Virus record (IMG/VR): IMGVR_UViG_3300028920_000022
Span: 124,001 to 188,000 of that record
Length of the DNA: 64,000 nucleotides
Strand: one strand, 5' to 3'
Part shown: positions 1 to 64,000 of the stretch, piece by piece
Numbering within the stretch: the stretch's first letter is position 1
Layout: each line of letters opens with the position of its first letter
The notes under the pieces: model-generated
Database searches by the model: none
What the model was told of the DNA's origin: nothing
What the model saw: the letters and a program-made list of their open reading frames with translations, nothing else
Position numbers and translations under genes: made by a program

Positions 1-2
1 AC

Positions 3-146
3 AATTATCGTGTCTCGATAGTTGGAGACGCCGCTGCTGAACGGGAATATTTGCAGGTGCTTGGTCAGGGTTGTTGCGGTTTTATTGATGAAGTGGTAAC
101 ATACAAAAACATTCAGTTTAAAGTTGGTTTTAATTATGGGCACTGA
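3..146 (+). CDS. 3' end of a hypothetical phage protein (5'-truncated by window; ...GCCGFIDE...GFNYGH)
   Basis: Open frame 3 from window edge to TGA 144-146, translated by hand. Confidence 0.6.
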   Translation, partial: NYRVSIVGDAAAEREYLQVLGQGCCGFIDEVVTYKNIQFKVGFNYGH

Positions 147-148
147 GA

Positions 149-388
149 ATGGATCGTACTGACAAAATAATGATTTCTTCTATCAGTGTTGTTGTATTAG
201 CTTCAGTTGTTTTTTTGACACGCTCATGCACTAGACATATTAATGCACAGGAAAAATGTAATCGTGACGGTGGGACGCTTTTCTCTAACCTGCAGAATGA
301 TTACATTTGCGTGAAGAATCAAGAAGTGTTATGGAAAGGTGTGGGGTCCGAATATTGGATGCAAGAATATGAATTAGGTGGGAAATAA
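149..388 (+). CDS. small membrane-anchored protein (paralog of 2698-2952)
   Basis: N-terminal hydrophobic helix; KCxxDGG...ICxK.xEVLW shared with 2698-2952. Confidence 0.7.
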   Translation: MDRTDKIMISSISVVVLASVVFLTRSCTRHINAQEKCNRDGGTLFSNLQNDYICVKNQEVLWKGVGSEYWMQEYELGGK

Positions 389-390
389 GA

Positions 391-1032
391 ATGAAATCTC
401 TTTCAACATATACCACTATTTGTGAAGCTACTGATCGGTTTGAAGCAGCGCATGCCATTAGGGCAAAAGAAACAGCCAACGCTGCGTTTGACTATGCCCG
501 TGGTGAGAAACCAAAACATATTATCAAAAACATAAAAAACGCTGACGACATTGCCAGTCAACTAGAAATGTGGAATGAAGACAACGGATCTTGGCGCGAA
601 TGGTTGGCACATCAGGGTTATGGTTTGCCAACAAAAGAGGAATCGGAAAAGAAAACAGATTCAAAAACAGATTCAAAAACAGATTCAAATGTTATGAGTA
701 AACCGTGGGCGTTTACCGACGAAGAATGTGAACGTGATGACTTCGACGATTATGAGGAACTAGCGTGGGCTGCAGTCAAAACGAATGAATTATATTTTGG
801 TTTTGATAATGAATTTGGTTATCCGTGTGTTGTGGTATGTCCAAAAGAATATTGGGATAGAGAACATCATTGGTATGATCAAACCCCATTTATGGAACTG
901 ATAACCGATAAATGGCCAAAATATTTGAGCGAGTCTATGGAGGCGATTTTTGAAATTGAGAGAACAGTTAGCCAAGAACAATGTAAAAAAGATTTGGAAG
1001 ATTTGGGTTTAATATATAATCCAGAGTTATGA
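391..1032 (+). CDS. hypothetical acidic protein
   Basis: 213-aa ORF packed in operon. Confidence 0.7.
   Translation: MKSLSTYTTICEATDRFEAAHAIRAKETANAAFDYARGEKPKHIIKNIKNADDIASQLEMWNEDNGSWREWLAHQGYGLPTKEESEKKTDSKTDSKTDSNVMSKPWAFTDEECERDDFDDYEELAWAAVKTNELYFGFDNEFGYPCVVVCPKEYWDREHHWYDQTPFMELITDKWPKYLSESMEAIFEIERTVSQEQCKKDLEDLGLIYNPEL
652..687 (+). repeat. 12-bp tandem repeat x3 (AAAACAGATTCA) encoding KTDS x3
   Basis: Read directly from sequence. Confidence 0.9.
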
Positions 1033-1496
1033 TATGCGCATATAAAAAACGTAGCGTTCTATTTGAATATATCAGGGCAATCAAACATATTAGCTTTGCC
1101 CCTCATAAAGCGGCTGGAATATTAATTATATGCTCAGAAGACAAATCAATTTATCTTATGAAACGTTCGTCCATTGTTCTTATGTCAGGAACCTGGGCAA
1201 TTCCCGGAGGATCGGTTAAAGAGGGTGAAAAACCATTTATTGGTGCATTAAGAGAATGTTTTGAAGAAATGGGATCAGTTCCTATTCCTGTAGACAAAAT
1301 AGGTGAGGTTTCTCTTTTTTATTATACAACCTATGCTTACGACATAACTTTGAATGCAAAAATATATTGGAGACCAATTATTAATTGTGAACATTCTGAT
1401 GCTAGGTGGTTTTCTCTTGACAATTTGCCAAGAAACCTGCATCCTGGAGTGAAGTACGCCATCAATAAGCTAGATCTAAGGAGGCGCCATGTCTGA
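1029..1496 (+). CDS. Nudix hydrolase
   Basis: Nudix box GGSVKEGEKPFIGALRECFEEMG; EHSDARWF. Confidence 0.9.
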   Translation: MICAYKKRSVLFEYIRAIKHISFAPHKAAGILIICSEDKSIYLMKRSSIVLMSGTWAIPGGSVKEGEKPFIGALRECFEEMGSVPIPVDKIGEVSLFYYTTYAYDITLNAKIYWRPIINCEHSDARWFSLDNLPRNLHPGVKYAINKLDLRRRHV

Positions 1497-2094
1497 GTCA
1501 AAAGTTCGTTTGGAAGCAAAGAAACTGTCCTCCAAATTGGCTGGGCGTCCAGATTTGATCGAAGAATTCAAGGCTGGCTTTACCGAAGGAATGGAAGAGG
1601 GAATCAACAAACAAATCGATTCTCTTGTGGCTCAACAGGCGCAACTTACTAAATTCATGGATAGTGTTAAGGGGCTGTCCGATTCTAAAAAAGAAAAGCG
1701 CAAGGAAGCCGCCCGCAAAGCTGCTGCTACCCGCAAAGCCAACAAAAATAAAGCCGACACAAAATCAGAAAAGACTATCAAACGACATCCTGCCAGTGAG
1801 CAGGCGGTAAAGTTGCGGTCTATATTAAAGGAACCAGATACTTTGGTAAAGGTCGTGAAGCGGATTTATGGTGTTGCGCCATCAGAAAAAGAAGCCTCAG
1901 AGAGTATGTGGTTCAAAACTACTGATTTAGTAGTCAAGGTTTGGTCGGAATGTTTTGATTCTAAACTCAGTTCTAAAACTACTGCTCAAAATATTGTTCG
2001 TTTCATAATTCCTACATTGTCCAAGATGGAGAGTGAAGGAAAGGCAAAGAGGAGAGGTTTTGCCAAACATACCCGCTGGTTGTTGATTAAATGA
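1489..2094 (+). CDS. putative DNA-binding protein (coiled coil, basic linker, winged-helix-like C-terminus)
   Basis: Lys/Ala-rich linker; C-terminal TLSKMESEGKAKRRG...RW resembles a wHTH wing. Confidence 0.5.
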   Translation: MSESKVRLEAKKLSSKLAGRPDLIEEFKAGFTEGMEEGINKQIDSLVAQQAQLTKFMDSVKGLSDSKKEKRKEAARKAAATRKANKNKADTKSEKTIKRHPASEQAVKLRSILKEPDTLVKVVKRIYGVAPSEKEASESMWFKTTDLVVKVWSECFDSKLSSKTTAQNIVRFIIPTLSKMESEGKAKRRGFAKHTRWLLIK

Positions 2095-2735
2095 GTTTTA
2101 AAGTATATAACGCATATCACTTAAAAGATCCTAATAGTCTTTGGGTAGTATTGCGAAAAATCAACAAGCAGGCACAGGAAAACGTTCGCCAAAAACTAAA
2201 AGATTTTTGGCGAACGTTAATGGTTAATCTTCAGGAAGATTCGGATAAATTCAAACAAGAGCTTAGTAAAAACGATAATAATTACGCACTTACTCGTCTT
2301 TTTATAGTAGACGATCTTATGCGGCAAGAAGTTGTGAAGCAAGCTACCTCAATGCAAAGAAATCATTTCGATGTATCTGTAAGCGTATCTTTATTTGAAT
2401 TGAATGGGCAATATTATTTGCGCGGGTTTTGTGATCGCGGAAGCTGTTTGGGCGGCTCTCTTGATTTCCTCAATGACATGTCCGAGCTTGAAGATTATTA
2501 TTATCAAAACAGCACCGACAAACCTGAAGAAATATCAGACGAGGAATGGAAAAAGCGTGTAGAAATATGGGATTCCATTTATAGCGATCATGGGTTTACA
2601 ACTTGCCAACTGCACATGGACATTTGTGATTGGGAAATATATGCTCTAAAGTTTAGTCCATTTCTAGATTTTTACAAAGAGATATTGGAAAAGAAAGATG
2701 GAGAACAATTATCCAAAGCGCCCACTGTTTCGTGA
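2091..2735 (+). CDS. hypothetical phage protein
   Basis: 214-aa ORF, ATGA overlap; YYYQNSTDKPEEISDEEW motif. Confidence 0.7.
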   Translation: MSFKVYNAYHLKDPNSLWVVLRKINKQAQENVRQKLKDFWRTLMVNLQEDSDKFKQELSKNDNNYALTRLFIVDDLMRQEVVKQATSMQRNHFDVSVSVSLFELNGQYYLRGFCDRGSCLGGSLDFLNDMSELEDYYYQNSTDKPEEISDEEWKKRVEIWDSIYSDHGFTTCQLHMDICDWEIYALKFSPFLDFYKEILEKKDGEQLSKAPTVS

Positions 2736-2952
2736 TCCTGGATATCCAATATGGATTTGGGCACCTATGGTTTTCGTGGTGTTAGTTTTCTTTGGTTCCT
2801 GCGGTTGGCAAATGCACATTTCCAATAAAATAGAAAACAAATGTCACAAAGATGGCGGGTCTGTTGGAGAACATAACAATTCCTTTATTTGTATTAAAAG
2901 AGACGAAGTGTTGTGGCATGCGACCGGATATGAAGATTGGCTGGATAAGTAA
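2698..2952 (+). CDS. small membrane-anchored protein (paralog of 149-388)
   Basis: TM helix then KCHKDGG...ICIKRDEVLW. Confidence 0.7.
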   Translation: MENNYPKRPLFRDPGYPIWIWAPMVFVVLVFFGSCGWQMHISNKIENKCHKDGGSVGEHNNSFICIKRDEVLWHATGYEDWLDK

Positions 2953-2975
2953 GGTTTCCCACATTTCTAAAGGAT

Positions 2976-3004
2976 TTCACGCATTTACACCATGGTGCTA
3001 TAGT
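2976..3004 (+). promoter_or_regulatory. sigma70-like promoter
   Basis: TTCACG-17-TATAGT with extended -10 TG, intergenic. Confidence 0.5.
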
Positions 3005-3017
3005 AAGGTCATAAGTT

Positions 3018-3800
3018 ATGGACATTTCAGAGATCAGAAACACAATAGTTTTTAACGCTGGTCGTATAAAGAAACTCGGTAATTGGCCAGAATTTGTTGA
3101 TGAGGATTCTATCCTGCAACGAATACCCAACGGTAATGATGCGCCAGGTTTTGATGCCGGAGTTGCCTGTGCTTTGGATCTTATTCCACGAGATAGACAA
3201 CGTTTATCTGCGTCTTTGCATGGTGCCTATACTACCAAATTAATCAAGCAAATCAAGAAAGAAATCAAGAAACTTGAGAAGGTGTCAGAATTTGCAGAGA
3301 AACGTTCGTGGGACTTGGAGGTCAGCCCTGCTTGGGATGAGGCTGTTAACACAGAAACCTGCTGGTGGCTGGCTGCATCATCTATTTGTGAAGAAGACGA
3401 TGGCGATGAGGCGAGGTTGATGTGTCAAATTGAAGAATTTAAACGCATGATTGATAATGATTATCACCGTTATATGTCTTCTATGAAATTAGTAGATGAG
3501 TTAAGAAATAGTTATAACATTGTTGATAATGTGGCTGTGGCTACCAAAAACGGTGGAATGCAGGCAGCTTATATTGATGGACACGATATTGCAATTATGT
3601 CTGCTTATGGCATTTGGTTTGTTGGAACACACAAAGAGTCTCTTGGTATACCGAACACGTTTAAGTGGTCCTCTAAAAAAGATAAAAAAGGTCGGGCTAT
3701 GAGTGGACCTGCTGCAAACAGCAAACAGTTCGTTAAGTGTGCTGATTTTGCCGAATTAGCTCAGGTTCTCAAGCTTGCTAAGTCACACCTTGGTGTGTGA
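3018..3800 (+). CDS. hypothetical protein
   Basis: 260-aa ORF after promoter. Confidence 0.7.
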   Translation: MDISEIRNTIVFNAGRIKKLGNWPEFVDEDSILQRIPNGNDAPGFDAGVACALDLIPRDRQRLSASLHGAYTTKLIKQIKKEIKKLEKVSEFAEKRSWDLEVSPAWDEAVNTETCWWLAASSICEEDDGDEARLMCQIEEFKRMIDNDYHRYMSSMKLVDELRNSYNIVDNVAVATKNGGMQAAYIDGHDIAIMSAYGIWFVGTHKESLGIPNTFKWSSKKDKKGRAMSGPAANSKQFVKCADFAELAQVLKLAKSHLGV

Positions 3801-4234
3801 TGCAATACATTACGCGCCCGATGCGCATGTTTTCCGAAAGAAAACTGCGCGATGATTTTAGTAAATTAACCGTCAATAGCACCACATCCTTGATGAAACA
3901 CAGGATTCATGTGGCTATTAGATGTAAAACTACTTCACGTGCACACACAGACGTGTGTATAGTTGCTAAAAATAAATTTGGCAAATATATCGGATGGGCA
4001 TGCCTGTGGTTTTATAAACGAAAACCACGTATAATGGTGTTTGTTTCTTCCCCGTACCGAAAAAAAGGCATTGGTTCTAAACTGTTGTCGAGAGCTGTAA
4101 ACTATTTTCACCGCAGAGGTTATAGAAACATATATGCCGAACCATGGAGCGATCAGGCTGAAAAGTTCTTTTGCTCCAGAGGTTTTATTGAAGATCCTAA
4201 ATCAGATTTCTTCAATATTAAGCTGAAGTTATAA
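3797..4234 (+). CDS. GNAT family acetyltransferase
   Basis: Acetyl-CoA motif A FVSSPYRKKGIGSKLL; AEKFFCSRGF. Confidence 0.85.
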   Translation: MMQYITRPMRMFSERKLRDDFSKLTVNSTTSLMKHRIHVAIRCKTTSRAHTDVCIVAKNKFGKYIGWACLWFYKRKPRIMVFVSSPYRKKGIGSKLLSRAVNYFHRRGYRNIYAEPWSDQAEKFFCSRGFIEDPKSDFFNIKLKL

Positions 4235-5010
4235 TGTATCTTTTAGAAAAACAACAACATTATGAAGATATTTTCGATTACGAAATAACTTCTGGGCTGC
4301 CAATTATTGTTAAATTAAACGGTAGACACTTCTCTAAAATAACTAGAAACATAGTTAAACCTTATTCCCCGGAACTTGGAAACATTCTTCATAATACTAT
4401 GTTCCATTCCATTGTGGAGATAGAGGGGGCAGTTTTTGGGTACCAATTTAATGATGAGGTATTATTTTTATTGAGGAGCGAAGATGCTTACAATAATAGG
4501 ATTCAAAAATTAAACTCTGTGGCATCAGGTTTAACAGCATTGAATTTTATTAAAAACCTATTTGCAGCTGATGATCCTCCAGATTTAATTGGTGAAGCGC
4601 TGTTTGAATGCTTGGTTTTTCCAGTACCATCAGTAGATGAAGCGATAACTTATTTTGAAACAAAACAAAATATCTGTTGGCATATTGCTGTCAACAATGC
4701 AGCCGAAGCTGAATTAACAAAAATACACGGTAAAAAACAGGCAGAAGGTATCCTGTATCGCAAAAATACTTCAGAAAAACTGGAGATACTAAAAGAATGT
4801 GGAATAAGTTTAGATATTTATCCCAAAGAATTTTATGCCGGTGTCTGCGCTTACAAGGTTCCACGCCTAGTTAAAACCAAAACTGGAGATATTAATAGAA
4901 AAAATTGGATACTTGACCTTGATTTTACAGCTGAGAGGACATTTCTTTCTAATATATTTCAGTCAGGATGCGATATTTTTAGGGCAAAACGCGACCTAAT
5001 TGTGCAGTAA
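4234..5010 (+). CDS. Thg1-like tRNA(His) guanylyltransferase / 3'-5' polymerase (divergent)
   Basis: PIIVKLNGRHFSK, KPY, FGYQFNDEV, RIQKLNSVASG, YF..KQ match Thg1/TLP layout. Confidence 0.8.
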   Translation: MYLLEKQQHYEDIFDYEITSGLPIIVKLNGRHFSKITRNIVKPYSPELGNILHNTMFHSIVEIEGAVFGYQFNDEVLFLLRSEDAYNNRIQKLNSVASGLTALNFIKNLFAADDPPDLIGEALFECLVFPVPSVDEAITYFETKQNICWHIAVNNAAEAELTKIHGKKQAEGILYRKNTSEKLEILKECGISLDIYPKEFYAGVCAYKVPRLVKTKTGDINRKNWILDLDFTAERTFLSNIFQSGCDIFRAKRDLIVQ

Positions 5011-5050
5011 TAATTACGCAATATATTGAATATTGAAAAGGAGATCTAAA

Positions 5051-5194
5051 ATGCCAGGAAGAGATGGAACAGGACCACGTGGAAAAGGACCTAAAACAGG
5101 TAGGGGCAGAGGTACTTGTCCGCCCAGACAAAACCCCAACAAGGGACAAGGTAGAGGGCGCGGAAAAGGTAGAGGACGCGGAAAAGGAAGATAA
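5051..5194 (+). CDS. DUF5320-like Gly/Arg-rich small protein (47 aa, not in ORF track)
   Basis: MPGRDGTGPRGKGPKTGRGRGTC...GRGRGKGRGRGKGR; strong SD AAGGAG upstream. Confidence 0.75.
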   Translation: MPGRDGTGPRGKGPKTGRGRGTCPPRQNPNKGQGRGRGKGRGRGKGR

Positions 5195-5199
5195 TTAAG

Positions 5200-5213
5200 T
5201 AATATTTTTCCAT
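5200..5213 (+). promoter_or_regulatory. candidate phage-specific promoter TAAT-N7-CAT
   Basis: TAAT-atttttc-CAT, 6 nt before ATG; motif recurs at several loci. Confidence 0.55.
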
Positions 5214-5219
5214 TGAATT

Positions 5220-5576
5220 ATGAATTCAATGGAAAAAATACTGAAGCTGGCAGAATCTTTTGAGGCTGAGTTAACCAAAACCGCAAAAGGTAAAAAAGAA
5301 AAGAAAGATAAAGACCCCAAAGCAAAGACTAGAAATCGTGGAGACTGTGTATTTCCTGCAGGATCGTCCAAGGTAAAAGATGACAAAGATCATTTTCCTA
5401 TCAATAGCGAAGCTCAGGCACGCAATGCACTAGCTCGTGCCAATCAGTATAGTGCTTCGCCGCCTTGGTATTCTGGATCATTGCAGAGTCTTGTTAGTGC
5501 CGTTTCGCGCGCTGTCCACAAAAAGTACAAGGGCATTGAAGTCAGCAAGAAATCCAAGAAGCCCGGCAAAGGCTAA
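5220..5576 (+). CDS. basic hypothetical protein with KLA..F..KxA leader
   Basis: ILKLAESFEAELTKTA leader; HFPINSEAQARNALARA. Confidence 0.7.
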   Translation: MNSMEKILKLAESFEAELTKTAKGKKEKKDKDPKAKTRNRGDCVFPAGSSKVKDDKDHFPINSEAQARNALARANQYSASPPWYSGSLQSLVSAVSRAVHKKYKGIEVSKKSKKPGKG

Positions 5577-5587
5577 AATAAAAACTG

Positions 5588-5616
5588 TTGACACCCGAAG
5601 GCTTCCATGGTAGCGT
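5588..5616 (+). promoter_or_regulatory. sigma70-like promoter
   Basis: TTGACA-17-TAGCGT, TG extension. Confidence 0.6.
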
Positions 5617-5619
5617 GCG

Positions 5620-5916
5620 GTGGTGTGCTGTCCACTCTGCAAAAGAAAAGATTGCAATTTTAGCGATCATCATCTAGTTCCTCGCTCACGTGGAGGAACA
5701 CGCCAGGACACCGTTCCTATTTGTTTAGATTGCCACAACGGTGTACATGCGTTCTTTACCAACAAAGAATTAGAAAACGAATTCAACTCTGTCGAGGCGT
5801 TACTGGCTGACGAACGTTTTGCCAAACATCTAAGATGGCTGGCAAAACAAAACCCAACAAGACGTCATCGCTCCAAAAGAGTTCGAGACAAAAAGAAAAG
5901 AAACAGAAGTGGGTGA
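5620..5916 (+). CDS. HNH endonuclease-like protein
   Basis: CPLC...HHLVPRSRGG...CLDCHNGVH. Confidence 0.85.
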   Translation: MVCCPLCKRKDCNFSDHHLVPRSRGGTRQDTVPICLDCHNGVHAFFTNKELENEFNSVEALLADERFAKHLRWLAKQNPTRRHRSKRVRDKKKRNRSG

Positions 5917-6215
5917 GCTTTATTGGCGAAGAATTAGAAGAATATTATAATTCCCAGTACGATAAGTATTACAATTTTGACTACGACTTTAACTACGACT
6001 TATATAAAATAAATTTTGCACACAGCTGGCAACTATGTGAAAAAGAATCTAGAGAATCTTATGACCCGGTATTTGTTTGTAAGGTTTGCGGAATTTACGC
6101 TATTGGTAAACCTACAGATCGTTATTCTCCACATGTTTACGCTTATTATACGACGAATTACGACGAGTCGACAATGTCTTGTGCTGAGATTTGTGTAAAG
6201 GATATAATCGAATGA
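5913..6215 (+). CDS. zinc-finger microprotein with C-terminal IKDIIE-type tag
   Basis: HSW..CKVCG..MSCAEICVKDIIE; GTG start inferred from GTGA overlap. Confidence 0.7.
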   Translation: MSFIGEELEEYYNSQYDKYYNFDYDFNYDLYKINFAHSWQLCEKESRESYDPVFVCKVCGIYAIGKPTDRYSPHVYAYYTTNYDESTMSCAEICVKDIIE

Positions 6216-6424
6216 ACGTTTTATACGGTAGTCCACAAAATATGTCACGCATTACTTTAGACGAAATTCCTACAGATCCAATTATCGAACGAATCAAACG
6301 ACTTGCTTTATTGCGCCGAGAAGAACTACAAACTATATTACAATGTGCACCTGACCCTGAAAAATATAATCAAGAGCTATCTGTAATTAATAATATTCTT
6401 TCTGGTATAGAAGGGCTAGATTAG
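6212..6424 (+). CDS. hypothetical protein
   Basis: ATGA-coupled to previous gene. Confidence 0.6.
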   Translation: MNVLYGSPQNMSRITLDEIPTDPIIERIKRLALLRREELQTILQCAPDPEKYNQELSVINNILSGIEGLD

Positions 6425-6443
6425 CTCAGAAAACTCTTGCAAC

Positions 6444-6683
6444 GTGTCACGAAATGATGTAGAAGAGTTGCCGGAAGGTGTTCTTCCCCACGAATTTCCT
6501 AATGAGAATATAATTTCATACGATAATGTCTGTATCTGGTGTGGCGTTTCGAGCGCAACCATGGTGGACAAATTAAATAGAATTCCAGAGTTGCACGGTT
6601 TAACTAGACGCAGACGTGATATTGACATATACTACCCTTGTCTAAACGAAATTGAGAGAACCATCCACGAAATAATCAAGTAG
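6444..6683 (+). CDS. zinc-finger microprotein with C-terminal tag
   Basis: HEF..CIWCG..PCLNEIERTIHEIIK. Confidence 0.65.
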   Translation: MSRNDVEELPEGVLPHEFPNENIISYDNVCIWCGVSSATMVDKLNRIPELHGLTRRRRDIDIYYPCLNEIERTIHEIIK

Positions 6684-6695
6684 AGGAAAAACAAT

Positions 6696-8036
6696 ATGCT
6701 CACAGATGTTCCCGTTATCGATCAGAAATCTCTTGGACGTATCTTTCGCGTAGGTATTCGTGAAGGTAAAAATATTATGATTTTGGGTCCGTCTGGTGGC
6801 GGCAAAACATTTATTGCTGTGGATATCGCTCATTCAGAAGGATGTCGCCTAGTTTATATTAACTTGGCGGTATTGGAACGTACCGATTTCCAGGGGTTTC
6901 CTGTTATCTCTCAGGATAAAACACTGGTATCATACGCTACTCCTGACTTTTTGCCATTCGCCGACACCAACGAACGTGACGAAAAGAACGCTTTGGAAAA
7001 CCTCTCTACCATTCTCAATGACGCAAAAGATAAAAACATCATGGGAGAGATTGATAAGCGCTTGAATGCCGTGGAATATCGTCGTCAGGCTCGTATTATT
7101 GCGAATGCCATGCCGTACCTTTCGGAAGGCTCCCAAAAATCGCTGAAACCATACCTTAATAAGGTTCTAGCAAACCTCCCAGAAGGAAAACCAATTGTAT
7201 TCCTTTTCGATGAGGTCGATAAAGCCGCTAGCGAAACAATGCAAACTCTTCTGGAGTTCCTGCAGTTCAGAAGTATTAACGGACGCAAACTGGATATTAA
7301 GGCTTGTTTGCTGACTGGTAACTTGCCTGATGAACATGCTGCTTCTCAGCAGATTTCGCACGCCATTACGAAACGATGTAAGTCTTACAAGCTACAGTTG
7401 GACTTCAATCAGTGGCGTGAATGGGCTTATGGTCATGCCGTGCATGATTTGGTTGTTGGTTTCTTAACCGCTAACCCGGACTTTTTGCACAAGACCCCTC
7501 CAGACGGTGATCCTACTGCTTATGCTCTGCCGTCTCCTCGAACCTGGACTGACGTTAGTGATTCGTTGTGGGCTTTGGAAAAAGATAATCAATTCCAAAA
7601 GCTGAATGGCGAGGAGTTGGCTGGGTTGCAAAAACTTCTAATTGCTGGAAGCGTAGGAGACACTGCGGCAATTAAATTCGTTAACTGGTTCAAATACTAT
7701 CGTAAGATGGACCCGGTTGTGGAAGCTCTTTTGGAAAAGGGAAAGATGCCTGACCAAAAGAAACTGGACGCCCAGGAACTGTTTATCTGTGCTCTGTCGG
7801 CATGTTCCCGTGTATATAGAGAACTGAAGCCAAAGAACGAAGACAAAATTAAAAAGTATGCCAAGAATGTTTACAAGTGGATTGGTTCCCTTTCTGTAGA
7901 TATTCAAATGGGAGCTTCTCGTATGGCGTTCGGCGGAGACTTCGATAACATCCAAAAGTACCGTCTGTCGGAAATTGACGAGTTTTCCAACGTCTTCAAG
8001 CACATCAAGAAGACGATGCAAACTAATGATATCTGA
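6696..8036 (+). CDS. MoxR-like AAA+ ATPase
   Basis: Walker A GPSGGGKT, Walker B FLFDEVDKA, TGN sensor, PSPRTW. Confidence 0.9.
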   Translation: MLTDVPVIDQKSLGRIFRVGIREGKNIMILGPSGGGKTFIAVDIAHSEGCRLVYINLAVLERTDFQGFPVISQDKTLVSYATPDFLPFADTNERDEKNALENLSTILNDAKDKNIMGEIDKRLNAVEYRRQARIIANAMPYLSEGSQKSLKPYLNKVLANLPEGKPIVFLFDEVDKAASETMQTLLEFLQFRSINGRKLDIKACLLTGNLPDEHAASQQISHAITKRCKSYKLQLDFNQWREWAYGHAVHDLVVGFLTANPDFLHKTPPDGDPTAYALPSPRTWTDVSDSLWALEKDNQFQKLNGEELAGLQKLLIAGSVGDTAAIKFVNWFKYYRKMDPVVEALLEKGKMPDQKKLDAQELFICALSACSRVYRELKPKNEDKIKKYAKNVYKWIGSLSVDIQMGASRMAFGGDFDNIQKYRLSEIDEFSNVFKHIKKTMQTNDI

Positions 8037-8041
8037 GTGCC

Positions 8042-9547
8042 ATGGAAGTAATTAATAAAACAATCCTTGACCCAAAACAGTTGGGTGGGGATAAGTTCAA
8101 CGAATATAATCAAAAAATCTCGGTATCCAAAGTAGCTCTTGCAAAGAGCCCAGAAAAGGGAGGGATGCCGTTTATATTCGCCTTCACTAGCGTGAAAAAC
8201 CACACGTTAGATGAAGTGAAAATGCCGTACCTAAACAAAGACGGAGACGTAGAGTTCTCTTGTACGGCAGCAACTGATGGCAAAGAATATAAATGGAGCC
8301 CTCAGATTCTGGATATCCTGGGACCACGTGAGGTTGCAATCATCACAGCTCACGAAACCTATCATATTGTGTTACAACATTGTAATGCGCACCGTGCGTT
8401 TGGTAAACACAAAATGGCATGGGCGTTGGCGATTGACTATGTTGTCAATGGTATGATTGAACACGATTTGATTCAAAGTAATCAAATCTCTCAGTACGAT
8501 TGCGATAAAGCCAGAACAAACGGGAACCATCCTATTTGGAAGAATGGGATCGGTGGAACTAAAGGTCCGGTTTATTTCGATGAATTAATGAAGGATATCG
8601 AAAAAACCCTCAAACAACTAGCTGAAGATAAGAAAAAAGGTAAGAAATCTGTCGTTCCTACTGGAAATATTGCCGAAAAACAACCCAAACCGCAGGTTAT
8701 TCGTCCATATGCTGATTATAAGTTGTATGGTCGGTCGGCTGAGGATATTTATGATGAAATTATGAAAAAGATGGAGGAGGAAGCTAAGAAAAATGGTATG
8801 AAGCTTTCTGACCTTCTTAGTCCTGGGGATTTTCACCTGCCTGGTGGTTACGTAATTGGTGGCGGATCCATGATGGACGAACATAAAGAAAACGACATCA
8901 GCCGAACCAAACTTTTGGAAGAGGTTATGGATGCCGTTTCTGCTGCTCGTGCACTGTCTGCTGGTAATATGCCATCAGCTATTGAAGATCAGTTAAAAGC
9001 ATTACAAGAGCCAAAACTTAAGTGGCAGGATATCGTTCGCCATGCTCTGCAAACCACCCGCCAGGAAAAAGGTACGCTTAATGATTGGACGCGCATGCGG
9101 CGTCGGTTGGTTTCTTATGAAATCTTTGTGCCCAAAAAGAAGGATCAACGAGTTCGTTGGCTTTGTATGTTGGACACTTCTGGTTCTATGAGCGATGATG
9201 ATATCGTGTACGGAGTCTCACAGTTAAAAGTTTTGGACGGTAGATCTAAAGGTATTGTGGTTCCCTGTGATGCTCAGTGTTATTGGGACCATGCGGTGGA
9301 AATCCATGGCATGAGTGACCTGCCTAAGGTAAAGCCAGTAGGTAGAGGTGGCACCGTGTTTACTGATTTCTTTGAGAACTACGAAAAGAAGATCGCGGAA
9401 GAGATCGACCTAATTATTGTGATTACCGATGGATATTTGTACGATTTGGACATGAAAAAACCTGCAGTGGATTGTGTGTGGGTTATTACCAACGATAATG
9501 AGTTCAAAGCTCCGTTTGGTAGAACTGCACCCTTGCGTTCATATTGA
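8042..9547 (+). CDS. metallopeptidase-like/VWA domain protein (DUF2201-type), partner of AAA+
   Basis: TAATDG, HETYH (HExxH), MIDAS DTSGS, GRGGT, ITDG. Confidence 0.9.
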   Translation: MEVINKTILDPKQLGGDKFNEYNQKISVSKVALAKSPEKGGMPFIFAFTSVKNHTLDEVKMPYLNKDGDVEFSCTAATDGKEYKWSPQILDILGPREVAIITAHETYHIVLQHCNAHRAFGKHKMAWALAIDYVVNGMIEHDLIQSNQISQYDCDKARTNGNHPIWKNGIGGTKGPVYFDELMKDIEKTLKQLAEDKKKGKKSVVPTGNIAEKQPKPQVIRPYADYKLYGRSAEDIYDEIMKKMEEEAKKNGMKLSDLLSPGDFHLPGGYVIGGGSMMDEHKENDISRTKLLEEVMDAVSAARALSAGNMPSAIEDQLKALQEPKLKWQDIVRHALQTTRQEKGTLNDWTRMRRRLVSYEIFVPKKKDQRVRWLCMLDTSGSMSDDDIVYGVSQLKVLDGRSKGIVVPCDAQCYWDHAVEIHGMSDLPKVKPVGRGGTVFTDFFENYEKKIAEEIDLIIVITDGYLYDLDMKKPAVDCVWVITNDNEFKAPFGRTAPLRSY

Positions 9548-9750
9548 ACAAAAAACAACACGAAGTCCTAATAGGGGGACTTTTAGGAGACGCTTCCCTG
9601 GAATTGTCAGGGAAAATGCGTAATCCTCGTGTTCGTATTGAACGTTCTTACAAAGATATCAAATATTTACAGTGGCAGTATAATGTATTTAAAAGCATGT
9701 GCGGATCCGATGTACATGTTTACTGTAGGGCGCTGTCATGCTGTGTGTAA
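9544..9750 (+). pseudogene. truncated LAGLIDADG homing endonuclease remnant
   Basis: LIGGLLGDASL...YLQWQYNVFK, only 68 aa, 3' end overlapped by next gene. Confidence 0.65.
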
Positions 9751-9886
9751 AACGTGTGGTATACACGTTATTCAATTTCAAGAAGGTTGGCGAATATCAG
9801 CCTATAATAACTCACATAAAAGCTTGGTATTTAAGTGTCCTGATACTATATCTTGCAACGACTTTATTATCCGACAAATAATATGA
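9710..9886 (+). CDS. zinc-finger microprotein with C-terminal tag
   Basis: CKTCG..PDTISCNDFIIRQII. Confidence 0.65.
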   Translation: MYMFTVGRCHAVCKTCGIHVIQFQEGWRISAYNNSHKSLVFKCPDTISCNDFIIRQII

Positions 9887-10104
9887 AAACAAATAATATG
9901 AAAATAGGAACGCACGAGTTCACGCTTACTGGTTCTAACTATACCAAATGTAATTTATGTGGTATGGTGATTTTAGGTTTAAGTCATGGTTGGGTAATCT
10001 CATGCAGAAATAAGATCAGGGGTGATAGAAAATCTAAACCTATAAGCGGCTTCAAACCAGACTACATCTCCTGTAACGATTTTATAATCAAACAAATAAT
10101 CTAA
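9883..10104 (+). CDS. zinc-finger microprotein with C-terminal tag
   Basis: IGTHEF..CNLCG..PDYISCNDFIIKQII; paralog of previous gene. Confidence 0.7.
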   Translation: MKTNNMKIGTHEFTLTGSNYTKCNLCGMVILGLSHGWVISCRNKIRGDRKSKPISGFKPDYISCNDFIIKQII

Positions 10105-10105
10105 C

Positions 10106-10567
10106 ATGGAAATCGAACGCAAATTTCGTCTTACAAAACTTCCAGATATAAATCTAGGTGAGGGTGTATATATTTGTCAAGGCTATGTTTTTAATAATAA
10201 TGGCGAAATGAGAATTAGAAAATCGAACGACGTTTGTTCTCTATGTGTCAAAAACGATGGTGATCTTTGTAGAAATGAATGGGAAACCAGTATTCCGTTG
10301 TGGGTTTACGGACTAATTAGTAAACATATATCCAATTATTTAATTCAGAAAACGAGATATATTGTAGATGTTGGCGGAACAAAATTAGAAATTGATCAAT
10401 ACCATTCTCTTCTTAGTGGTCTTATTATATTAGAATGCGAATTTTCTTCTATGGAAGAAGCAGAACAGTTTGAACTTCCACATTGGGCGGAAGACGCAAT
10501 AGAAGTTACTACGAATAGCAGTTTTAAAAACAAAAACCTTTCTAAAATTGAAGTAATTCCTATCTGA
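10106..10567 (+). CDS. CYTH-domain (triphosphate tunnel) protein
   Basis: EIERKF, QGY, RIR, KTRY, EIDQY, ECEF, EVT..FKN. Confidence 0.9.
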   Translation: MEIERKFRLTKLPDINLGEGVYICQGYVFNNNGEMRIRKSNDVCSLCVKNDGDLCRNEWETSIPLWVYGLISKHISNYLIQKTRYIVDVGGTKLEIDQYHSLLSGLIILECEFSSMEEAEQFELPHWAEDAIEVTTNSSFKNKNLSKIEVIPI

Positions 10568-10623
10568 TATGTCGATGCACATCTAAAACGTGTTCTTTTT
10601 TGGATAGAACACGGGTGATAATT

Positions 10624-10851
10624 ATGATGGCATTGACCATATTTTTCAAAAATGGAAAGCAAATGAACGGTCTTCTTTGGTCATGGCGTCCAAAAGAGGG
10701 CTGGTTTCAAGCACTAAATGAAAAAACTGGAAACGTCAAGCGCTACCAGTTAAAAGATATCAAAGGCGGTCAACTTTGGCAAACCAGAGACCGTCGAGAT
10801 AATTATGAATCTTTGGTGGATAAGGCTATGGCAGAGGGCTGGGAACCGTAA
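10624..10851 (+). CDS. hypothetical protein
   Basis: ORF; start approximate. Confidence 0.55.
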   Translation: MMALTIFFKNGKQMNGLLWSWRPKEGWFQALNEKTGNVKRYQLKDIKGGQLWQTRDRRDNYESLVDKAMAEGWEP

Positions 10852-10852
10852 T

Positions 10853-11257
10853 TCACCAGTTTGATTTCTGCATTTGGGCTTCATCCCACTGAGTCAATTC
10901 ATTTTTCTCAGTCAAAATCCAATGTAATTCAGGGCGAATTGGTGCAGGTAATGGTTTACCATTTCGTTCGCTAATAATTATTCCTTCTACATTTCCATCG
11001 GTACGAATCTTAACCCTGTCACCGATACAATATTTTTCTTTTGGTTTAAAATCTTTTGCCAAAATGGAACCAGCAACTGCCGCTACTACCGCAGCCTCTT
11101 TGCTAATTTCAAATTTCATTAGTTTTTCCGCAATAGTTTCTACGTTATCACCCTGGATATATAAAACAGATGCTTCACGGATAGCACGCATTGCGTCCAT
11201 GTGATTTTTGATTGGTCCGCTATTAAGTGGACCATTTTTTATTTGTACGGTACCCAT
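10853..11257 (-). CDS. hypothetical protein (SH3/KOW-like C-terminus)
   Basis: 134-aa minus-strand ORF filling gap; YCIGDRVKI motif; AGGA SD. Confidence 0.6.
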   Translation of the reverse strand: MGTVQIKNGPLNSGPIKNHMDAMRAIREASVLYIQGDNVETIAEKLMKFEISKEAAVVAAVAGSILAKDFKPKEKYCIGDRVKIRTDGNVEGIIISERNGKPLPAPIRPELHWILTEKNELTQWDEAQMQKSNW

Positions 11258-11332
11258 TGGAAATCCTGTTATGTTTGATTCCAGCTTATACCACGAAACG
11301 GTTTCTTAACAAAATGATATATTATTAAGAGA

Positions 11333-11623
11333 ATGCGAAACAAAAAACCGGAAACCTGGAAAGATATTGTCAAAAAATTGCACACCAATGCGCCTGTTGC
11401 AAAAGGACACAACTGGACTATAACTGGTGGCGGGGGAGGATCGGAAGCTCGCTCATGGAGCCCGTTGTTTGACAAGGAAGCCACGCCAAAACATATTAAA
11501 TACAAATGTTTAAAGTGTGGAGCGACTGCAACCAAAGAGGTGGGCGGAGAGTTTCTGCTGGACAAGCCCGAATATCAAGATTTGACTTGCACTGAGGTTG
11601 CTATACATGATATCATCACCTGA
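11333..11623 (+). CDS. zinc-finger microprotein with C-terminal tag
   Basis: HNW..CLKCG..LTCTEVAIHDIIT. Confidence 0.75.
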   Translation: MRNKKPETWKDIVKKLHTNAPVAKGHNWTITGGGGGSEARSWSPLFDKEATPKHIKYKCLKCGATATKEVGGEFLLDKPEYQDLTCTEVAIHDIIT

Positions 11624-11923
11624 ATGAGTAAGAATATACGTTTTATTGTTGAGGATGTTGGACCAGCTCCAAAAGAAAAAGTATACGTAACCTTTACACG
11701 ATCCAAAAATGGCAGTAGAATAGTTACGGTTAATTGTCCGGCAGATGGAATACAACTTTCTGAAGCAAGAAAAATTGCAGAAGTTTCCGCAGAAAAATTA
11801 GCAAGAACACTTTGTTCTAGTTTGTGGTGGCGAGTTGATACCTTAGATCATGGAAAACGTCTAGCCGCCGCTCTAGAACACGTCATCAAACAGTTGAGAA
11901 ACTATAATGATCGTTCCTCCTGA
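11624..11923 (+). CDS. hypothetical protein
   Basis: Abuts previous stop. Confidence 0.6.
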   Translation: MSKNIRFIVEDVGPAPKEKVYVTFTRSKNGSRIVTVNCPADGIQLSEARKIAEVSAEKLARTLCSSLWWRVDTLDHGKRLAAALEHVIKQLRNYNDRSS

Positions 11924-12230
11924 TGAAGTAATTCTAATGCATCGACAGCTAATGGAATTGCAAGATCAAATCTTTAAGCTTAAATCGGAAATGCAAAACA
12001 AATGCGATCATGATCTTGTGAGTGAATGTAAAGATAACCCTATAATACAGCGTATTTGTGAAATATGTGGATTGTACGAGTGGCAGCATAACCAAGCACA
12101 TTTCAAAAAATTAACCAGCAGTAGGGTTAAATTAGTTTCAGACAGCGCAATGGTACAGCTTCGAATCACACTTCCTCACCACAAATTTTTAACTTCAAAC
12201 GAGCTGCCAGTAAAAGAAATAATTGAGTAA
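11907..12230 (+). CDS. coiled-coil/zinc-finger protein with C-terminal tag
   Basis: CDH..CEICG..LTSNELPVKEIIE. Confidence 0.7.
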   Translation: MIVPPDEVILMHRQLMELQDQIFKLKSEMQNKCDHDLVSECKDNPIIQRICEICGLYEWQHNQAHFKKLTSSRVKLVSDSAMVQLRITLPHHKFLTSNELPVKEIIE

Positions 12231-12234
12231 CCTA

Positions 12235-12263
12235 TTGCGTTTAGCCTACAGGTTTGATAGACT
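12235..12263 (+). promoter_or_regulatory. sigma70-like promoter
   Basis: TTGCGT-17-TAGACT with TG extension. Confidence 0.5.
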
Positions 12264-12293
12264 GGGTTCAATCATTTGATTGCGAGGAAGAAT

Positions 12294-12719
12294 ATGGCAA
12301 ACAACGTTCGATTCGGATATTTTGAAGTGCAAACCAATCAAGGCAAGGGTTACATTTGTGTGGCGATGAGTCGTCCACAAAAAGGAAATGTAATTCACGA
12401 GGCGGCGTTTGCTTTTTGTTCACCAAGAGAAAAGCTATTTTCTAAGCCTTTGGCTAGAAAGATTGCTGAGTCCCGTCTGCGAAAGGGTAAGGGGATTGTG
12501 TTTGACCACTCCGGTGGTATCAAGGCAGCTTTTGTGAAGGCGCTAGGTAAGGCGTATCCGCTTCCTGGGTGGGTCAGAAAGAATCTGTCTAACTGGCATA
12601 TTCGTTTCGGTTTGCGGGGTGGGGACGAACGTCCTGAAATTGTTTGGAAGAATAATGAGGTTCTTTTAAGAACTGAGGGTTTGTTGGTAAGAGAATCACT
12701 GTCAACTACTTCCTCTTAA
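12294..12719 (+). CDS. hypothetical phage protein
   Basis: AFAFCSPREKLFSKPLARKIAESRL; SD GAGG upstream. Confidence 0.7.
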   Translation: MANNVRFGYFEVQTNQGKGYICVAMSRPQKGNVIHEAAFAFCSPREKLFSKPLARKIAESRLRKGKGIVFDHSGGIKAAFVKALGKAYPLPGWVRKNLSNWHIRFGLRGGDERPEIVWKNNEVLLRTEGLLVRESLSTTSS

Positions 12720-12750
12720 AAGCGGGAGCCTCAGAGGTCAGGGTAAAATA

Positions 12751-13110
12751 ATGGAAAATGAATCTGTTAACAAAGCTTTGGATGTCGCCAGCAATAGTGT
12801 GCAAGATCTTACTTCGGCTATTAAACAAATTGCACCTGATGCGTGGAATATTGCCGTGCAACAACAGATAAACGAATCTATTATTCAAACAGTAATTGGT
12901 GCTACAATTATATTGTTATCTATCATTGGTGGTAAATATTTCCGCAACTTACTAAAGAAAAATGATGCTAGATCTGATGATATTATAGGCGTCACAGCTT
13001 GCGTTTGTGTGGTGGCTGTTGTAGGTATTGTTATTATGGTTTTTGGCATTCTTGGTTTATTGAACCCAGAATACTATGCAATGCGAGATTTTATCAAAGT
13101 AATAAATTAA
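12751..13110 (+). CDS. membrane protein (2 TM)
   Basis: Two hydrophobic helices, NPEYYA. Confidence 0.75.
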   Translation: MENESVNKALDVASNSVQDLTSAIKQIAPDAWNIAVQQQINESIIQTVIGATIILLSIIGGKYFRNLLKKNDARSDDIIGVTACVCVVAVVGIVIMVFGILGLLNPEYYAMRDFIKVIN

Positions 13111-13116
13111 TGCCAA

Positions 13117-13422
13117 ATGCAACATACAGGCTTTAAAATACAGTCTAAAATTAAATATATGCAGATAGAAGATTTTGTGGAAAACCTTTTATCTGGTGAC
13201 TTGTTAGCAAAGTATAAATCTCATAATTGGAAAAAGAGGGGACGAAATCACGTTATGTGTAAGAGGTGTGGTAGCTATTTTCATTTTTATGATCCACACA
13301 ACAAAAAACAGGACATTACGTATCATTGTCGGTTCTACACATTTGTGGGCAACTGGCGCGAGTGTGGGTTTGATACCATCTTATCTTGTGTAGACATGCA
13401 AATAAAAGATATAATCGAATGA
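13117..13422 (+). CDS. zinc-finger microprotein with C-terminal tag
   Basis: HNW..CKRCG..LSCVDMQIKDIIE. Confidence 0.75.
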   Translation: MQHTGFKIQSKIKYMQIEDFVENLLSGDLLAKYKSHNWKKRGRNHVMCKRCGSYFHFYDPHNKKQDITYHCRFYTFVGNWRECGFDTILSCVDMQIKDIIE

Positions 13423-13853
13423 ATAGTTACAGATATTTTATTATTCACGATACGTGGGGAGATCTTCTTTTTCTGAAGACCCCAAAGCGCTTAGATAAAA
13501 CTATAGTAAAAAAACTGTTATTGGCTGATTACGATACGGTTTTGTTCGCAATTTCTAACAATACAGAAATTAATGTTGAGGCAACTAAAATTAAGGTTAC
13601 AATCCAAGACTATATTACACCAAGTTTCTTTTTAAATTGTAACAAAGAAGATTGGGAAGAAGACGATAATAAGTTTAATTTGTTGGATTCGAATAAGGTT
13701 TTATTATGTTCAGAAAAGTTTATGCGTCAAATGTTTTATTTGTGGAAACAAAGCGCAAACCCTTCAAGTATAGATAACAAAATTCTAAAATGGCTACGTC
13801 GCAACTACAAAGAAGCCATTAAGCTGGCGTGCATCAAGGACGTGGTAACTTGA
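13419..13853 (+). CDS. hypothetical protein with C-terminal tag
   Basis: Ends KLACIKDVVT; ATGA-coupled. Confidence 0.7.
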   Translation: MNSYRYFIIHDTWGDLLFLKTPKRLDKTIVKKLLLADYDTVLFAISNNTEINVEATKIKVTIQDYITPSFFLNCNKEDWEEDDNKFNLLDSNKVLLCSEKFMRQMFYLWKQSANPSSIDNKILKWLRRNYKEAIKLACIKDVVT

Positions 13854-13863
13854 GAAAAAGTTG

Positions 13864-13891
13864 TTGACATATCTCAGCCTCATGTTATACT
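13864..13891 (+). promoter_or_regulatory. sigma70-like promoter, probably leaderless
   Basis: TTGACA-16-TATACT with TG; ATG 7 nt after -10. Confidence 0.7.
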
Positions 13892-13898
13892 CTCATCT

Positions 13899-14210
13899 AT
13901 GTGGACACAAACCGTATCTTTGATTGACCTTCCAGAAGTTGCAGAACTTGTGGAAAGATATGGTGTTTTCGATGGTCCCATGCCCCGCTTTGTACTGGTT
14001 GGCACTCTGGAATTAAAACCCGGTAAACACCTCACAGGTGTTCTGTGCTTTGTGGATAACGAGTTCCATGCCCACCTCTTGGCAAAGAAAATGGCTAAAC
14101 ATGGCTCAGTACAGATTGAACATACCGAAGCTCACCCTGATGGAGTTACATATTCCGTTGGTGCTGTAGAAAGTTTTGATAGAATGTTTGGACGCATTCT
14201 TCAAAAATAG
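13899..14210 (+). CDS. hypothetical protein
   Basis: 103-aa ORF directly after promoter. Confidence 0.7.
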   Translation: MWTQTVSLIDLPEVAELVERYGVFDGPMPRFVLVGTLELKPGKHLTGVLCFVDNEFHAHLLAKKMAKHGSVQIEHTEAHPDGVTYSVGAVESFDRMFGRILQK

Positions 14211-14222
14211 GAGAAAGAAAAC

Positions 14223-14633
14223 ATGAGCAATAAGCTGAACGATAAACAAATAGCTGTCATTCGTGATTTGTACGAAAACAGTGAGGAGTTTCGTAATGTT
14301 GTGGCGCAACATGTCAACCGGCGCGTAGAAGAGGCACAGAAGCTGTCCAAGCTTTTTGGAGACGCTCCGGAGCCCATCAAGCAGCGTAAACCTCGCGGGA
14401 AAAATAAGAAGGGTCAATCTAATCATCCTTCCGCCATTCTGGAGGCTCTCGGTAGCAAGAGCATGACCCGTAAGGAAATTGCCACAGCTCTCGATAAGAA
14501 TGGGCATTCCATCGATGAGAAGACGCTCAACACCACCTTGTACAACATGAAGAAAAGTTTTGCACAGGGTAAGACCGGCTTGAAAGCCGAGGGTGAACGT
14601 GGTAGTATGAAGTATACTGCCTTCAAGAGCTAG
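14223..14633 (+). CDS. putative nucleoid-associated protein (basic linker + winged helix)
   Basis: AILEALGSKSMTRKEIATAL...TLYNM wHTH-like; strong SD AGGAG; GC3-rich codons. Confidence 0.6.
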   Translation: MSNKLNDKQIAVIRDLYENSEEFRNVVAQHVNRRVEEAQKLSKLFGDAPEPIKQRKPRGKNKKGQSNHPSAILEALGSKSMTRKEIATALDKNGHSIDEKTLNTTLYNMKKSFAQGKTGLKAEGERGSMKYTAFKS

Positions 14634-14634
14634 A

Positions 14635-14871
14635 ATGCCACGACACTTCGAGAATATATGGGTGGAAGCCGAGAAACTCTCCGACGGGGATCTCGGCGCC
14701 ACCATCTCGAAAATTAAACAAGAGTTAGATAATATAGACAGCCCAGAAGATGCCGAATCTTTTGGGCTTGTCTTGTTTTTGTTGGCTAATATTTCTAGAC
14801 AACTAAATATCAATGTAGCCGCTGCTTTGCAACAAGCTATAAATAATTACAAGGTGGACAATTTAGAATGA
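14635..14871 (+). CDS. MazG-like all-alpha NTP pyrophosphatase (divergent)
   Basis: ESFGLVLFLLANISRQLNINVAAALQQAINNY resembles EELGDvLF..vnlAr.lgiD.e.AL. Confidence 0.55.
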   Translation: MPRHFENIWVEAEKLSDGDLGATISKIKQELDNIDSPEDAESFGLVLFLLANISRQLNINVAAALQQAINNYKVDNLE

Positions 14872-15623
14872 GTTACAAAGAACGTTATCATTATTGCAAA
14901 GAGCACGGTATTTGCCCACAATGTTCTCAGAAACATGATAGTGGTACGGTTTTGTGCCAAAATTGTTATCAAAAACAATACGGATTACACAAAGAACGTT
15001 ATCATAGGAGAGCCGCCGCAGGGTTGTGCGTCGACTGTGGCAAAAAAGCCATTGATGGCACGCGACATTGCCAGGAACATAAAGAAAGAAGTAGCGCACG
15101 AATAAGAAAATATCGCACCCAAAAGAAAGAAAAGGGTATTTGTCAGTCATGTGCTGGTCCTGCTGTGAATGGTGGGATATTTTGCGAAAAACACCGAGTA
15201 AAAAATAATAAATGGCGCACTTCTCGTAATAGAATAAGAAAACAGCAGGGAACTTGCATCTATTGTGGTGGGCAAAACGACACTACTACTCAGGTTTGTA
15301 CCGTTTGTTATTATAAATATAAGACCCTGAAAAAAGAACCAAGAGTCCCAAATCGGTTGGTAAAGTTTTTTGGAACTACACAGTGTTCTATCGCAGAATT
15401 TGAAGAGAAATGTAGTTGGTTACGAAATATTATAAATAAAAGTTGTGTTGCTAATATTTTAGACGAAAGACATAAAGATATATTGCAAGCTAGATTTGTA
15501 GACGAAAAGTTTGCTACACTACAAGAAGTTGCAACCAAACATGGCGTGTCAAGAGAACGAATTCGACAGCAGGAAGAAAAAATAATATTACTACTTCAGA
15601 ATATTATTGACATCCGGAATTAA
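14868..15623 (+). CDS. repeated Cys/His zinc-finger protein fused to sigma70 region-4 HTH
   Basis: Four G.CxxC...CxxC/H repeats; LDERHKDILQARF...TLQEVATKHGVSRERIRQQEEK. Confidence 0.8.
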   Translation: MSYKERYHYCKEHGICPQCSQKHDSGTVLCQNCYQKQYGLHKERYHRRAAAGLCVDCGKKAIDGTRHCQEHKERSSARIRKYRTQKKEKGICQSCAGPAVNGGIFCEKHRVKNNKWRTSRNRIRKQQGTCIYCGGQNDTTTQVCTVCYYKYKTLKKEPRVPNRLVKFFGTTQCSIAEFEEKCSWLRNIINKSCVANILDERHKDILQARFVDEKFATLQEVATKHGVSRERIRQQEEKIILLLQNIIDIRN

Positions 15624-15643
15624 TCTGTGTTACATTATTCAAC

Positions 15644-16402
15644 ATGAAAATACTACATATCTTTGCTGGTCTTATTGGTTTACTGGCTGTCCCGACGGTG
15701 GCTGCCGTACTGAAACCTTTTGTCCCAACCAATGAGGAGTTAGGGGACAAGCTTTCAGATAAGGTGGTGGAAGTTGTTCGTTCGGACACTGCTAGAACAG
15801 CTAAAGTGAAGGGGCACATGTTTCCCTTTACTTCAGAACTGTTGAAAAACCCTATTGTTCTTAAAGATAATTGTAGCAATATCACTATCAAAGAGTGGTG
15901 GGGCACTGAAATTACACCACAGTCTGTAAATATTATTAACCAAACGTGCAATAAAGCTTATAGACACTTCTTTCCTTTTGTAAGAATGCGTGGTTATAAA
16001 CCAGATCCAAACGTTAAATTCGAAATAAACGTCTCAATGTTGCCATGGTCTCCGCTTACTAATGGTAGAGATTATCGTGCGCTTAATGATATGACTTGGA
16101 GATTTGAAGATCGTACCCGTTTTTGCGATGAGGATGGACGCATCTGTGAAGCTTGGGAAACACCGTTTCCATTGCTGGGATGTGCTTCTAGAATCGAAAA
16201 GTGGATTTTCATTATGAATGATGTTACTTTGAATGATCCGGAAATCCCGCCGTTTGCTAGTGTGTTTTCACATGAACTGTTTCATATGTACTCATTTTAC
16301 TATGAGGTGTTTGACCAGTATCCAGGTAATGAAAACCAAAAAATTGCCATGGATGAAAAAATGGCACGCCAATTTACCGCTAGTTTAGGTTATACTCGCT
16401 AA
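15644..16402 (+). CDS. secreted/membrane-anchored zincin-like protein
   Basis: Signal-peptide-like N-terminus; HELFH (HExxH) and downstream E. Confidence 0.6.
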   Translation: MKILHIFAGLIGLLAVPTVAAVLKPFVPTNEELGDKLSDKVVEVVRSDTARTAKVKGHMFPFTSELLKNPIVLKDNCSNITIKEWWGTEITPQSVNIINQTCNKAYRHFFPFVRMRGYKPDPNVKFEINVSMLPWSPLTNGRDYRALNDMTWRFEDRTRFCDEDGRICEAWETPFPLLGCASRIEKWIFIMNDVTLNDPEIPPFASVFSHELFHMYSFYYEVFDQYPGNENQKIAMDEKMARQFTASLGYTR

Positions 16403-16424
16403 TGGCATAATTAGCCATCCAAGT

Positions 16425-16814
16425 ATGGATTATGCTAAAATAGAATTATTAGCTAAGAAATACGCTAAACTAGCGTTGGGTGTAGAAGAACCGACAGCAG
16501 TAGAGCTTCCACATAGGCAGCACCCCCTAGAACGCCCCCCAGAACGTACTATGCTATCCGTTACCCCAGAAGACTCTCAGCGTATACGAGAACAGGAAAT
16601 GCCAGACTTCGAATATATTCCTGGCTATGATAATTTTTCAGACGCAATAGATCACTTAAGAACAGCTACCGGCTACATCGAAGCTATTAAACCAAGTTCT
16701 TATGTAACATATTCGGCACGAGCGCTTATCTCTGATGCCGCACTTCGTATATTAAATGGCATGAAAGAAGTATATAAAGCTACACCTTCAGATAGATTGA
16801 AGGCTAGCCCATAG
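16425..16814 (+). CDS. hypothetical protein with KLA/KxA leader
   Basis: IELLAKKYAKLA leader; GCAT-N7-CAT-N6-ATG upstream. Confidence 0.65.
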   Translation: MDYAKIELLAKKYAKLALGVEEPTAVELPHRQHPLERPPERTMLSVTPEDSQRIREQEMPDFEYIPGYDNFSDAIDHLRTATGYIEAIKPSSYVTYSARALISDAALRILNGMKEVYKATPSDRLKASP

Positions 16815-17283
16815 CTTGTTTCAATAAATAAACGGACGTTTCAGCTTCATTACATTGAGCCATGATTAAATCGTCCAACCCTAAAGTTATATCGTTGCTT
16901 TCTTTCAAAGCCTCGTAAGTTTCTTTCGCAACCGATAAAAAAGCTTCTTCGATTGCTAGAGAGTTGGTTAAATGATCTTCCGAAGAATATTTGCCCACTA
17001 ACTTCTTTAATGTAGCCATCTGGTCGTTTGGATTAATGGCATCGTTTCCAAAGACTCCAATGGTTTTTTCTACGGCGGCATCTAGTCTGTCCCCAGCAGC
17101 CTCATAAATTCTTTGAAACAAAAGGTGATTCCCATAAAATTGCGGAGATTTACACAACCAGTGGCTAAACTGATGAATCGCATACACAGCTTGAATATAA
17201 GCAATATAATTATTCATTAATTTGCCAGCGCTTTTTCTGCTAGCTTCTTTTTTGATTTCTGAATACTGGTCTAATGTCGTCAT
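16804..17283 (-). CDS. Dps/ferritin-like protein
   Basis: HQFSHWLCKSPQFYGNHLLFQRIYE...LDAAVEK matches Dps ferroxidase signature. Confidence 0.8.
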   Translation of the reverse strand: MTTLDQYSEIKKEASRKSAGKLMNNYIAYIQAVYAIHQFSHWLCKSPQFYGNHLLFQRIYEAAGDRLDAAVEKTIGVFGNDAINPNDQMATLKKLVGKYSSEDHLTNSLAIEEAFLSVAKETYEALKESNDITLGLDDLIMAQCNEAETSVYLLKQAMG

Positions 17284-17315
17284 GGAGTAATCCTCTACTC
17301 CATGCGAAATAATTA
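17281..17315 (-). promoter_or_regulatory. TAAT-N7-CAT motif plus perfect 9-bp hairpin covering SD/start of Dps-like gene
   Basis: Minus strand TAAT-tatttcg-CATGGAGTA-gaggat-TACTCCATG. Confidence 0.6.
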
Positions 17316-17319
17316 CTAC

Positions 17320-17493
17320 CTATCGATAGCCAAGATTCGTAGTATTTTGGTTGTTTGGTTGCTCAATTTGAAACTTTGAATTGGGAGATATTAAAATTGT
17401 TGGAGAGACATATTCTTCATCCAAATCGCTAAGCGGTATTAGAACACGGTCATCTTGCTTTTTGATATCCAATTTTTTCATACCTACCTCCAT
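17320..17493 (-). CDS. small hypothetical protein
   Basis: MEVGMKKLDIKK...; GGAGG SD before second Met. Confidence 0.5.
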   Translation of the reverse strand: MEVGMKKLDIKKQDDRVLIPLSDLDEEYVSPTILISPNSKFQIEQPNNQNTTNLGYR

Positions 17494-17565
17494 AACATTT
17501 ATGCCGCAAATTACCATCGCAGACGTGACTTTATTCCTGTAGCAACTGCTACTACACGACATTAC

Positions 17566-17594
17566 TTGACACTAGCCACCGGATCCTGTATACA
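17566..17594 (+). promoter_or_regulatory. sigma70-like promoter
   Basis: TTGACA-17-TATACA. Confidence 0.55.
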
Positions 17595-17605
17595 GGAAAA
17601 CAAAA

Positions 17606-18388
17606 ATGAGACCTAAACAAAAAGATCAAAGAAGAAAAACCTCAAGACAGTTTGTTAATGTGCCGGAGGGGGTTTCCATTGTTGTTATGGGAGACGTCCA
17701 CGAACATGAGGAACAGTTCTACGCCACTCTGAAAGAGGTTCGTCCTCGTGAAGATATGTGGCTTGTATCATTGGGAGATATTTACGATAAGGGTTTTGGA
17801 ATTAAATCCGCTGAACGTATTACTGATGAGTTAATTAAACTCCAAAATAAAAACGTTTGTTATGCGGTTCGTGGTAATCATGAACTTAAACTCATTCGTA
17901 AAGCAAGAAAAACCCCCAAACTTACTCCTCAATTAAAATGGTGGTCAAACCAACCACTTGTACTTACATTTAATTTCAAAACCAGAAATACGATAACCGT
18001 ATTACACGCGGGTGTAACTCCCAACATGACCGAAGGAGATTTGGGGCATGGTGTAGAAGTTGTTTATGTTCGAGATGTGGACGAAGATGGACAAATGATT
18101 CCTTTGGTGTGGAAAGATATTAATGGAGTTCAAACTCTAGTTAAATCTAAAGAGGGTGGAAACAATTGGCATGATGTTTACGATGGAAGGTTCGGTTATA
18201 TTGTGGCTGGACATGCTGCCCAACGAGATGGAGAAGCTAAATTCTTTAATTATTCATGTAATATTGATTCTGATATTTATCAAAGCGGTAAATTAACTTC
18301 CGTTGTTTTCAATGACGAGGGTAAGTTGGTTAAAAAAATTATTATGGAGGGGATTGCGCGCAAACCCGAATTAAATATTGCTTATTGA
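17606..18388 (+). CDS. calcineurin-like metallophosphoesterase
   Basis: GDVHEH, GDIYDKG, RGNHE, HAG, GH. Confidence 0.9.
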   Translation: MRPKQKDQRRKTSRQFVNVPEGVSIVVMGDVHEHEEQFYATLKEVRPREDMWLVSLGDIYDKGFGIKSAERITDELIKLQNKNVCYAVRGNHELKLIRKARKTPKLTPQLKWWSNQPLVLTFNFKTRNTITVLHAGVTPNMTEGDLGHGVEVVYVRDVDEDGQMIPLVWKDINGVQTLVKSKEGGNNWHDVYDGRFGYIVAGHAAQRDGEAKFFNYSCNIDSDIYQSGKLTSVVFNDEGKLVKKIIMEGIARKPELNIAY

Positions 18389-18711
18389 TGCTTTTTGTTA
18401 TTGAATATTCAGCGAAGAAACCGTATTTCTTTTTCAAACAGGTAACTAACCTACAAAAAACTGTAGGAAGAGCTGCATTAATTGCAAAAGATCCTACAGA
18501 CTGCGAAGCTCGAATTGTAAAATTATTGCAACAAGAAGACGAATCTTTTATTCAAAATACCGGGTTACAGATTGTACATGTGTCCAGCGGAAAAGAATAT
18601 GCTGCAGGTTTTGAACACTTTATGCTGAGTTTCTTATCTTCTTTTGATGAAATTATTAAAAAAATGCGAAAAACTTACAACGAAGAAGTAATCAAAGATA
18701 TAATTACCTGA
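18385..18711 (+). CDS. hypothetical protein with C-terminal tag
   Basis: Ends YNEEVIKDIIT. Confidence 0.7.
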   Translation: MMLFVIEYSAKKPYFFFKQVTNLQKTVGRAALIAKDPTDCEARIVKLLQQEDESFIQNTGLQIVHVSSGKEYAAGFEHFMLSFLSSFDEIIKKMRKTYNEEVIKDIIT

Positions 18712-18717
18712 GGAAAT

Positions 18718-19134
18718 ATGCTTTTAAACCAAGCACAATATAAAGAACATGTTAAAATTTTAAATAAAATTGCTGAAGAAATAACAGATTTAATTACTAA
18801 AACTAAAAAAGAATGGGACTCAAAAGATTCCGAGGAGAAGGATAGTCTCCAGCGCGGGATTCATATGGGAAAATTGGGAGCACTGAACACCTGTTTACAG
18901 CTCTTTAGGAATAAGGCTGACGGGGCTTATAAAATTGAGATGGACGCAGCCGACCTCCAGGTCCTAAATCAAATTAAACAAATAGAGAACCAGTGTCTCG
19001 TTTTGTCAGACATCGCTCAGAAAACCACCGACACCTCTGCCCAAAACCTTATTTTAGATCAGGTTTCTTTATTCGAAGCCGTGATAAAGGAATTGAAATT
19101 AATTCTTCGACAAGTTGGTACAAAGAATGCTTAA
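18718..19134 (+). CDS. helical hypothetical protein
   Basis: 138-aa ORF, SD GAGG. Confidence 0.7.
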   Translation: MLLNQAQYKEHVKILNKIAEEITDLITKTKKEWDSKDSEEKDSLQRGIHMGKLGALNTCLQLFRNKADGAYKIEMDAADLQVLNQIKQIENQCLVLSDIAQKTTDTSAQNLILDQVSLFEAVIKELKLILRQVGTKNA

Positions 19135-19169
19135 CGTTTTCGTCGAGTTTCGGTTATGAAATTAATAAT

Positions 19170-19294
19170 CGCGCGGGCGCGCGGAAATACTTACGGAAGG
19201 ACTTCCGCGGAAGACAATACGTACTTACGTAATATAGATCTTATACTTAAGTATATTAAGTAGTATACGTATAGACACAACAGTTTACTGTTGT
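19170..19294. other. palindrome-dense intergenic element (candidate origin / protein-binding array)
   Basis: CGCGCG-GG-CGCGCG, CTTCCGCGGAAG, TACGTA-CT-TACGTA, AGATCT, TATACTTAAGTATA, TATACGTATA, ACAACAGT-TT-ACTGTTGT within 125 bp. Confidence 0.6.
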
Positions 19295-19327
19295 TAGCAG
19301 TTTTTGGATACAGCAAATTTGTTCAGT

Positions 19328-19642
19328 ATGTCCGACCCAGAATTGCTCCCAGATATTGACGAATACCTCGAAAGTATTCACGAAAATGCCCCAGTCGATG
19401 CTACAGGATTAACCGAATTAATATATAAAGTTCGTGCTTCTACTGGTTTAAGTAAAGATATTTGTACCATTTTGATTTCTTTATTCTTTCAAGAGATTCG
19501 AAATCAGTTATTAAGAGGTAATAGCGTTTATTTGAAAAGGTTCGGAAAGTTCCAGATGAATAAAGATCCTACAAAAGTTTTCCCAAAATTCAAAACTTCA
19601 AAATGGTTGAGGCATAAATTAAATGGTAGAGATCCAGGATAA
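19328..19642 (+). CDS. HU/IHF-like DNA-binding protein
   Basis: ELIYKVRASTGLSKD...FFQEIRNQLLRGNSVYLKRFGKF...PKFKTSKWLR. Confidence 0.75.
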   Translation: MSDPELLPDIDEYLESIHENAPVDATGLTELIYKVRASTGLSKDICTILISLFFQEIRNQLLRGNSVYLKRFGKFQMNKDPTKVFPKFKTSKWLRHKLNGRDPG

Positions 19643-19892
19643 GGATATTACTAACGCAACTTCTGCTGTTTTAATTAATTGCGTGGTAACGTTTAAAATG
19701 CTGAAGATCAACAAACCTTTAGCAATTAAATGTATGCAAGAGTTGGTAAAACGTAGAGAAGCTGGAGAAGAATTAGATTATGAGAACATAATCGATCAGA
19801 AATTAAAAGAATGGCAGGCAAAGGTTGTTAAACCAAGATCCTTGAAAACCCCTCAAGATTTTGCTAAGTTGTTCGCAAAAGACAATGACTGA
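19623..19892 (+). CDS. hypothetical protein
   Basis: 89-aa ORF in operon. Confidence 0.6.
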   Translation: MVEIQDKDITNATSAVLINCVVTFKMLKINKPLAIKCMQELVKRREAGEELDYENIIDQKLKEWQAKVVKPRSLKTPQDFAKLFAKDND

Positions 19893-21093
19893 ATTATTAG
19901 TACAAAAATATCTGCGATCTGGTAAAACCCTTGATGATCTTTTTCAAGAGCATGGGGTGAAGTCTTATATTTCGAATGGGAAAATAGGATTAAATTATAG
20001 TCAGCTGGAAGCTAAAGGATCTGATCCGTTGGCATGCGAATGTCGCGGATTGATCCTGGAAGAGGGAAGCTTTAATATAATTGCTTGCCCTATGTTCCGA
20101 TTTTTTAATATGGAACAGAAAGAAGTGGCTGCAAAGATCGACTGGAACACTGCCGGCTATTACGAAAAATTGGACGGAAGTTGTGTAAACGTTTATAATT
20201 ACAAAGGAAAATGGCAATGTGCTACTCGGGGGCGTCCAGAAGCTGACGGAAATATTGATGGAGGAGAGTTAAAGTTCTCTGATTTGGTGGATGCCACGAT
20301 CCGATTTATGAGGTTAGGTAAGAATCTCCATGAAGCAATGGAACGGCTGACGTCTTCAAATAGTATCGTAGGACTTTCTGAGAGAACGCTCAGCTTCGAG
20401 TTGACCTCTCCAGTGAACCGTATAGTCTGTAGGTACGAAACTTATTATATGACGCTCCTAGCAATTAAAAATAACAAGACCCTAAAAGAAGAGTCCCCAG
20501 AGCTGTGGGCTGAACGCCTTGGTGGGGCTTTTAAAACTCCGAAAAAATATTCTTTTAATAATATAAATCATTTGATTCAGGTAATAAAAGAATGGAGTCC
20601 TGAAGAACATGAAGGAATTGTTGTAAAAGACGCTAATTATAACCGAATAAAAGTAAAAAGCCCTCAATATTTAGCTTACAATCATTTGAGAGATTCGTTA
20701 TCTACGTCTTTGCGGGGATGTGTTGAGGTTCTTTTGTTGGGTAAGGATGACGATGTGATCCCAATGATGCCTGAGATCATTGCTAGGAGAATAACTTTAT
20801 TAAAACCGTTGGTAGCGGAAGTTTTCAGGCGTACTGAAAAAGATTATGCAGAATTGAAGGGAATAAATGATATGAAGACATATGCTTTGGCGGTCAAAGA
20901 TCGGCTTTGGCCGGCGGCCTTATTTGCATTAAAGCGAAACAAAACCCCAGATTTAAGAACGTTTTCTTTAGGGAGGATGGTTGGTTCAAAAATTCCTTCC
21001 AATGCGACTGCAAACATGTTAGAGTTGTGCCGCCAGGTGGATCCTGCTACCGTTGATGGTTTGAAATCTTTGGTGATAGAGCCTGAAGAATGA
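19885..21093 (+). CDS. T4 Rnl1-like RNA ligase
   Basis: ECRGLIL, FRFFN, motif I EKLDGS, FEL, EGIVV, KVKS..Y. Confidence 0.9.
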   Translation: MTELLVQKYLRSGKTLDDLFQEHGVKSYISNGKIGLNYSQLEAKGSDPLACECRGLILEEGSFNIIACPMFRFFNMEQKEVAAKIDWNTAGYYEKLDGSCVNVYNYKGKWQCATRGRPEADGNIDGGELKFSDLVDATIRFMRLGKNLHEAMERLTSSNSIVGLSERTLSFELTSPVNRIVCRYETYYMTLLAIKNNKTLKEESPELWAERLGGAFKTPKKYSFNNINHLIQVIKEWSPEEHEGIVVKDANYNRIKVKSPQYLAYNHLRDSLSTSLRGCVEVLLLGKDDDVIPMMPEIIARRITLLKPLVAEVFRRTEKDYAELKGINDMKTYALAVKDRLWPAALFALKRNKTPDLRTFSLGRMVGSKIPSNATANMLELCRQVDPATVDGLKSLVIEPEE

Positions 21094-21509
21094 CAGTACA
21101 AATTTCTCCTAGATTTCTTGAAGAGAACAATTATAAAATAAAAATACGAACACATATTATTGATAATTTCAAAAAAGATGGGGTATTTCATAATAATTTT
21201 GGGGTTAAAAAGAAGGCTGATCCACACTGGGTACACATTCCTCCATTTCAAATTGATCGTGCGGGAAATGCTTTACCTTACGGAAAAACAGGTGATCATT
21301 CCATCCTAGTTTCCGAGGTTTTTGATATTGTTGAGCTAGATTTAAGATCAGTGGCTGAGTCGTCGTACAATCTAAATAATAGAAACGAAGTTACGGTTAA
21401 TTTAGTAATAGAAAGTCCGGACGGAATTCATGTCACACAGGTGGGGATGGCATCTCCGGCAGATGATACGCCATTATTCAACAATTCTAACACATTTTTC
21501 CGCACCTAA
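21090..21509 (+). CDS. hypothetical protein
   Basis: ATGA-coupled ORF. Confidence 0.65.
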   Translation: MTVQISPRFLEENNYKIKIRTHIIDNFKKDGVFHNNFGVKKKADPHWVHIPPFQIDRAGNALPYGKTGDHSILVSEVFDIVELDLRSVAESSYNLNNRNEVTVNLVIESPDGIHVTQVGMASPADDTPLFNNSNTFFRT

Positions 21510-21515
21510 AAACAC

Positions 21516-21800
21516 ATGTGTGATTCAGATCACATCATTTTCACAGACTTTTTAAACCAATTGGGACCCTGCAACGTACTTGCTGTACGGTCCCACCAAT
21601 GGTTTTTTAAGCACCATAGTTACAACTGGGTTAAAGACACTCAGTTGTATTCGTTTGAATGTATAGAATGTGACGCTAAAATAACATTAAATAGTTTGTC
21701 GGATATTGAGTACACGAACATTCAGCGCTTTACTGACAACGGATCTCAGTTTTTGGGATGTAAAGAGTTTCCTGTAGCGGATATTATATTAAATGACTGA
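21516..21800 (+). CDS. zinc-finger microprotein with degenerate C-terminal tag
   Basis: HHSYNW..CIECD..LGCKEFPVADIILND. Confidence 0.6.
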   Translation: MCDSDHIIFTDFLNQLGPCNVLAVRSHQWFFKHHSYNWVKDTQLYSFECIECDAKITLNSLSDIEYTNIQRFTDNGSQFLGCKEFPVADIILND

Positions 21801-22203
21801 AGAAGATCTTAAATGTGACTGTAAAACAGAGATTGAATTAACTCTGCATATAGATGAGGACGACGATATTTTTGTAGAATATTGGGATCCAGATTATTTG
21901 GCTAATCTGTTTCCAAAAACTTTAAAGAAATTGCGAGATGATTTTGGGGAAAGTAGTATTTCTGCTACAAAAATAATAGAAAGTGACAGCACAAAACTTC
22001 GCTTATTCTTTAAAAAAGGAGTTCATTTAGTTTTAGAACTTTATCCACATTGGATATCGGTACAAGTAGAGCATGGTAAAACTAAAATACCTTATAATTA
22101 TTTGAGAACTTTTGAGGTAGATGATTTTATTTGTAATTATATTAGCAAATGTGATGAGTATTTGACGCCGGAAGAAATTGCGATAAGGGATGTGATTGTG
22201 TGA
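21793..22203 (+). CDS. hypothetical protein with C-terminal tag
   Basis: Ends LTPEEIAIRDVIV. Confidence 0.7.
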   Translation: MTEEDLKCDCKTEIELTLHIDEDDDIFVEYWDPDYLANLFPKTLKKLRDDFGESSISATKIIESDSTKLRLFFKKGVHLVLELYPHWISVQVEHGKTKIPYNYLRTFEVDDFICNYISKCDEYLTPEEIAIRDVIV

Positions 22204-22481
22204 GAAAGATCGTCATAAATTCTGTTCAGGAAATGGACGAATGGCTTTCTAATCATCCTGACGCAAAGATGGTTAAAAGAACTGTTAATGATGGAAGTCC
22301 TTACGCTCATGTTCGTTTTATTTCTAAAACAGAAGATGTGAGTTGCCAACTTGGTATGGTGTTATGTACACAAAGTTATTATGCTAGAAAATTAACACAA
22401 GCTTTAGAAGAAGCATCGGAACATGGGGTAGATATTAATAAAATATTGAACGAGTTTTGTATAAAGGACATAATAGAATGA
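22200..22481 (+). CDS. hypothetical protein with C-terminal tag
   Basis: QEMDEWLSNHPDA; ends NEFCIKDIIE. Confidence 0.7.
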   Translation: MRKIVINSVQEMDEWLSNHPDAKMVKRTVNDGSPYAHVRFISKTEDVSCQLGMVLCTQSYYARKLTQALEEASEHGVDINKILNEFCIKDIIE

Positions 22482-22783
22482 TGAAAACAAGAAAAGTAAC
22501 TGCTCAAGAGTTAGATGAGTGGTTGCAAAATCATCCAGACGCCTATGTGTCAGATAGCGGGGATTTTGGTTTTTATTCTGATTGGGCGAATGAGTTGGTT
22601 TTGTGCGAGATTAACGAATTTTGTAAATCAAGTTTGGCTTCTAAAATTAGAGAAAAGTTCAAAGAAATAGCAGAAACTCAAGCATGTTAAGAATTACAAA
22701 ACGCGCTTAAAAGAGCAATGAAACTAAACTTAGATGTTTTTAAGATTGTAGATGAAGTAACGATAGAGGAAGTTATTAAATGA
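22478..22783 (+). pseudogene. paralog of 22200-22481 interrupted by in-frame TAA at 22688-22690
   Basis: QELDEWLQNHPDA; frame continues ELQNALKRAMKLNLDVFKIVDEVTIEEVIK to TGA overlapping the AAA+ start. Confidence 0.7.
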
Positions 22784-24084
22784 CCACAATTGCACAAGCA
22801 AAAGAACGTATCTTAACCAAATTGGATTGGGATAATACAGACCTAAGTTATCCGGTTATTTTGTGGGGTCCGCCGGGATTGGGGAAAAGTTTTTTGGTAG
22901 TTTCTCTTGTGTGCGAACGCATGATCGAAGATCTTAAAAAAGAATACTACGAAAAGGCTAAAGACATTACCGACAAAGAAGGCGAAGAATATCAAAAATT
23001 AACAGCAGAATTAGAAAGAAAACTCAAACTGCTTAATTTTGATGATATTACACACGAATTATTGGAGTTTATTGCGCCTCATTGTTTGGTTCTACGGTTA
23101 GCAGAACGTCCCATCGAACAGCTACAGGGTGTAGTTGTGCCATCAATGTCCGACAAGGATAATTTTGCCAGGTTTGTTATGCCAGAAAACCTAGTAAAAC
23201 TTAAGGAAAGCAAATGGGGAATAGTGTTTTTAGATGAGCTAGATAAGGCTAGCGATTCTAAATTCGGTGCAGCTACCCACATTCTAGAGAATAAAGTGGT
23301 TGGAGATCTTCAGCTTGGCAAAGGCTGGTATGTAATAGCAGCAGCAAACCGGGAAGAGGATTCTCATTTATCCAACCCAATTCCTCCGGAGCTTCGCAAC
23401 CGTTGCGCCAATATTGAAGTCGAAGGAGATTTGAATACTTGGATTAAATGGGCAGTTAAACATAATGTTCGCAAGGATATTATTCTATTTCATAAATTTA
23501 AGAATGGAGAATGGTTATGTAACTATGATCTTGAACAAACATATGCATTTCCTACCCCGAGATCTTGGGTGATGGCGAGCAGAACCATAGATCGGTTGCA
23601 GAAAAAACTTAATCCAAAACCTGACGACATTAAAGCCATGGAGAATTTCGATAATTTGGTTAGATATGAACTGATGGATTTCGTTGGCAAACAAGCTCAG
23701 GCTGAATTCTTCCAATACCGAGAAGCATATTTGAAATTTAATGTACAAGAGATTTTGGATGGAAGAAAAAGGATTGCTACCAAGGATAATTGCCCAAACG
23801 AAACCGTTCTAATAAGCGATCAATGTATTGCCGCATTTGCTATGGCAGATCAGGTCACTCCAGATATGTTGGGTAAAAAGGGAGACGAATCTCAAGCGTT
23901 TAAATTTCAAGCAGATTCGTTACGGATGAGGAATTTAACTCAGTTTATTGGTGATTTGTTACCAGAAATTCGTACCATATATCTACAACAGATTCATACT
24001 ACTAGGATAATGAATATTATAGCAGATTCTGGTTTGGCGGATGATATCATGGAAGATATAATCGAATACATAGCGGCGGCATGA
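22780..24084 (+). CDS. MoxR-like AAA+ ATPase (second copy)
   Basis: GPPGLGKS, VFLDELDKA, AAAN, LRNR, FPTPRSW. Confidence 0.9.
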   Translation: MTTIAQAKERILTKLDWDNTDLSYPVILWGPPGLGKSFLVVSLVCERMIEDLKKEYYEKAKDITDKEGEEYQKLTAELERKLKLLNFDDITHELLEFIAPHCLVLRLAERPIEQLQGVVVPSMSDKDNFARFVMPENLVKLKESKWGIVFLDELDKASDSKFGAATHILENKVVGDLQLGKGWYVIAAANREEDSHLSNPIPPELRNRCANIEVEGDLNTWIKWAVKHNVRKDIILFHKFKNGEWLCNYDLEQTYAFPTPRSWVMASRTIDRLQKKLNPKPDDIKAMENFDNLVRYELMDFVGKQAQAEFFQYREAYLKFNVQEILDGRKRIATKDNCPNETVLISDQCIAAFAMADQVTPDMLGKKGDESQAFKFQADSLRMRNLTQFIGDLLPEIRTIYLQQIHTTRIMNIIADSGLADDIMEDIIEYIAAA

Positions 24085-24527
24085 TGGCTCAAATATTAAT
24101 CCCTTGCAAAGAATGCGACGGTACAGGTTTAGGGATTTATCCTAACGAATGTACTAATTGTAACGGTACAGGAGTAGCTCAACAAGTTTATGACACAACC
24201 ATAAAAGAATGGTTTGATGCATTCAAAAAAGAAGTGGATGATGTTAGATTTGAAATTAAGGAACTAAAAAAGGAAAACAAACAATTAAATGAGTTGATAT
24301 TATGCCTTTTGTTAAAGGATATGGATGAGGATTCGGTTTTTAAGATAAAAAGAAGGATAGACCAAAGTTTAGATTATGAAAGTCGATACAGACCCTACCC
24401 TTCCGATCATGATCCTGGATTGTTGTTGGGGTATAAATTAGAAATAAGCAATGGCAAAATATTAATTCGTTTTGTTGATAGTAATTTAACACTTGAAGAA
24501 GAGATTGCTAAGGAAATAATAGAATGA
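24081..24527 (+). CDS. DnaJ-type zinc finger + coiled coil with C-terminal tag
   Basis: CKECDGTG..CTNCNGTG; ends LTLEEEIAKEIIE. Confidence 0.75.
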   Translation: MMAQILIPCKECDGTGLGIYPNECTNCNGTGVAQQVYDTTIKEWFDAFKKEVDDVRFEIKELKKENKQLNELILCLLLKDMDEDSVFKIKRRIDQSLDYESRYRPYPSDHDPGLLLGYKLEISNGKILIRFVDSNLTLEEEIAKEIIE

Positions 24528-24823
24528 CAACATTACTTCCGGACGGTTCTGCTTTTTGTTGTGGTAGTTTTCCGCTTCCGAAAGGACATTGGTTGTATAA
24601 AAAAGGACATAACAAACCACCTATGCGGTTTCGTTTGGGAACGGATCATCCTGAACATAAAGCATGGGAACAGTCGGTAAAAGAAGCTGCTAGATTTACA
24701 ATTAGAGCGGCTACAATGAACGGAACGGACAACGATTTTGATCCGGATGCCATGGTTCAGATGTTTATTATAGGAATGATTGGGTATTATACTCCGGACG
24801 GGAGAAGCTCAGAGGATATATGA
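24524..24823 (+). CDS. hypothetical phage protein
   Basis: LPDGSAF..SFPLPKGHWLY..ATMNG..DFDPDAMVQ. Confidence 0.7.
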   Translation: MTTLLPDGSAFCCGSFPLPKGHWLYKKGHNKPPMRFRLGTDHPEHKAWEQSVKEAARFTIRAATMNGTDNDFDPDAMVQMFIIGMIGYYTPDGRSSEDI

Positions 24824-25002
24824 CAAAGGTAGAATCAGAAGAAATGGTTGCCAAAGCTTTAATGACCGAGGAAGGCAAACAAGCTTTACGACCAATTATC
24901 GAAGAAGCTGGAGCAATTTTTGCCGATATGTATCCTGAAGGTTCTTTTGGATACCATTTAGGACGAGCTGTGGCGGGGTTGCCGCCTAAGGGTTTAAAAT
25001 GA
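24820..25002 (+). CDS. small hypothetical protein
   Basis: ATGA overlaps at both ends; SD GAGG. Confidence 0.55.
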   Translation: MTKVESEEMVAKALMTEEGKQALRPIIEEAGAIFADMYPEGSFGYHLGRAVAGLPPKGLK

Positions 25003-25346
25003 AAAATAAAAGCGGTGCAGAATTAATTGCAGACGAAAGAAAACGACAGGTTGAGACAGAAGGTTGGACAGCTGAACACGACGATAATCATTCTTATGGA
25101 GAATTAGCTATTGCGGCGGTTTGTTATACAGCTGCAGGCGCGGGTATTGAAGTTTTTCAACATTGTGAGACACACAAACCGCAACATACGTTTATTGACC
25201 CTTGGCCATGGGAAAAAGAGTGGGATAAACGTTTGGAATATGGTAGGTTGCCATCTTCTACTGACGAAAAACGTGATTTGTTGATCAAAGCTGGGGCATT
25301 AATTGCTGCTGAAATTGATAGACTGAATAGGATTCAAAATGTATAG
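24999..25346 (+). CDS. conserved phage protein (ERxRQ..EGWT.EHDD family)
   Basis: IADERKRQVETEGWTAEHDD..GELA..WPW..LIKAGALIAAEIDRL. Confidence 0.75.
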   Translation: MKNKSGAELIADERKRQVETEGWTAEHDDNHSYGELAIAAVCYTAAGAGIEVFQHCETHKPQHTFIDPWPWEKEWDKRLEYGRLPSSTDEKRDLLIKAGALIAAEIDRLNRIQNV

Positions 25347-25581
25347 ACACTATCGATACACTACATCATATCCTTTAGGAACAGATCGTGGCAGGGCGCC
25401 CACGTTAGCTCGGTTTGAGCGAGATACTTCCGAATTATCTGACGATTATACTTTTGATTGGCAACGCCCTAAACGTTTTGGTAATGGTTGGTGGCTAGCA
25501 GTAAACAATTCTACCGCAGAGGAAGATTATTATTTTGATTTTGAAGCTGATTGTTGGCTGCCTACTAAGGATGATCGATGA
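25339..25581 (+). CDS. hypothetical protein
   Basis: Overlapping operon ORF. Confidence 0.55.
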   Translation: MYRHYRYTTSYPLGTDRGRAPTLARFERDTSELSDDYTFDWQRPKRFGNGWWLAVNNSTAEEDYYFDFEADCWLPTKDDR

Positions 25582-25922
25582 AAAAGCGTTTGCGAAAAAA
25601 GAAGAGAGTAGGAGAGTTTCGCGAGGATGGTTTTCGTATTCTGGCGGAAGTAAATGTTACAAATAATTCTCCAGAGAACCTACAATTCGTGGATGATTTT
25701 ATTGAATTTATGGTGAACAGAAACCTTGGTATTGGCGGAGGTATTGGTGACAAAGTGGATGTTTTCTGTGCATATTTAGGGCGCGGAACATGTACCGAAG
25801 AAGATCGTCAAACTGTTATTGAGTGGCTTAAAAACCAACCTTTAGTATCGCGATTTAAGATTGGACCTCTTATAGATGGTTGGTACTTTACAGATGAAGA
25901 ATATGAATTGGTATTAGATTAA
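25578..25922 (+). CDS. yggL: YggL (DUF469) family 50S ribosome-binding protein
   Basis: KRLRKKKRVGEFREDGF..FVDDFI..GGG..GTCTEEDRQTVIEWL..GPLIDGW. Confidence 0.85.
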   Translation: MKKRLRKKKRVGEFREDGFRILAEVNVTNNSPENLQFVDDFIEFMVNRNLGIGGGIGDKVDVFCAYLGRGTCTEEDRQTVIEWLKNQPLVSRFKIGPLIDGWYFTDEEYELVLD

Positions 25923-25948
25923 CATGGTGAAATTATTGCATATATTGT

Positions 25949-26110
25949 ATGAGCGAATGGGAAGTAACTCGTCATTATATTTCCGATGTTATGTTACCAA
26001 TGCCGAAGGTGGTAATGTGGACACGAAATATTAATTTTATGATAAGCTGGTTAGAATCGTATGTCGAGGCAGTAGATTTAGGTGTAGTTAATCCAGACTT
26101 TAGACCATAA
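25949..26110 (+). CDS. small hypothetical protein (53 aa, not in ORF track)
   Basis: Hand-translated MSEWEVTRHY...NPDFRP fills gap. Confidence 0.4.
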   Translation: MSEWEVTRHYISDVMLPMPKVVMWTRNINFMISWLESYVEAVDLGVVNPDFRP

Positions 26111-26121
26111 AGGAAATACAA

Positions 26122-26838
26122 ATGGGTTATATTGAGAATCCTAAAACTGTTGGTAGTGGAATTTTGTGTGCAATCCCGCAAACTGGTGTTTGTCCCGTGG
26201 GTTGTCCCGATTGTTTCTTCCAATCGGGAAGATCATATCTCGAACCGTTGGATGAAAACTTACCCAACCTTCCTCCATTAAACAGAACCGCTGGGAAAAT
26301 TGTTAGATTGAACGATGGTAATGATTCTAATATACAAAGGGAGGAAGTGGAAAGGGTTGCCGAGCTGTACGGGGCAGCGTTTTTTAATACCTCCATACCA
26401 AAACGGTTAGCAGAGTTTAAAAAACCCGTAGTTCTTACAGTTAATCCTGGTAATATGACTGATGTTCGGGCACATTTAGTTGATCCTTGTCCCCAAAACC
26501 TAATGTTTGTTCGTGTAAGAGTAAATACTTGGAATTTAAGTTTGGTAGATAAAGTTGTGGCACATTATTCGGAGAGAAAGGTGCCAACGGTTTTGACGTT
26601 TATGGCTCATTACGAAGGATTTATCCCAGCAGATCATAGGGATAATTATTCTTTTAGGAAGCGTACTTTAAATTCTTATTGGGTAATAACTCCTGAAGCT
26701 TGGGATAATATTGTTGCACGTTACAAGGACAATTCGTTGGTTTATACTTGTGGTAAAGACTCAAACACCCATGCTTGTAAGCACTGTGGCAATTGTTTGA
26801 GAGAATATTTTTCTACAATTTCTCGTTGTGACTCATAG
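26122..26838 (+). CDS. radical-SAM-like Fe-S protein (short)
   Basis: CPVGCPDC (CxxxCxxC); C-terminal CKHCGNC. Confidence 0.65.
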   Translation: MGYIENPKTVGSGILCAIPQTGVCPVGCPDCFFQSGRSYLEPLDENLPNLPPLNRTAGKIVRLNDGNDSNIQREEVERVAELYGAAFFNTSIPKRLAEFKKPVVLTVNPGNMTDVRAHLVDPCPQNLMFVRVRVNTWNLSLVDKVVAHYSERKVPTVLTFMAHYEGFIPADHRDNYSFRKRTLNSYWVITPEAWDNIVARYKDNSLVYTCGKDSNTHACKHCGNCLREYFSTISRCDS

Positions 26839-27031
26839 AACACCAAATTTCAAACTAGACGGGTTGGGAGAACATATTTTTGCGTCAGATGGCGAAATTG
26901 TTTTTCGTTTGCGCTGCATTAAATGTGGAAAAATAGTCTACAAAGTGCGCAACAGCGAAGGCAAGATTGAATTATGGAGCTATGATTCGCTAACTTGTGT
27001 GGAAGGTCAGATAAAGGATATAATAGAATGA
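26828..27031 (+). CDS. zinc-finger microprotein with C-terminal tag
   Basis: GEHIF..CIKCG..LTCVEGQIKDIIE. Confidence 0.75.
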   Translation: MTHRTPNFKLDGLGEHIFASDGEIVFRLRCIKCGKIVYKVRNSEGKIELWSYDSLTCVEGQIKDIIE

Positions 27032-27570
27032 CTTGCATTGTTGGTTTGGTTCATGGAAGTAGGGTCTATATTGGAGGAGACAGTTGTGGGGCGGCAGTGG
27101 AAAGGTATGATGTGGTTAGTAGAAAAGATCCAAAAGTATTCAAAGTAGGAAAGTTTTTATTTGGGTACACCTCTTCGTTTAGGATGGGGCAATTAATTCG
27201 TTTTTCGTTTAAACCGCCTAAGAACGATTGCAAAAATGATTATGAGTATTTGTGTACTAAATTCGTGGACGAGATAAGATCGGTTTATAAAAACGGAGGA
27301 TATCTAACCGTAGATAATTCTGTTGAAACTGGCGGAATATTTTTGTTAGGATATAACGGACAACTATATACGGTAGAGGATGATTTTGATGTAGGAATGG
27401 CTAATTTGGAGTATTATTCTATAGGCGCCGGAGCCAATTATGCTTTAGGGGCAATGTATCAGTCTGGATTAACTAAAAAGAGACCACAAGAAAGAATTAA
27501 AAACGCATTAGATGCTGCAGCTACGTTTAATGGTGCCGTTATGCCGCCATACAAGATACTTTGGGTCTGA
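27028..27570 (+). CDS. Ntn-hydrolase, HslV/proteasome beta-subunit-like peptidase
   Basis: N-terminal Met-Thr (MTCIVG), GGDS, KVF, SIGAG..YALGA. Confidence 0.8.
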   Translation: MTCIVGLVHGSRVYIGGDSCGAAVERYDVVSRKDPKVFKVGKFLFGYTSSFRMGQLIRFSFKPPKNDCKNDYEYLCTKFVDEIRSVYKNGGYLTVDNSVETGGIFLLGYNGQLYTVEDDFDVGMANLEYYSIGAGANYALGAMYQSGLTKKRPQERIKNALDAAATFNGAVMPPYKILWV

Positions 27571-27571
27571 C

Positions 27572-27931
27572 ATGGCTAAAAAAGGTGGAACAATTGATAC
27601 AAGGTGGGGACATCTTAGTGGTGGTAAGTTGTGGAAAGGACCTGACGAAGGACAAATATTCGGAATAGATGCAGAATTAGGTTTCAACTCCTACTATATG
27701 GGACCAACTTGGCGAGTAACCCGCTTTCCGTTTTTTGCCGGCATAACTGAACGATGTAGTGATTTTCTTTGGGAGTTATCTTTTGAATACAACAGAAAAA
27801 CACCCATAGACAAAGGATGTTGTTCTGAATGGAAAGACTGTAATACAGAATTAATACGTTCTGCTGGCAAGTTGCTCATAAATTTGGAATGGTTTTTGAC
27901 ACAATACAAAATATTGGACGTAATAGAATGA
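27572..27931 (+). CDS. hypothetical protein with C-terminal tag
   Basis: Ends LTQYKILDVIE. Confidence 0.65.
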   Translation: MAKKGGTIDTRWGHLSGGKLWKGPDEGQIFGIDAELGFNSYYMGPTWRVTRFPFFAGITERCSDFLWELSFEYNRKTPIDKGCCSEWKDCNTELIRSAGKLLINLEWFLTQYKILDVIE

Positions 27932-28284
27932 GAAAACTCAAGCTCATAATGAGTGATACTAACTTCACTAACGCCGTGGTCCATGATGAAAACGGTGAGG
28001 AGATTGGTTATATATCAGAAATAGCTATACGCCCCAAAAGAAGCATGATGTTTATTCGGGTAGAAGATAATATTTCCAGCACAGATATGGCTACTTTAAG
28101 AGACGTGATAAAGGAATCCTTACACGATGGCTCACCAGATCCTTTTGTTATTTGTACCAACCATTTGAATGTTGGGAAGATAACTTTAGACGATTATCAA
28201 GTGGATAATGCTAAGATTATAGCAAAACATGATGGGGAATGGCTAAGCGAAGAAGATGTAACCATCAAAGATATAATCGAATAG
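27928..28284 (+). CDS. hypothetical protein with C-terminal tag
   Basis: Ends WLSEEDVTIKDIIE. Confidence 0.7.
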   Translation: MRKLKLIMSDTNFTNAVVHDENGEEIGYISEIAIRPKRSMMFIRVEDNISSTDMATLRDVIKESLHDGSPDPFVICTNHLNVGKITLDDYQVDNAKIIAKHDGEWLSEEDVTIKDIIE

Positions 28285-29622
28285 ATGGATACCAAAGAAG
28301 AACAAAAGATTATCGAGGAAACACGTAGGGTTTTTGCGTCGCTGGCTCTTATTGCACCATTTGCTTATCCAATGTTGGCTATGCCAATAAGATTGGACCC
28401 ACGATTACCAGCGCCTGCGGCAACCAATGGTGTAACTGTTATTATTAACCCTAAAGAATGGGAGAAGAAAACATTCAAGCAAAAAATGTTTATTGCGATC
28501 CATGAATGGATGCATATTGCTTTGCTTCATTGTAAAAAGTTGGGTAAAAAAAGAAGGGTGATGCACAATTATTGCTGTGATTTTAACATTAATTCTATGA
28601 TTCGGATTGACATGAAAGATCAATTCGAGATGCCATGTTGTCTTTTCGATCCAACATACCACAACAAATCTTCCGAAGAAATATACAAGGATTTAAATAA
28701 CGAAGTAAAGCGACGTCAAGAAGAAGGAATGACGCCATTTTGTCATTGTTGTAACAGAGAGTTTGTTAAGGGTGATTATGCGGATGGGCGCTGGAAAGAT
28801 CCTGATGTGGTTAAATGTCCTGTGTGCAAACGTCCTACGGCTGATGGAAAAGAAATACCGGAACCTGAATATGTAGACAGAGAGAACGCAATTAACCAAT
28901 TAATGGTAGAAGAGTTTGGGGCGCCTTGGGGAAACGATTTGCAGGATCTTCCAGTAGATGCGGATGAACAAAAAATAATTGATCAGGTTATGAAAGCTGC
29001 GGCAAGATGTCGTTCGCAAGGTAAAATGCCAGGCTCAATGCCGTCTTTTTATGAAGAGTATATAGAAACAATTAAAAAATCTAATGTTCCATGGTATCGT
29101 ATTTTATATAGGTACGCTAAAGAGTCGTTAAAAGGAAATACAGATCGAAATCCATTTAAACCGGACCCTAAGTATTTACCATTTGATATATTTATTCCTA
29201 CAGAAAGAGGAAGAAGAGTTAGCAAATTAGTATTAATTGTTGACACTTCTGGTTCGATGGAGACAGAAGAATTTAAATATGCAGCCGGACATATAGAAAA
29301 GTTCTGCACATTAGTAGATAATTTAACTGTCATAACTGCTGATACTATTGTACAGGAGGTGCTTCGGGTGCGGAACGTGAGGCGAGAATTAAAGAAACAT
29401 GCCTTGAAGTTTAAGGGCAGAGGTGGTACAAGGATGGATGAAGCATTTGAAGCAGCCAACAAACTGCGTCCGAGTCTGATTATTCTTTATTCTGATATGT
29501 ACATTGGTGATTTTCCCCCAAAACCGCGTGCTCCTGTTATATTTTTAGCTACCAAGGATGCAAATATTACAAAGGTACCATATGGAATTCTTCTTAACAT
29601 GGAATCGCAAGGACAATATTAA
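28285..29622 (+). CDS. metallopeptidase-like/VWA protein (DUF2201-type, second copy) with zinc-ribbon insert
   Basis: AATNG, HEWMH, CHCC..CPVC insert, VDTSGSM, GRGGT, YSDM. Confidence 0.9.
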   Translation: MDTKEEQKIIEETRRVFASLALIAPFAYPMLAMPIRLDPRLPAPAATNGVTVIINPKEWEKKTFKQKMFIAIHEWMHIALLHCKKLGKKRRVMHNYCCDFNINSMIRIDMKDQFEMPCCLFDPTYHNKSSEEIYKDLNNEVKRRQEEGMTPFCHCCNREFVKGDYADGRWKDPDVVKCPVCKRPTADGKEIPEPEYVDRENAINQLMVEEFGAPWGNDLQDLPVDADEQKIIDQVMKAAARCRSQGKMPGSMPSFYEEYIETIKKSNVPWYRILYRYAKESLKGNTDRNPFKPDPKYLPFDIFIPTERGRRVSKLVLIVDTSGSMETEEFKYAAGHIEKFCTLVDNLTVITADTIVQEVLRVRNVRRELKKHALKFKGRGGTRMDEAFEAANKLRPSLIILYSDMYIGDFPPKPRAPVIFLATKDANITKVPYGILLNMESQGQY

Positions 29623-30125
29623 TGGCAGATGACATACTTACGCGAGAATTAGTTAGAAATACTTTGGGAAAAATGGGGTTAGTTCCTCCTCCTAATTTGG
29701 GGAAGCTTGGAATTACCACCAAGGAGTTCTTATTAAAGGATTCTCTAAAGATAGAGTATTTAAATGACACTAATGAGCAACAGACTTCAAGTTTTCCGCT
29801 TTGGTGTGGCGAAATCTACATGGGAACTTCGCGCATGGTGGCGCTAGCTACGGATTTGTTTACCAGAGACGACGAATACCACGAATTTTGTGCTACATTT
29901 TGTGTGGACAAACTAGCCATTCATGGTGTAAAACACATATTTGCAGATCAAGAGGATGCCTATTTCCTTAAAGCGAATGAAAATGAATGGACACAGATGA
30001 GCTTATACAATAAGCTATTGATTACGGCTGGTATGGAAAGGCTTGCTGACTATGGGGTTTCTTGGCGTCCGTGCAAAGACTACGATCAATTGTACCCAAA
30101 ACTTGTAGAGTTGGTTGAAATGTAA
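29622..30125 (+). CDS. hypothetical protein
   Basis: 167-aa ORF. Confidence 0.7.
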   Translation: MADDILTRELVRNTLGKMGLVPPPNLGKLGITTKEFLLKDSLKIEYLNDTNEQQTSSFPLWCGEIYMGTSRMVALATDLFTRDDEYHEFCATFCVDKLAIHGVKHIFADQEDAYFLKANENEWTQMSLYNKLLITAGMERLADYGVSWRPCKDYDQLYPKLVELVEM

Positions 30126-30134
30126 GGCAAAAAA

Positions 30135-30335
30135 ATGAAGATCTACATTGTTTCTAAGTATCCCATCCCCGAACTAGAAAACCAGGATGCAGATCTTTTA
30201 GTGGATGACATAATTGATCTGTTTCAAGATCACAACACATGTGCTGTAAATGATAGCACAATAGCCTTAAATAAGGTTCGGGATGGTGAGGTTAAATATA
30301 CTTACTGTCTGAGTATTGAAAGGATATTTGGGTGA
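30135..30335 (+). CDS. hypothetical protein
   Basis: Operon-packed ORF. Confidence 0.55.
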   Translation: MKIYIVSKYPIPELENQDADLLVDDIIDLFQDHNTCAVNDSTIALNKVRDGEVKYTYCLSIERIFG

Positions 30336-30631
30336 TGGTTCACTTTCTTGTTATAAATTATTTTTATGACACCAGCGATGATGAATATTGTTTGTGTAAT
30401 TCAAAGGAACAAGCAATTAGGGTGGCATCAAATATAGTTTTAAACACTATGATGGATGGAGCCGGAATTACTAAAAAAGAATTGTTGAAAATTAAGAAGC
30501 CTGAGGCTAGATTAGAGGCTTGGGCAGATTATAGTAATTGTTATAGTATGGAATGGTCTTTTGGTAGCATTGGTGGCATCAAAATTGTAAAAATCAAAAC
30601 ACCCACTAAACAACAACTTGTGGAGAAATAA
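30332..30631 (+). CDS. hypothetical protein
   Basis: GTGA overlap. Confidence 0.6.
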   Translation: MMVHFLVINYFYDTSDDEYCLCNSKEQAIRVASNIVLNTMMDGAGITKKELLKIKKPEARLEAWADYSNCYSMEWSFGSIGGIKIVKIKTPTKQQLVEK

Positions 30632-30632
30632 C

Positions 30633-30974
30633 ATGGGAATGAATGCGGTTGCATATTTGTGGTATGGTGTTATTGATAAAAGATCTCGGCTTTTGAAGCT
30701 TGCAGATGATACGTTTGGTGAAGAGATTTATTCAAAATTAGAAACATTAGCTGAGAGATTTGGTTTTGATGAGATTTGTCTCCAGCGCGAAGGATATGAT
30801 CCTACTGAAGATCATGGAGTAGCGGCGTGGAGTTTTCATTGTTTTGATTGGGAAGATACCAAACCTTTCAAGATGCCACCACAAGCTACTTTGGATAGAC
30901 AATGGCGAAAGATTGCCCAAAAACTGGGTATCAAAAAGAAGCCTCAATGGTATTTGTGGACAGAATATTCCTAA
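30633..30974 (+). CDS. hypothetical protein
   Basis: MGMNAVAYLWYG; SD GGAG. Confidence 0.65.
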   Translation: MGMNAVAYLWYGVIDKRSRLLKLADDTFGEEIYSKLETLAERFGFDEICLQREGYDPTEDHGVAAWSFHCFDWEDTKPFKMPPQATLDRQWRKIAQKLGIKKKPQWYLWTEYS

Positions 30975-30987
30975 GTGGAGAACAACA

Positions 30988-31488
30988 ATGACCGATAATT
31001 TTGTTGAAGAATATATGTCTGAATGTATTGATCGGGGTATTTGTACCCCTAAGGATATTTGCAATCGTGCAATGCAAAGAATTGATGACATTGATGAGGA
31101 GTTGTTGCGGCATCAGGCGTTGAGGAAAGAAAAATCTAATTTAGAGATGGTATTGCGCACATTTAATCATGAGGCGTTTAAGAAGCCTCGCAAGAGCAAA
31201 GAGCCCATGATTAATTCTGAGGTTGCAGAAGCCGATTTGGACCCATCCTATATTAATCTTTTGTCTAGTATTTGCGGTTTTATTGATCAATCGGAACATT
31301 CTGTAATGCCCCGGGAAATTATAGATAGAATGTTGAAAAATAATGCAATAGAACATGGTACTGTTGACGATAAACAACGTTGTATCTACATGTCTATCAA
31401 ATGGTTGTTGGATCGTGGCATCATAAGGCGTGATGATGCTAACAGATCTCTTTCTCAAGGAAAGAATTGGAGAGATAGACCGCAATAA
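30988..31488 (+). CDS. coiled-coil + winged-helix putative DNA-binding protein
   Basis: Coiled coil, basic linker, VMPREIIDRM...IYMSIKWLLDRGIIRR; SD GGAG. Confidence 0.6.
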   Translation: MTDNFVEEYMSECIDRGICTPKDICNRAMQRIDDIDEELLRHQALRKEKSNLEMVLRTFNHEAFKKPRKSKEPMINSEVAEADLDPSYINLLSSICGFIDQSEHSVMPREIIDRMLKNNAIEHGTVDDKQRCIYMSIKWLLDRGIIRRDDANRSLSQGKNWRDRPQ

Positions 31489-31502
31489 AATAATATAACT
31501 AT

Positions 31503-31817
31503 GTGAGCGAGTTATATTTATTATTCATACCACCGATTCTTTTAATTGTGTTATCGATAATTGTGTATTTTTTTACCAAACCCACACAATTGCAGATAAA
31601 ACACAATCTTATTGGAACATACGGGGAGGTAATTTATCCTGTTGACAGGCGGGACGGAGCCATTGTAGTATGGGAAGGCGATGAGGAAGTAATTATATTT
31701 TGTAGATCTTATGGATCAAAAATAGCGGAAGGTGCCACAGTCATTATTACTGAGTATGATTTTAGAGAAAGAACTTTTCGTATTGAACCAAGTCCCAGGA
31801 AAATATATAGACACTGA
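31503..31817 (+). CDS. NfeD-like membrane protein (TM + OB fold)
   Basis: TM helix then LIGTYGEVIYPV..G.IVV..IAEGATVII. Confidence 0.7.
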   Translation: MSELYLLFIPPILLIVLSIIVYFFTKPTQLQIKHNLIGTYGEVIYPVDRRDGAIVVWEGDEEVIIFCRSYGSKIAEGATVIITEYDFRERTFRIEPSPRKIYRH

Positions 31818-32146
31818 TGTTTTTAGGCATGGAAGCAGAACCAAAAGAAGAAAAAACAGCTTGGTTGTTAACTTTTCTTTCTTGGGTTGTTTATATTTTT
31901 ATTGGTGTGGTGTCGTCCTATTATAGGTGGGTGATTTTGTTTATTCCTATTATTATGTTGTTAAGTTTTATAGTAGCGGTAGTTGCTGACAAAATGTATG
32001 GTGGTTTTAATCCAAGTTATACGTTGTGGAGCAAAATTAAAACAATTTTTCTCATAAGTCTTTTAGTGCCACTATCTATACCGTGGATTATTAAGTGTTT
32101 GAGAAGAGATTATTTGGAAGAAATAATTCAAGATATAATTGAATGA
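31817..32146 (+). CDS. membrane protein (3 TM) with C-terminal tag
   Basis: Hydrophobic helices; ends YLEEIIQDIIE. Confidence 0.7.
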   Translation: MFLGMEAEPKEEKTAWLLTFLSWVVYIFIGVVSSYYRWVILFIPIIMLLSFIVAVVADKMYGGFNPSYTLWSKIKTIFLISLLVPLSIPWIIKCLRRDYLEEIIQDIIE

Positions 32147-32751
32147 AAACCTATCCCACAATACCGTCAGAGGTCCAGTCTGGATTTCATATAATCGCTT
32201 TCAATAAGCTGGACGGATCTAATATACGTGCAGAATGGTCCAAAAAGAAAGGTTTCTATAAATTCGGAACTAGGAAAAGGCTACTTGGAGAAGACGAGAA
32301 GCCATTGGGCGAAGCAATTAGCCTTGCTAGAAACAAATATGAGAAAGATTTGTCAGATATATTTCGTAAGTTACGATGTCAAAACGCTATTTGCTTTCTA
32401 GAGTTTTGGGGAAAGCGTTCAGCTTTCGGTAGACATGTGGTCGAGCCGCATGATATTACTTTATTTGATGTGTGCTTATATAAACAGGGAATAATGTTTC
32501 CTAAAGAGTATTTGAAGAACTTTGGACATTTAGATATTGCTCAGGTTTTATATCAGGGACCGTGCAATTCTGAGTTCGTTAATAGTGTACGTGAGGGTAC
32601 ATTAGAAAACATGGGACCTGAAGGCGTGGTCTGCAAAGCGCCGGGCACACATAAAAAACCATTGATGTTTAAAATCAAAAGAAACACTTGGTATGAACGA
32701 CTGCGTGAGTATTGCCAAGGTGATGAAAAACTTTTTAATGAATTGGTTTAA
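32143..32751 (+). CDS. ATP-dependent RNA ligase-like nucleotidyltransferase (minimal)
   Basis: KLDGSNIR, EFWG, LFDV, EGVVCK, FKIK. Confidence 0.8.
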   Translation: MKTYPTIPSEVQSGFHIIAFNKLDGSNIRAEWSKKKGFYKFGTRKRLLGEDEKPLGEAISLARNKYEKDLSDIFRKLRCQNAICFLEFWGKRSAFGRHVVEPHDITLFDVCLYKQGIMFPKEYLKNFGHLDIAQVLYQGPCNSEFVNSVREGTLENMGPEGVVCKAPGTHKKPLMFKIKRNTWYERLREYCQGDEKLFNELV

Positions 32752-32755
32752 TGGA

Positions 32756-33820
32756 ATGGATTGGCGAGAAAATAAAAGAAAATCTATTCTTCCACACTTT
32801 AAAGGCGAAGGAAAGTTTCTAAAATCTGTTCAAGAAGGCAGATACAAATTAGATATTTATCGCTACGGAACTAAACAAGGATGTTGGGAATATACTCAGG
32901 GTAGAGTATATAGAGATGGTAATTTTGTTACAAATGTTAATCGCAACTATAGTAGTTTTCCATTTTCTTGGATTGTTGGACACGCTAACGGTCATGATTA
33001 TTTAGTTGCCGGAGAGGACTATCAGGGACAAACTATAATCGAATTAGATACAGGAAAGCGATCCGACACTTTACCAGAAGATGCCGAAAAAGGTTGGGGG
33101 TTTTGCTGGGCAATACACAAATACTTCCCTAAACAACAAATTCTAGTAGTTGATGGATGCCTTTGGGCTTGCCCATATGAGTTTAGATTCTACGATTTTT
33201 CTGATCCGTTGAATTTTAAAGAAATTAAATATGAGGATGATTGTATATTGTCGGATGGTAAATTTCCAACGTTTGAATCCGATGGGATAATTCGTTGTTA
33301 TCAATTAGACATACAGCTGAATGATGGTGAGGATTGCGAAGACGACGAAGAGATTGAAAAAGCCATTGTTGCTCACAAAGATTTCAAACGTATTGGAAAC
33401 AAATTAGAATTTCAGAATGAATGGGTTTCTGAGGAAGAACAGGTTAGGCGCAAAAGAAGCCAAGAAGCCTGGGATCGTCGCGAGAGGGAAATAAAAGAAT
33501 TTAAGGAAAAAGATTCTCTTTATTTGTCTTACTTGGAGAATCTAAAAGATGGTACTCTAAGCCCCGAAAATTCAGAAGGTTGTGGAGTAACTTATAATGG
33601 TTGGTGTCCTAATTTCGACGTTGAAGAACGTCGGTGGTGTCGTCGAATAATTAAAAATACAAAAGGATATACTGTTGATTTAGATTGGGGAATTAAAACT
33701 GGACCAGTTAAATTAACTATATTCAAAAACGGGAACCATTTAGAAGATAAGTTTTGGATGGAACATTCTGTACAAAGTATAAACGATGCGTTTGAATATG
33801 CCAAGGAACTAATCAAATGA
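32756..33820 (+). CDS. hypothetical phage protein
   Basis: ~354-aa ORF; GFCW, VDGCLWACPYE. Confidence 0.75.
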   Translation: MDWRENKRKSILPHFKGEGKFLKSVQEGRYKLDIYRYGTKQGCWEYTQGRVYRDGNFVTNVNRNYSSFPFSWIVGHANGHDYLVAGEDYQGQTIIELDTGKRSDTLPEDAEKGWGFCWAIHKYFPKQQILVVDGCLWACPYEFRFYDFSDPLNFKEIKYEDDCILSDGKFPTFESDGIIRCYQLDIQLNDGEDCEDDEEIEKAIVAHKDFKRIGNKLEFQNEWVSEEEQVRRKRSQEAWDRREREIKEFKEKDSLYLSYLENLKDGTLSPENSEGCGVTYNGWCPNFDVEERRWCRRIIKNTKGYTVDLDWGIKTGPVKLTIFKNGNHLEDKFWMEHSVQSINDAFEYAKELIK

Positions 33821-34458
33821 ATAATCCTTTCGAAAAAGTTATTGATGCTGAAACTGAAGAAACTTTTTCTGATCATTTAGTGATTGATGAGTTTAGAGGG
33901 AAGAATGAATTTCTTTCTAATTTTTTCATGCGTCCATTTCAAACCGATATAGAGTTTATAGATGAAAATGGCGAGCACCAATGGATTACAGAAACATTTC
34001 AATCTGTTGAGCACGCATTTCAAGCGTCAAAAGTATTTGATCGTGATGTTCAAAAGGTAATTCGTGATGCCGCAACGCCCCGAAAGACTAAAAAATTGGG
34101 TAGAAAAGCTAGATTGCGTCCGGATTGGGAAGAAGTTAAAGTTGATATTATGGAGAGAATAGTTTCCGATAAGTTTGCGCAACATAAAGATCTTCAATTG
34201 CGTTTGTTATTTACTGGAAACGCCGAGTTAATTGAAGGAAATACCTGGAATGATGATTTCTGGGGCGTTATTAATGGAAAAGGTGGCAAAAATCATTTGG
34301 GTAAGATTTTAATGCGGGTGCGAGATCTTCTGACCGAATCTTTAGGAGATTTTGAAACTGTTTTCAAAGGGTTTTTAAGCGATAATCATTTGGGTTTTTT
34401 GATTGGACATTTTAACTGGGAACAAAATAATGAGCAAGAAACGTCAAGCGGTTGTTAG
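33817..34458 (+). CDS. NADAR (YbiA-like) family protein
   Basis: FLSNF, SVEHAFQASK, RPDWEEVK..M..KFAQH, LIEGNTWNDDFWG, NHLGKILM. Confidence 0.93.
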   Translation: MNNPFEKVIDAETEETFSDHLVIDEFRGKNEFLSNFFMRPFQTDIEFIDENGEHQWITETFQSVEHAFQASKVFDRDVQKVIRDAATPRKTKKLGRKARLRPDWEEVKVDIMERIVSDKFAQHKDLQLRLLFTGNAELIEGNTWNDDFWGVINGKGGKNHLGKILMRVRDLLTESLGDFETVFKGFLSDNHLGFLIGHFNWEQNNEQETSSGC

Positions 34459-34669
34459 AACGGTTGTGGTAGAAAAGAATCCTAATTCCTACAGCAAAGC
34501 GTTGGAGGAAGTTAAGAAGGTTTCTGGATTCACAGCAGCTCTTCCTTTGAGAGCTGCTTCTGCAGGAGCTGCGGTGGAATACGAGTTTCTGGTTTCTGAC
34601 GAAATGTCTGATTGTGAAACGGAACTCATGACCATGCGTTTGGAAGCGGAAGGTTTTGGGAGGCGTTGA
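34430..34669 (+). CDS. hypothetical protein
   Basis: Operon-packed ORF. Confidence 0.6.
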   Translation: MSKKRQAVVRTVVVEKNPNSYSKALEEVKKVSGFTAALPLRAASAGAAVEYEFLVSDEMSDCETELMTMRLEAEGFGRR

Positions 34670-34875
34670 TGAAAAAGATTGGCAAGATTCTAAACAAATT
34701 GGACAGTAAAAAAGCAAGAATCATTAAAGATAGAATCTCCAAACTTGCTGATAAGTGGGATAAAGAAGCCGATCGTCTTGCTGATGAGGCTGAAATGCCC
34801 TCAGCTGCTACAATAAATAAGTGTGCAGATTGTCTTCGTAGATTTGCCGGAATAGAACCGGATGAGAATAGATAA
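34666..34875 (+). CDS. hypothetical protein
   Basis: SD GGAGG upstream. Confidence 0.6.
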   Translation: MMKKIGKILNKLDSKKARIIKDRISKLADKWDKEADRLADEAEMPSAATINKCADCLRRFAGIEPDENR

Positions 34876-35176
34876 AAAAACCATAGTCGATAATATTTAT
34901 AAACACCTTGGGAAAACTTTATCAAAAAATCAAATCTATGATGTGGTTACAGTAATTTGTGACTATTTGTCAGAAGAATTAATAGAAAACCGTAGCGTTT
35001 CAATAAAAAACTTCGGCACCTTATCTCCCTATATGTTTCATGGGCATGAGGGGATAGATGTGTCGAGTGGAAATATGAGGTACGTGGAGGAGTTTCGGAG
35101 TGTGAAGTTTCGTCCACACCATGTTTTATGGCGCTTGGTGAAGAGGAAGAGGAAAAAGATTCTCAGAAAGCGGTAG
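34862..35176 (+). CDS. HU/IHF-like DNA-binding protein
   Basis: LSKNQIYDVV..LSEELIENRSVSIKNFGTL..VKFRP. Confidence 0.8.
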   Translation: MRIDKKTIVDNIYKHLGKTLSKNQIYDVVTVICDYLSEELIENRSVSIKNFGTLSPYMFHGHEGIDVSSGNMRYVEEFRSVKFRPHHVLWRLVKRKRKKILRKR

Positions 35177-35223
35177 AATTCTGTAGGTTTGCTGGCTGTG
35201 CGAAAGAAAAGTGAACGAAGGCG

Positions 35224-35252
35224 TTGACAAAAGCAAAACGATCGGCTAGATT
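35224..35252 (+). promoter_or_regulatory. sigma70-like promoter
   Basis: TTGACA-17-TAGATT. Confidence 0.7.
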
Positions 35253-35302
35253 CGAGCACGCTAATCGAAAGCACCCCAGAAATTCTAACAGGAGAAACAA
35301 AT

Positions 35303-35803
35303 ATGGCGAAACAAGAAACTCAGAAGAAGAAGCCAGGTCGTAAGCCTGGAACGAAGTCACCTCGCAATATCTATTGCCTGTGTGTTGGCGTGGTTGAGGC
35401 GGAGCTGCAGGTCGAGGAGATTCAGGTCGAGGGAGATAAGAACTCCACCGATAAGGATCTGTTGGCACAGGCTTCCGATAAGTTCGAGGCACTTCATGGC
35501 GAGGCACCAGAGGAAATGAAGGGTCCGTATTTCCAGCGCAAGGGTCAGCAGACCTATCAGCGCAAGCGTGATTCGATCAAGATTGATACGGACGACCTCG
35601 TTTTCAAGCCCGACAAGGCTGTTGCTGAGTACAATGGCTGGGAGGTTGCGGTTCGGTATATCGAGAACTTCGATAGCGCAGCCTACATTATCTTCAAGCG
35701 TCAGCTGGATGATAGTGACAAGAAGCGTGCCAAGCCCGTGCCGAAGACGGTGCCCCTTGATGCGCTGCAGAATGTGCGACCGCAGGAAAGCGCTAGCGCA
35801 TAA
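35303..35803 (+). CDS. hypothetical, probably highly expressed protein (basic N-terminus)
   Basis: Own promoter, SD AGGAG, terminator; markedly GC3-rich codons. Confidence 0.75.
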   Translation: MAKQETQKKKPGRKPGTKSPRNIYCLCVGVVEAELQVEEIQVEGDKNSTDKDLLAQASDKFEALHGEAPEEMKGPYFQRKGQQTYQRKRDSIKIDTDDLVFKPDKAVAEYNGWEVAVRYIENFDSAAYIIFKRQLDDSDKKRAKPVPKTVPLDALQNVRPQESASA

Positions 35804-35821
35804 GAAAAACAAACCGAAACC

Positions 35822-35865
35822 CATGAAAGCCTGGCTTCTAAAAGAAGCTGGGCTTTCGTGTTTTT
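35822..35865 (+). terminator. Rho-independent terminator
   Basis: CATGAAAGCCTGGCTTCT-aaa-AGAAGCTGGGCTTTCGTG followed by TTTTT. Confidence 0.85.
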
Positions 35866-35928
35866 GTGGGATAATTTTGAAATCGAGCCGGCTGAGAAAA
35901 ACAACTATCAATATTTTCACAGCATGGC

Positions 35929-36282
35929 ATGATTATGCGAAAAAAGTTGAACGAATTCAAAAAAATATTCCTTGCTAGGCGTGCTCAATTATTGGAACAA
36001 CTGAATAGAGATACTTTCTTGGACACCGAAGGTGATGATGTTGATTTAATCCAAGGAAAGATATTACATTCAGTAACGGAGAAGCTTTCAGCCAGAGAAC
36101 TTGCGGCTCTTCGTAGAATAGATTTGGCTCTGGAAAAAATCGAGTCAGGGGAATTCGGAACTTGTGAAGAATGTGGTGAGGAAATCCCAGAGAAACGTTT
36201 GATGGCTCATCCGGAAGCTAGCACCTGTATTTCTTGTGCTGAACATCTGGAAAAAATTGAAAAGCAATATGCAAGTGGTTGA
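35929..36282 (+). CDS. DksA/TraR family C4 zinc-finger protein
   Basis: Coiled coil with GDDVD tip; IDLALEKIESGEFGTCEECGEEIPEKRL..PEASTCISC. Confidence 0.9.
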   Translation: MIMRKKLNEFKKIFLARRAQLLEQLNRDTFLDTEGDDVDLIQGKILHSVTEKLSARELAALRRIDLALEKIESGEFGTCEECGEEIPEKRLMAHPEASTCISCAEHLEKIEKQYASG

Positions 36283-36352
36283 TATTACAAAAGAAAATCA
36301 CATTCTTTTAAGTCAAACACAGCATAAATAACCATAGAACAGCAAGGTAACT

Positions 36353-37009
36353 ATGAAAAAAATGAGCTTTGTCCATCCCATGATTTATGAAAAGACACGG
36401 GATGGGGAAATGTTATATGATGTTTATTCGCGCCTAATAAAGGAACGCATAGTTTTTCTAGCAGATGAGGTGGATGTGGAGGTAGCAACAACGGTAGCTG
36501 CTACCTTTTTGTTTCTGGACAGCCAGAGCAAAACGAAACCAATCTCCCTGTATATTAATTCCCCTGGCGGTTCTGTACATGATGGGCTGTTTACCATTTA
36601 CGATGCCATAAATTATATAGAGTGTCCTGTTAAAACTGTGTGCTTAGGTGAGGCTGCTTCCGCGGCTGCAACAATATTGGCTGCCGGTTCACCCGGAATG
36701 AGGTTTGCTACTCCTAATAGTTTAATCATGATTCACCAGTTGCAGATTTCAGATTTGTCTGGTAAAGGAACAGATGTAGCAAAGGAAGCAGAACGGATTA
36801 AAGAATGGAACGAGAGATTGTTTCAAACATTAGCCCGCCATACTGGGCATACTACTGAGGAAATTGCTCAAGTATGTAGAGATGATACGTATTTTAACGC
36901 AAAACAAGCTAAGGAATTCGGTTTGATTGATGAAATTGTTGAACCGAAGAAAAAGATTCCCGATTTAATTACCCAAACCCCAAAAGCAAGACGGAAAAAG
37001 GGTTCGTGA
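36353..37009 (+). CDS. clpP: ATP-dependent Clp protease proteolytic subunit
   Basis: YDVYSRLIKERIVFL, YINSPGGSV, AASAA (catalytic Ser), IMIHQ, RDDTYF..EFGLIDEI. Confidence 0.95.
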   Translation: MKKMSFVHPMIYEKTRDGEMLYDVYSRLIKERIVFLADEVDVEVATTVAATFLFLDSQSKTKPISLYINSPGGSVHDGLFTIYDAINYIECPVKTVCLGEAASAAATILAAGSPGMRFATPNSLIMIHQLQISDLSGKGTDVAKEAERIKEWNERLFQTLARHTGHTTEEIAQVCRDDTYFNAKQAKEFGLIDEIVEPKKKIPDLITQTPKARRKKGS

Positions 37010-37018
37010 TGAGCCTGA

Positions 37019-37459
37019 ATGTATGACGTATTAGTTAGTTTACGATCCAGATTAAAGTTTTATATATCTAGACTTAGATGTGATGCTTGTTATGCACCAT
37101 ATTCTAAACATTGCTCAATATATTTGTGCGAGTCAGGCTCCACATTTGAACAAAATAAGAGCAAATTTTCCATTGATTCTAAACCATCTGGTCAACCAAT
37201 TTCTTTTGGAGCCAGGTTCCCCATTACCTGGAACTCAGCAACAAGTCGACACTTATATACTAACGCTTTGCAAGCAGCCCGGTTAGTTGCAAACCCAGAG
37301 AAGGAAAGAGTAACTAGAAACGTTTTGTCCTTGGAGGTTTGTTGTAGTAGGTGTAATAATTTTAAAGAATTGGAAATAGATTTAGATGATTTTTTGCCAA
37401 AACAATATGGGAAAGCGTCTGTTACTCGGGATTTGAGTTATCCTGATGAAGAAGAATAG
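37019..37459 (+). CDS. Cys-rich hypothetical protein
   Basis: CDAC...CSRC. Confidence 0.6.
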   Translation: MYDVLVSLRSRLKFYISRLRCDACYAPYSKHCSIYLCESGSTFEQNKSKFSIDSKPSGQPISFGARFPITWNSATSRHLYTNALQAARLVANPEKERVTRNVLSLEVCCSRCNNFKELEIDLDDFLPKQYGKASVTRDLSYPDEEE

Positions 37460-37835
37460 GCTACTTCGAGATTTGGATATTCCTAAGAATCGTGTGCGTT
37501 GCGATTTGTGTGGAAAAGAATACTCTAAAGAGATTATTTGTGGGTATTCTATGGGTAACGTTAGGGATTATAGGTTTCGTTATAGCTTCGATTCTACGCA
37601 CCTGCCGTTAATTTACACATGGACCAGCAGACATTGGCTGGTTCGTGATCCCAAATCAGTTAAACATATTTTTAGAAGACGCCGAATGTGTACAGATCTT
37701 ACAACCGTTGATGGGTTCTATCCATACCACAAAATAGCTGTAGAATTAAAGTGTGAGTGTGGTGGTTATAGGACGTATTTTATCAAATTAAAGCACATTT
37801 CTTCATCAACAATACGACGCAGAAGGGCACTCTAA
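37446..37835 (+). CDS. Cys-rich hypothetical protein
   Basis: CDLC...CECG; similar layout to previous gene. Confidence 0.6.
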   Translation: MKKNRLLRDLDIPKNRVRCDLCGKEYSKEIICGYSMGNVRDYRFRYSFDSTHLPLIYTWTSRHWLVRDPKSVKHIFRRRRMCTDLTTVDGFYPYHKIAVELKCECGGYRTYFIKLKHISSSTIRRRRAL

Positions 37836-37846
37836 TATTCTTGCAT
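37833..37846 (+). promoter_or_regulatory. candidate phage-specific promoter TAAT-N7-CAT
   Basis: TAAT-attcttg-CAT, 7 nt before ATG. Confidence 0.55.
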
Positions 37847-37853
37847 ACCAATT

Positions 37854-39341
37854 ATGGAAATTATTGCAAGGAAACGTTCCGAGGATCCAGCCCAGGAAAA
37901 GCTAAGGGAGCGCAAATCCCAATGGAACGCAGAGGTTAAAACCTTAATTGCACAACTTATTGCTTTTAAACGTGGATTAAATGGCAGAGGGGATCCTAGG
38001 GCAGGATTACCCCCGAGTAATATTAAAAACCCCTTTCCTAGTGAAATAGGTCAATACCTGGAAGAGATGGCAACGCGATATCAGAAAGTAATTACTGAAG
38101 CTAAACAAATTATATCTGAACAGTCTGATTATAGTCAAAAACGTCGCAAAGGAAAGAAAGAGATGCCTTTTCCGGTTGCGGCAAGCGTTGAGAATGAAAT
38201 AGAAAAACAGGCGTCTTGGTGGGGAAGTAGAGCCTGGACATGGTTCACTCAGTATCCTATACTGGGTGGAAAAGATGCAGACAGGGATCGGATAGCCTTG
38301 TTACATACTGCTACGGCTTTGATTGATTATATTGATGAAACCGAGGAAGATTTATCTAAAGGCGGTGATGACGCAATACCTTCTGCTGTATATAAATTAT
38401 TAGCAATGCATCGTGTATTTGATATGCGGTTTATTAAGATATTTAACCGCATGATGGTTCGTCATACTCAGGTAGCTGAAGAAAAAGCCCCTACTGAAGC
38501 ACCAGTTTCGCCTGAAGCAGAACCGGAAAGCTATTTTTCTCCACCAGTACCGGATGAACCTAAGGAAGCACTGAGGATATTGGAAGATTTGTTGCTGATT
38601 GATATACATCACGTTAAGAAACTGTTAGATATTGTGAAGCAGTTGAAAAAAGTGTCGCCGGAAGAATACAAGGGTTTGTATCGAGACTATGAATTGATCG
38701 TGAAACTAGGAGGAGAAACTAGAGCACGATTGCGAGTAGCTCAAAGAAGCCCGGATGATACAGAAGAGCTGGCTTCGGCAATGTCTCTTTATAAAGATGT
38801 ATTAATTCGGTACAATAAAGTGTTAAATATATTTAAACGGGCATTGGGAGTTAATGGAAATAGATTCAGAACTTTGTTGGAGCAAGCAGAAGAAACTTAT
38901 AAGAGGGAAATTTCTGCTATGTACGGTCCTGAAATAGAAAAATTAGCCCAGAAATCTCTTAAACGGTGGTGGCGCAGAACTCGGTTGGGTCTTTTCCCGC
39001 GCGAAGAAGACAGAATGAAACGAGATGTTTTGTTGAAGACCCAGGAATTAACTCGTTTATTGAATCATATGCAGGATTTGTTAGAAGAAAAGTATACAAC
39101 AGCTGCCCAAGTGTGGCAACATGTTGCTGATTCGTCCGAATTATTAGCTGAAGTATTTGGGATGATATTAAATCTTTCTGAATACCATAATGCAATGGAA
39201 GCTGATAAGAAATTAAAGAAGACCAAACAACCATCCACAAAAATTGATCGAGATAACCGCATTAAATTAACAAAGTGCCAGAAATATTATAAAGATTTGA
39301 GTAATTTCTTGCAACGAACCATGGGTTCCGCTGAGCAATAA
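37854..39341 (+). CDS. large helical hypothetical protein (candidate virion protein)
   Basis: Repeated EIEKQA / EIEKLA sites; motif upstream. Confidence 0.7.
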   Translation: MEIIARKRSEDPAQEKLRERKSQWNAEVKTLIAQLIAFKRGLNGRGDPRAGLPPSNIKNPFPSEIGQYLEEMATRYQKVITEAKQIISEQSDYSQKRRKGKKEMPFPVAASVENEIEKQASWWGSRAWTWFTQYPILGGKDADRDRIALLHTATALIDYIDETEEDLSKGGDDAIPSAVYKLLAMHRVFDMRFIKIFNRMMVRHTQVAEEKAPTEAPVSPEAEPESYFSPPVPDEPKEALRILEDLLLIDIHHVKKLLDIVKQLKKVSPEEYKGLYRDYELIVKLGGETRARLRVAQRSPDDTEELASAMSLYKDVLIRYNKVLNIFKRALGVNGNRFRTLLEQAEETYKREISAMYGPEIEKLAQKSLKRWWRRTRLGLFPREEDRMKRDVLLKTQELTRLLNHMQDLLEEKYTTAAQVWQHVADSSELLAEVFGMILNLSEYHNAMEADKKLKKTKQPSTKIDRDNRIKLTKCQKYYKDLSNFLQRTMGSAEQ

Positions 39342-39733
39342 TGGACAAAGTAGTTTTTGGAAAACATGAATTACCTACTTTAGTAGCCATTACTGAAGAC
39401 GAACAAGTACAAGGATTAATGTATAAGAGTTGGCCGCCACCCATAATGAGTTTTCCCTTTAAACAATCTAAAGTTCGTAAGTTCTGGATGAGAAACACTA
39501 TTTCTCCGTTAGATATTATATTTTGCCGCGGCAACAAAGTTATTTCTATAATATCTGGAGAACCGTTATCATTAAAACAGGTAGGTCCAGATGAACCCTG
39601 CGATTTAGTTGTTGAATTACCAAAGGGTACAGCTGAGAATATAGGTATTACTGCAGGTAGCATTGTTAAATTGCAGCTATCAACAAACACATTAGCTAAG
39701 AAATATGCAAGTTTTTTGAGCCAAATGAAATAA
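39341..39733 (+). CDS. DUF192 family protein
   Basis: QGLMY, FWMRNTISPLDIIF, VVELPKG..GI..G. Confidence 0.9.
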   Translation: MDKVVFGKHELPTLVAITEDEQVQGLMYKSWPPPIMSFPFKQSKVRKFWMRNTISPLDIIFCRGNKVISIISGEPLSLKQVGPDEPCDLVVELPKGTAENIGITAGSIVKLQLSTNTLAKKYASFLSQMK

Positions 39734-39742
39734 TTATCTTGC

Positions 39743-39771
39743 TTGACAAGTGCCCGAACTTACGATAGATT
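39743..39771 (+). promoter_or_regulatory. sigma70-like promoter, probably leaderless
   Basis: TTGACA-17-TAGATT; ATG 7 nt downstream. Confidence 0.7.
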
Positions 39772-39778
39772 GCTGTAC

Positions 39779-40156
39779 ATGACTACTCTAGCGAAGTGTT
39801 TTGGTGCGCTTGTTGCATCAGGCAACGGGTTTCAGTGCGACAATTTGCGGGTTCTACTCAGACAGAATCTGTTACTTACTGACAGGTTTACTGGGCAATC
39901 TCGTGTATGGTTACATAAGTTTGGTAGGAAACAATTTCCTAATTCACATAGACTTCTTCGTACAGAAATTGCAGAAGAAATAGATATTTTATACGAAGAT
40001 GTACCTACAGTTTTATTACAAAAGCGTATGGATCATGGGGCGGTTTTTACTCACGATCCAGTTTGGCAAAAAGAAATTGAATCTTGGCATTTCTCAGATA
40101 TTTTAGAAGATGCGATGAGAAAAGGAAAATGGAACGGAACAGTTGGATCTTCTTGA
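39779..40156 (+). CDS. hypothetical protein
   Basis: Start reassigned to ATG after promoter. Confidence 0.65.
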   Translation: MTTLAKCFGALVASGNGFQCDNLRVLLRQNLLLTDRFTGQSRVWLHKFGRKQFPNSHRLLRTEIAEEIDILYEDVPTVLLQKRMDHGAVFTHDPVWQKEIESWHFSDILEDAMRKGKWNGTVGSS

Positions 40157-40181
40157 CAAAAAGCTATCGTTCGGTTATTGT
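40153..40181 (+). promoter_or_regulatory. sigma70-like promoter, probably leaderless
   Basis: TTGACA-17-TATTGT; ATG 6 nt downstream. Confidence 0.65.
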
Positions 40182-40187
40182 TGCAGC

Positions 40188-41207
40188 ATGAATGAAGATA
40201 TCAACAAACTGAACGAAGTTCTGGTGGGTTATAAGATCAACGCTAGTTGTGTTGCCGTTAATCGGCACCGCAATTTAGCCATGTATGATATTAAACTTAA
40301 TCCGGGATGTAGGATTCGTAAGCTTGAGCTGTATGCTCGTGAGATTGCGCTGGCACTGAAAAGTAAAAACCCTACTGTAAGGGAAGTTCCTACGGAAGGA
40401 ATTGTTAGATTTACGGTTGCCGAACGTGACCCAGAGGTGTTACCATTTGAATCGCTGGCTGAAGGACCTCGACCTGCTGGTGTTTTGCCTTTGCTTCTAG
40501 GGGAGACCGAAACAGGCGAGAAGCTGTGGATTAAAATGGAAAAAAATCCACATCTACTTGTGGCAGGTGAAACCGGTTCGGGTAAAACTACCGTACTTCA
40601 CACGATTATTGCAAACGTTATTGGTCGTGAGGATGTGTGGCTCTATTTAATTGATCCGAAGAATGGGTTGGAGTTTGGAATCTACGAAAACAAAGCCTAC
40701 AAAATTGCATACGATTACGATGCGGCTTTGGATATGTTGGACGATATTCGTTTTAACATGGATATGCGTGGTAAATTCCTAAATGAAATTGGTAAGCGGA
40801 GTATTGAAGACGATCCTTCGATACTTCCTCCGGTTCTTGTAGTGATTGACGAGATTGCTGCTTTGATGTTGTGGGATTCTGATAAAAAGAACCCACAAAA
40901 AGGAAGTTTTGAAAGAAAACTGGTAGATATTGCCCAGCGATCCCGTTCGTCTGGCATTTACATTGTTTTGGCGACGCAGCGCCCATCTACGGACGTGGTA
41001 ACTGGGCTAATAAAAGCTAATTTTCCTGCTCGGATTGCATGCAGAGTCAGTTCTTCTGTGGATTCTAAGGTCATTTTGGATCAGACTGGAGCCGAAAACC
41101 TTACACCCAGAAGCCATGCTATAATTAGCAGTCCTGAATTATTTGCAACATTTAAAGTTGCTTATACTACAGCAGAAGACAACGTCAAGAGAACTCTATC
41201 TGTATAA
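40188..41207 (+). CDS. FtsK/SpoIIIE-like ATPase (alpha/beta motor only)
   Basis: PHLLVAGETGSGKT, LIDPK, VIDE, LATQRPS, IKANFPARI, DSKVILDQTGAE. Confidence 0.92.
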   Translation: MNEDINKLNEVLVGYKINASCVAVNRHRNLAMYDIKLNPGCRIRKLELYAREIALALKSKNPTVREVPTEGIVRFTVAERDPEVLPFESLAEGPRPAGVLPLLLGETETGEKLWIKMEKNPHLLVAGETGSGKTTVLHTIIANVIGREDVWLYLIDPKNGLEFGIYENKAYKIAYDYDAALDMLDDIRFNMDMRGKFLNEIGKRSIEDDPSILPPVLVVIDEIAALMLWDSDKKNPQKGSFERKLVDIAQRSRSSGIYIVLATQRPSTDVVTGLIKANFPARIACRVSSSVDSKVILDQTGAENLTPRSHAIISSPELFATFKVAYTTAEDNVKRTLSV

Positions 41208-41293
41208 TTAGCAGTTTCGTTGTCGAGAGGGTCACGGTTTTCTAACCCAAGCTTAGGCGAAAATACATTTGAACCTAAGCTCAGGGAGCTTGA

Positions 41294-42811
41294 ATGCAAG
41301 AAACGTCCACGATAGTTGAACAAATAAATGAAATTGCGCAAATTTTACAAGAGGAAGATTTAGATGAGTGGGTAGTACCACAACTGTTAGAGTTTTATTC
41401 TAGTAGAATAAACAGCTTAGCAATAAAAGCCTACGGACCTTCTGCTATTAATAGTGAAGGTCCCTCTCTTGCTCAGCTAGCCTTTAAAGAGCGTGCAAAA
41501 TCTGAGTTGCGTTCTGCTGTTTATACTTTTATTTTCAAATCTGAGCATTGGCGCAATGGTAGAGATATTAATACATATCTTTTAACTTGTTTAAATCGTT
41601 TGGCTGATAGAATTCGGTGGGATACTGATAGTATTAGAAAAACAAACACTCCCGTATGTCCAGCCGCCAAATATCTTCAAAGAAAAGAATTTTTAGTTCA
41701 AGAAGGAAGGTTGTTGCGGTCACAATTTTGTGTGGAAGAGTTGGAAAGAGCTACAGATGAAATAAAAAATCTGCGTAACAAAGAGGAGAAGACAGAACTA
41801 GATCATCAAATGTTATTAAAACTTGAGCTGCGTTCGCGTTTGTTTCGGGCATTTTCTTTACATTCTCGCAAAGGATATCGTTGTCCTGATTGTTTTAGAT
41901 TTATTCCTGAATCATGGAATGGTCCTAATGGTATTTCTTGTCCGTATGATGATTGTATGTTTGGTGGTGACATAAACAGCCTTGAGAGAATGGCACACCC
42001 CGTTGGGCTTACTCAGAGAACTGATCTTAGCCTGCAAACACCAATGTCCGATTCAGAAAGAGACAGCAAACAGATACAGGATACGTTTGTGGCAGAAGTA
42101 ATCGATGCGGATACGCGAATGGAAGTAAATGAAAACTTCAATGAAGAGTTTCGAGTATTAACTGACGTTATTGATGAGCAGGTAAATTCTATTAAACGAA
42201 CAAACTCTGCCGGAACATTGGTACAGAAGCTTCGTATGTACGAAGCATACAAAAATATGTTAAATAAATATCCAGAAGATATGGTGTCGTATTTGGTGCA
42301 CCGCAAGCAGAGTGCAGATTTTCCTATACAGTCTAGGATTTTTCAGGAATATGTTGGTTTAATGCAGGATACGTTGCCTTTTGAAATAAAGCGCGGGGAA
42401 GATACCTATGACGTATTATCTCTAACGGATCCTAATATTTCTTTATTCTTGGGCGTTTCTGAGTTTAATGCTACTGTTCGAAGCGATTTGACTATACCTA
42501 ACTGTACCACAGAAAGCTACATTGGAGGAAGAAAATTTAAAGATTATGGACCATGTTTTATTGGGATGATTATTGATGTTATTGATCGTAATGCTGGAGA
42601 ATCAATCAAGGACAAGATTAAAGAATATAGTTTTGTGCAGATCAAAATGCATGAAACTGTTGTGCCTGGAACACCAGTAAAAGTTACACATTATCGTATC
42701 CCGTCTCATTATGAGATGGGGAATCTCGTGTATCTTCAACGTGTGAGAAAAAAGATAGTAGACAAGGTTTACTATTTGATGCATGGCGAAAAGCGCGTGC
42801 CGGGAAATTAA
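41294..42811 (+). CDS. putative divergent RNA polymerase sigma-like protein with zinc-finger insert
   Basis: AVYTF..WRNGRDINTYLLTCLNRLA resembles sigma regions 2.3-2.4; LSLQTPMSDSERDSKQIQDTF resembles region 3.2; CPDC..CPYDDC. Confidence 0.45.
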   Translation: MQETSTIVEQINEIAQILQEEDLDEWVVPQLLEFYSSRINSLAIKAYGPSAINSEGPSLAQLAFKERAKSELRSAVYTFIFKSEHWRNGRDINTYLLTCLNRLADRIRWDTDSIRKTNTPVCPAAKYLQRKEFLVQEGRLLRSQFCVEELERATDEIKNLRNKEEKTELDHQMLLKLELRSRLFRAFSLHSRKGYRCPDCFRFIPESWNGPNGISCPYDDCMFGGDINSLERMAHPVGLTQRTDLSLQTPMSDSERDSKQIQDTFVAEVIDADTRMEVNENFNEEFRVLTDVIDEQVNSIKRTNSAGTLVQKLRMYEAYKNMLNKYPEDMVSYLVHRKQSADFPIQSRIFQEYVGLMQDTLPFEIKRGEDTYDVLSLTDPNISLFLGVSEFNATVRSDLTIPNCTTESYIGGRKFKDYGPCFIGMIIDVIDRNAGESIKDKIKEYSFVQIKMHETVVPGTPVKVTHYRIPSHYEMGNLVYLQRVRKKIVDKVYYLMHGEKRVPGN

Positions 42812-42885
42812 TGTATATTCAACCAATGTCCCTACCAAATGGGTTAATATTTTCTCTTAATTTTCCGTATGCGCCACGAAGAGTC

Positions 42886-42915
42886 TTGATTTGCGCATAG
42901 CTTTTGTGGTATGAT
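42886..42915 (+). promoter_or_regulatory. sigma70-like promoter, probably leaderless
   Basis: TTGATT-18-TATGAT with TG; ATG 6 nt downstream. Confidence 0.6.
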
Positions 42916-42921
42916 TGCGTC

Positions 42922-44391
42922 ATGAAAATTAGAAACATACGTTTAGGTTTTGCTACCAACAGTTCTAGTAGCCATAGCATTGTTGTAATTAATGGTGGGG
43001 TTAGCACTTCTAATAGCAATGAACAAGATTTTGGTTGGGATAATTTTACTCTCGGCTCGTATAAATCAAAACTAGAATATCTAGGGCAAATATTAAAAGA
43101 ATCATTTTGTCGTTGGAATTCTTTAGGAAGTAAAGAAGCGGCGCTTCTAGCTAGTAGCTGGTTAGGTATTGATGTAGATCCGAATGGATATATTGATCAT
43201 CAAAGTATGTGGGTGATACCACGTGATTATAAAATTGACTCTTATTGGGGCGCGGGACATATGCCAAGCCGTGAGTTGGTTGAGGCGATGAAATGTGAAT
43301 TACACCGAAAAGATATAGTTATTTTAGGTGGTAATGATAATAGCGACGGACACCCGTTAGCGGATAACGATCTTGCTCCTGCTTTTGCAGGGTTTGATAG
43401 AGATTATTATCGTGGAGAGTGTATAGTAAGGCATGATGAAACGTATGATTATTGGACCATGTTTGATCACACTTCAGGAAATAAAGTAAGATTCAACTTT
43501 ACTGAGAATAGTATTACCAGAGCTGAAGCTCCTGAATTAGTGGATATAAAAATTACTGATAAATGTACCAGGAATTGTAAGTTTTGTTATCAGGATTCTA
43601 AAGTGGATGGTAAACATGCGGACATGTCAGTTATTAGAGAAATTATTAAAACCCTGCATGAAGTGAAGGTATTTGAAGTGGCTCTTGGTGGTGGAGAACC
43701 CACAGAACACCCAGAGTTTATAGCTATATTAAAGAGTTTTAATTCGGTGGGAATTGTTCCTAATTTTTCTACGCGCAATGTAAAATGGGTAAAAGACAAC
43801 ATAGAGGAATTACGTGATGCTGGTGTAGGCGGAATAGGTATTAGTGTTGATAATGTTGAAGATGTAAAACGTGTTCTTTTCCACCTACAGGATGTGAATA
43901 AATTAAATTCACAAGGAGAACATAAACCTTCTATTGTGTTGCATCACGTAGTAGGGGTTGCTCCTGAAAAAGAGTTTGTAGAAATATTAGAATTGGCTCA
44001 AAAGGTTGGATATAGACCATGGGGAGCTAGCGGATGGGCAAATAATCCCTTGCTCCTTTTGGGTTATAAAACTACCGGACGAGGTGGGCAATTTGTTCCG
44101 CATCAGTTTGATGTAATAAAGTTGCTCAAAAATCTTAAGAAAGAACAAGGGTACAACATTGGTGTAGATACGGCGTTTATTGATCAACATAAAGATGAAT
44201 TGTCTAAGCTTACCGATCCGATTTATTGGACAGCAGGCGAAGGTAACTTTTCATTTTATATGGACGCTGTGAACCATAAAATGGGCAACTCTTCATACGA
44301 TCCCTGCCTAATTTCTCTTGCTTTGGGAGATGAATTTAAGGAAATCTATGCGCTAACTCCTGAAGAGAGAATCATTAAAGAGATTGTATGA
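42922..44391 (+). CDS. radical SAM protein with N-terminal TNSSS domain and C-terminal tag
   Basis: IRLGFATNSSSSHS; CTRNCKFCY; ALGGGEP; ends LTPEERIIKEIV. Confidence 0.9.
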   Translation: MKIRNIRLGFATNSSSSHSIVVINGGVSTSNSNEQDFGWDNFTLGSYKSKLEYLGQILKESFCRWNSLGSKEAALLASSWLGIDVDPNGYIDHQSMWVIPRDYKIDSYWGAGHMPSRELVEAMKCELHRKDIVILGGNDNSDGHPLADNDLAPAFAGFDRDYYRGECIVRHDETYDYWTMFDHTSGNKVRFNFTENSITRAEAPELVDIKITDKCTRNCKFCYQDSKVDGKHADMSVIREIIKTLHEVKVFEVALGGGEPTEHPEFIAILKSFNSVGIVPNFSTRNVKWVKDNIEELRDAGVGGIGISVDNVEDVKRVLFHLQDVNKLNSQGEHKPSIVLHHVVGVAPEKEFVEILELAQKVGYRPWGASGWANNPLLLLGYKTTGRGGQFVPHQFDVIKLLKNLKKEQGYNIGVDTAFIDQHKDELSKLTDPIYWTAGEGNFSFYMDAVNHKMGNSSYDPCLISLALGDEFKEIYALTPEERIIKEIV

Positions 44392-45011
44392 TTGGGGACA
44401 TAGATAAACAATATTGGGCTAAAGGCAAATCTGTTGTTGGTTTCGATGAAGCCGGCAGGGGACCAATAGCAGGAGATATGTTTCTATCTTTGGTGGAATT
44501 ATATCCTTTAGAAGAGTTTCCGTTTGAATTAAAAGATTCGAAAGGATATAAAGATAATAAAAGATTAGAAATAGAACAGAAAATTATAGAAGCAAACGTA
44601 GTAAAAAATTATACTCTTTCTTCTGTAACTGTGGAAGAAATAAATACCGGGATGAATTTGAATCGTTTATTGCACCATGCTGTTTGTAATAAAATTATGC
44701 AGTTGATTGCCGGTGGACTTCAGATGCAGAACATGATATTGTTAGTGGACGGAAATCAACCCATTAAAGGATTACAAGATTCTCTGCAACATGTTCAACC
44801 AAAGCTAGATACATTGAGTTGGTCATGTGCTGTTGCTTCAATATTTGCGAAGAATGCTCAGGTGCGATCGATGCATGAATTGGACAAGAAGTATCCGGAA
44901 TATGGGTTTACATCTCACAAGGGATATGCTAAAGAGAAGCACTACGAAGCTATAAAAACATATGGGACATGCGAAGCTCATAGGGTAGGGTGGATTCATG
45001 CGAAGACTTGA
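44388..45011 (+). CDS. rnhB: ribonuclease HII
   Basis: GFDEAGRGPIAG, DSK, VDGN, ASIFAK, YPEYGF..HKGY, HR. Confidence 0.92.
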   Translation: MIGDIDKQYWAKGKSVVGFDEAGRGPIAGDMFLSLVELYPLEEFPFELKDSKGYKDNKRLEIEQKIIEANVVKNYTLSSVTVEEINTGMNLNRLLHHAVCNKIMQLIAGGLQMQNMILLVDGNQPIKGLQDSLQHVQPKLDTLSWSCAVASIFAKNAQVRSMHELDKKYPEYGFTSHKGYAKEKHYEAIKTYGTCEAHRVGWIHAKT

Positions 45012-45864
45012 TAAACTTGAGCAGGAACTGGATGATGCCATTGAGTCCAGGGAAATATTGTATGAACAGTTAGTTGAAGCCAGGCTTAAGCTACATTGTC
45101 TACAGAAACAGGCGAAGCTATGTGTTATATCGTGTGATGGCACGTCAGACGATGATAATGAGCCGGCTACGCTTGTCGCGCGTACCGTTGACCGCTTGAC
45201 TGCTGAGGTAGAGCGGATGCGTCCGGTGGTCGAAATAGTAGGACAAATGGTCGATCATCCGGAGCCCGATGAATGGGTAGCTCCACACCGTGGTCTTGCC
45301 ACCGCGTATGCGGCTTTCCGCGCCGCTGCCCCGAAGACCAAGCAACCGGAGCCGTGCGTGGACGACGATCAGCGCTGGTCTTTCGTTGTCGAATGCACGG
45401 GCGAGGACGGCGGGCAACTTGTGTCCAGCACATGCACCGGCAAGGTTCCCGAATCGTTTCTGGCACTGCGCGAGGTGGCACTATCGCTCGGCGAGGCGGA
45501 GTATTGTCCGTGTACAAAGCACGTGGACGCGGACACCGGCAAGCGCACCACGGACGATCCGAAGCAACCGGAGGCGGACGGGGAGGAGAAGTGCCCCACG
45601 GGGACTGCAGAACTTTCTTGGGTATGCATTCCTGGCACGGACGATTGGTTTTGTATTTTGGGAGACAAAGTTATAGCACAAGCAAGCCCTCCGCATGTAC
45701 AGACCTGTGGAGCCTGTGGACATAAACCCAAGAGCGAATGGGTATTAGTTTTGTACGAACAAGATGGGACTGTTGCGGAAAGCATGAAAGAAACTCCAGA
45801 TTTAGAATATGTGAAATATGCGGTTGGATTGTTTGCCGAAGAGGAATATGGAATCAGAAATTGA
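44998..45864 (+). CDS. mosaic hypothetical protein containing a GC-rich segment
   Basis: 288-aa ORF; ~45140-45610 visibly GC-rich. Confidence 0.65.
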   Translation: MRRLDKLEQELDDAIESREILYEQLVEARLKLHCLQKQAKLCVISCDGTSDDDNEPATLVARTVDRLTAEVERMRPVVEIVGQMVDHPEPDEWVAPHRGLATAYAAFRAAAPKTKQPEPCVDDDQRWSFVVECTGEDGGQLVSSTCTGKVPESFLALREVALSLGEAEYCPCTKHVDADTGKRTTDDPKQPEADGEEKCPTGTAELSWVCIPGTDDWFCILGDKVIAQASPPHVQTCGACGHKPKSEWVLVLYEQDGTVAESMKETPDLEYVKYAVGLFAEEEYGIRN

Positions 45865-46156
45865 AGTCTATTCGCTCGTCATGGAGGATCTTCATCCCCA
45901 CCCTATTCATGGTGGAGGATCATATTGTAGATTGTTCAGTACAAAAGAGAAAGCCATTAAGTGTGCGTGCGAATGGATTAAAGAATATATCGAAAACATG
46001 GACGAAGACATGATCGAGGTGTATTACGAATCAGGCGATTTGGATGAAGTGTTGGCACTTATTGCAAAAGAGAATTATACGTTAGCATACGATAAATATT
46101 CTGGATTTGCTGATTACGATGCTTGTCCTCAAGTACATAAAGAGCGAGTGATTTAA
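45848..46156 (+). CDS. acidic hypothetical protein
   Basis: SD GAGG; operon-packed. Confidence 0.65.
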   Translation: MESEIEVYSLVMEDLHPHPIHGGGSYCRLFSTKEKAIKCACEWIKEYIENMDEDMIEVYYESGDLDEVLALIAKENYTLAYDKYSGFADYDACPQVHKERVI

Positions 46157-46170
46157 CTAGGAGAATAAAA

Positions 46171-46461
46171 ATGAAAACAGGTTGTTATATTTTATATGTT
46201 CCAGCAATGATTCTTTCAACTCTATTGTATGCTTATGTGTTTAGTAGTTTGTGGGGGTGGTATATGGTGGGATTTTGTGATCTTCAGCCGATGAGCATTA
46301 AAGTAGCAGTCGGTATATCTATTTTAGTTGATATACTTATTACTAGTCATGTTGCTTATGTAACTATGTTCGCGGAAAAAAAGCTAGACTTTAGCTATCA
46401 AGTAAGACACGCTGTTTCCAGAATGTTTGCAATTCCGTTAATATTTTTGTTTGTCGGATGA
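46171..46461 (+). CDS. membrane protein
   Basis: Hydrophobic helices, SLWGWY. Confidence 0.7.
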   Translation: MKTGCYILYVPAMILSTLLYAYVFSSLWGWYMVGFCDLQPMSIKVAVGISILVDILITSHVAYVTMFAEKKLDFSYQVRHAVSRMFAIPLIFLFVG

Positions 46462-46492
46462 TTGATGTTATTTTTCGTATAAGGAAAAACCA

Positions 46493-46645
46493 ATGATCGA
46501 TACACTAATAATTGTAAGTACGTCGGTTGTATTGAGCCTATTTTTACTTTGGTTTGGTAAAGTGACTGGCTTTGACGGATGGATGCGACGTATAATTAGG
46601 CGGGCAGCTACGGACGCCTATCTAGGAAAAAAAGATGGAAAATAA
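46493..46645 (+). CDS. small membrane protein (50 aa, not in ORF track)
   Basis: MIDTLIIVSTSVVLSLFLLWFG...; SD AAGGA. Confidence 0.55.
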   Translation: MIDTLIIVSTSVVLSLFLLWFGKVTGFDGWMRRIIRRAATDAYLGKKDGK

Positions 46646-46823
46646 GAAACCTATTCGTGCAGCTCCGTGCCCGAAGTGCCGTAGTACCAACCTCGGATAT
46701 TGTTTCTGTTTCGGTTGGTTTAGTGTTATCTGCAACGCATGCGGATACAAAGGTCCGGAAACGCAGAACGATGTAACATACATTCAGGCGTGGAACGAGG
46801 TTCCTTATGAAGACACCGCGTGA
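46635..46823 (+). CDS. Lar-like (restriction alleviation) zinc-ribbon protein
   Basis: PCPKC...VICNACG..GP..AWN. Confidence 0.6.
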   Translation: MENKKPIRAAPCPKCRSTNLGYCFCFGWFSVICNACGYKGPETQNDVTYIQAWNEVPYEDTA

Positions 46824-47196
46824 CATTCCTGTTTTAGAAAGAGAATTGCTAAACGAAGTATATGTGGACGTAGATCATCACATTGATGCTGGTGCTTATA
46901 TTTATTTTGGTTTTACCGCAGCCGCAGATTCCTGTTTGGAGAATTGGAAAAAAGAAATTATTGAATACGAAAATGGATGGAATTTTGTTCCCGGAGACGT
47001 GATGCCTTCGGAAAATGATATTGTTATAATTGCTTATTGTTGTACAGGTGGTAGCAAAGATTGTCATGTGGCTTTTGGGTATTTTGATTACGATCAAAAG
47101 AAATGGCGTTTAGAATGTGGTGCGGATCTCGAAGCGTCAGGTCGTGTCGTTTATGCTTGGCGTCATAAAATGCAGCCACCGGAGATGTTGAAATGA
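46807..47196 (+). CDS. DUF551-like phage protein
   Basis: WNFV..MP..VII....W....V.AW..K..PP. Confidence 0.55.
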   Translation: MKTPRDIPVLERELLNEVYVDVDHHIDAGAYIYFGFTAAADSCLENWKKEIIEYENGWNFVPGDVMPSENDIVIIAYCCTGGSKDCHVAFGYFDYDQKKWRLECGADLEASGRVVYAWRHKMQPPEMLK

Positions 47197-47996
47197 GAAT
47201 CTTTTTAGTTCGGCACGGAGAATCCCAAGCAAATGTAGATAAATCTTTGCATAAGATTATTCCAGATCACGAAATTGCTCTAACCACAGAAGGAATGGAA
47301 CAGGCTCAGATTGCTGGACAAAAATTAAAAGAATACCTTAAAGATAATCCTACAGCAAGTATGGATCTGGGTTCATCCTTACTAGACAGCATTATTAATA
47401 TAGCGGCTAAACAAAAAGGTATTGGAGAAAAACAAGTAGCTAACGTCAAAGACTTGATAAGCAAACAAATATCTTCCGGCAAGAAAACTAAAGCCCGGTT
47501 ATGGCATTCGCCATATCGTAGAACCAGGGAAACGGCACGTATAATTTCTGGCGTGGCTCAGGAATATATTCTAGATGTTCGGGAACATATTTTACTTTGT
47601 GAACAACAGTTTGGTTTGTTTGATGGGCTAACAAAAGAAGAATCCAACGAAAAGTTTCCAGATGAATTTCAAACTTTCCAGCATGCTAAGAAATATAATG
47701 GAAAGTTTTGGGCTAGGTTTCCTATGGGAGAGTCTCCGTTTGATGCTGCGTGCAGAATTCACCAGGCATTTGGTACTTTTAAACGTGATGAGGAAAATAA
47801 GAACATCAATGATATAATTGTGGTTTGCCATGGGGCGGTATCCAAACTTTTTACAATGATGTGGCTTCATAAGGAACCGGAATGGTTTCAAAAGGAGCCT
47901 ACGTGTGGTAATTGTGGTATTCGTTTAATAGAAAACCACGAAGATAAAGGTTACATTTTTGGCGGGTGGTTAAATGGCAAAGAGTGGCACTCATAG
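47193..47996 (+). CDS. histidine phosphatase (phosphoglycerate mutase-like)
   Basis: LVRHGES, SPYRRTRET, EQQFG, GES, VCHG. Confidence 0.93.
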   Translation: MRIFLVRHGESQANVDKSLHKIIPDHEIALTTEGMEQAQIAGQKLKEYLKDNPTASMDLGSSLLDSIINIAAKQKGIGEKQVANVKDLISKQISSGKKTKARLWHSPYRRTRETARIISGVAQEYILDVREHILLCEQQFGLFDGLTKEESNEKFPDEFQTFQHAKKYNGKFWARFPMGESPFDAACRIHQAFGTFKRDEENKNINDIIVVCHGAVSKLFTMMWLHKEPEWFQKEPTCGNCGIRLIENHEDKGYIFGGWLNGKEWHS

Positions 47997-48171
47997 CTTT
48001 GTTCCGACTGTTGGCGAAGAAAAATGTTTAAGTTATTTTCGTTGTGTTAACTGTGGGATGTTGGCATTTTTAGCGTATCCCAATTATTATATTATAGCCG
48101 AGCTGTATAATTGGGAAAGTTGTAAAGATTTTTCCTGTAATGAGTGGATTATTCGCGAAATAGTAAAATGA
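47974..48171 (+). CDS. zinc-finger microprotein with C-terminal tag
   Basis: GTHSF..CVNCG..FSCNEWIIREIVK. Confidence 0.75.
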   Translation: MAKSGTHSFVPTVGEEKCLSYFRCVNCGMLAFLAYPNYYIIAELYNWESCKDFSCNEWIIREIVK

Positions 48172-48389
48172 TTAAGATAGGAACTCATATTTTTGTTAGA
48201 TCAGAAACTCCGTCCGGCGGATGTAAACCATTCATTTATTTTAAGTGTAATAAATGCGGAATGTTTGTATTCGATTTTGTATTCGATTCTGCACTTGAAT
48301 CACGGTATATTATTTCTGGAGCATGTAGTGAAAAGATGCCTGAAAAATTCACATGTGATGAATGGATTGTTCGTTCTATAATTAAATGA
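48168..48389 (+). CDS. zinc-finger microprotein with C-terminal tag
   Basis: IGTHIF..CNKCG..FTCDEWIVRSIIK. Confidence 0.75.
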   Translation: MIKIGTHIFVRSETPSGGCKPFIYFKCNKCGMFVFDFVFDSALESRYIISGACSEKMPEKFTCDEWIVRSIIK

Positions 48390-48604
48390 GCCATAAATTT
48401 AGTTATAATTTGAAAAAAGAAATGCGTATTTCTGTAGGCACACATAAATTACGATGGTGTTTGCATGACGATTTAGATTATTTTGTTTGTGAGAAATGTG
48501 GAATTTTAACTTTTAAATCGCGTAGAAAATGGATAACTTACGATTGGCTACCAATAACAACATTTACTTGCGACGAGTGGATAATCAAATCGGTGATAGA
48601 GTGA
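48386..48604 (+). CDS. zinc-finger microprotein with C-terminal tag
   Basis: VGTHKL..CEKCG..FTCDEWIIKSVIE. Confidence 0.75.
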   Translation: MSHKFSYNLKKEMRISVGTHKLRWCLHDDLDYFVCEKCGILTFKSRRKWITYDWLPITTFTCDEWIIKSVIE

Positions 48605-48608
48605 TATT

Positions 48609-48914
48609 ATGTCTATAATATACAAACCAGGAAACGTATCACCAGATCGATATGCATATTTGGTTGGCTGTATAGAAACTAACTCTCCATATCGCATGAT
48701 TAGAGTAGATATCTATGGGTCTAATGCTTTGAATTCGACCCACATGAGTTCTGAATGTTATGTGGATATTTTACAAGCCACTGGCAAAACTTACGAAGAA
48801 GCTTGCAATAATTTAATTTCTATTATAACCGCCACCCCAATGTTTCGTTGGATAGTGGATTTGTTACCAGAACGTCTTCAACGCGAAATAACTATTAAGG
48901 ATATAATAACCTAG
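48609..48914 (+). CDS. hypothetical protein with C-terminal tag
   Basis: Ends LQREITIKDIIT. Confidence 0.7.
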   Translation: MSIIYKPGNVSPDRYAYLVGCIETNSPYRMIRVDIYGSNALNSTHMSSECYVDILQATGKTYEEACNNLISIITATPMFRWIVDLLPERLQREITIKDIIT

Positions 48915-49342
48915 TACCCAGATCCTGGTGGCGTCCAGTAGGGGTTTCTAATTTTCTTGGGCTTGGCAGGTCCAGGCTTTTTGTTTTTCCCGCTGCCCCC
49001 ACAGAGCTGGCATATTTTATTTGTATCTTTCCAACCAAGGAATCTGCCCGTTCCTTTACAGGCAAGGCATAATCCTTTTTCTTCCAATTCTTCCTGTAGT
49101 TTTTTAGCTTTAATTCCCCGCTCTTTCATTTCTGCTTTTTCTTCAGGGGTCCATTCAATATCCTCTTCTTCACCAATCGTCCCCTCTCCTTCACAGGTGG
49201 GGCAGACGGTTTCTACAGTGTAGTGTCCCCTGGCATCAGAATATTTGTCCTCAGATTCATAACCTAAACCGCCACAATCTGGACAATCTTCAATTGCAGC
49301 GAGTTTTCGGGCGAAGTATTTTGCAAGCTTGGTTATATGCAT
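48911..49342 (-). CDS. DnaJ-type zinc-finger protein with KLA/KxA leader
   Basis: MHITKLAKYFARKLA; four CxxCxGxG repeats; start reassigned by CAAT-N7-CAT-N6-ATG motif. Confidence 0.75.
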   Translation of the reverse strand: MHITKLAKYFARKLAAIEDCPDCGGLGYESEDKYSDARGHYTVETVCPTCEGEGTIGEEEDIEWTPEEKAEMKERGIKAKKLQEELEEKGLCLACKGTGRFLGWKDTNKICQLCGGSGKNKKPGPAKPKKIRNPYWTPPGSGY

Positions 49343-49348
49343 ACTTGA

Positions 49349-49362
49349 ATGTTGATTTATTG
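49349..49362 (-). promoter_or_regulatory. candidate phage-specific promoter CAAT-N7-CAT
   Basis: Minus strand CAAT-aaatcaa-CAT-tcaagt-ATG; overlaps a divergent TTGACA at 49360. Confidence 0.5.
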
Positions 49363-49397
49363 ACATGGTACGGTTTCTCTGTTAAAAATGAGCCATC

Positions 49398-50576
49398 ATG
49401 AACTTCGATTTGAAAAAACATACGATATTTTTGACACTAGCAGGTTCTAGGGCTTACGGTTTTGCCTCTCCAGATAGTGATTGGGATTATCGTGGGGTAG
49501 CCATTCCTCCACTGGATACCTATATTGGGATCAAAGACCGGTTTGAACAATCTACCGATCAGAAAACTAGACATTTGTGGAAGAATTATCCGGGTGTTGT
49601 TGAGCCAGAAGCAGATATGCAGGTATATGAATTAACTAAATTCGTGCGTTTAGCTACTCAATGCAATCCTTCTATTATTGAAATATTGTTTACCGACCCC
49701 TCTACTCATTTAATTAAGCATCCGGTGATGGATCGATTGCTGGATAATAACAGAATGTTTCTCTCAAAGCAAGCCAAAGATCGGTTCTGTGGGTATGCGT
49801 TTTCCCAACTAAAAAGAATTCAACGTCATAAAAAATGGCTAGACAATCCTCCCACCAAGTGCCCGGAAAGAAAAGATTTCGGTTTGCCAGAGAAGAAAAT
49901 TATTCCTTTAGATCAAATTGGTGCAGCTGACGCTTTAATTCAAAGAGATTTGGATACCTTTATGGTGGAACAAACCGATCTACCTGAGCATACTAAAATA
50001 GCATTCAAGAACGAATTGCACAAGATTCTGAGAGCTACTTGGTTGGCTATCAACGGTTCTGTACCTTACCCTGTAGATGAATTTGATGACGATGCTCAGT
50101 GGAATAGTACGGAGGAAGCTTTACGGGACATGGTTTCTCGGTACGAGGGTTTCAGCGAAAACTTTTTAGAAATTCTTGGAAAAGAAAAGAAATATCGCAG
50201 AGCTAAACAAGAATGGGATCAATATCAACATTGGGTAAAGAATCGCAATCCCGACCGTGCTAAATTGGAAAGAAAATTCCAGTATGATTGTAAACACGCC
50301 ACACATTTATACAGGCTCATAAAGATGGCGAGAGAAATATTAGAAACCGGCGAAGTGAAGGTATTACGCCCTGATGCCGAAGAATTAAAAGCAATTCGCA
50401 ATGGTGCTTTAACTTATGAACAGGTAGTAGAATTTGCAGAAAAAGAGGACGCTGCTCTTGTCGAGGTTGCCAGGAAATCCAACTTACCTAAACACCCCGA
50501 TGTAAATAAAATACATCAAATCACTTACGAAATGATTTTGGAATTTAATGGGTACTTCGAAAAACACACAATCTAA
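49398..50576 (+). CDS. Pol-beta superfamily nucleotidyltransferase (YcgL/RlaP-like)
   Basis: GSRAYGFASPDSDWDYRGV, CNPSIIEIL, YDCKHATHLYRL. Confidence 0.9.
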   Translation: MNFDLKKHTIFLTLAGSRAYGFASPDSDWDYRGVAIPPLDTYIGIKDRFEQSTDQKTRHLWKNYPGVVEPEADMQVYELTKFVRLATQCNPSIIEILFTDPSTHLIKHPVMDRLLDNNRMFLSKQAKDRFCGYAFSQLKRIQRHKKWLDNPPTKCPERKDFGLPEKKIIPLDQIGAADALIQRDLDTFMVEQTDLPEHTKIAFKNELHKILRATWLAINGSVPYPVDEFDDDAQWNSTEEALRDMVSRYEGFSENFLEILGKEKKYRRAKQEWDQYQHWVKNRNPDRAKLERKFQYDCKHATHLYRLIKMAREILETGEVKVLRPDAEELKAIRNGALTYEQVVEFAEKEDAALVEVARKSNLPKHPDVNKIHQITYEMILEFNGYFEKHTI

Positions 50577-51903
50577 TGCTCAGTCAGCAATACAACAATT
50601 AACTAAACAGCTACAAACAGCAACTGACCGAGCGCAAATTACCACAATTAAACAAGCTCTACAAGTATTATCTAAATACGCCGGTCCTCCGCAACCGTCT
50701 CCACCACAACAGCCAATTAATACTGCCGCTTTACAAAAGGCTGTAAACGGAAAGGCGAACAATCTTCCTGCTCCGCCTAAGCCGTTTCACACACCTCCCG
50801 GTAAGACTCGCAAACTTGGGCAAATAAAACAAGCCCAAAGTGCCGGCACAAGTTATAAAGATTTTTTAAAGCGAGCATTATCTGGGGTTTCCCAAGATGA
50901 GGTTGTGGATACTAAGATTTTGAGGGAACAGCTGGGGCTTCCTCAAGAAGAACCGGAGCAAACAAAAAATCTATATTTAATGGAAGATTTAACCGAGGCA
51001 GAAAAGTTTACTTTATTTCGTGGTATAAATGAAAGACTCGGTGTTTATTTTGATAGTTTTAAACCAGCAGTACGTGCGCAAGACCATACAAAATACAACT
51101 CTGTTTGTTACCATACTACAACCGCTTATTCTTATAAACCAGAACTTAATTTTGAAATAAAACCAGAAAATGTTACAGAAGAAAAAGTTATTAAAGCTTG
51201 TTTATTAATTGCAGAAAAAGAACGATTATTTAATACTGATAATAAAGAAACCGCTACAGATCTTATGGGCAAAGAAGATCAGAACAGCGAAGACGATGTT
51301 GGATTAATTAAAAAGGTTGGTTCCAAAGTACTTAAGGAATTGTATCATAATTCCGGAGACATAGATAAGGTAGAAATCATGGAAGCTCTTGATCATTATA
51401 AAGAACAGGGAAAAGTTGTATCCGTATTAGAGGATTCGCAAAAAGCATACGCAGATATACATACACTTACAGACAAGTACTCTATCAGAATTGGAGACGG
51501 AGAACGGTTTGTAGCATCCGACAAGGTAAAAATAACCTTTAGAGATCCTTCCGACAACCCCTCTTGGGCTATGTGGTTCTTAGATGCCGTACCATTATCT
51601 AAGGTGCCCGACAGAAGTGCCATGTTTTTCTTACCTAAAGATCAATGGGACAAGTATTATCCAGAACCGTTGGAGAGTTTTCCTATCATTTGTCACGCCT
51701 CTTTATGGCAGTTACCTGATAACCAGACCGGAGTGTTATTGCACACAGCCTGGCATAATTTAGCAGTAGCTTATAGGTGGCAAATAGATAAACCGTTGGA
51801 TGTGGCAAGAATAATGTTCAAGGCAGTATCCCATCCAGCACATATTGCCCGCAATTTTGGATTTGCCCCGCAAATTCGGGAACCCGGAGAGGCTTGGTTT
51901 TGA
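50548..51903 (+). CDS. hypothetical protein (Pro/Gln-rich N-terminus)
   Basis: 451-aa ORF. Confidence 0.75.
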   Translation: MGTSKNTQSNAQSAIQQLTKQLQTATDRAQITTIKQALQVLSKYAGPPQPSPPQQPINTAALQKAVNGKANNLPAPPKPFHTPPGKTRKLGQIKQAQSAGTSYKDFLKRALSGVSQDEVVDTKILREQLGLPQEEPEQTKNLYLMEDLTEAEKFTLFRGINERLGVYFDSFKPAVRAQDHTKYNSVCYHTTTAYSYKPELNFEIKPENVTEEKVIKACLLIAEKERLFNTDNKETATDLMGKEDQNSEDDVGLIKKVGSKVLKELYHNSGDIDKVEIMEALDHYKEQGKVVSVLEDSQKAYADIHTLTDKYSIRIGDGERFVASDKVKITFRDPSDNPSWAMWFLDAVPLSKVPDRSAMFFLPKDQWDKYYPEPLESFPIICHASLWQLPDNQTGVLLHTAWHNLAVAYRWQIDKPLDVARIMFKAVSHPAHIARNFGFAPQIREPGEAWF

Positions 51904-52094
51904 TGTCTGAAAAAATATCAAAATGTCCAAATTGTAATTCTATTTCTGTTTCTACATTAATTGTTTATAACCCAGACACACTAAACATGAATTGCGATTG
52001 TCTTTTTAAATGTAATGATTGTAAAAATGAGTGGAATGGGCAAAGAACATCTGAAGCATATAGAATTAAGCGGGATAGGGGTGAGATTATTTAA
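51903..52094 (+). CDS. zinc-ribbon protein
   Basis: CPNC...FKCNDCKNEW. Confidence 0.65.
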   Translation: MSEKISKCPNCNSISVSTLIVYNPDTLNMNCDCLFKCNDCKNEWNGQRTSEAYRIKRDRGEII

Positions 52095-52927
52095 TGTCCA
52101 AGTGGAGACCTGCACGTGCATGTACATACGTAATTCCAGATATTCATGGACATTATGATTGTTTAAAGTCTATTTGTAAACGCATTTTACCATTGCGTGA
52201 TCAAGATAAAATTATCTTTTTAGGGGACTATATTGATCGTGGTCCGGACTCGGCTAAAGTTTTGGATTATATTATTTCTTTACATGATAAATATGAAGAA
52301 AGAATTATTCCTTTAATTGGAAACCATGAATGGTTATTATTAGCAGGTTTAGGTTTGGTTTCACATAATTGGGAAAAACATTTAGACTCTCCCTTTTCTA
52401 TTTGGATGAGAGAAGGTGGAGTAAAAACTATAGAATCCTATGCTAAAGATACCAGTTTGGATTTAACTGATATAATTACATTAAAACCAGACCGAATTAA
52501 AGATATAATTACAGAATCTCATATCGAGTTTATGCTTAATAATTTATATTTGTTTTACGAAGACAGTAAGTATATTTTTGTTCACGGAGGGTGTGATCCT
52601 ACGCAGACATTAGATTCATCATGGATGGAAACGTTTATTTGGGATCGTTCGTTATACCAATTGGCTAAAAACTTTGCAGCATCTGGTCGAGAGCTACCAT
52701 GGGACAAAACAGTTGTTTGTGGACATTCTGCAAATGGTCCCTGGATTAATGAAAAACTTATGATGTTAGATTGTTCCAATTCGAAAAAGCTATTGGTGGT
52801 AGAATTAAATTCTATGGAAGCTTTTGCTGCTGGTAGGGGTAATGTTCGTTTGGAACGAATAAAATTGGTTAATGGCGACAACAAGATTAAAAACAAGGTT
52901 AAACCTATGTTTAGGCGGGTAAAATAA
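52094..52927 (+). CDS. Ser/Thr protein phosphatase (PPP/NinI-like metallophosphoesterase)
   Basis: PDIHG, GDYIDRGPDS, GNHE, FVHGG, CGH. Confidence 0.93.
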   Translation: MSKWRPARACTYVIPDIHGHYDCLKSICKRILPLRDQDKIIFLGDYIDRGPDSAKVLDYIISLHDKYEERIIPLIGNHEWLLLAGLGLVSHNWEKHLDSPFSIWMREGGVKTIESYAKDTSLDLTDIITLKPDRIKDIITESHIEFMLNNLYLFYEDSKYIFVHGGCDPTQTLDSSWMETFIWDRSLYQLAKNFAASGRELPWDKTVVCGHSANGPWINEKLMMLDCSNSKKLLVVELNSMEAFAAGRGNVRLERIKLVNGDNKIKNKVKPMFRRVK

Positions 52928-52929
52928 TT

Positions 52930-55116
52930 ATGGCAAAAGATACACTTGTTATTGTTGAATCCCCTAACAAAATAAAAAAGATTTCCAGTTATCTAGGTAA
53001 GGGCTTTATTGTTCGTGCCAGTGTTGGACATATTATAGATTTAGCTATAGGAAATAAACAATTTCCTTTAGGGGTTGATTTAGAAAATGATTATAAACCC
53101 AAGTATCGTATTTTAGCAGATAAAAAAGATGTAGTTAAATCTTTAATTGATGCCGCAACTGGTGCTGACAAAATCTATCTAGCTACCGACCCTGATCGTG
53201 AAGGCGAAGCTATTGCTTGGCACTTAAAAGATTGTTTGGAATCTACCGGCAAACCGATCAAACGTGTTACTTTTAATGCCGTTACCAAATCCGCCGTTAA
53301 TACAGCAATTAAAAACCCAGGGGATTTGAACGAAGATTTGTTTGATGCCCAGCAGGCACGAAGAGTTTTAGATAGAATTGTTGGATTCATGGCGAGCGAA
53401 CAGCTTCGTCATTTTTTTGGACCCCACCTTTCCGCAGGTAGAGTTCAGTCCGTTGCTGTCCGTTTAATTGTGGATCGTGAGCGTGAAATAGAAAATTTTG
53501 TCCCAGAAGAGTATTGGAATATTGCCGCCAACCTAGCTAAACCCGCGAATTTACAGGAGAAATTCGTAGCCAAATATACTAAAAAGGTTACGGACGAAAA
53601 AACAGCAAAAAAGATTAAAACAGATCTTGACAAAGACAATTATGTGATTAAGGACGTGATTTCCAAAGAGAAGAGTAGAAACCCACTTCCGCCATTAACC
53701 ACACCAAGTCTACAGAAGGCGGTAGGAAACAGGTATGGTTTTTCGGTTTCTAAAACAATGCGAGCCGCCCAGTCACTGTATGAATCAGGATTTGTAACGT
53801 ATATTCGCACAGATTCTCAACGAATTGAACCGGAAGCAATTAAGTCTGTAAGAGATTATTTAACAAAAAATAATTACAAAGTTCCTACTAAACCTAATAT
53901 TTATGGTAGCAAAGGGTCAGCACAAGATGCTCATGAATGTATTAGACCTACCGATATATTACAGGAACCACATAAAGTATTTTTAAGCGATGATCATCAG
54001 AAGGTATATAGGGTTATTTGGGAACGATTTGTAGCTTCTCAAATGGAGCCCGCGGTTTATGATACAGTTAGTGTTACCGTGGAATCTTCTAGCGGGCATT
54101 TGTTAAAAGCTAATGGTAGAACCTTAAAATACGAAGGCTGGCTAGCAATTGCTACAGATCACAAGAAACAGGGCAAAGATGATATTCAATTACCAGTCCT
54201 GGCACAAAAAGACAAGGTTGTTCTTGTACCACCGAAGGTGAAAGCAGAGCAGAAGTTTACCCAGCCACCCCCACGGTTTACTGAGGTTGGTTTGGTAGAT
54301 GAATTGGAAAAGAAAGGCATTGGTAGACCTTCTACTTATGCTGCAATTATTGAAAAGATTCGTGGTAGAAACTATGTTGAGGTTTTAAAAAAGTCTTATC
54401 ATGCCACAGATTTAGGCAAGAAGGTGGTGGATTCTTTAGCGAAACATTTCCAATTTATGGATTATCAGTATACAGCTCACATGGAAACCAGACTGGATAA
54501 GGTAGCCGATGGTGAGCTGGGCTATGTGGAAATGTTGGACGAATTTTTTATACCATTCCAGAAAGAATGTCACAAAGCCGAGCTACAGGAATCTCCAGAT
54601 TACGGAATTCCATGCCCAGAATGTAGCGAGAGAACTATTTTAAGGCATGGAAGGTTTGGTTTTTATTTAGCTTGTATTAATCGTCCTGATTGTAAAGGGA
54701 CTATTAGTGTTAATATTGAAGACGGAAAACCTGTAATTAAAGAGTTTTATGAAAAGAAAGTAGTGCCGGGAGTAAAGTGTCCCAATTGTAATGCAGGGAT
54801 GTGCCGTCGAGATGGGAAGTTTGGACCATTCTATTCTTGTGAAAAGTATCCAAAGTGCAAAGGATCTGCAAAAATACCTTTCGGTAAGAAATGTTCCGAC
54901 TGTGGTGAGGAATTATTTTTAACTGTTTTTTATCGCAATGGAACGGGGCAGAAAAAACTCGCTTGCATGGGTTATCCAAATTGTAAACACATAGAAGATG
55001 TTCCCGAAGATGCTGCCAATGATTGGATAGATCCGGTTAAGATTCAGCCGCCCAAACGCAAAAGAACAGCTAAAAAAGTATTAAGTGCTTCTAGAAAGAA
55101 GAAAAAATCAAAATGA
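52930..55116 (+). CDS. topA: DNA topoisomerase I (type IA) with C-terminal zinc ribbons
   Basis: IVESPNK, ATDPDREGEAI, SAGRVQS, TYIRTDS, AQDAHECIRPT, GIGRPSTYA. Confidence 0.97.
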   Translation: MAKDTLVIVESPNKIKKISSYLGKGFIVRASVGHIIDLAIGNKQFPLGVDLENDYKPKYRILADKKDVVKSLIDAATGADKIYLATDPDREGEAIAWHLKDCLESTGKPIKRVTFNAVTKSAVNTAIKNPGDLNEDLFDAQQARRVLDRIVGFMASEQLRHFFGPHLSAGRVQSVAVRLIVDREREIENFVPEEYWNIAANLAKPANLQEKFVAKYTKKVTDEKTAKKIKTDLDKDNYVIKDVISKEKSRNPLPPLTTPSLQKAVGNRYGFSVSKTMRAAQSLYESGFVTYIRTDSQRIEPEAIKSVRDYLTKNNYKVPTKPNIYGSKGSAQDAHECIRPTDILQEPHKVFLSDDHQKVYRVIWERFVASQMEPAVYDTVSVTVESSSGHLLKANGRTLKYEGWLAIATDHKKQGKDDIQLPVLAQKDKVVLVPPKVKAEQKFTQPPPRFTEVGLVDELEKKGIGRPSTYAAIIEKIRGRNYVEVLKKSYHATDLGKKVVDSLAKHFQFMDYQYTAHMETRLDKVADGELGYVEMLDEFFIPFQKECHKAELQESPDYGIPCPECSERTILRHGRFGFYLACINRPDCKGTISVNIEDGKPVIKEFYEKKVVPGVKCPNCNAGMCRRDGKFGPFYSCEKYPKCKGSAKIPFGKKCSDCGEELFLTVFYRNGTGQKKLACMGYPNCKHIEDVPEDAANDWIDPVKIQPPKRKRTAKKVLSASRKKKKSK

Positions 55117-56474
55117 CTACTTTAAAATCAGATTTTTATACTGATCTAACCGAAGAACAAGTAGAAGAGCAGGAACATCTTAACGGGGATAGACTTAAGA
55201 TATTTCAACCAAAATATCCCTGGACACGTACAGCCAAAACTAAAGACGGCGATTTAGATCGTCCCCGCGAGGATCTAATCGATTTAATGCACTGGGTTAA
55301 AAATGTATTTGCGAAGGATTTGAGGGTTAAAGATTCGGAACAATTAGGTTGCTATATACATAATAAGATTGTTATAGATGGCAGTTTTATTGAGTTTTGC
55401 GAGCAGCACAACGTACACATAAGCTGTTTATATAGAGATTCTGTGGCGTCTTGGAAATCTGACCATAATTTTGAACATTTTATGGCACAGGGTGTTTTTA
55501 AGATTAAGCATGGTCCTCTTACCTTTTTACATGCCGCTTTGTTCCACAAGGGCAACCAAAATGAGGACGAGGTATCATTTTTTGTGGTGGTACATCAAAG
55601 GCATTTTCAGCGATATTTAGAATTTAGAAACAAGTTTGACAAGTGGTTGGTAGAGCGAGACCGGGACCATCTGGAAATACATGTAATTGGTGGGGACGGA
55701 TATCCTTATTCTCGTGATATGCGGTGGGAAGATTTGTTTTTACCCGAAGCTTTAAAGAAAGACATTCGTGGTTCTGTAGAAGGCTTTCTTTCTGCTAAAA
55801 AGTTTTATGAGGAGGCTAAGGTTCCGTGGAAACGTGGAATGTTACTGTACGGCGAAGCGGGCTGTGGAAAAACTACCAGCATTCGTACCATCATTTCTAA
55901 TTACGATTTCAAGCCAGTAACTGTTCATACTTCTACTCAAACTACTGATGACACTATTACCGAAGCATTTGAGTACGCTCAGGAACAAGAGCCGGGTCTG
56001 TTATATATTGAAGATTTGGATACGTTGTTGGGCACGAGCGTAAGCCTGTCTCATTTTTTGAATTTGATGGATGGAGTCCAAACCAATAATGGCATTTTGG
56101 TAATTGCAACCGCAAACGATTTAAGCAAACTGAAAGAGTCTATTACAGATCGTCCATCTAGGTTTGATAGGAAATGGGAAATACCATTGCCGGACGAAAC
56201 TATGTCCGCCAAGTATTTAAAGCGCTGGTTTGGTAGTAGCATTCGCCGCAAAGAATATGCTGAAATCGCTCAAGATAGTGTTAAAAACAATTTTTCTTAT
56301 GCTTATTTAAAGGAATTGTATTTAACTGCGGTTTTTAATGCCCTACATTCTAATCGATCTAAACCCACATTAAATGATATAAAGAAAGCCAAGGAGCAAC
56401 TTCTAGCAGATAAACAAAGGGCAAAAGAAGGTTTTACTCCCGCTCATTACGATCATATTGGAATTGGAGAATAA
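55113..56474 (+). CDS. AAA+ ATPase (classical AAA clade)
   Basis: KRGMLLYGEAGCGKT, YIEDLD, LNLMDG, ATAN, RPSRFDR. Confidence 0.92.
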   Translation: MTTLKSDFYTDLTEEQVEEQEHLNGDRLKIFQPKYPWTRTAKTKDGDLDRPREDLIDLMHWVKNVFAKDLRVKDSEQLGCYIHNKIVIDGSFIEFCEQHNVHISCLYRDSVASWKSDHNFEHFMAQGVFKIKHGPLTFLHAALFHKGNQNEDEVSFFVVVHQRHFQRYLEFRNKFDKWLVERDRDHLEIHVIGGDGYPYSRDMRWEDLFLPEALKKDIRGSVEGFLSAKKFYEEAKVPWKRGMLLYGEAGCGKTTSIRTIISNYDFKPVTVHTSTQTTDDTITEAFEYAQEQEPGLLYIEDLDTLLGTSVSLSHFLNLMDGVQTNNGILVIATANDLSKLKESITDRPSRFDRKWEIPLPDETMSAKYLKRWFGSSIRRKEYAEIAQDSVKNNFSYAYLKELYLTAVFNALHSNRSKPTLNDIKKAKEQLLADKQRAKEGFTPAHYDHIGIGE

Positions 56475-56827
56475 TGTATAAAAGAAATAAAAAATATAAT
56501 ACATTGGGTAATCAGGCGCAACTTTCTCCGCTGCAGGTGGTAGTTCGTGGAAATACCAAGGAGGATTTTGAGCTTGCTTTTCGCGTATTTAAAAAGACGG
56601 TTCAAAGCGAAAAGATTATATCGTTATATAAAGAAAAGCGAGCGTATGAAAAACCATCAGACAAGAAACGCAGGAAACGTAAGGAAGCCCGCGAACGCAG
56701 GTTGGCATTAGCTGCGAAGCAGCGTTTGATAGCTTCTGGCGAGTGGGAAAAGCGCATGCGTAAGAAGCAAGAAAAGAGACAGCAGAGACAGCAGATGCGT
56801 CAGAAGAGCAAAGAGGAAAACTTATGA
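56474..56827 (+). CDS. rpsU: ribosomal protein bS21 homolog
   Basis: VVVRG..FELAFRVFKKTVQSEKIISLYKEKRAYEKPSDKKRRKRKEARER. Confidence 0.88.
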   Translation: MYKRNKKYNTLGNQAQLSPLQVVVRGNTKEDFELAFRVFKKTVQSEKIISLYKEKRAYEKPSDKKRRKRKEARERRLALAAKQRLIASGEWEKRMRKKQEKRQQRQQMRQKSKEENL

Positions 56828-57402
56828 ACAATGATACTCCTGTTTTTAGAAACCCTTATCGCGGTAGGAAGGTTGCCAAAACTGAAGCATATCAACCAGA
56901 ATATGATCGTTTAAAAGTAGAGCCTGTTAGATATCCTATTGATCAAACTGAAGCAGCTGCCTTTACTGAGAAGAACCAGGTGGTTCCTAAAAAGATGGTT
57001 CAACAGCGACCACCAACAGTTCCTAAACAAGCAAAAATACACAGTGGGGATAATGAGGACAACCTGTGGACCAAGGCATTAGAAGATCCGCAGCAGAAAA
57101 TAATGGCGGACGAAGTTCCTTTGCCGCCTCCGGTTGTTAAAGAAACGGGTAGAAATGTTGGTCCAGGAGAAGATAATATAGTTGATGACGTAGGGCTGGA
57201 TGATAACTTTGGTCTGGAATCATTAAAGCCTGGCGAATACATATTGTTGTATAATGATAGTGTTATTTGTGTTGGTGCTTTAGATTTCGTTAAAGAAACC
57301 TTAGCCGACATATTAACCGATTCACAAAATGATGTGGACATTGATGATTTTGTTGTTCTTAAAAGATTAAAGGTTAATGTAGGAATTTTTATCGATGAGT
57401 AG
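56824..57402 (+). CDS. hypothetical protein
   Basis: 192-aa ORF, ATGA-coupled. Confidence 0.7.
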   Translation: MNNDTPVFRNPYRGRKVAKTEAYQPEYDRLKVEPVRYPIDQTEAAAFTEKNQVVPKKMVQQRPPTVPKQAKIHSGDNEDNLWTKALEDPQQKIMADEVPLPPPVVKETGRNVGPGEDNIVDDVGLDDNFGLESLKPGEYILLYNDSVICVGALDFVKETLADILTDSQNDVDIDDFVVLKRLKVNVGIFIDE

Positions 57403-58051
57403 AAAAGCATCCGAAGTATTACTTTCTTTAGAGCAAGAAATTAAGAAAACAAATCAATATCTTACAAATATTGATATGCTTTTAAAGAATTTATCTAATC
57501 GTTTGGGGGCGTTGGAGCGAGCTGTGTCTCAGCCCCTTACGGAAGAAGAGCAGCAATATTTTGCTCAGCCACAGAAAGCTCCTCAGAAAGTGCCGCAGAA
57601 GGCACCAATGCCAGGATTAAAGTCTTCTGTGATTAAAGCCACTGATGGAACCCTGGGAAACGTTCAGGAAGAAGAAGAAGTAGATTTTCCGGAGTATAAT
57701 CCGGACGATTTGGAACTGGAGAATAAACCAATAGGACGAAGGCGAGACGCCAGATATCCTTCCGGACCGTCACAGGAGAAGAAGATCCCTGTACAGCAGC
57801 AGGTTCTTTATGAAAATAATAATAAAAATGTATGCCAGGCAAAAGTAGAAGTCTTTAATTCTAATAATGAGTTGGTTGGTGCGTCGAAAACGAATAATTC
57901 TGGCAAATGGACGCAGCAGTTAATTCCTGGACGATATACAATTAGCTTATCTAAAAAGGGAACTCCAGTACATCCGGCAGTAGAATGTTCGTATTCTGTC
58001 GATGTGCTGGCGGGCAAAAAGATTGTACCATTACCCCCTGTAAAGGTGTAA
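57395..58051 (+). CDS. coiled-coil + carboxypeptidase-regulatory/prealbumin-like beta domain protein
   Basis: AKVEVFN..TNNSGKW..LIPGRYTISLSK. Confidence 0.6.
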   Translation: MSRKASEVLLSLEQEIKKTNQYLTNIDMLLKNLSNRLGALERAVSQPLTEEEQQYFAQPQKAPQKVPQKAPMPGLKSSVIKATDGTLGNVQEEEEVDFPEYNPDDLELENKPIGRRRDARYPSGPSQEKKIPVQQQVLYENNNKNVCQAKVEVFNSNNELVGASKTNNSGKWTQQLIPGRYTISLSKKGTPVHPAVECSYSVDVLAGKKIVPLPPVKV

Positions 58052-58054
58052 AAA

Positions 58055-58450
58055 ATGAAGGTATATCTAGCATCGTATTTGCAACCAGAGAACCATGGTC
58101 CCGGTAGAAAAATTGCCATCGCTTCTACGAAACCAGACAATATTGATGTTTCTGGAGCCTGGAGCTTTGCTATTCCTGACGAAGAATTATTGCAAGATTA
58201 TCGCAGAAAACAATTAGATGATCAAACGGCTGCTGCGGCATTGTTTAATGATGGTTATAAACGTCAGTTAGATAATGTTTTTGGTAGCATTAAAATTGAT
58301 GCAGAGAGAGATAGTAAAGAGCCAGTAGAACTTTTGCCTTTTGAGAATGGTGATACGTTGTTGTCGTGGGAACGCGAAGGTTTTACAAATTATAGGGGAA
58401 TTTTAGCCGGCTATTTAAAGAGTATTGGCGTAGATGTAGTACTGCGATGA
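58055..58450 (+). CDS. hypothetical protein (weak DUF488-like resemblance)
   Basis: 131-aa ORF; PDEELL..Y..QL..TLLSWE..R.ILAGYL. Confidence 0.55.
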   Translation: MKVYLASYLQPENHGPGRKIAIASTKPDNIDVSGAWSFAIPDEELLQDYRRKQLDDQTAAAALFNDGYKRQLDNVFGSIKIDAERDSKEPVELLPFENGDTLLSWEREGFTNYRGILAGYLKSIGVDVVLR

Positions 58451-58902
58451 CTGCTGACGAGCCTAAGAAAAAGAAGCGAAAGAATCCTTGGCACAAACGC
58501 CGGGTTAATCAACGATATAACTCTCTGTGTGATAAAATAGAGAACCATCCTTTGTTTCTTGGTAAAGTTAAATCTATGGATGATTTATTAGGAGATTTAA
58601 ACAAAAACACCGATACCATGATACGAATACGCGCTGATTATGAAAAGATTATGACCCGTAAAACCAGGGGAGATTTGATGCAAGACCTTCCTATAGATAA
58701 TTTGGAAGATTTATATCAGATGGAACATGATGGCTATGTAAGCAAGCCACGGTTTAGTGATTTGGTAAAAGCCAACCAGTTGCGAAAACAAGGACAGGAA
58801 ATAGCGGAAAACAAAGAGACGCTTATTACCAACATCAAGGTTGCACAAATAGATTTAATTCTCGCCGAGATTGACATCATTTTAAAAGAGAGCAAAAGTT
58901 AA
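58447..58902 (+). CDS. hypothetical protein
   Basis: ATGA-coupled. Confidence 0.65.
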   Translation: MTADEPKKKKRKNPWHKRRVNQRYNSLCDKIENHPLFLGKVKSMDDLLGDLNKNTDTMIRIRADYEKIMTRKTRGDLMQDLPIDNLEDLYQMEHDGYVSKPRFSDLVKANQLRKQGQEIAENKETLITNIKVAQIDLILAEIDIILKESKS

Positions 58903-59570
58903 TGAAATTTGGGCTTATAGTTTCCGATCCCCCATGGGAAATGCGGGATAAACTCAAGATGAGCAAAGTTAAGCGTGGTGCCGCAGCGCAATATGATGTG
59001 TTAAACCCTAAAGATATAATTAATCTGGATGTAAAATCTATTGCTGAAGATGAAGCAGTTTTAGCATTATGGGTGCCGTCGGCAATGTTAGAGGATGGTT
59101 TGCTGGCAATGAAAAATTGGGGGTTTTCTTATAAACAAACCTGGATTTGGGTTAAAACTAAAATATATCCATTTAGTTCTTTTATTAAAGCAATTAAACA
59201 AGGAATGTCAGTTGATGATTTTAAAGAGGCTATTAAAGGTTTTGATCTTAATAGCATATTAAACTTCAATATGGGAAGTCTTTTTAGACAGACTCACGAG
59301 GTATGTTTGATTGGAGTGAGGGGGAGAGTGGGCAAGTTTAGAAAGAACAAAGCACAACGTTCGGTTTTTATTGGTCCTGCGTTACCAAAACACTCTGAAA
59401 AACCCGAAGAACTGCAGGACCGGTTGGATAAAATGTTCCCGGATATGGGAAATCGTTTGGAGATGTTTGCTCGTCGAGAACGACCTGGGTACGTTTGTGT
59501 TGGGTACGAGTGCCCGTCGACTCCCCAAGAAGATATTAGAGATTCTATTGATAGACTAAAAAATATCTAA
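58902..59570 (+). CDS. MT-A70 family adenine methyltransferase
   Basis: SDPPW, LALWV, WGFSY..W.WVK, E.CLIG.RG, HSEKPE, LEMFAR. Confidence 0.92.
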   Translation: MKFGLIVSDPPWEMRDKLKMSKVKRGAAAQYDVLNPKDIINLDVKSIAEDEAVLALWVPSAMLEDGLLAMKNWGFSYKQTWIWVKTKIYPFSSFIKAIKQGMSVDDFKEAIKGFDLNSILNFNMGSLFRQTHEVCLIGVRGRVGKFRKNKAQRSVFIGPALPKHSEKPEELQDRLDKMFPDMGNRLEMFARRERPGYVCVGYECPSTPQEDIRDSIDRLKNI

Positions 59571-59626
59571 TTGAGTAATTGCGGCTGTCCTCATCCGCCC
59601 AGTATAACTTAACCGGAGTTACTTTT

Positions 59627-60388
59627 ATGAATGGAATGATTATTTTTGACGATAAAGAATTTGTAATTGATGTTAAACAATATGAAAAGCGTGTTTGGGA
59701 TTTTGCTGACCAAATATGTAGTGACGAAAACTACATGAATTATATGCAACACCAACGCAGAGCAGACCGTTGGAAAGTAAAACAAAACATTATTGATAGC
59801 AAATTACCTGAGTGTGCTGTAAACGAATTTTTAATTGACATTGGGGGACCGGACTTACCTGATAATCCTGATTTTAGAGTTTATGATAAGAAAGGAAAGA
59901 GCTGGGCTCCGGACCTTAGATATACTTTTGATGGTCCATGGACTTTAAGCTGTGGGTCGGAAAGTATTGAATTGGACACGAACCAGTTAGATGTGGCGGT
60001 GAAAAGTTGTACCCGAGAAACTGCAAACAAATATGGGGCATCTTTTGTTTTTAATATAGGAACAGATTCTAAACCTAATACTATTGAAAATGCTATTTCT
60101 GGCGCTAAACACGATGGGTGTGATGAATTATTTATTAGCGGAAAAGACCAGGATGTAGTAGCTTTTGTTTTGTTTGATAGGGCTAAAATGGAATGTGAGT
60201 TGCGGGGCTTTGCAAGCTGGACATCATTAAAAAATGATTATAAAAATGCTTTTGGACAGATGAGATTGCCAAAATTCCGTACAATTAAAACCGCAGTTTA
60301 TGATTCTTATTTACAAAGTATGCGTGATAAATCAGAAAAGTATAGCAAACTGAATGTCTTTTTCACTAGTTGTGGAGTTGAACTATGA
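59627..60388 (+). CDS. hypothetical protein (possible PD-(D/E)xK nuclease fold)
   Basis: E....PD....DVAVKS pattern; SD GGAG. Confidence 0.55.
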   Translation: MNGMIIFDDKEFVIDVKQYEKRVWDFADQICSDENYMNYMQHQRRADRWKVKQNIIDSKLPECAVNEFLIDIGGPDLPDNPDFRVYDKKGKSWAPDLRYTFDGPWTLSCGSESIELDTNQLDVAVKSCTRETANKYGASFVFNIGTDSKPNTIENAISGAKHDGCDELFISGKDQDVVAFVLFDRAKMECELRGFASWTSLKNDYKNAFGQMRLPKFRTIKTAVYDSYLQSMRDKSEKYSKLNVFFTSCGVEL

Positions 60389-60786
60389 TGTACATAATCA
60401 ATCTAATCATTGGAGATTGGGCTCACGAAGGGCATGGTAAGTCTTCGATTGTTACTATTCGTAGCACATTGTCTAAGTCTGAAATTGACAACGCTTACCT
60501 AGAAGGATCAAAGAAATTGGGGTTTTCTTTTATAGAAGAGGTGGGAGTAGAGTTTGGTGGTTGTCTTCTTACCCAAGAACGTTTGGATGCTTTAGACGAA
60601 GCAGGCGTGGATACCTCATGTGTAACAAATTATGGAACTGAAGGATATTACATTGACGATGAGGATTCATTCGTCGAACTGTATCTTTCTATCGTTAATT
60701 TGGGTGACGATACTTTCGAGTGGGAACGAGTGGGACATGAGGAAAACCATATTCGTATAGGTGGATATGGGATTTTTGGAGACTGA
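60385..60786 (+). CDS. hypothetical phage protein
   Basis: IGDWAHEGHG..IGGYGIF. Confidence 0.7.
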   Translation: MMYIINLIIGDWAHEGHGKSSIVTIRSTLSKSEIDNAYLEGSKKLGFSFIEEVGVEFGGCLLTQERLDALDEAGVDTSCVTNYGTEGYYIDDEDSFVELYLSIVNLGDDTFEWERVGHEENHIRIGGYGIFGD

Positions 60787-60788
60787 GT

Positions 60789-60884
60789 ATGACTGATAAG
60801 AACGCAAATATCGTTATCCTGTTGGGTATTGGTTTTATAGCCGGGTTTATGGCAAGCGAATTGGTTAATTATTTCCTATATTAA
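60789..60884 (+). CDS. 31-aa single-TM peptide (not in ORF track)
   Basis: MTDKNANIVILLGIGFIAGFMASELVNYFLY; SD GGAG. Confidence 0.45.
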   Translation: MTDKNANIVILLGIGFIAGFMASELVNYFLY

Positions 60885-60895
60885 TTATCCCACAT
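60882..60895 (+). promoter_or_regulatory. candidate phage-specific promoter TAAT-N7-CAT
   Basis: TAAT-tatccca-CAT, 6 nt before ATG. Confidence 0.55.
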
Positions 60896-60901
60896 ACAAA
60901 T

Positions 60902-61864
60902 ATGTGGAAAAATTTGCTCAAAGATGCTGATTTATTTGAGAAATTTGCTAAAGCTCAGCCGATCTACATGTATCACGGAACGGCTGAGGATGTTTTGCCG
61001 AGCATTTTGAGCCAGGGACTGATTACTAATCCTAAACAGAGGGCTTGGGCAGAAGATCCTGATGCAAGTTTTTGGATGCCGTCACGCCAATCTTTACATA
61101 GTATATATTTAACCAGCAATTTATTAACGGCATTAGGTTCTGGAGGTCGCCGCCGGAACGAAAAACTAGCTAGAATTCTTCTTATAGTATCAGTACAGCC
61201 GCAATCGTTGGACGCTGATGAGGATTCGTTTATCGGCTTACGGGCAGCAACTCCGACCCACTGGTCGGAGTTTTTGGTTGCGATGGCGTATATTGAGGAA
61301 ATGTCTGGGAAATCAGACGGTACCGTGAACGACGCTGCCATGAAAAAAGATTACGTTGATACTAATCTTGAACGAATAAAGGACAAACTCAAACAGCCAT
61401 TACATCCCGCATTAGCAACGAGACTCAAGGTTCTTTTGGAAAAGTGTTATCTTCCAGCTTTGGCTCGTAAAGCAGCATATGTAGATGCTGGAAGTTGGGA
61501 ACGTGCACAATATCACTTGGAAGTTCAAAATGTAGAACAGCCCAACAAAAACAAAGCAGAACAAGAATTCAAACGTTGTCAGGACCAAGTCACTAGAACA
61601 TTACATATTTTGGCGCGTCCTGATGAGGTTAATGATTTGTTTGACTTTACTGCCAGATCAAATACACCAATTGGATTTTCTGGATCAAACAAGATCGTTG
61701 CTATCTTCAAAGAAGTTCCTAGACCAGATAGCGATTTTAGAAAATGGCTACAGCTTGTCTACCCCGATTCTGTTGATCAGATTCCAGAGGAAGCTCTCAA
61801 TAAACTTATGCAGGACTGGAATCAAACCGTAGGTCCTGGGTTACAAATATTACCGCGTAATTAA
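60902..61864 (+). CDS. ADP-ribosyltransferase-fold protein with KxA leader
   Basis: LLKDADLFEKFAKA leader; MYHGT..LPSILSQGL, IYLTS, DED. Confidence 0.6.
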   Translation: MWKNLLKDADLFEKFAKAQPIYMYHGTAEDVLPSILSQGLITNPKQRAWAEDPDASFWMPSRQSLHSIYLTSNLLTALGSGGRRRNEKLARILLIVSVQPQSLDADEDSFIGLRAATPTHWSEFLVAMAYIEEMSGKSDGTVNDAAMKKDYVDTNLERIKDKLKQPLHPALATRLKVLLEKCYLPALARKAAYVDAGSWERAQYHLEVQNVEQPNKNKAEQEFKRCQDQVTRTLHILARPDEVNDLFDFTARSNTPIGFSGSNKIVAIFKEVPRPDSDFRKWLQLVYPDSVDQIPEEALNKLMQDWNQTVGPGLQILPRN

Positions 61865-62668
61865 TAATTCTTTTTTATTTCTTACAGTATTAATTGTATA
61901 TTTAAGCTCTATTTCTTTTATTGTTGCCCAGCTATATAATTTTCGTATTTCAGGGCAATCATCATAAGATAAAACCCAAGGATGTTTGGTTTGGCGTAAC
62001 GATTTCGCCAAGCGCTCGTGATCTTGTGTGGTGAACCCATGCTGGTACATTTCATTACCTTTAATAAAATAAGGAGGATCTAAATACATAAAAGCTTGAC
62101 AATCATTATTTTTAATTAGCTCTTCAAAGTCCAAACTCCAACACTTGTACCCACGCACGTGTGTGTTTGATAATAGTGGGTAAATGTTATCTATATTTTT
62201 AAACAGCGTTTTAGGGGACCAGCGACAATCTATTTTGTATTGTGACTTTTGGTTTACACCACCTAAGGGTCCACCAGATTTCGTGCCCAAACCAGAATAA
62301 GATATTTGATGTATGGCGAGTTTTTTGAATCCTACATCGGTAATATCGAAAATATTAGGAATAGACGTTAATTCCTTTTTAAATTCCCAAAAATGAGATG
62401 TGTTGGGAACAAATGAACTGATTTTTTCTTTTAAACCTTCTGAGTCTATTAGGATAGCCGTCCAGAGGGCAGCCATTCCCTTATCGATATCATTTATCCA
62501 CAGTTTTTTGATGTTAATATTTGATAATAGTTTAAAACCAATCGAGCCCCCTCCAAAGAAAGGTTCTCTATATTCTGCGTTGGTATTTTTTTCAAATATA
62601 GAGGTGAGTGCTGCGAGTATTGGTTTACTAATTTTGGCTTTTCCGCCTGGATATCGCAATAACATCAT
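61850..62668 (-). CDS. Dam-like (D12 class) DNA adenine methyltransferase
   Basis: LRYPGGK, EPFFGGGS, INDID, YLDPPY, LSYDD, ELLI. Confidence 0.93.
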   Translation of the reverse strand: MMLLRYPGGKAKISKPILAALTSIFEKNTNAEYREPFFGGGSIGFKLLSNINIKKLWINDIDKGMAALWTAILIDSEGLKEKISSFVPNTSHFWEFKKELTSIPNIFDITDVGFKKLAIHQISYSGLGTKSGGPLGGVNQKSQYKIDCRWSPKTLFKNIDNIYPLLSNTHVRGYKCWSLDFEELIKNNDCQAFMYLDPPYFIKGNEMYQHGFTTQDHERLAKSLRQTKHPWVLSYDDCPEIRKLYSWATIKEIELKYTINTVRNKKELLITR

Positions 62669-62714
62669 CGGGATGTATGGGAAAAACCAGCAGTCTCGAC
62701 GCTATTCAGGCTGG

Positions 62715-62728
62715 TAATAGAGAAACAT
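62715..62728 (+). promoter_or_regulatory. candidate phage-specific promoter TAAT-N7-CAT
   Basis: TAAT-agagaaa-CAT, 6 nt before ATG. Confidence 0.55.
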
Positions 62729-62734
62729 AAGAGT

Positions 62735-63319
62735 ATGGTCAAGTTTAAAGTATCCGAATCGGCAAATTGTCAGGTGTGTAGCGAGGAATTCCATGATTTC
62801 CAGCTAAAAACCACCAAAGTAGGTTCTAAAGTACTGGACATTTGTCCAGGATGTCTTGAATCCTTTTCTAATTATGTAGATGCGGCTAAAATTTTAAACA
62901 AGATTGCTCAACCAGCAGATGTTCAACTGGAGTCTCCTAATGTGGTTGTAGAGCCTATGCAACCGGTCATTCAGCGTGCTACAGAAGTTTTGAAGAGAAT
63001 GGATCCTAATTATTTTATTGGTGTTAGGAAAATCAAGGCGGGCGTTTCTCCTTATTTTGGGCATGTAGAATCTGGTCCAGACAAAGACCCAGCTGTTATT
63101 AATATTAATCTAGGTATGGTTTCCCAGAAGGCACGAGAATATAATGCTAATCCCGTTATAGCTTCTGCTATTGTTATTGCTCACGAAAAGGGACATGTGG
63201 GTAGTTATGAACAGCAACAGGGGTTTGTAGGTGGAGAATCTCCTGCCGAACAAGAAGAGCAAAGAGTGGCTGCTTGGATTGAAAAGAACAAAGATCGTTT
63301 GCAAGATTTGATGCAATAA
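62735..63319 (+). CDS. zinc-ribbon + HExxH zincin-like protein
   Basis: CQVC..CPGC; ILNKIA site; AHEKGH..GGESPAE. Confidence 0.65.
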   Translation: MVKFKVSESANCQVCSEEFHDFQLKTTKVGSKVLDICPGCLESFSNYVDAAKILNKIAQPADVQLESPNVVVEPMQPVIQRATEVLKRMDPNYFIGVRKIKAGVSPYFGHVESGPDKDPAVININLGMVSQKAREYNANPVIASAIVIAHEKGHVGSYEQQQGFVGGESPAEQEEQRVAAWIEKNKDRLQDLMQ

Positions 63320-63333
63320 TCGATAGGTAATTT

Positions 63334-63663
63334 ATGGATATTATAAAACTAGCAAAACATTTTGAAAATAAAATTTCTAAAACATCTGGAGCTTTCGGTT
63401 CCGGAATAGACCGCTCCGATATTGAAAATATTCAAAATTCTCTTAATCAAGCAATAGATTCTATAGACCAAGGCGAGAGAGTTGCTAAACATCTTCAACA
63501 AAACGCAAAAGAGCCTATGAGAAGATTATTATCCAAAATTGAAGCTCGTTTTAGAGCCGCTAAAAAGGATTTATCTGAAAGCCAGTGGAGTACGTATAAT
63601 GAAAGTTATGATTCTGTTGGTGTTATGATAAAACAATTGATGAAGTCTATGGGAAATTGGTAA
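63334..63663 (+). CDS. hypothetical protein with KLA..F..KxS leader
   Basis: MDIIKLAKHFENKISKTS. Confidence 0.65.
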   Translation: MDIIKLAKHFENKISKTSGAFGSGIDRSDIENIQNSLNQAIDSIDQGERVAKHLQQNAKEPMRRLLSKIEARFRAAKKDLSESQWSTYNESYDSVGVMIKQLMKSMGNW

Positions 63664-63672
63664 GTGTGAGTT

Positions 63673-64000
63673 GTGGTCTATGACGATGATGATCGTACCG
63701 ATGATCCAATGTTTAAACGTTGGGCAAAGGCAGTTAAAGTAAGAGACAATTTTACTTGCCAGGTTTGTGGGAAGCGTGGTGTTTATTTGGAAAGTCATCA
63801 TTTGAATGCTTGGCAATCTTTTCCTGACGAAAGGTTTGACCTATCAAACGGTGTGACTTGTTGTGTGTCCTGCCACAAACATTTTCACGAGAGTTTTTCG
63901 TATGGTGATGCTACCAAGTGGCAATTCGAACAATTTAAAAAGATAGCGAATAAATTTCGTTGGATGTTGTCGAGGGAAGAAGGTGTGGACGACAACCATT
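63673..64000 (+). CDS. HNH endonuclease (3'-truncated by window)
   Basis: Hand translation: WAKAVKVRDNFTCQVCG..ESHHL..FDLSNGVTCCVSCHKHFH. Confidence 0.85.
   Translation, partial: MVYDDDDRTDDPMFKRWAKAVKVRDNFTCQVCGKRGVYLESHHLNAWQSFPDERFDLSNGVTCCVSCHKHFHESFSYGDATKWQFEQFKKIANKFRWMLSREEGVDDNH

Follow-up and report, generated by a model that had tools for sequence, protein, structure and literature searches.

A window of 64,000 nucleotides (positions 124,001 to 188,000 of IMG/VR record IMGVR_UViG_3300028920_000022) was analysed, which lies in the 458,729-bp genome of a huge phage from marine sediment. The window contains 12 small ORFs, all on the plus strand, that encode putative zinc-finger microproteins, together with further ORFs that share their C-terminal peptide but not their zinc ligands, and genes for a ClpP subunit, AAA ATPases and VWA proteins with a peptidase-like domain (Table 1). 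The earlier note had described the 12 ORFs as a family mostly sharing a His, a CxxCG motif and a tail Cys, with widely differing segments in between, and had inferred a constant docking helix. This observation proved correct: all 12 ORFs exist, translate as it stated, and share the His, CxxCG, a tail Cys and the same C-terminal helix. Two start codons remain uncertain, as indicated in the table.

Table 1. Features of the window discussed in the text (positions within the window; ZF, putative zinc-finger microprotein).
Position	Strand	Product	C-terminal end	Remarks
5913..6215	+	ZF 1	SCAEICVKDIIE	GTG start overlapping the HNH stop; alternative ATG at 5835
6444..6683	+	ZF 2	HEIIK	Tail Cys one helical turn earlier, at -14
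9710..9886	+	ZF 3	SCNDFIIRQII	Alternative start 9683; His 3 residues before CxxC
9883..10104	+	ZF 4	SCNDFIIKQII	ATGA-overlapped with the previous gene; MKIGTHEF..CNLCG
11333..11623	+	ZF 5	TCTEVAIHDIIT	
11907..12230	+	ZF 6	KEIIE	Tail Cys replaced by Ser; His-His at -17/-16
13117..13422	+	ZF 7		N-terminal helical extension; AlphaFold2 predicts the same strand x4 plus helix core
21516..21800	+	ZF 8	ADIILND	Tag followed by 3 extra residues
26828..27031	+	ZF 9	TCVEGQIKDIIE	
47974..48171	+	ZF 10		First of a tandem triplet
48168..48389	+	ZF 11		AlphaFold2 pLDDT 84.7; 5 strands plus a C-terminal helix at residues 63-72 that starts at the tail Cys
48386..48604	+	ZF 12		
13419..13853	+	Tagged ORF without a zinc finger	CIKDVVT	Weak tag
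18385..18711	+	Tagged ORF without a zinc finger	NEEVIKDIIT	Next gene has its own ribosome-binding site after the stop
21793..22203	+	Tagged ORF without a zinc finger	LTPEEIAIRDVIV	
22200..22481	+	Tagged ORF without a zinc finger	NEFCIKDIIE	
24081..24527	+	Tagged ORF	LTLEEEIAKEIIE	N-terminal DnaJ-type CxxCxGxG motif
27928..28284	+	Tagged ORF without a zinc finger	LSEEDVTIKDIIE	
31817..32146	+	Tagged membrane protein	RRDYLEEIIQDIIE	Hydrophobic segments, then the tag on the predicted cytoplasmic side
42922..44391	+	Radical SAM enzyme with appended tag	LTPEERIIKEIV	Only its 3 closest homologues carry this extension
48609..48914	+	Tagged ORF without a zinc finger	REITIKDIIT	Followed by a convergent gene, so no downstream start codon needs the tag DNA
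36353..37009	+	ClpP protease subunit		Catalytic residues present; candidate reader or end-point of the tag (inference only)
6696..9547	+	MoxR-type AAA ATPase (6696-8036) plus VWA protein with N-terminal HExxH peptidase-like domain (8042-9547)		Flanked by tagged genes here and in the related phage G001; candidate partner (inference only)
55113..56474	+	Classical AAA ATPase		Closest to B. subtilis YjoB and to Cdc48/VAT unfoldases; candidate partner (inference only)

An expanded family with a predicted common fold

To determine the extent of the family, we built a profile from the 12 members and searched the window and the whole genome. The profile found exactly these 12 in the window, so that the note had missed none there, and 106 to 108 in the genome. 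The family has about 105 to 125 members in the genome rather than 12, including a roughly 20-kb tandem array of about 80 genes at about 28.6-48.6 kb. Each encodes a protein of about 60 to 100 residues. In the alignment the CxxC cysteines are invariant, and the His, the Gly after CxxC and the last two Ile are conserved at 90% or more. In 85 aligned members from the genome, the His and CxxC are invariant and the tail Cys is 98% conserved. When about 160 tagged ORFs were examined, the His, CxxC and tail Cys occurred together or not at all: about 120 ORFs have all three (98 with the Cys at -11), and 33 tagged ORFs have none of them.

In contrast to these anchors, the loops between them vary freely in sequence and length. 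Mean column identity is 13%, the spacing from His to CxxC runs from 2 to 92 residues, and that from CxxC to the tail Cys from 10 to 47. The isoelectric points of the members range from 4.1 to 9.9, with a median of 6.2 and a median net charge of about 0, and hence the family is not uniformly basic.

Structure prediction with AlphaFold2, using an alignment of 85 paralogues, gave a model of ZF 11 with a pLDDT of 84.7 and a pTM of 0.71. The same strand-strand-strand-strand-helix core was predicted for ZF 7, although the two are only 15% identical. In this predicted core a small beta-sheet carries the invariant His and the CxxC knuckle. The models, which were computed without metal, place CxxC at a hairpin end and the tail Cys at the N-terminus of the C-terminal helix, completing what looks like a single His/Cys3 zinc site.

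The family has no match in Pfam, PHROG or PDB. Comparison with the Pfam families RYYR-CCHC (PF23674) and DUF7128 (PF23447) gave best E-values of 0.0015 (7 of 85 members) and 0.0079 (14 of 85), none of which reached the gathering cut-off, and the members in the window gave no hit. The fold searches returned no significant match either. The weak top matches included WRKY DNA-binding domains (Foldseek E 1.2 to 6, TM 0.33 to 0.42), and about 11 of the 50 best VIA-align rows were C1 domains (Z 3.7 at best).

The C-terminal tag is shared with unrelated proteins

Whereas the earlier note treated the tail as a feature of the family, at least 10 ORFs in the window without a zinc finger also end in it. 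The tail has the form [ND]-E-x-x-I-[KR]-[DE]-I-I-x, or, over the last 10 to 13 residues, [LI]-[ST]-x-[ND]-E-x-[IV]-I-[KR]-[DE]-I-I-x. In the genome, at least 25 to 45 unrelated accessory proteins end in it, including a radical SAM enzyme and membrane proteins, and at least 23 to 33 tagged ORFs have no zinc ligands. At least three tagged ORFs have hydrophobic membrane-spanning segments. We counted the strict core [IV][KR][DE]I[IV] and found it at 70 ORF C-termini, against 6 of 326,340 internal positions (0.14 expected at C-termini), which is far beyond chance. The last residue is E, K, T, I, V or absent. Tagged genes lie only in the accessory arms of the genome, and none lies in the structural and replication block at 180-380 kb.

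The radical SAM enzyme has the tag only in this phage clade. Of its 120 best homologues, only the 3 closest, at 42 to 51% identity, carry the extension of roughly 12 residues. We also examined the relative G001, a collinear phage of 28% GC with 30 to 60% amino-acid identity to the present one. G001 lacks the zinc family but has 42 ORFs ending in L[KQ][ED]II, mostly from another expanded family that occupies the same genomic slots.

Codon usage of the tag

We then investigated whether the tag is maintained as a peptide or merely reflects the packing of genes. Of 153 tags, 102 are overlapped by the start codon of the next gene. In these tags, Ile at -3 is ATA in 81% (31% genome-wide), Ile at -2 is ATC in 47% (12% genome-wide), and position -5 is G-ending, which creates GGA 9 nt before the ATG. 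Thus in the tightly packed arrays the codons of the tag are additionally constrained to serve as the Shine-Dalgarno sequence, spacer and ATG of the next gene. About 45 tags, however, have no overlapped downstream start, including one before a convergent gene, and these keep the amino-acid motif with near-genomic codon usage. K/R, D/E, I/V and S/T in the tag are each encoded by several codons, and conservation extends over 10 to 13 codons. Conversely, about 105 ATGA-overlapped gene pairs whose upstream gene lacks the tag have unrelated C-termini. The tag persists across phages of 39% and 28% GC, with the ATG in a different register, and four radical SAM orthologues only 42 to 51% identical keep it. 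These results show that the tag is selected at the protein level.

Variation among related contigs

Some evidence for fast evolution of the zinc-finger genes comes from related contigs. Two strain-level contigs differ from this genome almost only inside single zinc-finger genes. One shows 3 non-synonymous changes and a 6-nt indel in 1,370 bp, and the other shows 12 non-synonymous and 7 synonymous changes plus two 3-nt indels. None of these falls in the anchors or the tag. Both contigs are short, and the only gene with enough changes gives a non-synonymous to synonymous count of 12:7, which is relaxed or mixed rather than clearly positive selection. Contigs from two related populations cover flanking genes at 95 to 99% identity but not the zinc-finger genes, and break away at 9693/9722, where a zinc-finger gene starts, although gaps in assembled contigs prove nothing.

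Interpretation

The earlier note had interpreted the family as an adaptor library, in which a constant His/Cys3 scaffold and a constant docking helix carry hypervariable loops, so that each member could bring a different target to one common partner, like substrate adaptors for a protease. Our analysis supports this interpretation only in part. The constant scaffold with highly variable loops, the position of the last ligand and the behaviour of the tail as a separable module are supported. The presence of the tail on unrelated proteins, on a different gene family in a related phage and on a radical SAM enzyme only in this clade goes beyond the note, and strengthens the idea of one common partner. 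Adaptor function for a protease, however, remains an inference. It is made more plausible by an intact ClpP, two MoxR-VWA-metallopeptidase pairs and a Cdc48/YjoB-like AAA ATPase in the same window, but tagged enzymes and membrane proteins fit a general address or degradation label better than a pure adaptor role.

We consider it established by the analysis that the 12 ORFs are real genes of a lineage-specific family, that the tag is portable, selected as protein and attached to dozens of unrelated accessory proteins of this phage and its relatives, and that its codons have a second constraint in the arrays. The remainder is inferred from sequence and models, including zinc coordination, expression, docking and degradation. 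On this inferred reading, to which we give a probability of roughly 0.45, the tag would be an address label read by one shared cytoplasmic machine, and the zinc domain a diversified binding module used in host takeover or counter-defence. The most likely reader would be a proteolysis or unfolding machine: the phage ClpP working with a host Clp ATPase or the phage AAA ATPase, or one of the MoxR-VWA-peptidase pairs. The bearer, and possibly whatever it holds, would then be handed over for degradation or remodelling. Several findings weigh against this reading. The last residue of the tag varies, unlike classic degrons that depend on the terminal carboxylate, and the phage has no ClpX/ClpA-type ATPase of its own. 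Furthermore, in the zinc family the helix is modelled with high confidence, so it may pack on the sheet as part of the fold rather than being free to dock.

In a broader form, which we regard as unlikely on present evidence, a clade of huge phages would use a genetically encoded C-terminal address peptide on roughly a fifth of its ORFs. The peptide would couple rapidly diversifying binder libraries, zinc-finger microproteins in this phage and a helical-repeat family in a relative, to one shared machine, probably a ClpP- or AAA-centred degradation or remodelling hub. This would be a bacterial-virus counterpart of the F-box/PRANC adaptor strategy of large eukaryotic viruses.

Among the alternatives, the one that survives best, though still unlikely, is that the tag is purely a timer degron, by which early accessory proteins would be cleared by ClpP-type proteolysis later in infection, without delivery of any target bound by the zinc fingers. 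This would explain tags on enzymes and membrane proteins as well as on binders, an intact phage ClpP is present, and a C-terminal location is typical of bacterial degrons such as ssrA and the ClpX C-motifs. On the other hand, the terminal residue is variable and often acidic, and about 80% of tag bearers in the two phages belong to hypervariable multigene families, which a simple timer does not predict. Also against this reading, one ClpP paralogue in G001 itself ends in IIDDIIE.

It is less likely that the microproteins are nucleic-acid-binding regulators or genome-coating proteins, with the helix as a structural or dimerisation element. Small zinc fingers commonly bind DNA or RNA, WRKY domains are among the weak fold matches, and transcription-factor or structural DNA-binding roles have been suggested for the zinc ribbon of Bacillus phage G (PMC7824862). 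However, the charge distribution is not that of a basic family, the variable parts are loops of very different length rather than a recognition helix, the only outside homologues are repeats in extracellular surface proteins, the helix motif also occurs on enzymes and membrane proteins, and the fold matches are not significant.

A capsid-targeting peptide, by which tagged proteins would be packed into the huge head and injected with the DNA as a ready-made counter-defence cocktail, like T4 internal proteins or encapsulin cargo, appears more doubtful still. A short, position-specific C-terminal peptide on unrelated proteins resembles encapsulin cargo-loading peptides, phage capsids share the HK97 fold with encapsulins, and counter-defence proteins act best if present at injection. 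Against this, some bearers have transmembrane segments, so that not all could be enclosed in a capsid, tagged genes are absent from the structural block, and the tag has no similarity to known loading peptides. Finally, the possibility that the tag is only a conserved DNA or RNA junction read in frame (a Shine-Dalgarno sequence, AU-rich spacer and ATGA stop/start overlap, or a recombination joint for cassette shuffling), with no role as a peptide, which the overlaps, their codon bias and the exchange of families in the same slots of the two phages might suggest, is very unlikely in view of the tags that persist without an overlapped start and the overlapped pairs that lack a tag.

Accessory genes of huge phages are mostly unannotated, and here a single short peptide sorts about 150 of them into what we infer to be one functional class and provides a direct experimental handle. 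If the tag recruits a protease or unfoldase, the zinc-finger array would be a natural library of small, stable binders aimed at host proteins, useful for finding new defence and counter-defence targets and as a compact binder scaffold. The locus is also a clear case of dual coding, in which a peptide signal and the translation start of the next gene are written in the same nucleotides.

Relation to known systems

A lineage-specific expansion of a zinc ribbon of about 35 copies is known in Bacillus phage G (Iyer et al. 2021, PMC7824862), likewise a huge phage with a very large expansion of a small zinc-binding protein of unknown role. Our profile, however, found no match in the phage G genome (JN638751) at E <= 1, and tblastn against 50,697 phage records found none. 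The present family has about three times as many copies, is arranged as ATGA-coupled tandem arrays, and carries a portable tag shared with unrelated proteins.

Poxvirus ankyrin-repeat/PRANC (F-box-like) proteins and similar viral adaptor families resemble the present system in architecture and genomic behaviour: a multigene family in the variable genome arms, a variable binding domain plus a constant short C-terminal motif, which here is only inferred to dock, and different binder scaffolds in related viruses. There is no sequence or fold relationship, the tag is a predicted helix of about 10 residues rather than an F-box of 40 to 50 residues, and the host is a bacterium without ubiquitin ligases.

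Like the ssrA tag and ClpX C-motifs read by AAA+ proteases, the tag is a short peptide found on unrelated proteins, almost exclusively at the C-terminus, in a genome that encodes ClpP. It differs in being amphipathic and charged, with a variable last residue and, in ZF 8, 3 extra residues, instead of a nonpolar LAA-type end with a fixed terminal carboxylate, and in being encoded in the genes rather than added by tmRNA. Encapsulin cargo-loading peptides and the T4 capsid-targeting sequence are likewise portable short terminal peptides and mark unrelated proteins for one destination, as the tag is inferred to do, but show no motif similarity, and the T4 signal is N-terminal and cleaved.

C1 or cysteine-rich domains (PKC, Munc13, Raf) and WRKY domains are small beta-sheet zinc modules, and one C1 zinc site uses the same ligand order of His, CxxC and a C-terminal Cys. 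The structural scores are not significant (Z at most 3.7, Foldseek E about 1, TM 0.3 to 0.4), the microproteins have one putative site rather than two, and they lack the WRKYGQK motif and the C-C-H-H/C ligand order of WRKY-GCM1 zinc fingers, having H-CxxC-C instead.

The only outside homologues are tandem GH..CTE..YYxCxxCG repeats, an undescribed repeat of Bacillota surface proteins with SLH or choline-binding domains. The profile search gave 1,145 hits, the top ones with 9 to 31 repeats each, per-repeat E-values of about 1e-7 to 1e-9 and a whole-protein E-value reaching 6e-57. These are fused repeats in large extracellular proteins without a C-terminal tag, whereas the phage version is a single-domain cytoplasmic microprotein. 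The homology covers the His..CxxCG part of the module and the following strand, and the tail T-C-x-E of the phage proteins aligns with the ATCTE of the next repeat.

The twelve ORFs and their genomic setting

To examine whether the twelve short ORFs described in an earlier note constitute one family, we translated and aligned them. All twelve were present at the coordinates given in the note, and they encode proteins of 58-107 residues with the pattern His-x-[WFL], then CxxCG, then [LFI]-[ST]-C-x-[DE]-x-x-[IV]-[KRH]-[DEQS]-[IV]-I-x-stop. In the alignment the two CxxC cysteines were invariant, and the His, the Gly after CxxC and the last two Ile were conserved at 90% or more, whereas overall identity was only 17-36%. 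Three exceptions to the pattern were real. ORF 11907 has Ser in place of the tail Cys, whose absence the note had pointed out, ORF 6444 has the Cys one helical turn earlier, and ORF 9710 has its His next to the CxxC. Pfam and PHROGs searches with the 12 members found nothing above cut-off. The observation in the note was thus correct, but it covered only a small part of a much larger family.

The window (bases 124,001-188,000) belongs to a 458,729-bp virus record, here called G000, which is judged complete, has 39.5% GC and comes from a marine-sediment metagenome. The genome encodes a large terminase subunit (TerL), a DNA polymerase, an SbcC-like nuclease and a head protease. The TerL is only about 25% identical to those of cultured phages, the Bacillus siphophages. 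In blastn and tblastn searches of 50,697 phage records no relatives were found, and no phage in that collection resembles the genome at the DNA level.

Size of the family

A profile built from the twelve ORFs found exactly those twelve in the window and 106-108 members in the whole genome. About 80 of them form one head-to-tail array, in which nearly every stop codon overlaps the next start as ATGA, so that each gene lies in the -1 frame relative to the one before. Smaller arrays lie elsewhere in the genome (see table). When diverged copies with shifted cysteines were counted, about 120-125 ORFs carried the full set of putative ligands.

The array consensus is M-K-I-G-T-H-x-F, a variable stretch, Y-Y-[KR]-C-x-x-C-G-[LIM]-[IV]-x-[FY], a second variable stretch, and then [IL]-[ST]-C-[ND]-[ED]-[WF]-I-I-[RK]-E-I-I-[EK]. 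Median length is about 80 residues. The His-to-CxxC spacing runs from 2 to 92 residues and the CxxC-to-Cys spacing from 10 to 47, and mean column identity is 13%.

A predicted zinc scaffold

His, CxxC and the tail Cys were found to be present together or absent together. Ninety-eight ORFs have the Cys at -11, and about 20 have it shifted by an insertion, often by one or two helical turns, whereas 33 ORFs that carry the tail have none of the three. This pattern is what one metal site predicts. AlphaFold2, with 85 paralogues as the alignment, gave a confident model for ORF 48168 (pLDDT 84.7, pTM 0.71), with five strands and a C-terminal helix at residues 63-72 that begins at the tail Cys. The CxxC sits at the end of strand 3 and the following turn. 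ORF 13117, a member only 15% identical, gave the same strand-strand-strand-strand-helix core plus an N-terminal helical extension (pLDDT 73.8). The putative metal site rests on conservation and topology. Searches of the PDB, BFVD, AlphaFold DB clusters and ESM Atlas, and a wide VIA-align search, gave no significant fold match. The best Foldseek rows were WRKY domains at E about 1, and the best VIA-align rows were C1-type cysteine-rich domains at Z 3.7 or lower.

Homologues of the module

A word-indexed protein search returned only the genome's own proteins, and an exhaustive HMMER search of 1.84 billion representative proteins was needed to find relatives. It gave 1,145 hits, which fall into two groups. 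The first consists of small full-length proteins with the same tail. Among the best 150 hits, 38 come from this genome and 14 from other metagenome contigs, including a 3.8-kb contig made of 15 tandem members. A 1.8-kb contig from another metagenome carries two family units fused into one 135-residue ORF, in which the tag of the first unit is degraded and its stop codon is lost.

The second group consists of long bacterial proteins with 9-31 tandem repeats of G-H, about 12 residues, C-T-E, about 9 residues, Y-Y-x-C-x-x-C-G, combined with SLH, choline-binding or Listeria-Bacteroides repeat domains. Where a source names the organism, it is Bacillota. The repeats of these large surface proteins (P0004, P0007, P0013, P0059 and P0116 among the proteins retrieved) have no Pfam family of their own, and they are the only non-phage homologues of the phage module that were found. 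The alignment covers the His, the CxxCG and the next strand. The phage T-C-x-E aligns with the A-T-C-T-E of the following repeat, and the tail proper is not matched.

The zinc-ribbon expansion reported for Bacillus phage G (PMC7824862) is not the same family, since phage G does not contain the family studied here. Among viral contigs, a search with a tightened alignment found nothing outside the genome. Of two DNA pattern scans for the tail in viral contigs, one returned nothing and the other only single, chance-level matches, and the two large contigs among those matches are not relatives.

The tail is a portable tag

We then asked whether the tail is confined to the family. Scoring the last 13 residues of every ORF, with the Cys column left out, revealed about 45 further ORFs outside the family with the same ending, separated from background by a sharp gap. 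At least 23-33 of them have no zinc ligands. They include soluble proteins of 80-170 residues with no known family, a protein with a DnaJ-type zinc motif, at least three membrane proteins and a 489-residue radical SAM enzyme. Pfam and PHROGs searches with 9 tagged ORFs outside the family found nothing above cut-off. The strict core [IV][KR][DE]I[IV] occurs at 70 C-termini and at only 6 of 326,340 internal positions. Tagged genes lie only in the accessory arms of the genome, and none lies in the structural and replication block.

The tag has been acquired and conserved. Of the 120 best homologues of the radical SAM enzyme, only the three closest (42-51% identity, from metagenome contigs) carry the extension L-[TS]-P-E-[ED]-R-[IV]-[IV]-[KR]-[ED]-I-[IV], whereas all the others stop about 12 residues earlier. 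A related phage fragment, G001 (IMGVR_UViG_3300037189_028117; 115.6 kb, 28% GC), is collinear with G000 from 128 to 243 kb at 30-60% amino-acid identity. It has no member of the zinc family, but it nevertheless has 42 ORFs ending in L-[KQ]-[ED]-I-I, which is 37 C-terminal against 5 internal matches of the core. Most belong to a different expanded family with LSEEFIKKH-type repeats (LSEEFIKKH..KID..L..N.NIS), present in about 35 copies, all ending L-K-E-I-I-stop. These sit in the same slots, on both sides of a MoxR-VWA gene pair, that the zinc-finger genes occupy in the window. One of the two ClpP paralogues of G001 ends in IIDDIIE.

The tag is selected as a peptide

Whether the conserved tail reflects a peptide or a nucleotide signal was determined by codon analysis. 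The tag DNA is typically AAG GAT ATA ATC GAA TGA, and 102 of 153 tags are overlapped by the ATG or GTG of the next gene. In that class codon use is skewed, with ATA at -3 in 81% against 31% genome-wide, ATC at -2 in 47% against 12% genome-wide, and G-ending codons at -5, which create GGA 9 nt before the ATG. The tag thus also carries the ribosome-binding site of the next gene. Three controls showed that this does not create the tag. The roughly 45 tags with no overlapped start keep the amino-acid motif with near-genomic codon use, about 105 ATGA-overlapped gene pairs without the tag have unrelated C-termini, and K/R, D/E, S/T and I/V are each written with many codons over 10-13 positions. The translation-initiation region alone was therefore rejected as the sole explanation. 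A promoter -10 box was rejected likewise, because TATAAT appears inside GAT-ATA-AT but its spacing to the ATG is wrong and the codon bias vanishes where no gene overlaps. Therefore, we can conclude that the tag is selected as a peptide, with a second code laid over it in the arrays.

Signs of fast evolution

Strain-level contigs differ from G000 almost only inside single zinc-finger genes. One contig from another sample (L021) is 99.3% identical over 1,370 bp, and all of its differences, namely three substitutions, all non-synonymous, and a 6-nt in-frame indel, fall in one zinc-finger gene between the anchors. A second contig (L022) is 95.8% identical, with 19 substitutions (12 non-synonymous, 7 synonymous) and two 3-nt indels inside one zinc-finger gene, none of them in the CxxC or the last 20 residues, and a single further difference upstream of that gene. 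Assembled contigs from another marine sediment and from a marsh cover the HNH, MoxR, VWA and neighbouring genes at 95-99% identity. However, they give no depth over the zinc-finger genes at window positions 5900-6500, 9900-10100 and 11100-11500, and they diverge at 9693/9722, where a zinc-finger gene begins. These data are sparse, and gaps in assembled contigs prove nothing, but they are what a rapidly replaced gene class would show.

A model for the tagged proteins

The analysis itself establishes a conserved scaffold, with putative zinc ligands and free loops, and a portable C-terminal peptide under protein-level selection that is shared by unrelated accessory proteins and by a different expanded family in a relative. 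That the peptide is an address label for one cytoplasmic reader, and that the expanded families are libraries of binders, is inferred, as are zinc coordination, binding to a partner and any degradation of the bearer. The note had interpreted the ORFs as an adaptor library in which a constant scaffold and docking helix bring different targets to one common partner, and our results support this interpretation in part.

We place about 0.6 on a common-partner address label of some kind, and within that, about half on a proteolytic or unfolding machine, which may process the bearer alone or also its bound target. The window offers several candidate readers. One is a ClpP with intact catalytic residues, the only ClpP in the phage, although the phage has no ClpX/ClpA-type ATPase. 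Another is a classical AAA ATPase. The third is a pair of MoxR AAA ATPases, each accompanied by a VWA protein with a peptidase-like domain. This pairing is known from other jumbo phages, where it was proposed to act as a chaperone (PMC7824862). In both G000 and G001, tagged genes sit immediately on both sides of the first pair.

Among the alternatives, a timer-only degron remains possible though unlikely. A role as DNA-binding regulators is also unlikely, since member pI spans 4.1-9.9, which argues against a uniform nucleic-acid-binding role. A capsid-loading signal appears doubtful, and a pure by-product of gene junctions is the least likely, in view of the codon controls.

Large expansions of small zinc proteins in huge phages have one published precedent, that of phage G, which is a different family. 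We found no described phage system in which one short C-terminal peptide marks about a fifth of the ORFs, across unrelated folds and across related phages with different expanded families. The nearest functional analogy is the binder-plus-docking-motif families of large eukaryotic viruses. The finding is directly testable, while its mechanism is still inferred.

Other features of the locus

The window also encodes an RNA-repair style gene set and several further ORFs, which are listed with the other features in the table.

Positions of the arrays, candidate readers and neighbouring features in the window and in G000
Position	Reference	Strand	Feature
roughly 28.6-48.6 kb (loci L002, L003)	G000, outside the window	minus	Array of about 80 family members
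1.8-7.2 kb; 385.6-388.3 kb; 399 kb	G000		Smaller arrays of family members
0-50, 80-175, 380-400 and 410-458 kb	G000		Accessory arms
180-380 kb	G000		Structural and replication block
35278-36647	G000		Region compared with strain-level contig L021
5003-5615	G000		Region compared with strain-level contig L022
36353-37009	window		ClpP protease subunit with catalytic Ser, His and Asp in place
35929-36282	window		DksA/TraR-type zinc-finger gene next to the ClpP gene
6696-9547; 22780-24084 and 28285-29622	window		Two sets of a MoxR-type AAA ATPase plus a VWA protein with an N-terminal metallopeptidase-like domain (DUF2201)
55113-56474	window		Classical AAA ATPase; closest solved relative Bacillus subtilis YjoB, followed by Cdc48/VAT unfoldases; conserved at 56% identity in G001
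52930-55116; 40143-41207; 5620-5916; 10106-10567	window		Type IA topoisomerase with zinc ribbons, FtsK/SpoIIIE-like ATPase, small HNH-like ORF, and ORF starting MEIERKF that looks like a CYTH domain (the last two judged by eye only)
19861-21093, 33817-34458, 49398-50576	window		RNA-repair style gene set: T4-type RNA ligase, NADAR domain protein and RlaP nucleotidyltransferase

What the first reader, a model, noticed from the sequence alone, without database searches (positions are those of the whole stretch)
17281..17315. Hairpin timing switch at the Dps-like gene
Seen (minus strand): CATGGAGTA-gaggat-TACTCCATG is a perfect 9-bp inverted repeat. Its 3' arm contains the start codon, its loop holds the SD (GAGG), and its 5' arm begins at the CAT of the TAAT-N7-CAT motif. 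Applying the 6-nt spacing from other loci puts the TSS at the first loop base (17295). The cognate transcript would then lack the 5' arm and be translatable, while read-through RNA would sequester the start. Established analogy: T4 late genes e and soc are silenced this way on early transcripts. This independently supports the promoter model.
Basis: partly seen in the sequence, partly recalled or inferred. Interest (0 to 1): 0.6.

Follow-up and report, generated by a model that had tools for sequence, protein, structure and literature searches.

The report
Start-codon hairpin at phage Dps gene
A perfect 9-base-pair RNA hairpin buries the start codon of a Dps-like gene in a 459-kb phage and is kept by compensatory changes in its closest relative; it probably silences the gene on longer read-through transcripts, as in phage T4, but the transcription start that would prove this is unknown.

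Summary
On the minus strand, CATGGAGTA (17304-17296), GAGGAT (17295-17290) and TACTCCATG (17289-17281) form a perfect 9-bp hairpin. GAGG sits in the loop and the ATG of a 159-aa ORF ends the 3' arm. The protein has a Dps fold.

The hairpin appears to be under selection. The 76%-identical ortholog (L001) has a different perfect 9-bp stem, with 2-3 pairs changed on both sides. Among 68 ortholog 5' regions, these two are the most structured.

The hairpin occurs only in the two genomes that also carry a conserved co-oriented 50-53-aa ORF just upstream. Read-through RNA from that ORF would carry the full hairpin. Three closer orthologs without that ORF have no hairpin.

A 14-nt block, TAATTATTTCGCAT, is conserved upstream of the gene in seven lineages and is probably its promoter region.

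The transcription start is unresolved. The most sigma70-like reading starts at the A of CAT and keeps 8 bp. Two other readings start inside or after the 5' arm and free the start codon. No RNA data were listed.

TAAT-N7-CAT as a genome-wide promoter motif is weakly supported. Its CAT is also simply the complement of ATG, so the hairpin is not independent support for the promoter model.

Verdict: a real, selected start-codon hairpin. A T4 e/soc-type gate is the best reading (about 0.4) but is unproven.

The parts
17296..17304 (-). 5' arm of the hairpin, CATGGAGTA. Its CAT is also the 3' end of the conserved 14-mer.
   Evidence: folds
17290..17295 (-). Loop GAGGAT, holding the Shine-Dalgarno GAGG (17295-17292).
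   Evidence: P(unpaired) of the SD is 0.91 in long RNAs
17281..17289 (-). 3' arm TACTCCATG; the start codon ATG is 17283-17281.
   Evidence: ortholog N-termini align at this Met
17302..17315 (-). Conserved block TAATTATTTCGCAT, a likely promoter region without a -35 element. Candidate -10 elements are AATTAT (17314-17309), TATTTC (17311-17306) and TCGCAT (17307-17302).
   Evidence: Identical in L001; 12/14 in L004, 10/14 in L002, 13/14 in L006; recognisable in L133 (52%) and L169 (39%)
16804..17283 (-). Dps-like (ferritin-like) protein gene, 159 aa, antiparallel to its neighbours.
   Evidence: Pfam Ferritin and DUF5856 hits below cut-off; phrog_3636, 6e-10; AF2 pLDDT 87.5; Foldseek top hits are all Dps, TM about 0.75
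17320..17481 (-). Conserved small ORF (53 aa plus stop TAG 17322-17320), co-oriented and 15 nt upstream of the hairpin. It has its own SD, GGAGG (17491-17487). It is the source of read-through RNA.
   Evidence: 62% identical to the 50-aa ORF L001:600-752, with in-frame indels; absent from L002, L004 and L006
17501..17513 (-). TAATTTGCGGCAT (TAAT-N6-CAT) upstream of the small ORF. It may be a promoter of the same class.
   Evidence: inference only
17566..17594 (+). Divergent canonical promoter of the metallophosphatase gene: TTGACA, 17 nt, TATACA, then 11 nt to the ATG at 17606, with no SD.

Best explanation
The hairpin is an RNA structure under selection that hides the AUG of the Dps-like gene. 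The AUG is hidden on every transcript that contains the 5' arm, which certainly includes bicistronic RNA reading through from the conserved small ORF upstream.

The gene also keeps its ancestral promoter, the conserved TAATTATTTCGCAT block. If RNA polymerase starts inside or just after the 5' arm (about 17300-17295), those shorter RNAs lack the arm and are translatable. Which promoter is used would then decide whether Dps is made. This is the logic of T4 genes e, soc, 49 and I-TevI.

Shown: the structure, its stability, its maintenance by compensatory change, its co-occurrence with the upstream ORF, and conservation of the promoter-like block.

Inferred: that the block is a promoter, where transcription starts, and that the two promoters differ in timing.
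For: - The 9-bp perfect stem has z = -5.2.
- L001 has CATGGGATC-AGAG-GATCCCATG, also a 9-bp perfect stem. Two pairs changed on both sides in the MAFFT alignment, and a third, innermost pair is re-formed from other columns. All cells pair, against 44% or fewer when partners are slid.
- The window and L001 are the two most structured of 68 distinct ortholog 5' regions: -16.3 and -17.1 kcal/mol against a median of -4.35.
- The hairpin occurs only where the co-oriented small ORF exists.
- In L002, L004 and L006 the gene stands alone on its strand with only 23-178 nt upstream, so the conserved block must lie in its promoter region.
- The cost of opening SD to +13 is 14.4-14.8 kcal/mol on read-through RNA, 3.6 for a start at 17299 and 2.9 for a start at 17295.
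- A stem this stable on every transcript would nearly silence a conserved gene, so some bypass is expected. This is inference.
- Other genes in the window have the same layout: an AT-rich -10-like element, then CAT beginning a stem that occludes the ATG, with a co-oriented ORF upstream (window 5205-5237 and 60890-60907).
- The phage encodes sigma-like proteins, so promoters of its own are plausible.
- Precedent: PMC3014915, section 29.
Against: - No transcription start data exist; no RNA run was listed.
- The best-conserved sigma70-like -10 (AATWAT in seven orthologs), together with the conserved Y-A dinucleotide, predicts a start at A17303. That keeps 8 bp and a 10.4 kcal/mol opening cost.
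- Short leaders without an SD exist on canonical promoters here, for example 11 nt from the -10 to the ATG at 17606. CAT-N6-ATG loci therefore need not be leaderless.
- The co-occurrence with the upstream ORF is a single evolutionary event in two related genomes.
- Only two sequences carry the hairpin, so the covariation test has no power (133 of 500 shuffles reach the observed value).
- The upstream ORF has a similar TAAT-N6-CAT in front of it, so the two promoters may not differ in timing.
Confidence: 0.4

Rival explanations
1. The hairpin sits on all Dps transcripts. The gene's own promoter starts at or next to the CAT (A17303 or G17305), so the stem is a 5'-terminal structure. It keeps translation low or makes it conditional on a trans-acting factor, an RNA cleavage or a helicase, and it may also protect the 5' end from decay.
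For: - AATWAT (17314-17309) is the only -10-like hexamer with A at -11 and T at -7 that is kept across the orthologs. It is followed at 5-6 nt by the conserved Y-A of YAT, the usual start dinucleotide.
- 4 of 11 start-codon hairpin loci have such a hexamer 5-6 nt before the A of CAT, against a 14% background (about p 0.06 by my own binomial estimate).
- Short SD-less leaders occur on canonical promoters.
Against: - An 8-bp stem costing 10.4 kcal/mol to open would nearly shut off a conserved gene.
- This reading does not explain why the hairpin exists only where the upstream ORF exists.
- The perfect stem is unlike a tunable element.
- No candidate activator was identified.
Confidence: 0.3
2. 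Translational coupling: Dps is translated only when ribosomes finishing the small upstream ORF melt the stem or re-initiate, which ties Dps output to the small protein.
For: - The hairpin and the small ORF co-occur.
- There is no terminator-like site between them.
- In L001 the stop codon is 8 nt from the stem, and at window 60890 a 31-codon ORF stops 5 nt before a start-codon stem.
Against: - In the window the stop codon (17322-17320) is 15 nt from the stem base, beyond the roughly 10 nt a terminating ribosome covers (established ribosome footprint, applied by inference).
- The stop-to-stem distance is not conserved: 15 nt in the window against 8 nt in L001.
- The Dps gene has its own SD exposed in the loop.
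Confidence: 0.12
3. A DNA-level palindrome, such as an operator for a dimeric regulator or a cruciform at the promoter, or a chance inverted repeat with no function.
For: - The palindrome overlaps the probable promoter and start region.
- 9-bp inverted repeats are not rare in this genome.
Against: - The arms differ between the window and L001 while complementarity is kept, which a sequence-specific protein site would not tolerate.
- Palindromes at other start codons share only CAT/ATG.
- Start-codon-pairing repeats are 7- to 23-fold enriched over internal ATGs.
Confidence: 0.1

Closest known systems
Phage T4 genes e (lysozyme), soc, 49 and I-TevI: an inhibitory stem at the translation initiation region that is bypassed by a late promoter inside the 5' strand (PMC3014915, section 29)
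   Same: - The start codon is held in a stem.
- A promoter-like element abuts or overlaps the 5' strand.
- Upstream co-oriented transcription reads into the gene.
- The structure is kept in a close relative and absent in more distant ones, as for gene e among T4-like phages.
   Different: - No mapped 5' ends.
- The promoter is not TATAAATA, and no gp55/gp33-type late system was identified; the phage has sigma70-like r2/r4 proteins.
- The SD is exposed in the loop and only the AUG is paired.
- The gene is a Dps-like protein, not a lysis, capsid or nuclease gene, so the reason for gating is unclear.
- The timing of the two promoters is unknown.
Translational coupling through start-site hairpins in polycistronic mRNAs (for example RNA phage MS2 and bacterial ribosomal-protein operons; from general knowledge)
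   Same: The downstream start is occluded by a stem just after an upstream ORF.
   Different: The upstream stop lies 15 nt before the stem in the window, too far for a terminating ribosome to open it, and the distance is not conserved.
5'-terminal stabilising stem-loops and RNA thermometers (from general knowledge)
   Same: There would be a stem at or near the 5' end if transcription starts at the CAT, and the start codon is paired.
   Different: Stabilisers do not normally include the start codon. Thermometers have imperfect, weaker stems, whereas this stem is 9 perfect pairs at -11.7 to -13.6 kcal/mol.

Membership tests
T4 e/soc-type promoter-dependent translational gate | A stable stem sequesters the SD and/or AUG of the gene | tested here: met
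   9-bp perfect stem; P(AUG unpaired) is 0.001 in long RNAs; opening cost 14.4-14.8 kcal/mol
T4 e/soc-type promoter-dependent translational gate | Transcripts from an upstream promoter read through the stem | tested here: inconclusive
   A conserved co-oriented ORF lies 15 nt upstream and no terminator-like site lies between. No RNA data.
T4 e/soc-type promoter-dependent translational gate | A second promoter whose start lies inside or after the 5' strand of the stem | tested here: inconclusive
   The conserved 14-mer abuts the arm. Three -10 registers predict starts at about 17303, 17299 or 17295. Only the last two remove the stem.
T4 e/soc-type promoter-dependent translational gate | The two promoters are active at different times | not testable with these tools
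   No expression data. The upstream ORF also has a TAAT-N6-CAT in front of it.
T4 e/soc-type promoter-dependent translational gate | The structure is maintained in relatives | tested here: met
   L001 has a different 9-bp perfect stem with 2-3 pairs changed on both sides. The stem is absent in orthologs that lack the upstream ORF.
Intrinsic terminator | A GC-rich stem followed by a U-tract | tested here: not met
   The stem is followed by ACGACAUUAG on the minus strand and by GCGAAATAAT on the plus strand. The scan does not list it.
RNA thermometer | An imperfect, marginally stable stem over the SD or AUG | tested here: not met
   Perfect 9 bp, -11.7 kcal/mol in the window and -13.6 in L001
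Translational coupling hairpin | The upstream stop codon is within ribosome reach of the stem | tested here: not met
   15 nt in the window and 8 nt in L001
Dps / ferritin-like protein (the gene product) | A four-helix-bundle Dps fold | tested here: met
   AF2 pLDDT 87.5; Foldseek top hits 2c41, 5hjh, 8ff9, 1dps and others, TM 0.7-0.77. Pfam hits are below the curated cut-offs. Ferroxidase residues were not examined.

The most novel reading that the evidence does not exclude
This 459-kb phage uses start-codon hairpins as a general device. At several genes (Dps at 17281-17304, and window 5205-5237 and 60890-60907), a phage-specific promoter without a -35 element would start transcription at or just before the start codon. 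That would give leaderless or near-leaderless mRNA, while the same sequence folds into a perfect stem that silences the gene on operon read-through RNA. This would generalise the T4 e/soc trick and couple it to leaderless translation in an uncultured huge phage.
Probability: 0.2. Interest if true: 0.55.

Novelty: new member of a known kind. Interest (0 to 1): 0.35.

Why it matters
If the gate is real, promoter-dependent unmasking of ribosome sites is not a T4 peculiarity. It would also be used by very large uncultured phages that carry their own sigma factors. It would also give a handle on their otherwise unknown promoters and temporal classes: the position of the 5' arm marks where transcription must start.

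It would also suggest that production of a phage Dps-like protein has to be kept separate from that of the small protein encoded just upstream. If instead the stem is on all transcripts, the locus is an ordinary translational attenuator.

Tried and rejected
- RNA evidence: the look-up of sequencing runs listed no RNA run, so read laying could not be used.
- Near relatives in the phage records: none by megablast.
- Exact scans of viral contigs with the 14-mer and the 16-mer gave only chance hits. No locus from the 14-mer scan encodes a Dps relative, and the 16-mer hits lie in unrelated sequence contexts; that sequence can encode the peptide NYFAW.
- The genome search on the relatives' records: those records are not held.
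- The 320-aa gene has no relative in viral contigs. The 118-aa gene's 61% ortholog has neither the motif nor the hairpin.
- Motif discovery: a Gibbs sampler collapsed. An EM search found mainly the junctions of about 60 tandem small paralog genes (...GGA NAT AAT NGA ATGA). These are coding sequence, not a promoter, and they inflate the CAT-N6-ATG count.
- TTCGCAT/ATGCGAA is not a repeated intergenic motif.
- A Fur/PerR-box reading of the 14-mer was rejected by eye because it is not palindromic.
- A sigma54 reading was rejected because there is no GG element at -24.
- The terminator reading was rejected because there is no U-tract.
- The distribution of -10-to-ATG distances in SD-less genes did not separate leaderless from short-leader classes.
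- My first reading of the 17606 promoter as leaderless was wrong. The -10 lies 11 nt from the ATG.

Full report
**What is there.** The window is bases 124001-188000 of a single 458,729-bp virus contig with 39.5% G+C. CheckV rates it complete, and the contig is Ga0272441_10000008.

On the minus strand, CATGGAGTA (17304-17296), GAGGAT (17295-17290) and TACTCCATG (17289-17281) form a perfect 9-bp inverted repeat. The last three bases are the ATG of a 159-aa ORF, 16804..17283. GAGG in the loop lies 8 nt before that ATG.

The product is Dps-like. Pfam Ferritin and DUF5856 hits fall below their cut-offs and phrog_3636 scores 6e-10. An AlphaFold model with pLDDT 87.5 has Dps proteins as all its best PDB matches, at TM about 0.75.

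**Is it more than chance?**
- As RNA, the 35-nt stretch folds at -12.8 kcal/mol, z = -5.2.
- The stem survives in 146-nt and 301-nt read-through RNAs.
- A 9-bp perfect repeat alone is not remarkable. The genome has about 32 distinct ones, against 10-20 nested counts in simulated genomes.
- Repeats that pair a start codon are enriched. Stems of 7 bp or more occur at 8 of 481 ATG starts against 0.23% of internal ATGs. Stems of 9 bp or more occur at 5 of 481 against 0.05%.

**Relatives.** Protein searches gave orthologs at 76% (L001), 69% (L002/L003), 67% (L004/L005), 60% (L006/L007) and many at 52% or less. In the four closest lineages the gene is antiparallel to its neighbours.

- *The stem is kept by compensatory change.* L001 carries CATGGGATC-AGAG-GATCCCATG, again 9 perfect pairs ending on the ATG. 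Two pairs changed on both sides, and the innermost pair is rebuilt from other columns. With two sequences the shuffle test has no power, but slid controls pair at 44% or less against 100%.
- *The stem is lineage-specific.* L004, L002 and L006 have no structure. Among 68 distinct ortholog 5' regions, the window and L001 are the two most structured.
- *The stem co-occurs with an upstream ORF.* The window and L001 are also the only genomes with a co-oriented small ORF just upstream (window 17481..17320, 53 aa; L001 600-752, 50 aa). The two are 62% identical with in-frame indels, so this is a real gene. The scan found no terminator-like site between it and the Dps gene.
- *A 14-nt block is conserved.* TAATTATTTCGCAT, directly upstream of and overlapping the arm, is identical in L001 and nearly so in L004, L002 and L006. 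It is recognisable in L133 (52%) and L169 (39%). In the genomes where the gene stands alone, with only 23-178 nt upstream, this block must lie in its promoter region.

**The promoter model.** TAAT-N7-CAT as written is weak.
- It is no more frequent genome-wide than other spacings.
- It is about 2.5-fold enriched upstream of genes, like other AT-rich combinations.
- CAT at exactly -9 from the start codon is enriched (17 of 201 upstream regions against about 3). Part of this comes from about 60 tandem small paralog genes whose conserved C-terminal coding sequence (...GGA NAT AAT NGA ATGA) overlaps the next start.
- A tighter form, TAATWWT-N4-CAT, is mostly intergenic and sense-oriented (12 of 24 copies in the 11% of the genome that is intergenic). 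It has no shared -35 element.
- In the 59% ortholog of one such gene, neither the TAAT-CAT nor the CAT-ATG spacing is kept.
- The phage has no RNA polymerase beta or T7-type polymerase hit, but it encodes sigma-like proteins.
- It also has canonical TTGACA-N16-18-TAnnnT promoters that lie 5-11 nt from SD-less ATGs. These give leaderless or very short leaders.
- CAT is the complement of ATG, so any stem that pairs a start codon contains it. The hairpin is therefore not independent support for the motif.

**Where does transcription start?** This decides the interpretation, and it could not be measured because no RNA run was listed. Three -10 registers fit the conserved block.

| Register | -10 element | Predicted start | Stem left | Cost to open SD..+13 |
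|---|---|---|---|---|
| R1 | AATTAT (17314-17309); AATWAT in seven lineages, with A at -11 and T at -7 | A17303 of the conserved Y-A | 8 bp | 10.4 kcal/mol |
| R2 | TATTTC (17311-17306); TATATT or TATAAG in L004, L133 and L002 | about 17299 | 4 bp | 3.6 kcal/mol |

Read-through RNA costs 14.4-14.8 kcal/mol to open.

R1 is favoured by promoter resemblance. Three points favour R2 or R3:
- A perfect stem on every transcript would nearly silence a conserved gene.
- The stem exists only where read-through RNA exists.
- Other genes repeat the layout. At window 5205-5237 a 15-bp perfect stem has the ATG as its triloop. At window 60890-60907 a 7-bp stem pairs the ATG. Both follow co-oriented ORFs.

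**Mechanism.** My best reading, at about 0.4, is a promoter-dependent translational gate of the T4 e/soc/49/I-TevI type (PMC3014915, section 29). RNA from the small-ORF promoter carries the full stem and does not make Dps. RNA from the gene's own promoter starts inside or after the 5' arm and does make it.

Rivals:
- The stem is on all transcripts and acts as an attenuator or conditional element (0.3).
- Coupling to translation of the small ORF (0.12). This is weakened by the 15-nt gap between stop codon and stem in the window, against 8 nt in L001.
- A DNA palindrome or chance (0.1). This is weakened by the compensatory changes.

The "timing" part is the least supported, because the small ORF is preceded by a similar TAAT-N6-CAT (17513-17501).

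**Verdict.** If true, it is a new member of a known kind.

Noticed in passing
window 5205-5237 (+): A perfect 15-bp hairpin, TTTTTCCATTGAATT / ATG / AATTCAATGGAAAAA (-14.5 kcal/mol). Its triloop is the start codon of a 118-aa ORF (5220-5576). It is preceded by TAATAT (5200-5205) and by a Gly/Arg-rich co-oriented ORF ending at 5192-5194. It is not conserved in the 61% ortholog L208.
   Followed up: partly
window 60890-60907 (+): CCACATA-CAAA-TATGTGG pairs the start codon of a 320-aa ORF (60902-61864). A 31-codon hydrophobic ORF (60789-60884) stops 5 nt before the stem. The 59% ortholog L220 has CATATA-TG-TATATG on its start, but with different TAAT-CAT and CAT-ATG spacings.
   Followed up: partly
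window 17566-17608 (+); also G000 56280, 56802, 69465, 114208, 137899 (window 13899), 375202: Canonical TTGACA-N16-18-TAnnnT promoters lie only 5-11 nt from ATGs that have no Shine-Dalgarno sequence. This phage appears to use leaderless or very short-leader mRNAs for a set of genes.
   Followed up: partly
G000 28-48 kb (minus strand); window junctions at 6212, 13419, 22478, 24524, 27028, 32143: About 60 tandem small paralog genes with overlapping stop/start (ATGA) and a conserved C-terminal coding motif (...GGA NAT AAT NGA ATGA). They mimic a promoter-like cassette in motif searches.
   Followed up: partly
window 4085, 41220, 50458, 63967 and elsewhere in G000: The 8-mer TTGTCGAG is about 9-fold enriched upstream of genes and strand-biased (15 copies on + against 4 on -). 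No fixed downstream partner was seen. Its function is unknown.
   Followed up: no
window 14868-15623 (+); G000 351278-351937 (+): Two sigma-like proteins: one has Sigma70 region 4 plus zinc ribbons, and one has weak region 2 and region 4 matches (phrog_351). No RNA polymerase beta or T7-type polymerase hit was found in the genome.
   Followed up: partly
window 17320-17481 (-): A conserved 53-aa ORF of unknown function (MKKLDIKK...NLGYR). It is present only in the window and in L001, and has no PHROG match.
   Followed up: partly
window 6696-9547 and 22780-24084 / 28285-29622 (+): Two sets of ATPase (phrog_1297) and HNH-endonuclease-like (phrog_1314) genes, which look like duplicated modules.
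   Followed up: no

What the first reader, a model, noticed from the sequence alone, without database searches (positions are those of the whole stretch)
19170..19294. Intergenic string of seven palindromes beside an HU-like gene
Seen within 125 bp of one of the longest non-coding gaps: CGCGCG-GG-CGCGCG (19170-83), CTTCCGCGGAAG (19202-13), TACGTA-CT-TACGTA (19218-31), AGATCT, TATACTTAAGTATA (19242-55), TATACGTATA (19264-73), ACAACAGT-TT-ACTGTTGT (19277-94). It grades from GC-rich to AT-rich with much purine-pyrimidine alternation, and I saw nothing comparable elsewhere in the window. Inference: replication origin, packaging/resolution site or cruciform-forming protein-binding platform.
Basis: partly seen in the sequence, partly recalled or inferred. 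Interest (0 to 1): 0.6.

Follow-up and report, generated by a model that had tools for sequence, protein, structure and literature searches.

The report
Palindrome-packed control spacer before phage HU gene
The string of seven short palindromes is real and is the densest in this 459-kb phage genome, but it is most likely the control region in front of a conserved HU-like/RNA-ligase gene block, not a replication origin or packaging site.

Summary
An eighth inverted repeat, CGGAAG-GA-CTTCCG at 19194-19207, overlaps the second. The window belongs to a 458,729-bp phage contig whose ends overlap. Seven separate inverted-repeat centres in 125 bp is the genome maximum: the next best place has 4, and 150 Markov-simulated genomes reached only 3-5. 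The palindromes arise because a few short words are locally repeated head to head. The same spacer (138-683 bp) precedes the HU-like gene in eight related phage contigs. Those spacers share several of the words, but mostly as direct repeats, so the seven-palindrome string is peculiar to this phage. Cumulative GC skew turns at 49.4 kb and 412.7 kb, not at 143.2 kb, and a 700-bp gap with iteron-like repeats sits at the skew minimum. The helicase gene and a weak terminase-like match lie far away. My best reading, at moderate confidence, is a promoter/operator-type control region with sites for dimeric DNA-binding proteins. A structured leader RNA is the main rival. It is an ordinary kind of feature in an extreme form. 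No expression or binding data exist.

The parts
18718..19134 (+). Upstream ORF, 138 aa, no known family. It is conserved next to the spacer in relatives.
   Evidence: ORF list; no Pfam or PHROG hit; tblastn hits in L100, L086, L090, L093, L112, L003; atlas search uninformative
19142..19147 (+). GTCGAG word just after the upstream stop codon. It is conserved at the same place in five lineages and is enriched between genes across the genome.
   Evidence: TGTCGAG occurs in 11 gaps against 1.3 expected. 17 of 79 GTCGAG copies lie in the 9% non-coding DNA, usually 26-72 nt before a start codon. Present in the spacers of L100, L086, L090, L005.
19170..19183 (.). GC-rich inverted repeat CGCGCG-GG-CGCGCG
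   Evidence: a similar GCGCCCGCGC element occurs in the L005 spacer
19182..19213 (.). CGGAA word array: direct copies at 19182, 19194 and 19208 (spacing 12 and 14) plus an inverted copy at 19202-07. Together they make CGGAAG-GA-CTTCCG (19194-207) and CTTCCGCGGAAG (19202-13).
   Evidence: the homologous block with 3-4 direct CGGAA copies at 12-14-bp spacing is in L093, L112, L003
19218..19231 (.). TACGTA-CT-TACGTA. With the third TACGTA at 19266 it forms the only 3-copy cluster of this word in the genome.
19236..19241 (.). AGATCT, inside an ATAGATCT block shared with relatives
19242..19255 (.). 14-bp perfect palindrome TATACTTAAGTATA. It is part of a unique cluster of five TACTTA/TAAGTA words (19188-19262).
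19264..19273 (.). 10-bp perfect palindrome TATACGTATA
19277..19294 (.). ACAACAGT-TT-ACTGTTGT. Its ACAGT word recurs in the spacers of L100 (4 copies), L086 (3, direct) and L090 (1).
19296..19312 (+). Conserved tail AGCAGTTTTTGGATAC just before the start codon, probably the ribosome-loading part of the leader (inferred)
   Evidence: Alignment of the spacers. The word is not a genome-wide motif.
19319..19642 (+). HU/IHF-like gene. The start is TTG 19319 or ATG 19328. The protein lacks the beta-ribbon arm.
   Evidence: Pfam PF00216 E 6.5e-9. The PDB alignment to IHF-alpha/HU covers the helices and first strand, then jumps to the last strand. At the position of 19319, L100 has ATG and L086 has GTG; L090 has only the ATG that matches 19328.
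19623..21093 (+). Rest of the conserved block: an 89-aa ORF and a T4 Rnl1-type RNA ligase
   Evidence: the same gene order is seen in relatives

Best explanation
The 185-nt spacer (19135-19318) is the control region at the head of a conserved gene block: arm-less HU/IHF-like protein, an 89-aa ORF, and an Rnl1-type RNA ligase. It is built from a few 5-7-nt words: GTCGAG, CGGAA(G), TACGTA, TACTTA, TATAC, AGATCT and ACAGT. In this phage the words lie head to head and so make seven or eight perfect short inverted repeats. I read these as DNA-level binding sites for dimeric regulators (repressors or activators, possibly including the HU-like protein) that time expression of the block. Shown: the palindrome density is exceptional. 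The words are repeated locally and not elsewhere in the genome. The spacer and several of its words are kept in relatives. In one relative the HU-like gene starts a transcription unit. Inferred: that proteins bind here, which proteins they are, and that the effect is on transcription.
For: Statistics. Three word families each form a cluster that is unique or nearly unique in the 459-kb genome. The order upstream ORF, gap, HU, small ORF, RNA ligase is kept in eight related contigs. The orthologous gaps share GTCGAG, the GCGCGCGGAA..CGGAAG..CGCGGAAGA block, ATAGATCT, TATAC, ACAGT and the pre-start tail, each far above the local rate. Copy number and orientation of the words differ between lineages: direct in L086, L093, L112 and L003, inverted in the window and L100. 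This is the turnover expected of binding sites, not of one conserved hairpin. In L006 the gene upstream is on the other strand, so the HU-like gene must have its own promoter there. All palindrome arms pair by Watson-Crick only, with 0-2-nt spacers. This is the geometry of dimer sites and is poor for RNA hairpins. A 95%-identical contig from another study shows no listed difference in 19155-19207, while five fall in 19125-19154; this is weak evidence.
Against: The consensus scan found no sigma-70-like promoter on the + strand of the gap. No terminator separates the gap from the upstream genes, so read-through is possible. No regulator was identified; the neighbouring ORFs have no recognisable DNA-binding family apart from the HU-like protein. 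The words form no regulon elsewhere in the genome. The seven-palindrome arrangement occurs only in this phage; relatives have 0-2 such repeats in gaps of 138-364 bp. There are no expression or binding data.
Confidence: 0.45

Rival explanations
1. RNA-level element. The gap is transcribed as a long leader or intercistronic stretch, and its hairpins control mRNA stability, processing (RNase III/E type) or translation of the HU-like gene.
For: The sense strand of the orthologous gaps folds better than shuffles (z -1.7 to -3.9 in 8 of 9), and better than the antisense strand in 5 of 6 independent lineages. Other gaps of this genome average z -0.87 on both strands. No terminator or consensus promoter lies between the upstream ORF and the HU gene. 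If GTCGAG marks a promoter-proximal element, the whole string would be in the leader.
Against: In the window itself both strands fold equally (z -2.7 each), and the gap ranks only 8th of 62 gaps. The palindromes have no G-U pairs, and their centres are self-complementary with 0-2-nt spacers, which wastes pairs in a hairpin loop. The same words occur as direct repeats in L086 and in the L093 group, so no hairpin is conserved. There is no Rfam match.
Confidence: 0.25
2. A replication origin, perhaps a secondary one in the style of the T4 origins, where repeated words bind an initiator and the AT-rich part melts.
For: A GC-rich block lies next to 63 bp of 25% GC. CGGAA words are spaced 12-14 bp apart in the window and in the L093 group. 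GATC-containing words are strongly clustered in the gaps of L090, L005 and L006. An HU/IHF-like gene is adjacent.
Against: Cumulative GC skew turns at 49,414 and 412,666 and keeps rising through 143.2 kb. A 700-bp gap with iteron-like TTCGGTT repeats sits at the skew minimum. In the 435-kb relative the orthologous gap is not at a skew turn. No initiator-like gene is adjacent, and the DnaB-like helicase is 200 kb away. However, skew in both genomes follows gene orientation, so it cannot exclude a secondary origin.
Confidence: 0.1
3. No function for the palindromy itself. The spacer is a control region whose words turn over neutrally, and this phage happens to hold them head to head.
For: Relatives keep the words but not the palindromes. 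The cluster's 6-bp palindromes are neither avoided nor favoured in the genome, with ratios of 0.78-1.01.
Against: Seven perfect inverted repeats in 125 bp were never reached in 150 simulated genomes, and 0 of 2000 shuffles of the gap's own composition reached its score. Large perfect palindromes also occur in the gaps of L086 (20 bp), L006 (20 bp) and L100 (9+4+9).
Confidence: 0.1
4. A packaging (pac/cos) site, recombinase resolution site or telomere-resolution site.
For: Only the general resemblance of clustered palindromes to such sites.
Against: There is no single long palindrome. The only terminase-like match is weak and 87 kb away. The contig assembles as a circle, with 136 nt of overlapping ends elsewhere. 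No recombinase is adjacent. Termini could not be tested, because the runs are kept as contigs only.
Confidence: 0.03

Closest known systems
Phage operator/promoter regions with several dimer-binding sites (lambda OR/OL type; from general knowledge)
   Same: Several short symmetric sites are packed into an intergenic spacer at the head of a transcription unit, and site number and orientation evolve quickly.
   Different: No repressor gene, no consensus promoter and no binding data. At least three different words are present rather than one operator family.
SPO1 TF1, a phage-encoded HU-type protein that binds preferred sites in its own genome (from general knowledge, not tested here)
   Same: A phage-encoded HU-family protein lies next to unusual DNA that could be its target.
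   Different: The protein here lacks the beta-ribbon arm that HU, IHF and TF1 use to grip and bend DNA. No binding has been shown.
PeSL promoter/stem-loop cassettes of T4-type phages (PMC2839356, PMC4122927)
   Same: Intergenic regulatory modules with stem-loops lie at the border between variable and conserved gene blocks. Gene content upstream of the spacer varies among relatives.
   Different: PeSLs are repeated many times per genome. This sequence and its words occur only once.
Iteron-type or oriC-type replication origins (from general knowledge)
   Same: Repeated words at roughly helical spacing, an AT-rich stretch, GATC clusters in some relatives, and an HU/IHF connection.
   Different: No skew turn, no adjacent initiator gene, and a better candidate elsewhere.
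Protelomerase target telRL of N15-type phages (from general knowledge)
   Same: Alternating purine-pyrimidine palindromic DNA containing TATACG/CGCGCG-like cores.
   Different: That family needs one long perfect palindrome of about 50 bp and a protelomerase gene. Here the longest perfect palindrome is 14 bp.

Membership tests
Replication origin | Turn of cumulative GC skew or strand switch at the site | tested here: not met
   Minimum at 49,414 and maximum at 412,666; skew is positive on both sides of 143.2 kb. The relative G001 shows no turn at its orthologous gap.
Replication origin | Array of iterons or initiator boxes next to an AT-rich unwinding stretch | tested here: inconclusive
   Three direct CGGAA words at 12 and 14 bp spacing, plus 63 bp of 25% GC. 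There are too few copies to separate this from operator sites.
Replication origin | Initiator or replisome gene adjacent | tested here: not met
   The neighbours are a phosphoesterase, two unknown ORFs, the HU-like gene and an RNA ligase. The DnaB-like helicase is at 349.8 kb.
Intrinsic terminator | GC-rich stem-loop followed by a T run on the transcribed strand | tested here: not met
   None on the + strand. There is one weak minus-strand match at 19183-19170, within the number expected by chance.
Sigma-70-type promoter | -35 and -10 hexamers with 16-18-bp spacing on the + strand of the gap | tested here: not met
   The only match in the gap is on the minus strand (19259-19231, 9 of 12), and the count is within shuffle expectation.
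Known RNA family (Rfam 15) | Covariance-model match | tested here: not met
   No match in 18500-20000 except one chance-level hit outside the gap.
PeSL / dispersed regulatory repeat or MITE | Many copies per genome | tested here: not met
   Single copy in the 458.7-kb genome. The word clusters are unique. No match in the phage or plasmid collections.
Telomere-resolution or cos/pac site | One long perfect palindrome, or defined DNA ends at the site | tested here: inconclusive
   The longest perfect palindrome is 14 bp. DNA ends are not testable because only contigs are held.
HU/IHF family (the neighbouring gene) | Match to Bac_DNA_binding above the curated cut-off | tested here: met
   36.4 bits against a cut-off of 22.4, E 6.5e-9.
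HU/IHF family (the neighbouring gene) | Beta-ribbon DNA-binding arm | tested here: not met
   The Pfam match covers profile positions 4-65 of 90. In the PDB alignments about 4 residues stand where the arm should be.
Operator array for dimeric regulators | Demonstrated protein binding | not testable with these tools
   Needs EMSA or footprinting.

The most novel reading that the evidence does not exclude
The palindrome string is a cruciform- or hairpin-forming platform recognised by the adjacent arm-less HU-like protein, either as structure-specific autoregulation or as a nucleation site for phage DNA organisation. Alternatively it is a secondary replication origin at the head of the HU block.
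Probability: 0.12. Interest if true: 0.6.

Novelty: new member of a known kind. Interest (0 to 1): 0.3.

Why it matters
If the reading is right, this is a clearly delimited regulatory spacer in an uncultured 459-kb sediment phage. Its candidate binding words can be followed across a large clade of huge phages, which gives a starting point for working out how such phages time gene expression. It also flags an unusual arm-less HU-like protein as a candidate partner. It does not locate the origin or the packaging site. The origin is more likely at 48.6-49.3 kb of the genome.

Tried and rejected
1. Megablast and blastn of the region and the gap against the phage and plasmid collections gave no match. 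This also argues against a cloning-vector polylinker, despite the run of restriction-type sites.
2. Single-protein scans of viral contigs with the RNA ligase and the HU-like protein found no relatives. An alignment query was needed.
3. GCAGTTTTTG as a genome-wide promoter word was rejected. It has few copies, and those are in coding DNA.
4. A sigma-54 reading of the TGGCAG..TTGA tail was rejected by eye. The GG is not conserved and the spacing is wrong (sequences).
6. Atlas look-ups of the 138-aa and 89-aa neighbours gave nothing above chance level.
8. A restriction-decoy idea was dropped. The cluster's 6-bp palindromes are not among the avoided ones.
9. A naive weighted palindrome score was dropped, because Markov genomes reach it through low-complexity runs.
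10. The first attempts at two slow scripts timed out and were rewritten.

Full report
**Where the window lies.** The window is positions 124,001-188,000 of a single 458,729-bp IMG/VR virus contig with 39.5% GC. The contig's two ends overlap by 136 nt apart from one homopolymer indel, so the assembly closes on itself. Fragments 95-99% identical occur in wetland, marsh, salt-marsh and marine-sediment runs. The finding is at genome 143,170-143,294.

**The observation.**
- All seven palindromes are at the stated coordinates.
- An eighth inverted repeat, CGGAAG-GA-CTTCCG (19194-19207), overlaps the second one. Longer imperfect inverted repeats with 10-18-nt arms interlace the whole stretch.
- The GC-to-AT gradient is real: 0.66 falling to 0.25. 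So is the raised purine-pyrimidine alternation: 0.61 against 0.48, sd 0.05.
- The neighbouring gene is HU-like.

**Is it more than chance?**
- A naive arm-weighted score did not separate the site from Markov-simulated genomes. 36 of 100 reached it, through low-complexity runs.
- Counting distinct inverted-repeat centres does separate it. The site has 7 in 125 bp, the next best place in the real genome has 4, and 150 simulated genomes gave 3-5.
- The inverted 6-mer pair score is the genome maximum, 40 against 7.1, sd 4.0.
- No dinucleotide shuffle of the gap, out of 2000, reached its score.
- As single-stranded DNA the gap folds at z -3.8. As RNA it folds at z -2.4.

**Anatomy.** The palindromes are not seven unrelated objects. 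Three words are locally repeated, and each cluster is unique or nearly unique in the genome:
- CGGAA(A/G): three direct copies at 19182, 19194 and 19208, plus one inverted copy.
- TACTTA/TAAGTA: five copies.
- TACGTA: three copies.

Palindromes arise where copies abut head to head. The gap runs from the stop codon of a 138-aa ORF (19134) to the HU-like gene. That gene starts at TTG 19319 or ATG 19328. At the first position L100 has ATG and L086 has GTG, while L090 has only the second ATG.

**Relatives.**
- The Rnl1-type RNA ligase 570 bp downstream has hundreds of homologues, many of them on contigs of tens to hundreds of kb.
- In eight related contigs the gene order is the same: upstream ORF, a gap of 138-683 bp, the HU-like gene, a small ORF, then the RNA ligase.
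- The gaps align in blocks:
  - GTCGAG just after the upstream stop, in five lineages.
  - A GCGCGCGGAA..CGGAAG..CGCGGAAGA block shared by the window and the L093/L112/L003 group. There the CGGAA words are all direct, at 12-14-bp spacing.
  - ATAGATCT, TATAC and ACAGT. ACAGT occurs four times in L100, two direct and two inverted, and three times direct in L086.
  - A GCAG(T/A)TTTTG tail before the start codon.
- Each word is far above its local rate.
- Long palindromes occur in some relatives: 20 bp in L086 and in L006, and 9+4+9 in L100. The string of seven is peculiar to the window's phage.
- In L006 the upstream gene is on the opposite strand, so there the HU-like gene begins a transcription unit.

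**Origin and packaging readings.**
- Cumulative GC skew has its minimum at 49,414 and its maximum at 412,666, and it rises steadily through 143 kb.
- The minimum coincides with a 700-bp non-coding gap (genome 48,574-49,273) holding an array of TTCGGTT(G/T)C-type repeats beside a GC-rich patch. This is a better origin candidate.
- In a complete 435-kb relative, skew has one sign everywhere except 110-130 kb. Its orthologous gap, at 427.1-427.5 kb, is not at a turn.
- Skew in both genomes tracks gene orientation, so a secondary origin cannot be excluded.
- The DnaB-like helicase is at 349.8 kb. A weak terminase-like match is at 230.3 kb. No multi-subunit RNA polymerase or family-B DNA polymerase was found.
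- No raw reads are held, so DNA termini and coverage were not testable.

**DNA level or RNA level?**
- For RNA: the sense strand of the orthologous gaps folds better than shuffles and better than the antisense strand in most lineages. The genome's other gaps show no such asymmetry. No + strand consensus promoter or terminator lies in the gap.
- For DNA: all arms are perfect Watson-Crick with 0-2-nt spacers. The window's two strands fold equally. The same words appear as direct repeats in relatives, so words are conserved rather than hairpins. As an RNA fold the gap ranks only 8th of 62. There is no Rfam match.
- I therefore prefer DNA-level sites for dimeric proteins in a control region (0.45) over a structured leader (0.25).

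**The HU-like protein.** It matches IHF-alpha/HU over the helical body and the first strand, but has about four residues where the beta-ribbon arm should be. Whether it binds the palindromes is untested. The flanking small ORFs gave no clue.

**Verdict.** The origin and packaging readings are not supported. The protein-binding-platform reading is plausible in the ordinary sense of a promoter/operator-type spacer. This is a new member of a known kind and of modest interest.

Noticed in passing
outside the window: G000:C1:48574-49273 (locus L285:4575-5274): A 700-bp non-coding gap at the cumulative GC-skew minimum (49,414) and strand switch. It holds an array of TTCGGTT(G/T)C-type repeats (periods 15, 18, 33 and 51) beside a GC-rich patch. 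It is the best candidate for the replication origin.
   Followed up: partly
G000:C1:1-137 and 458593-458729: The contig ends overlap by 136 nt apart from a one-base homopolymer indel (CCCC vs CCC). The record labelled 'linear' is therefore a closed assembly, either circular or terminally redundant.
   Followed up: yes
whole genome G000: Strong signs of restriction avoidance. CTCGAG occurs 0 times (expected 21), GAGCTC 0 (40), ACGCGT 0 (15) and AGGCCT 0. CGTACG occurs 8 times against 31 expected, and GGCC-containing hexamers are nearly absent. None of these sites occurs in the palindrome cluster.
   Followed up: partly
window 19142-19147 and 16 other intergenic places in G000: GTCGAG, often as TTGTCGAG, is under-represented overall (79 copies against about 128 expected), but 17 copies lie between genes. 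They usually sit 26-72 nt before a start codon, often after a TATAAT-like box and once right after a canonical terminator (genome 317797). It is probably a promoter-proximal or leader element of this phage clade.
   Followed up: partly
window 19319-19642: The HU/IHF-like protein has a roughly 25-residue N-terminal extension and lacks the beta-ribbon arm. Its start codon is ambiguous between TTG 19319 and ATG 19328.
   Followed up: partly
window 19259-19160, minus strand: A promoter-like pair (TTAATA-17-TATATT, 19259-19231) is followed by a GC hairpin with a T-rich tail (19183-19160). Together they could give an antisense RNA of about 65 nt. Both matches are within chance expectation.
   Followed up: no
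outside the window: G000:C1:55720-55900 and 235160-235760: Long coding tandem repeats: GGC-TAC-GGC-GAC type (Gly-Tyr-Gly-Asp) and GAA-CCC / GAA-CCA type (Glu-Pro). These are the genome's top direct-repeat scores.
   Followed up: no
L090:2092-2263, L005:873-1236, L006:1741-2423: The orthologous gaps of three relatives are crowded with GATC-containing words: 6, 6 and 13 AGATC/GATCT copies against 0.1-1.5 expected. This suggests Dam-type methylation control or SeqA-like binding in those phages.
   Followed up: no
G001 (435,004-bp relative holding L005): GC skew has one sign along almost the whole genome, with a single reversed block at 110-130 kb. In G000 the skew extremes are very unevenly spaced, 364 kb against 95 kb. 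Skew in this clade therefore mainly follows gene orientation or unidirectional replication.
   Followed up: partly
window 17500-21500: Short contigs 95-99% identical to this phage occur in runs labelled wetland, marsh, salt marsh and marine sediment, from four other studies. The phage or close strains are therefore widespread in wet sediments.
   Followed up: partly
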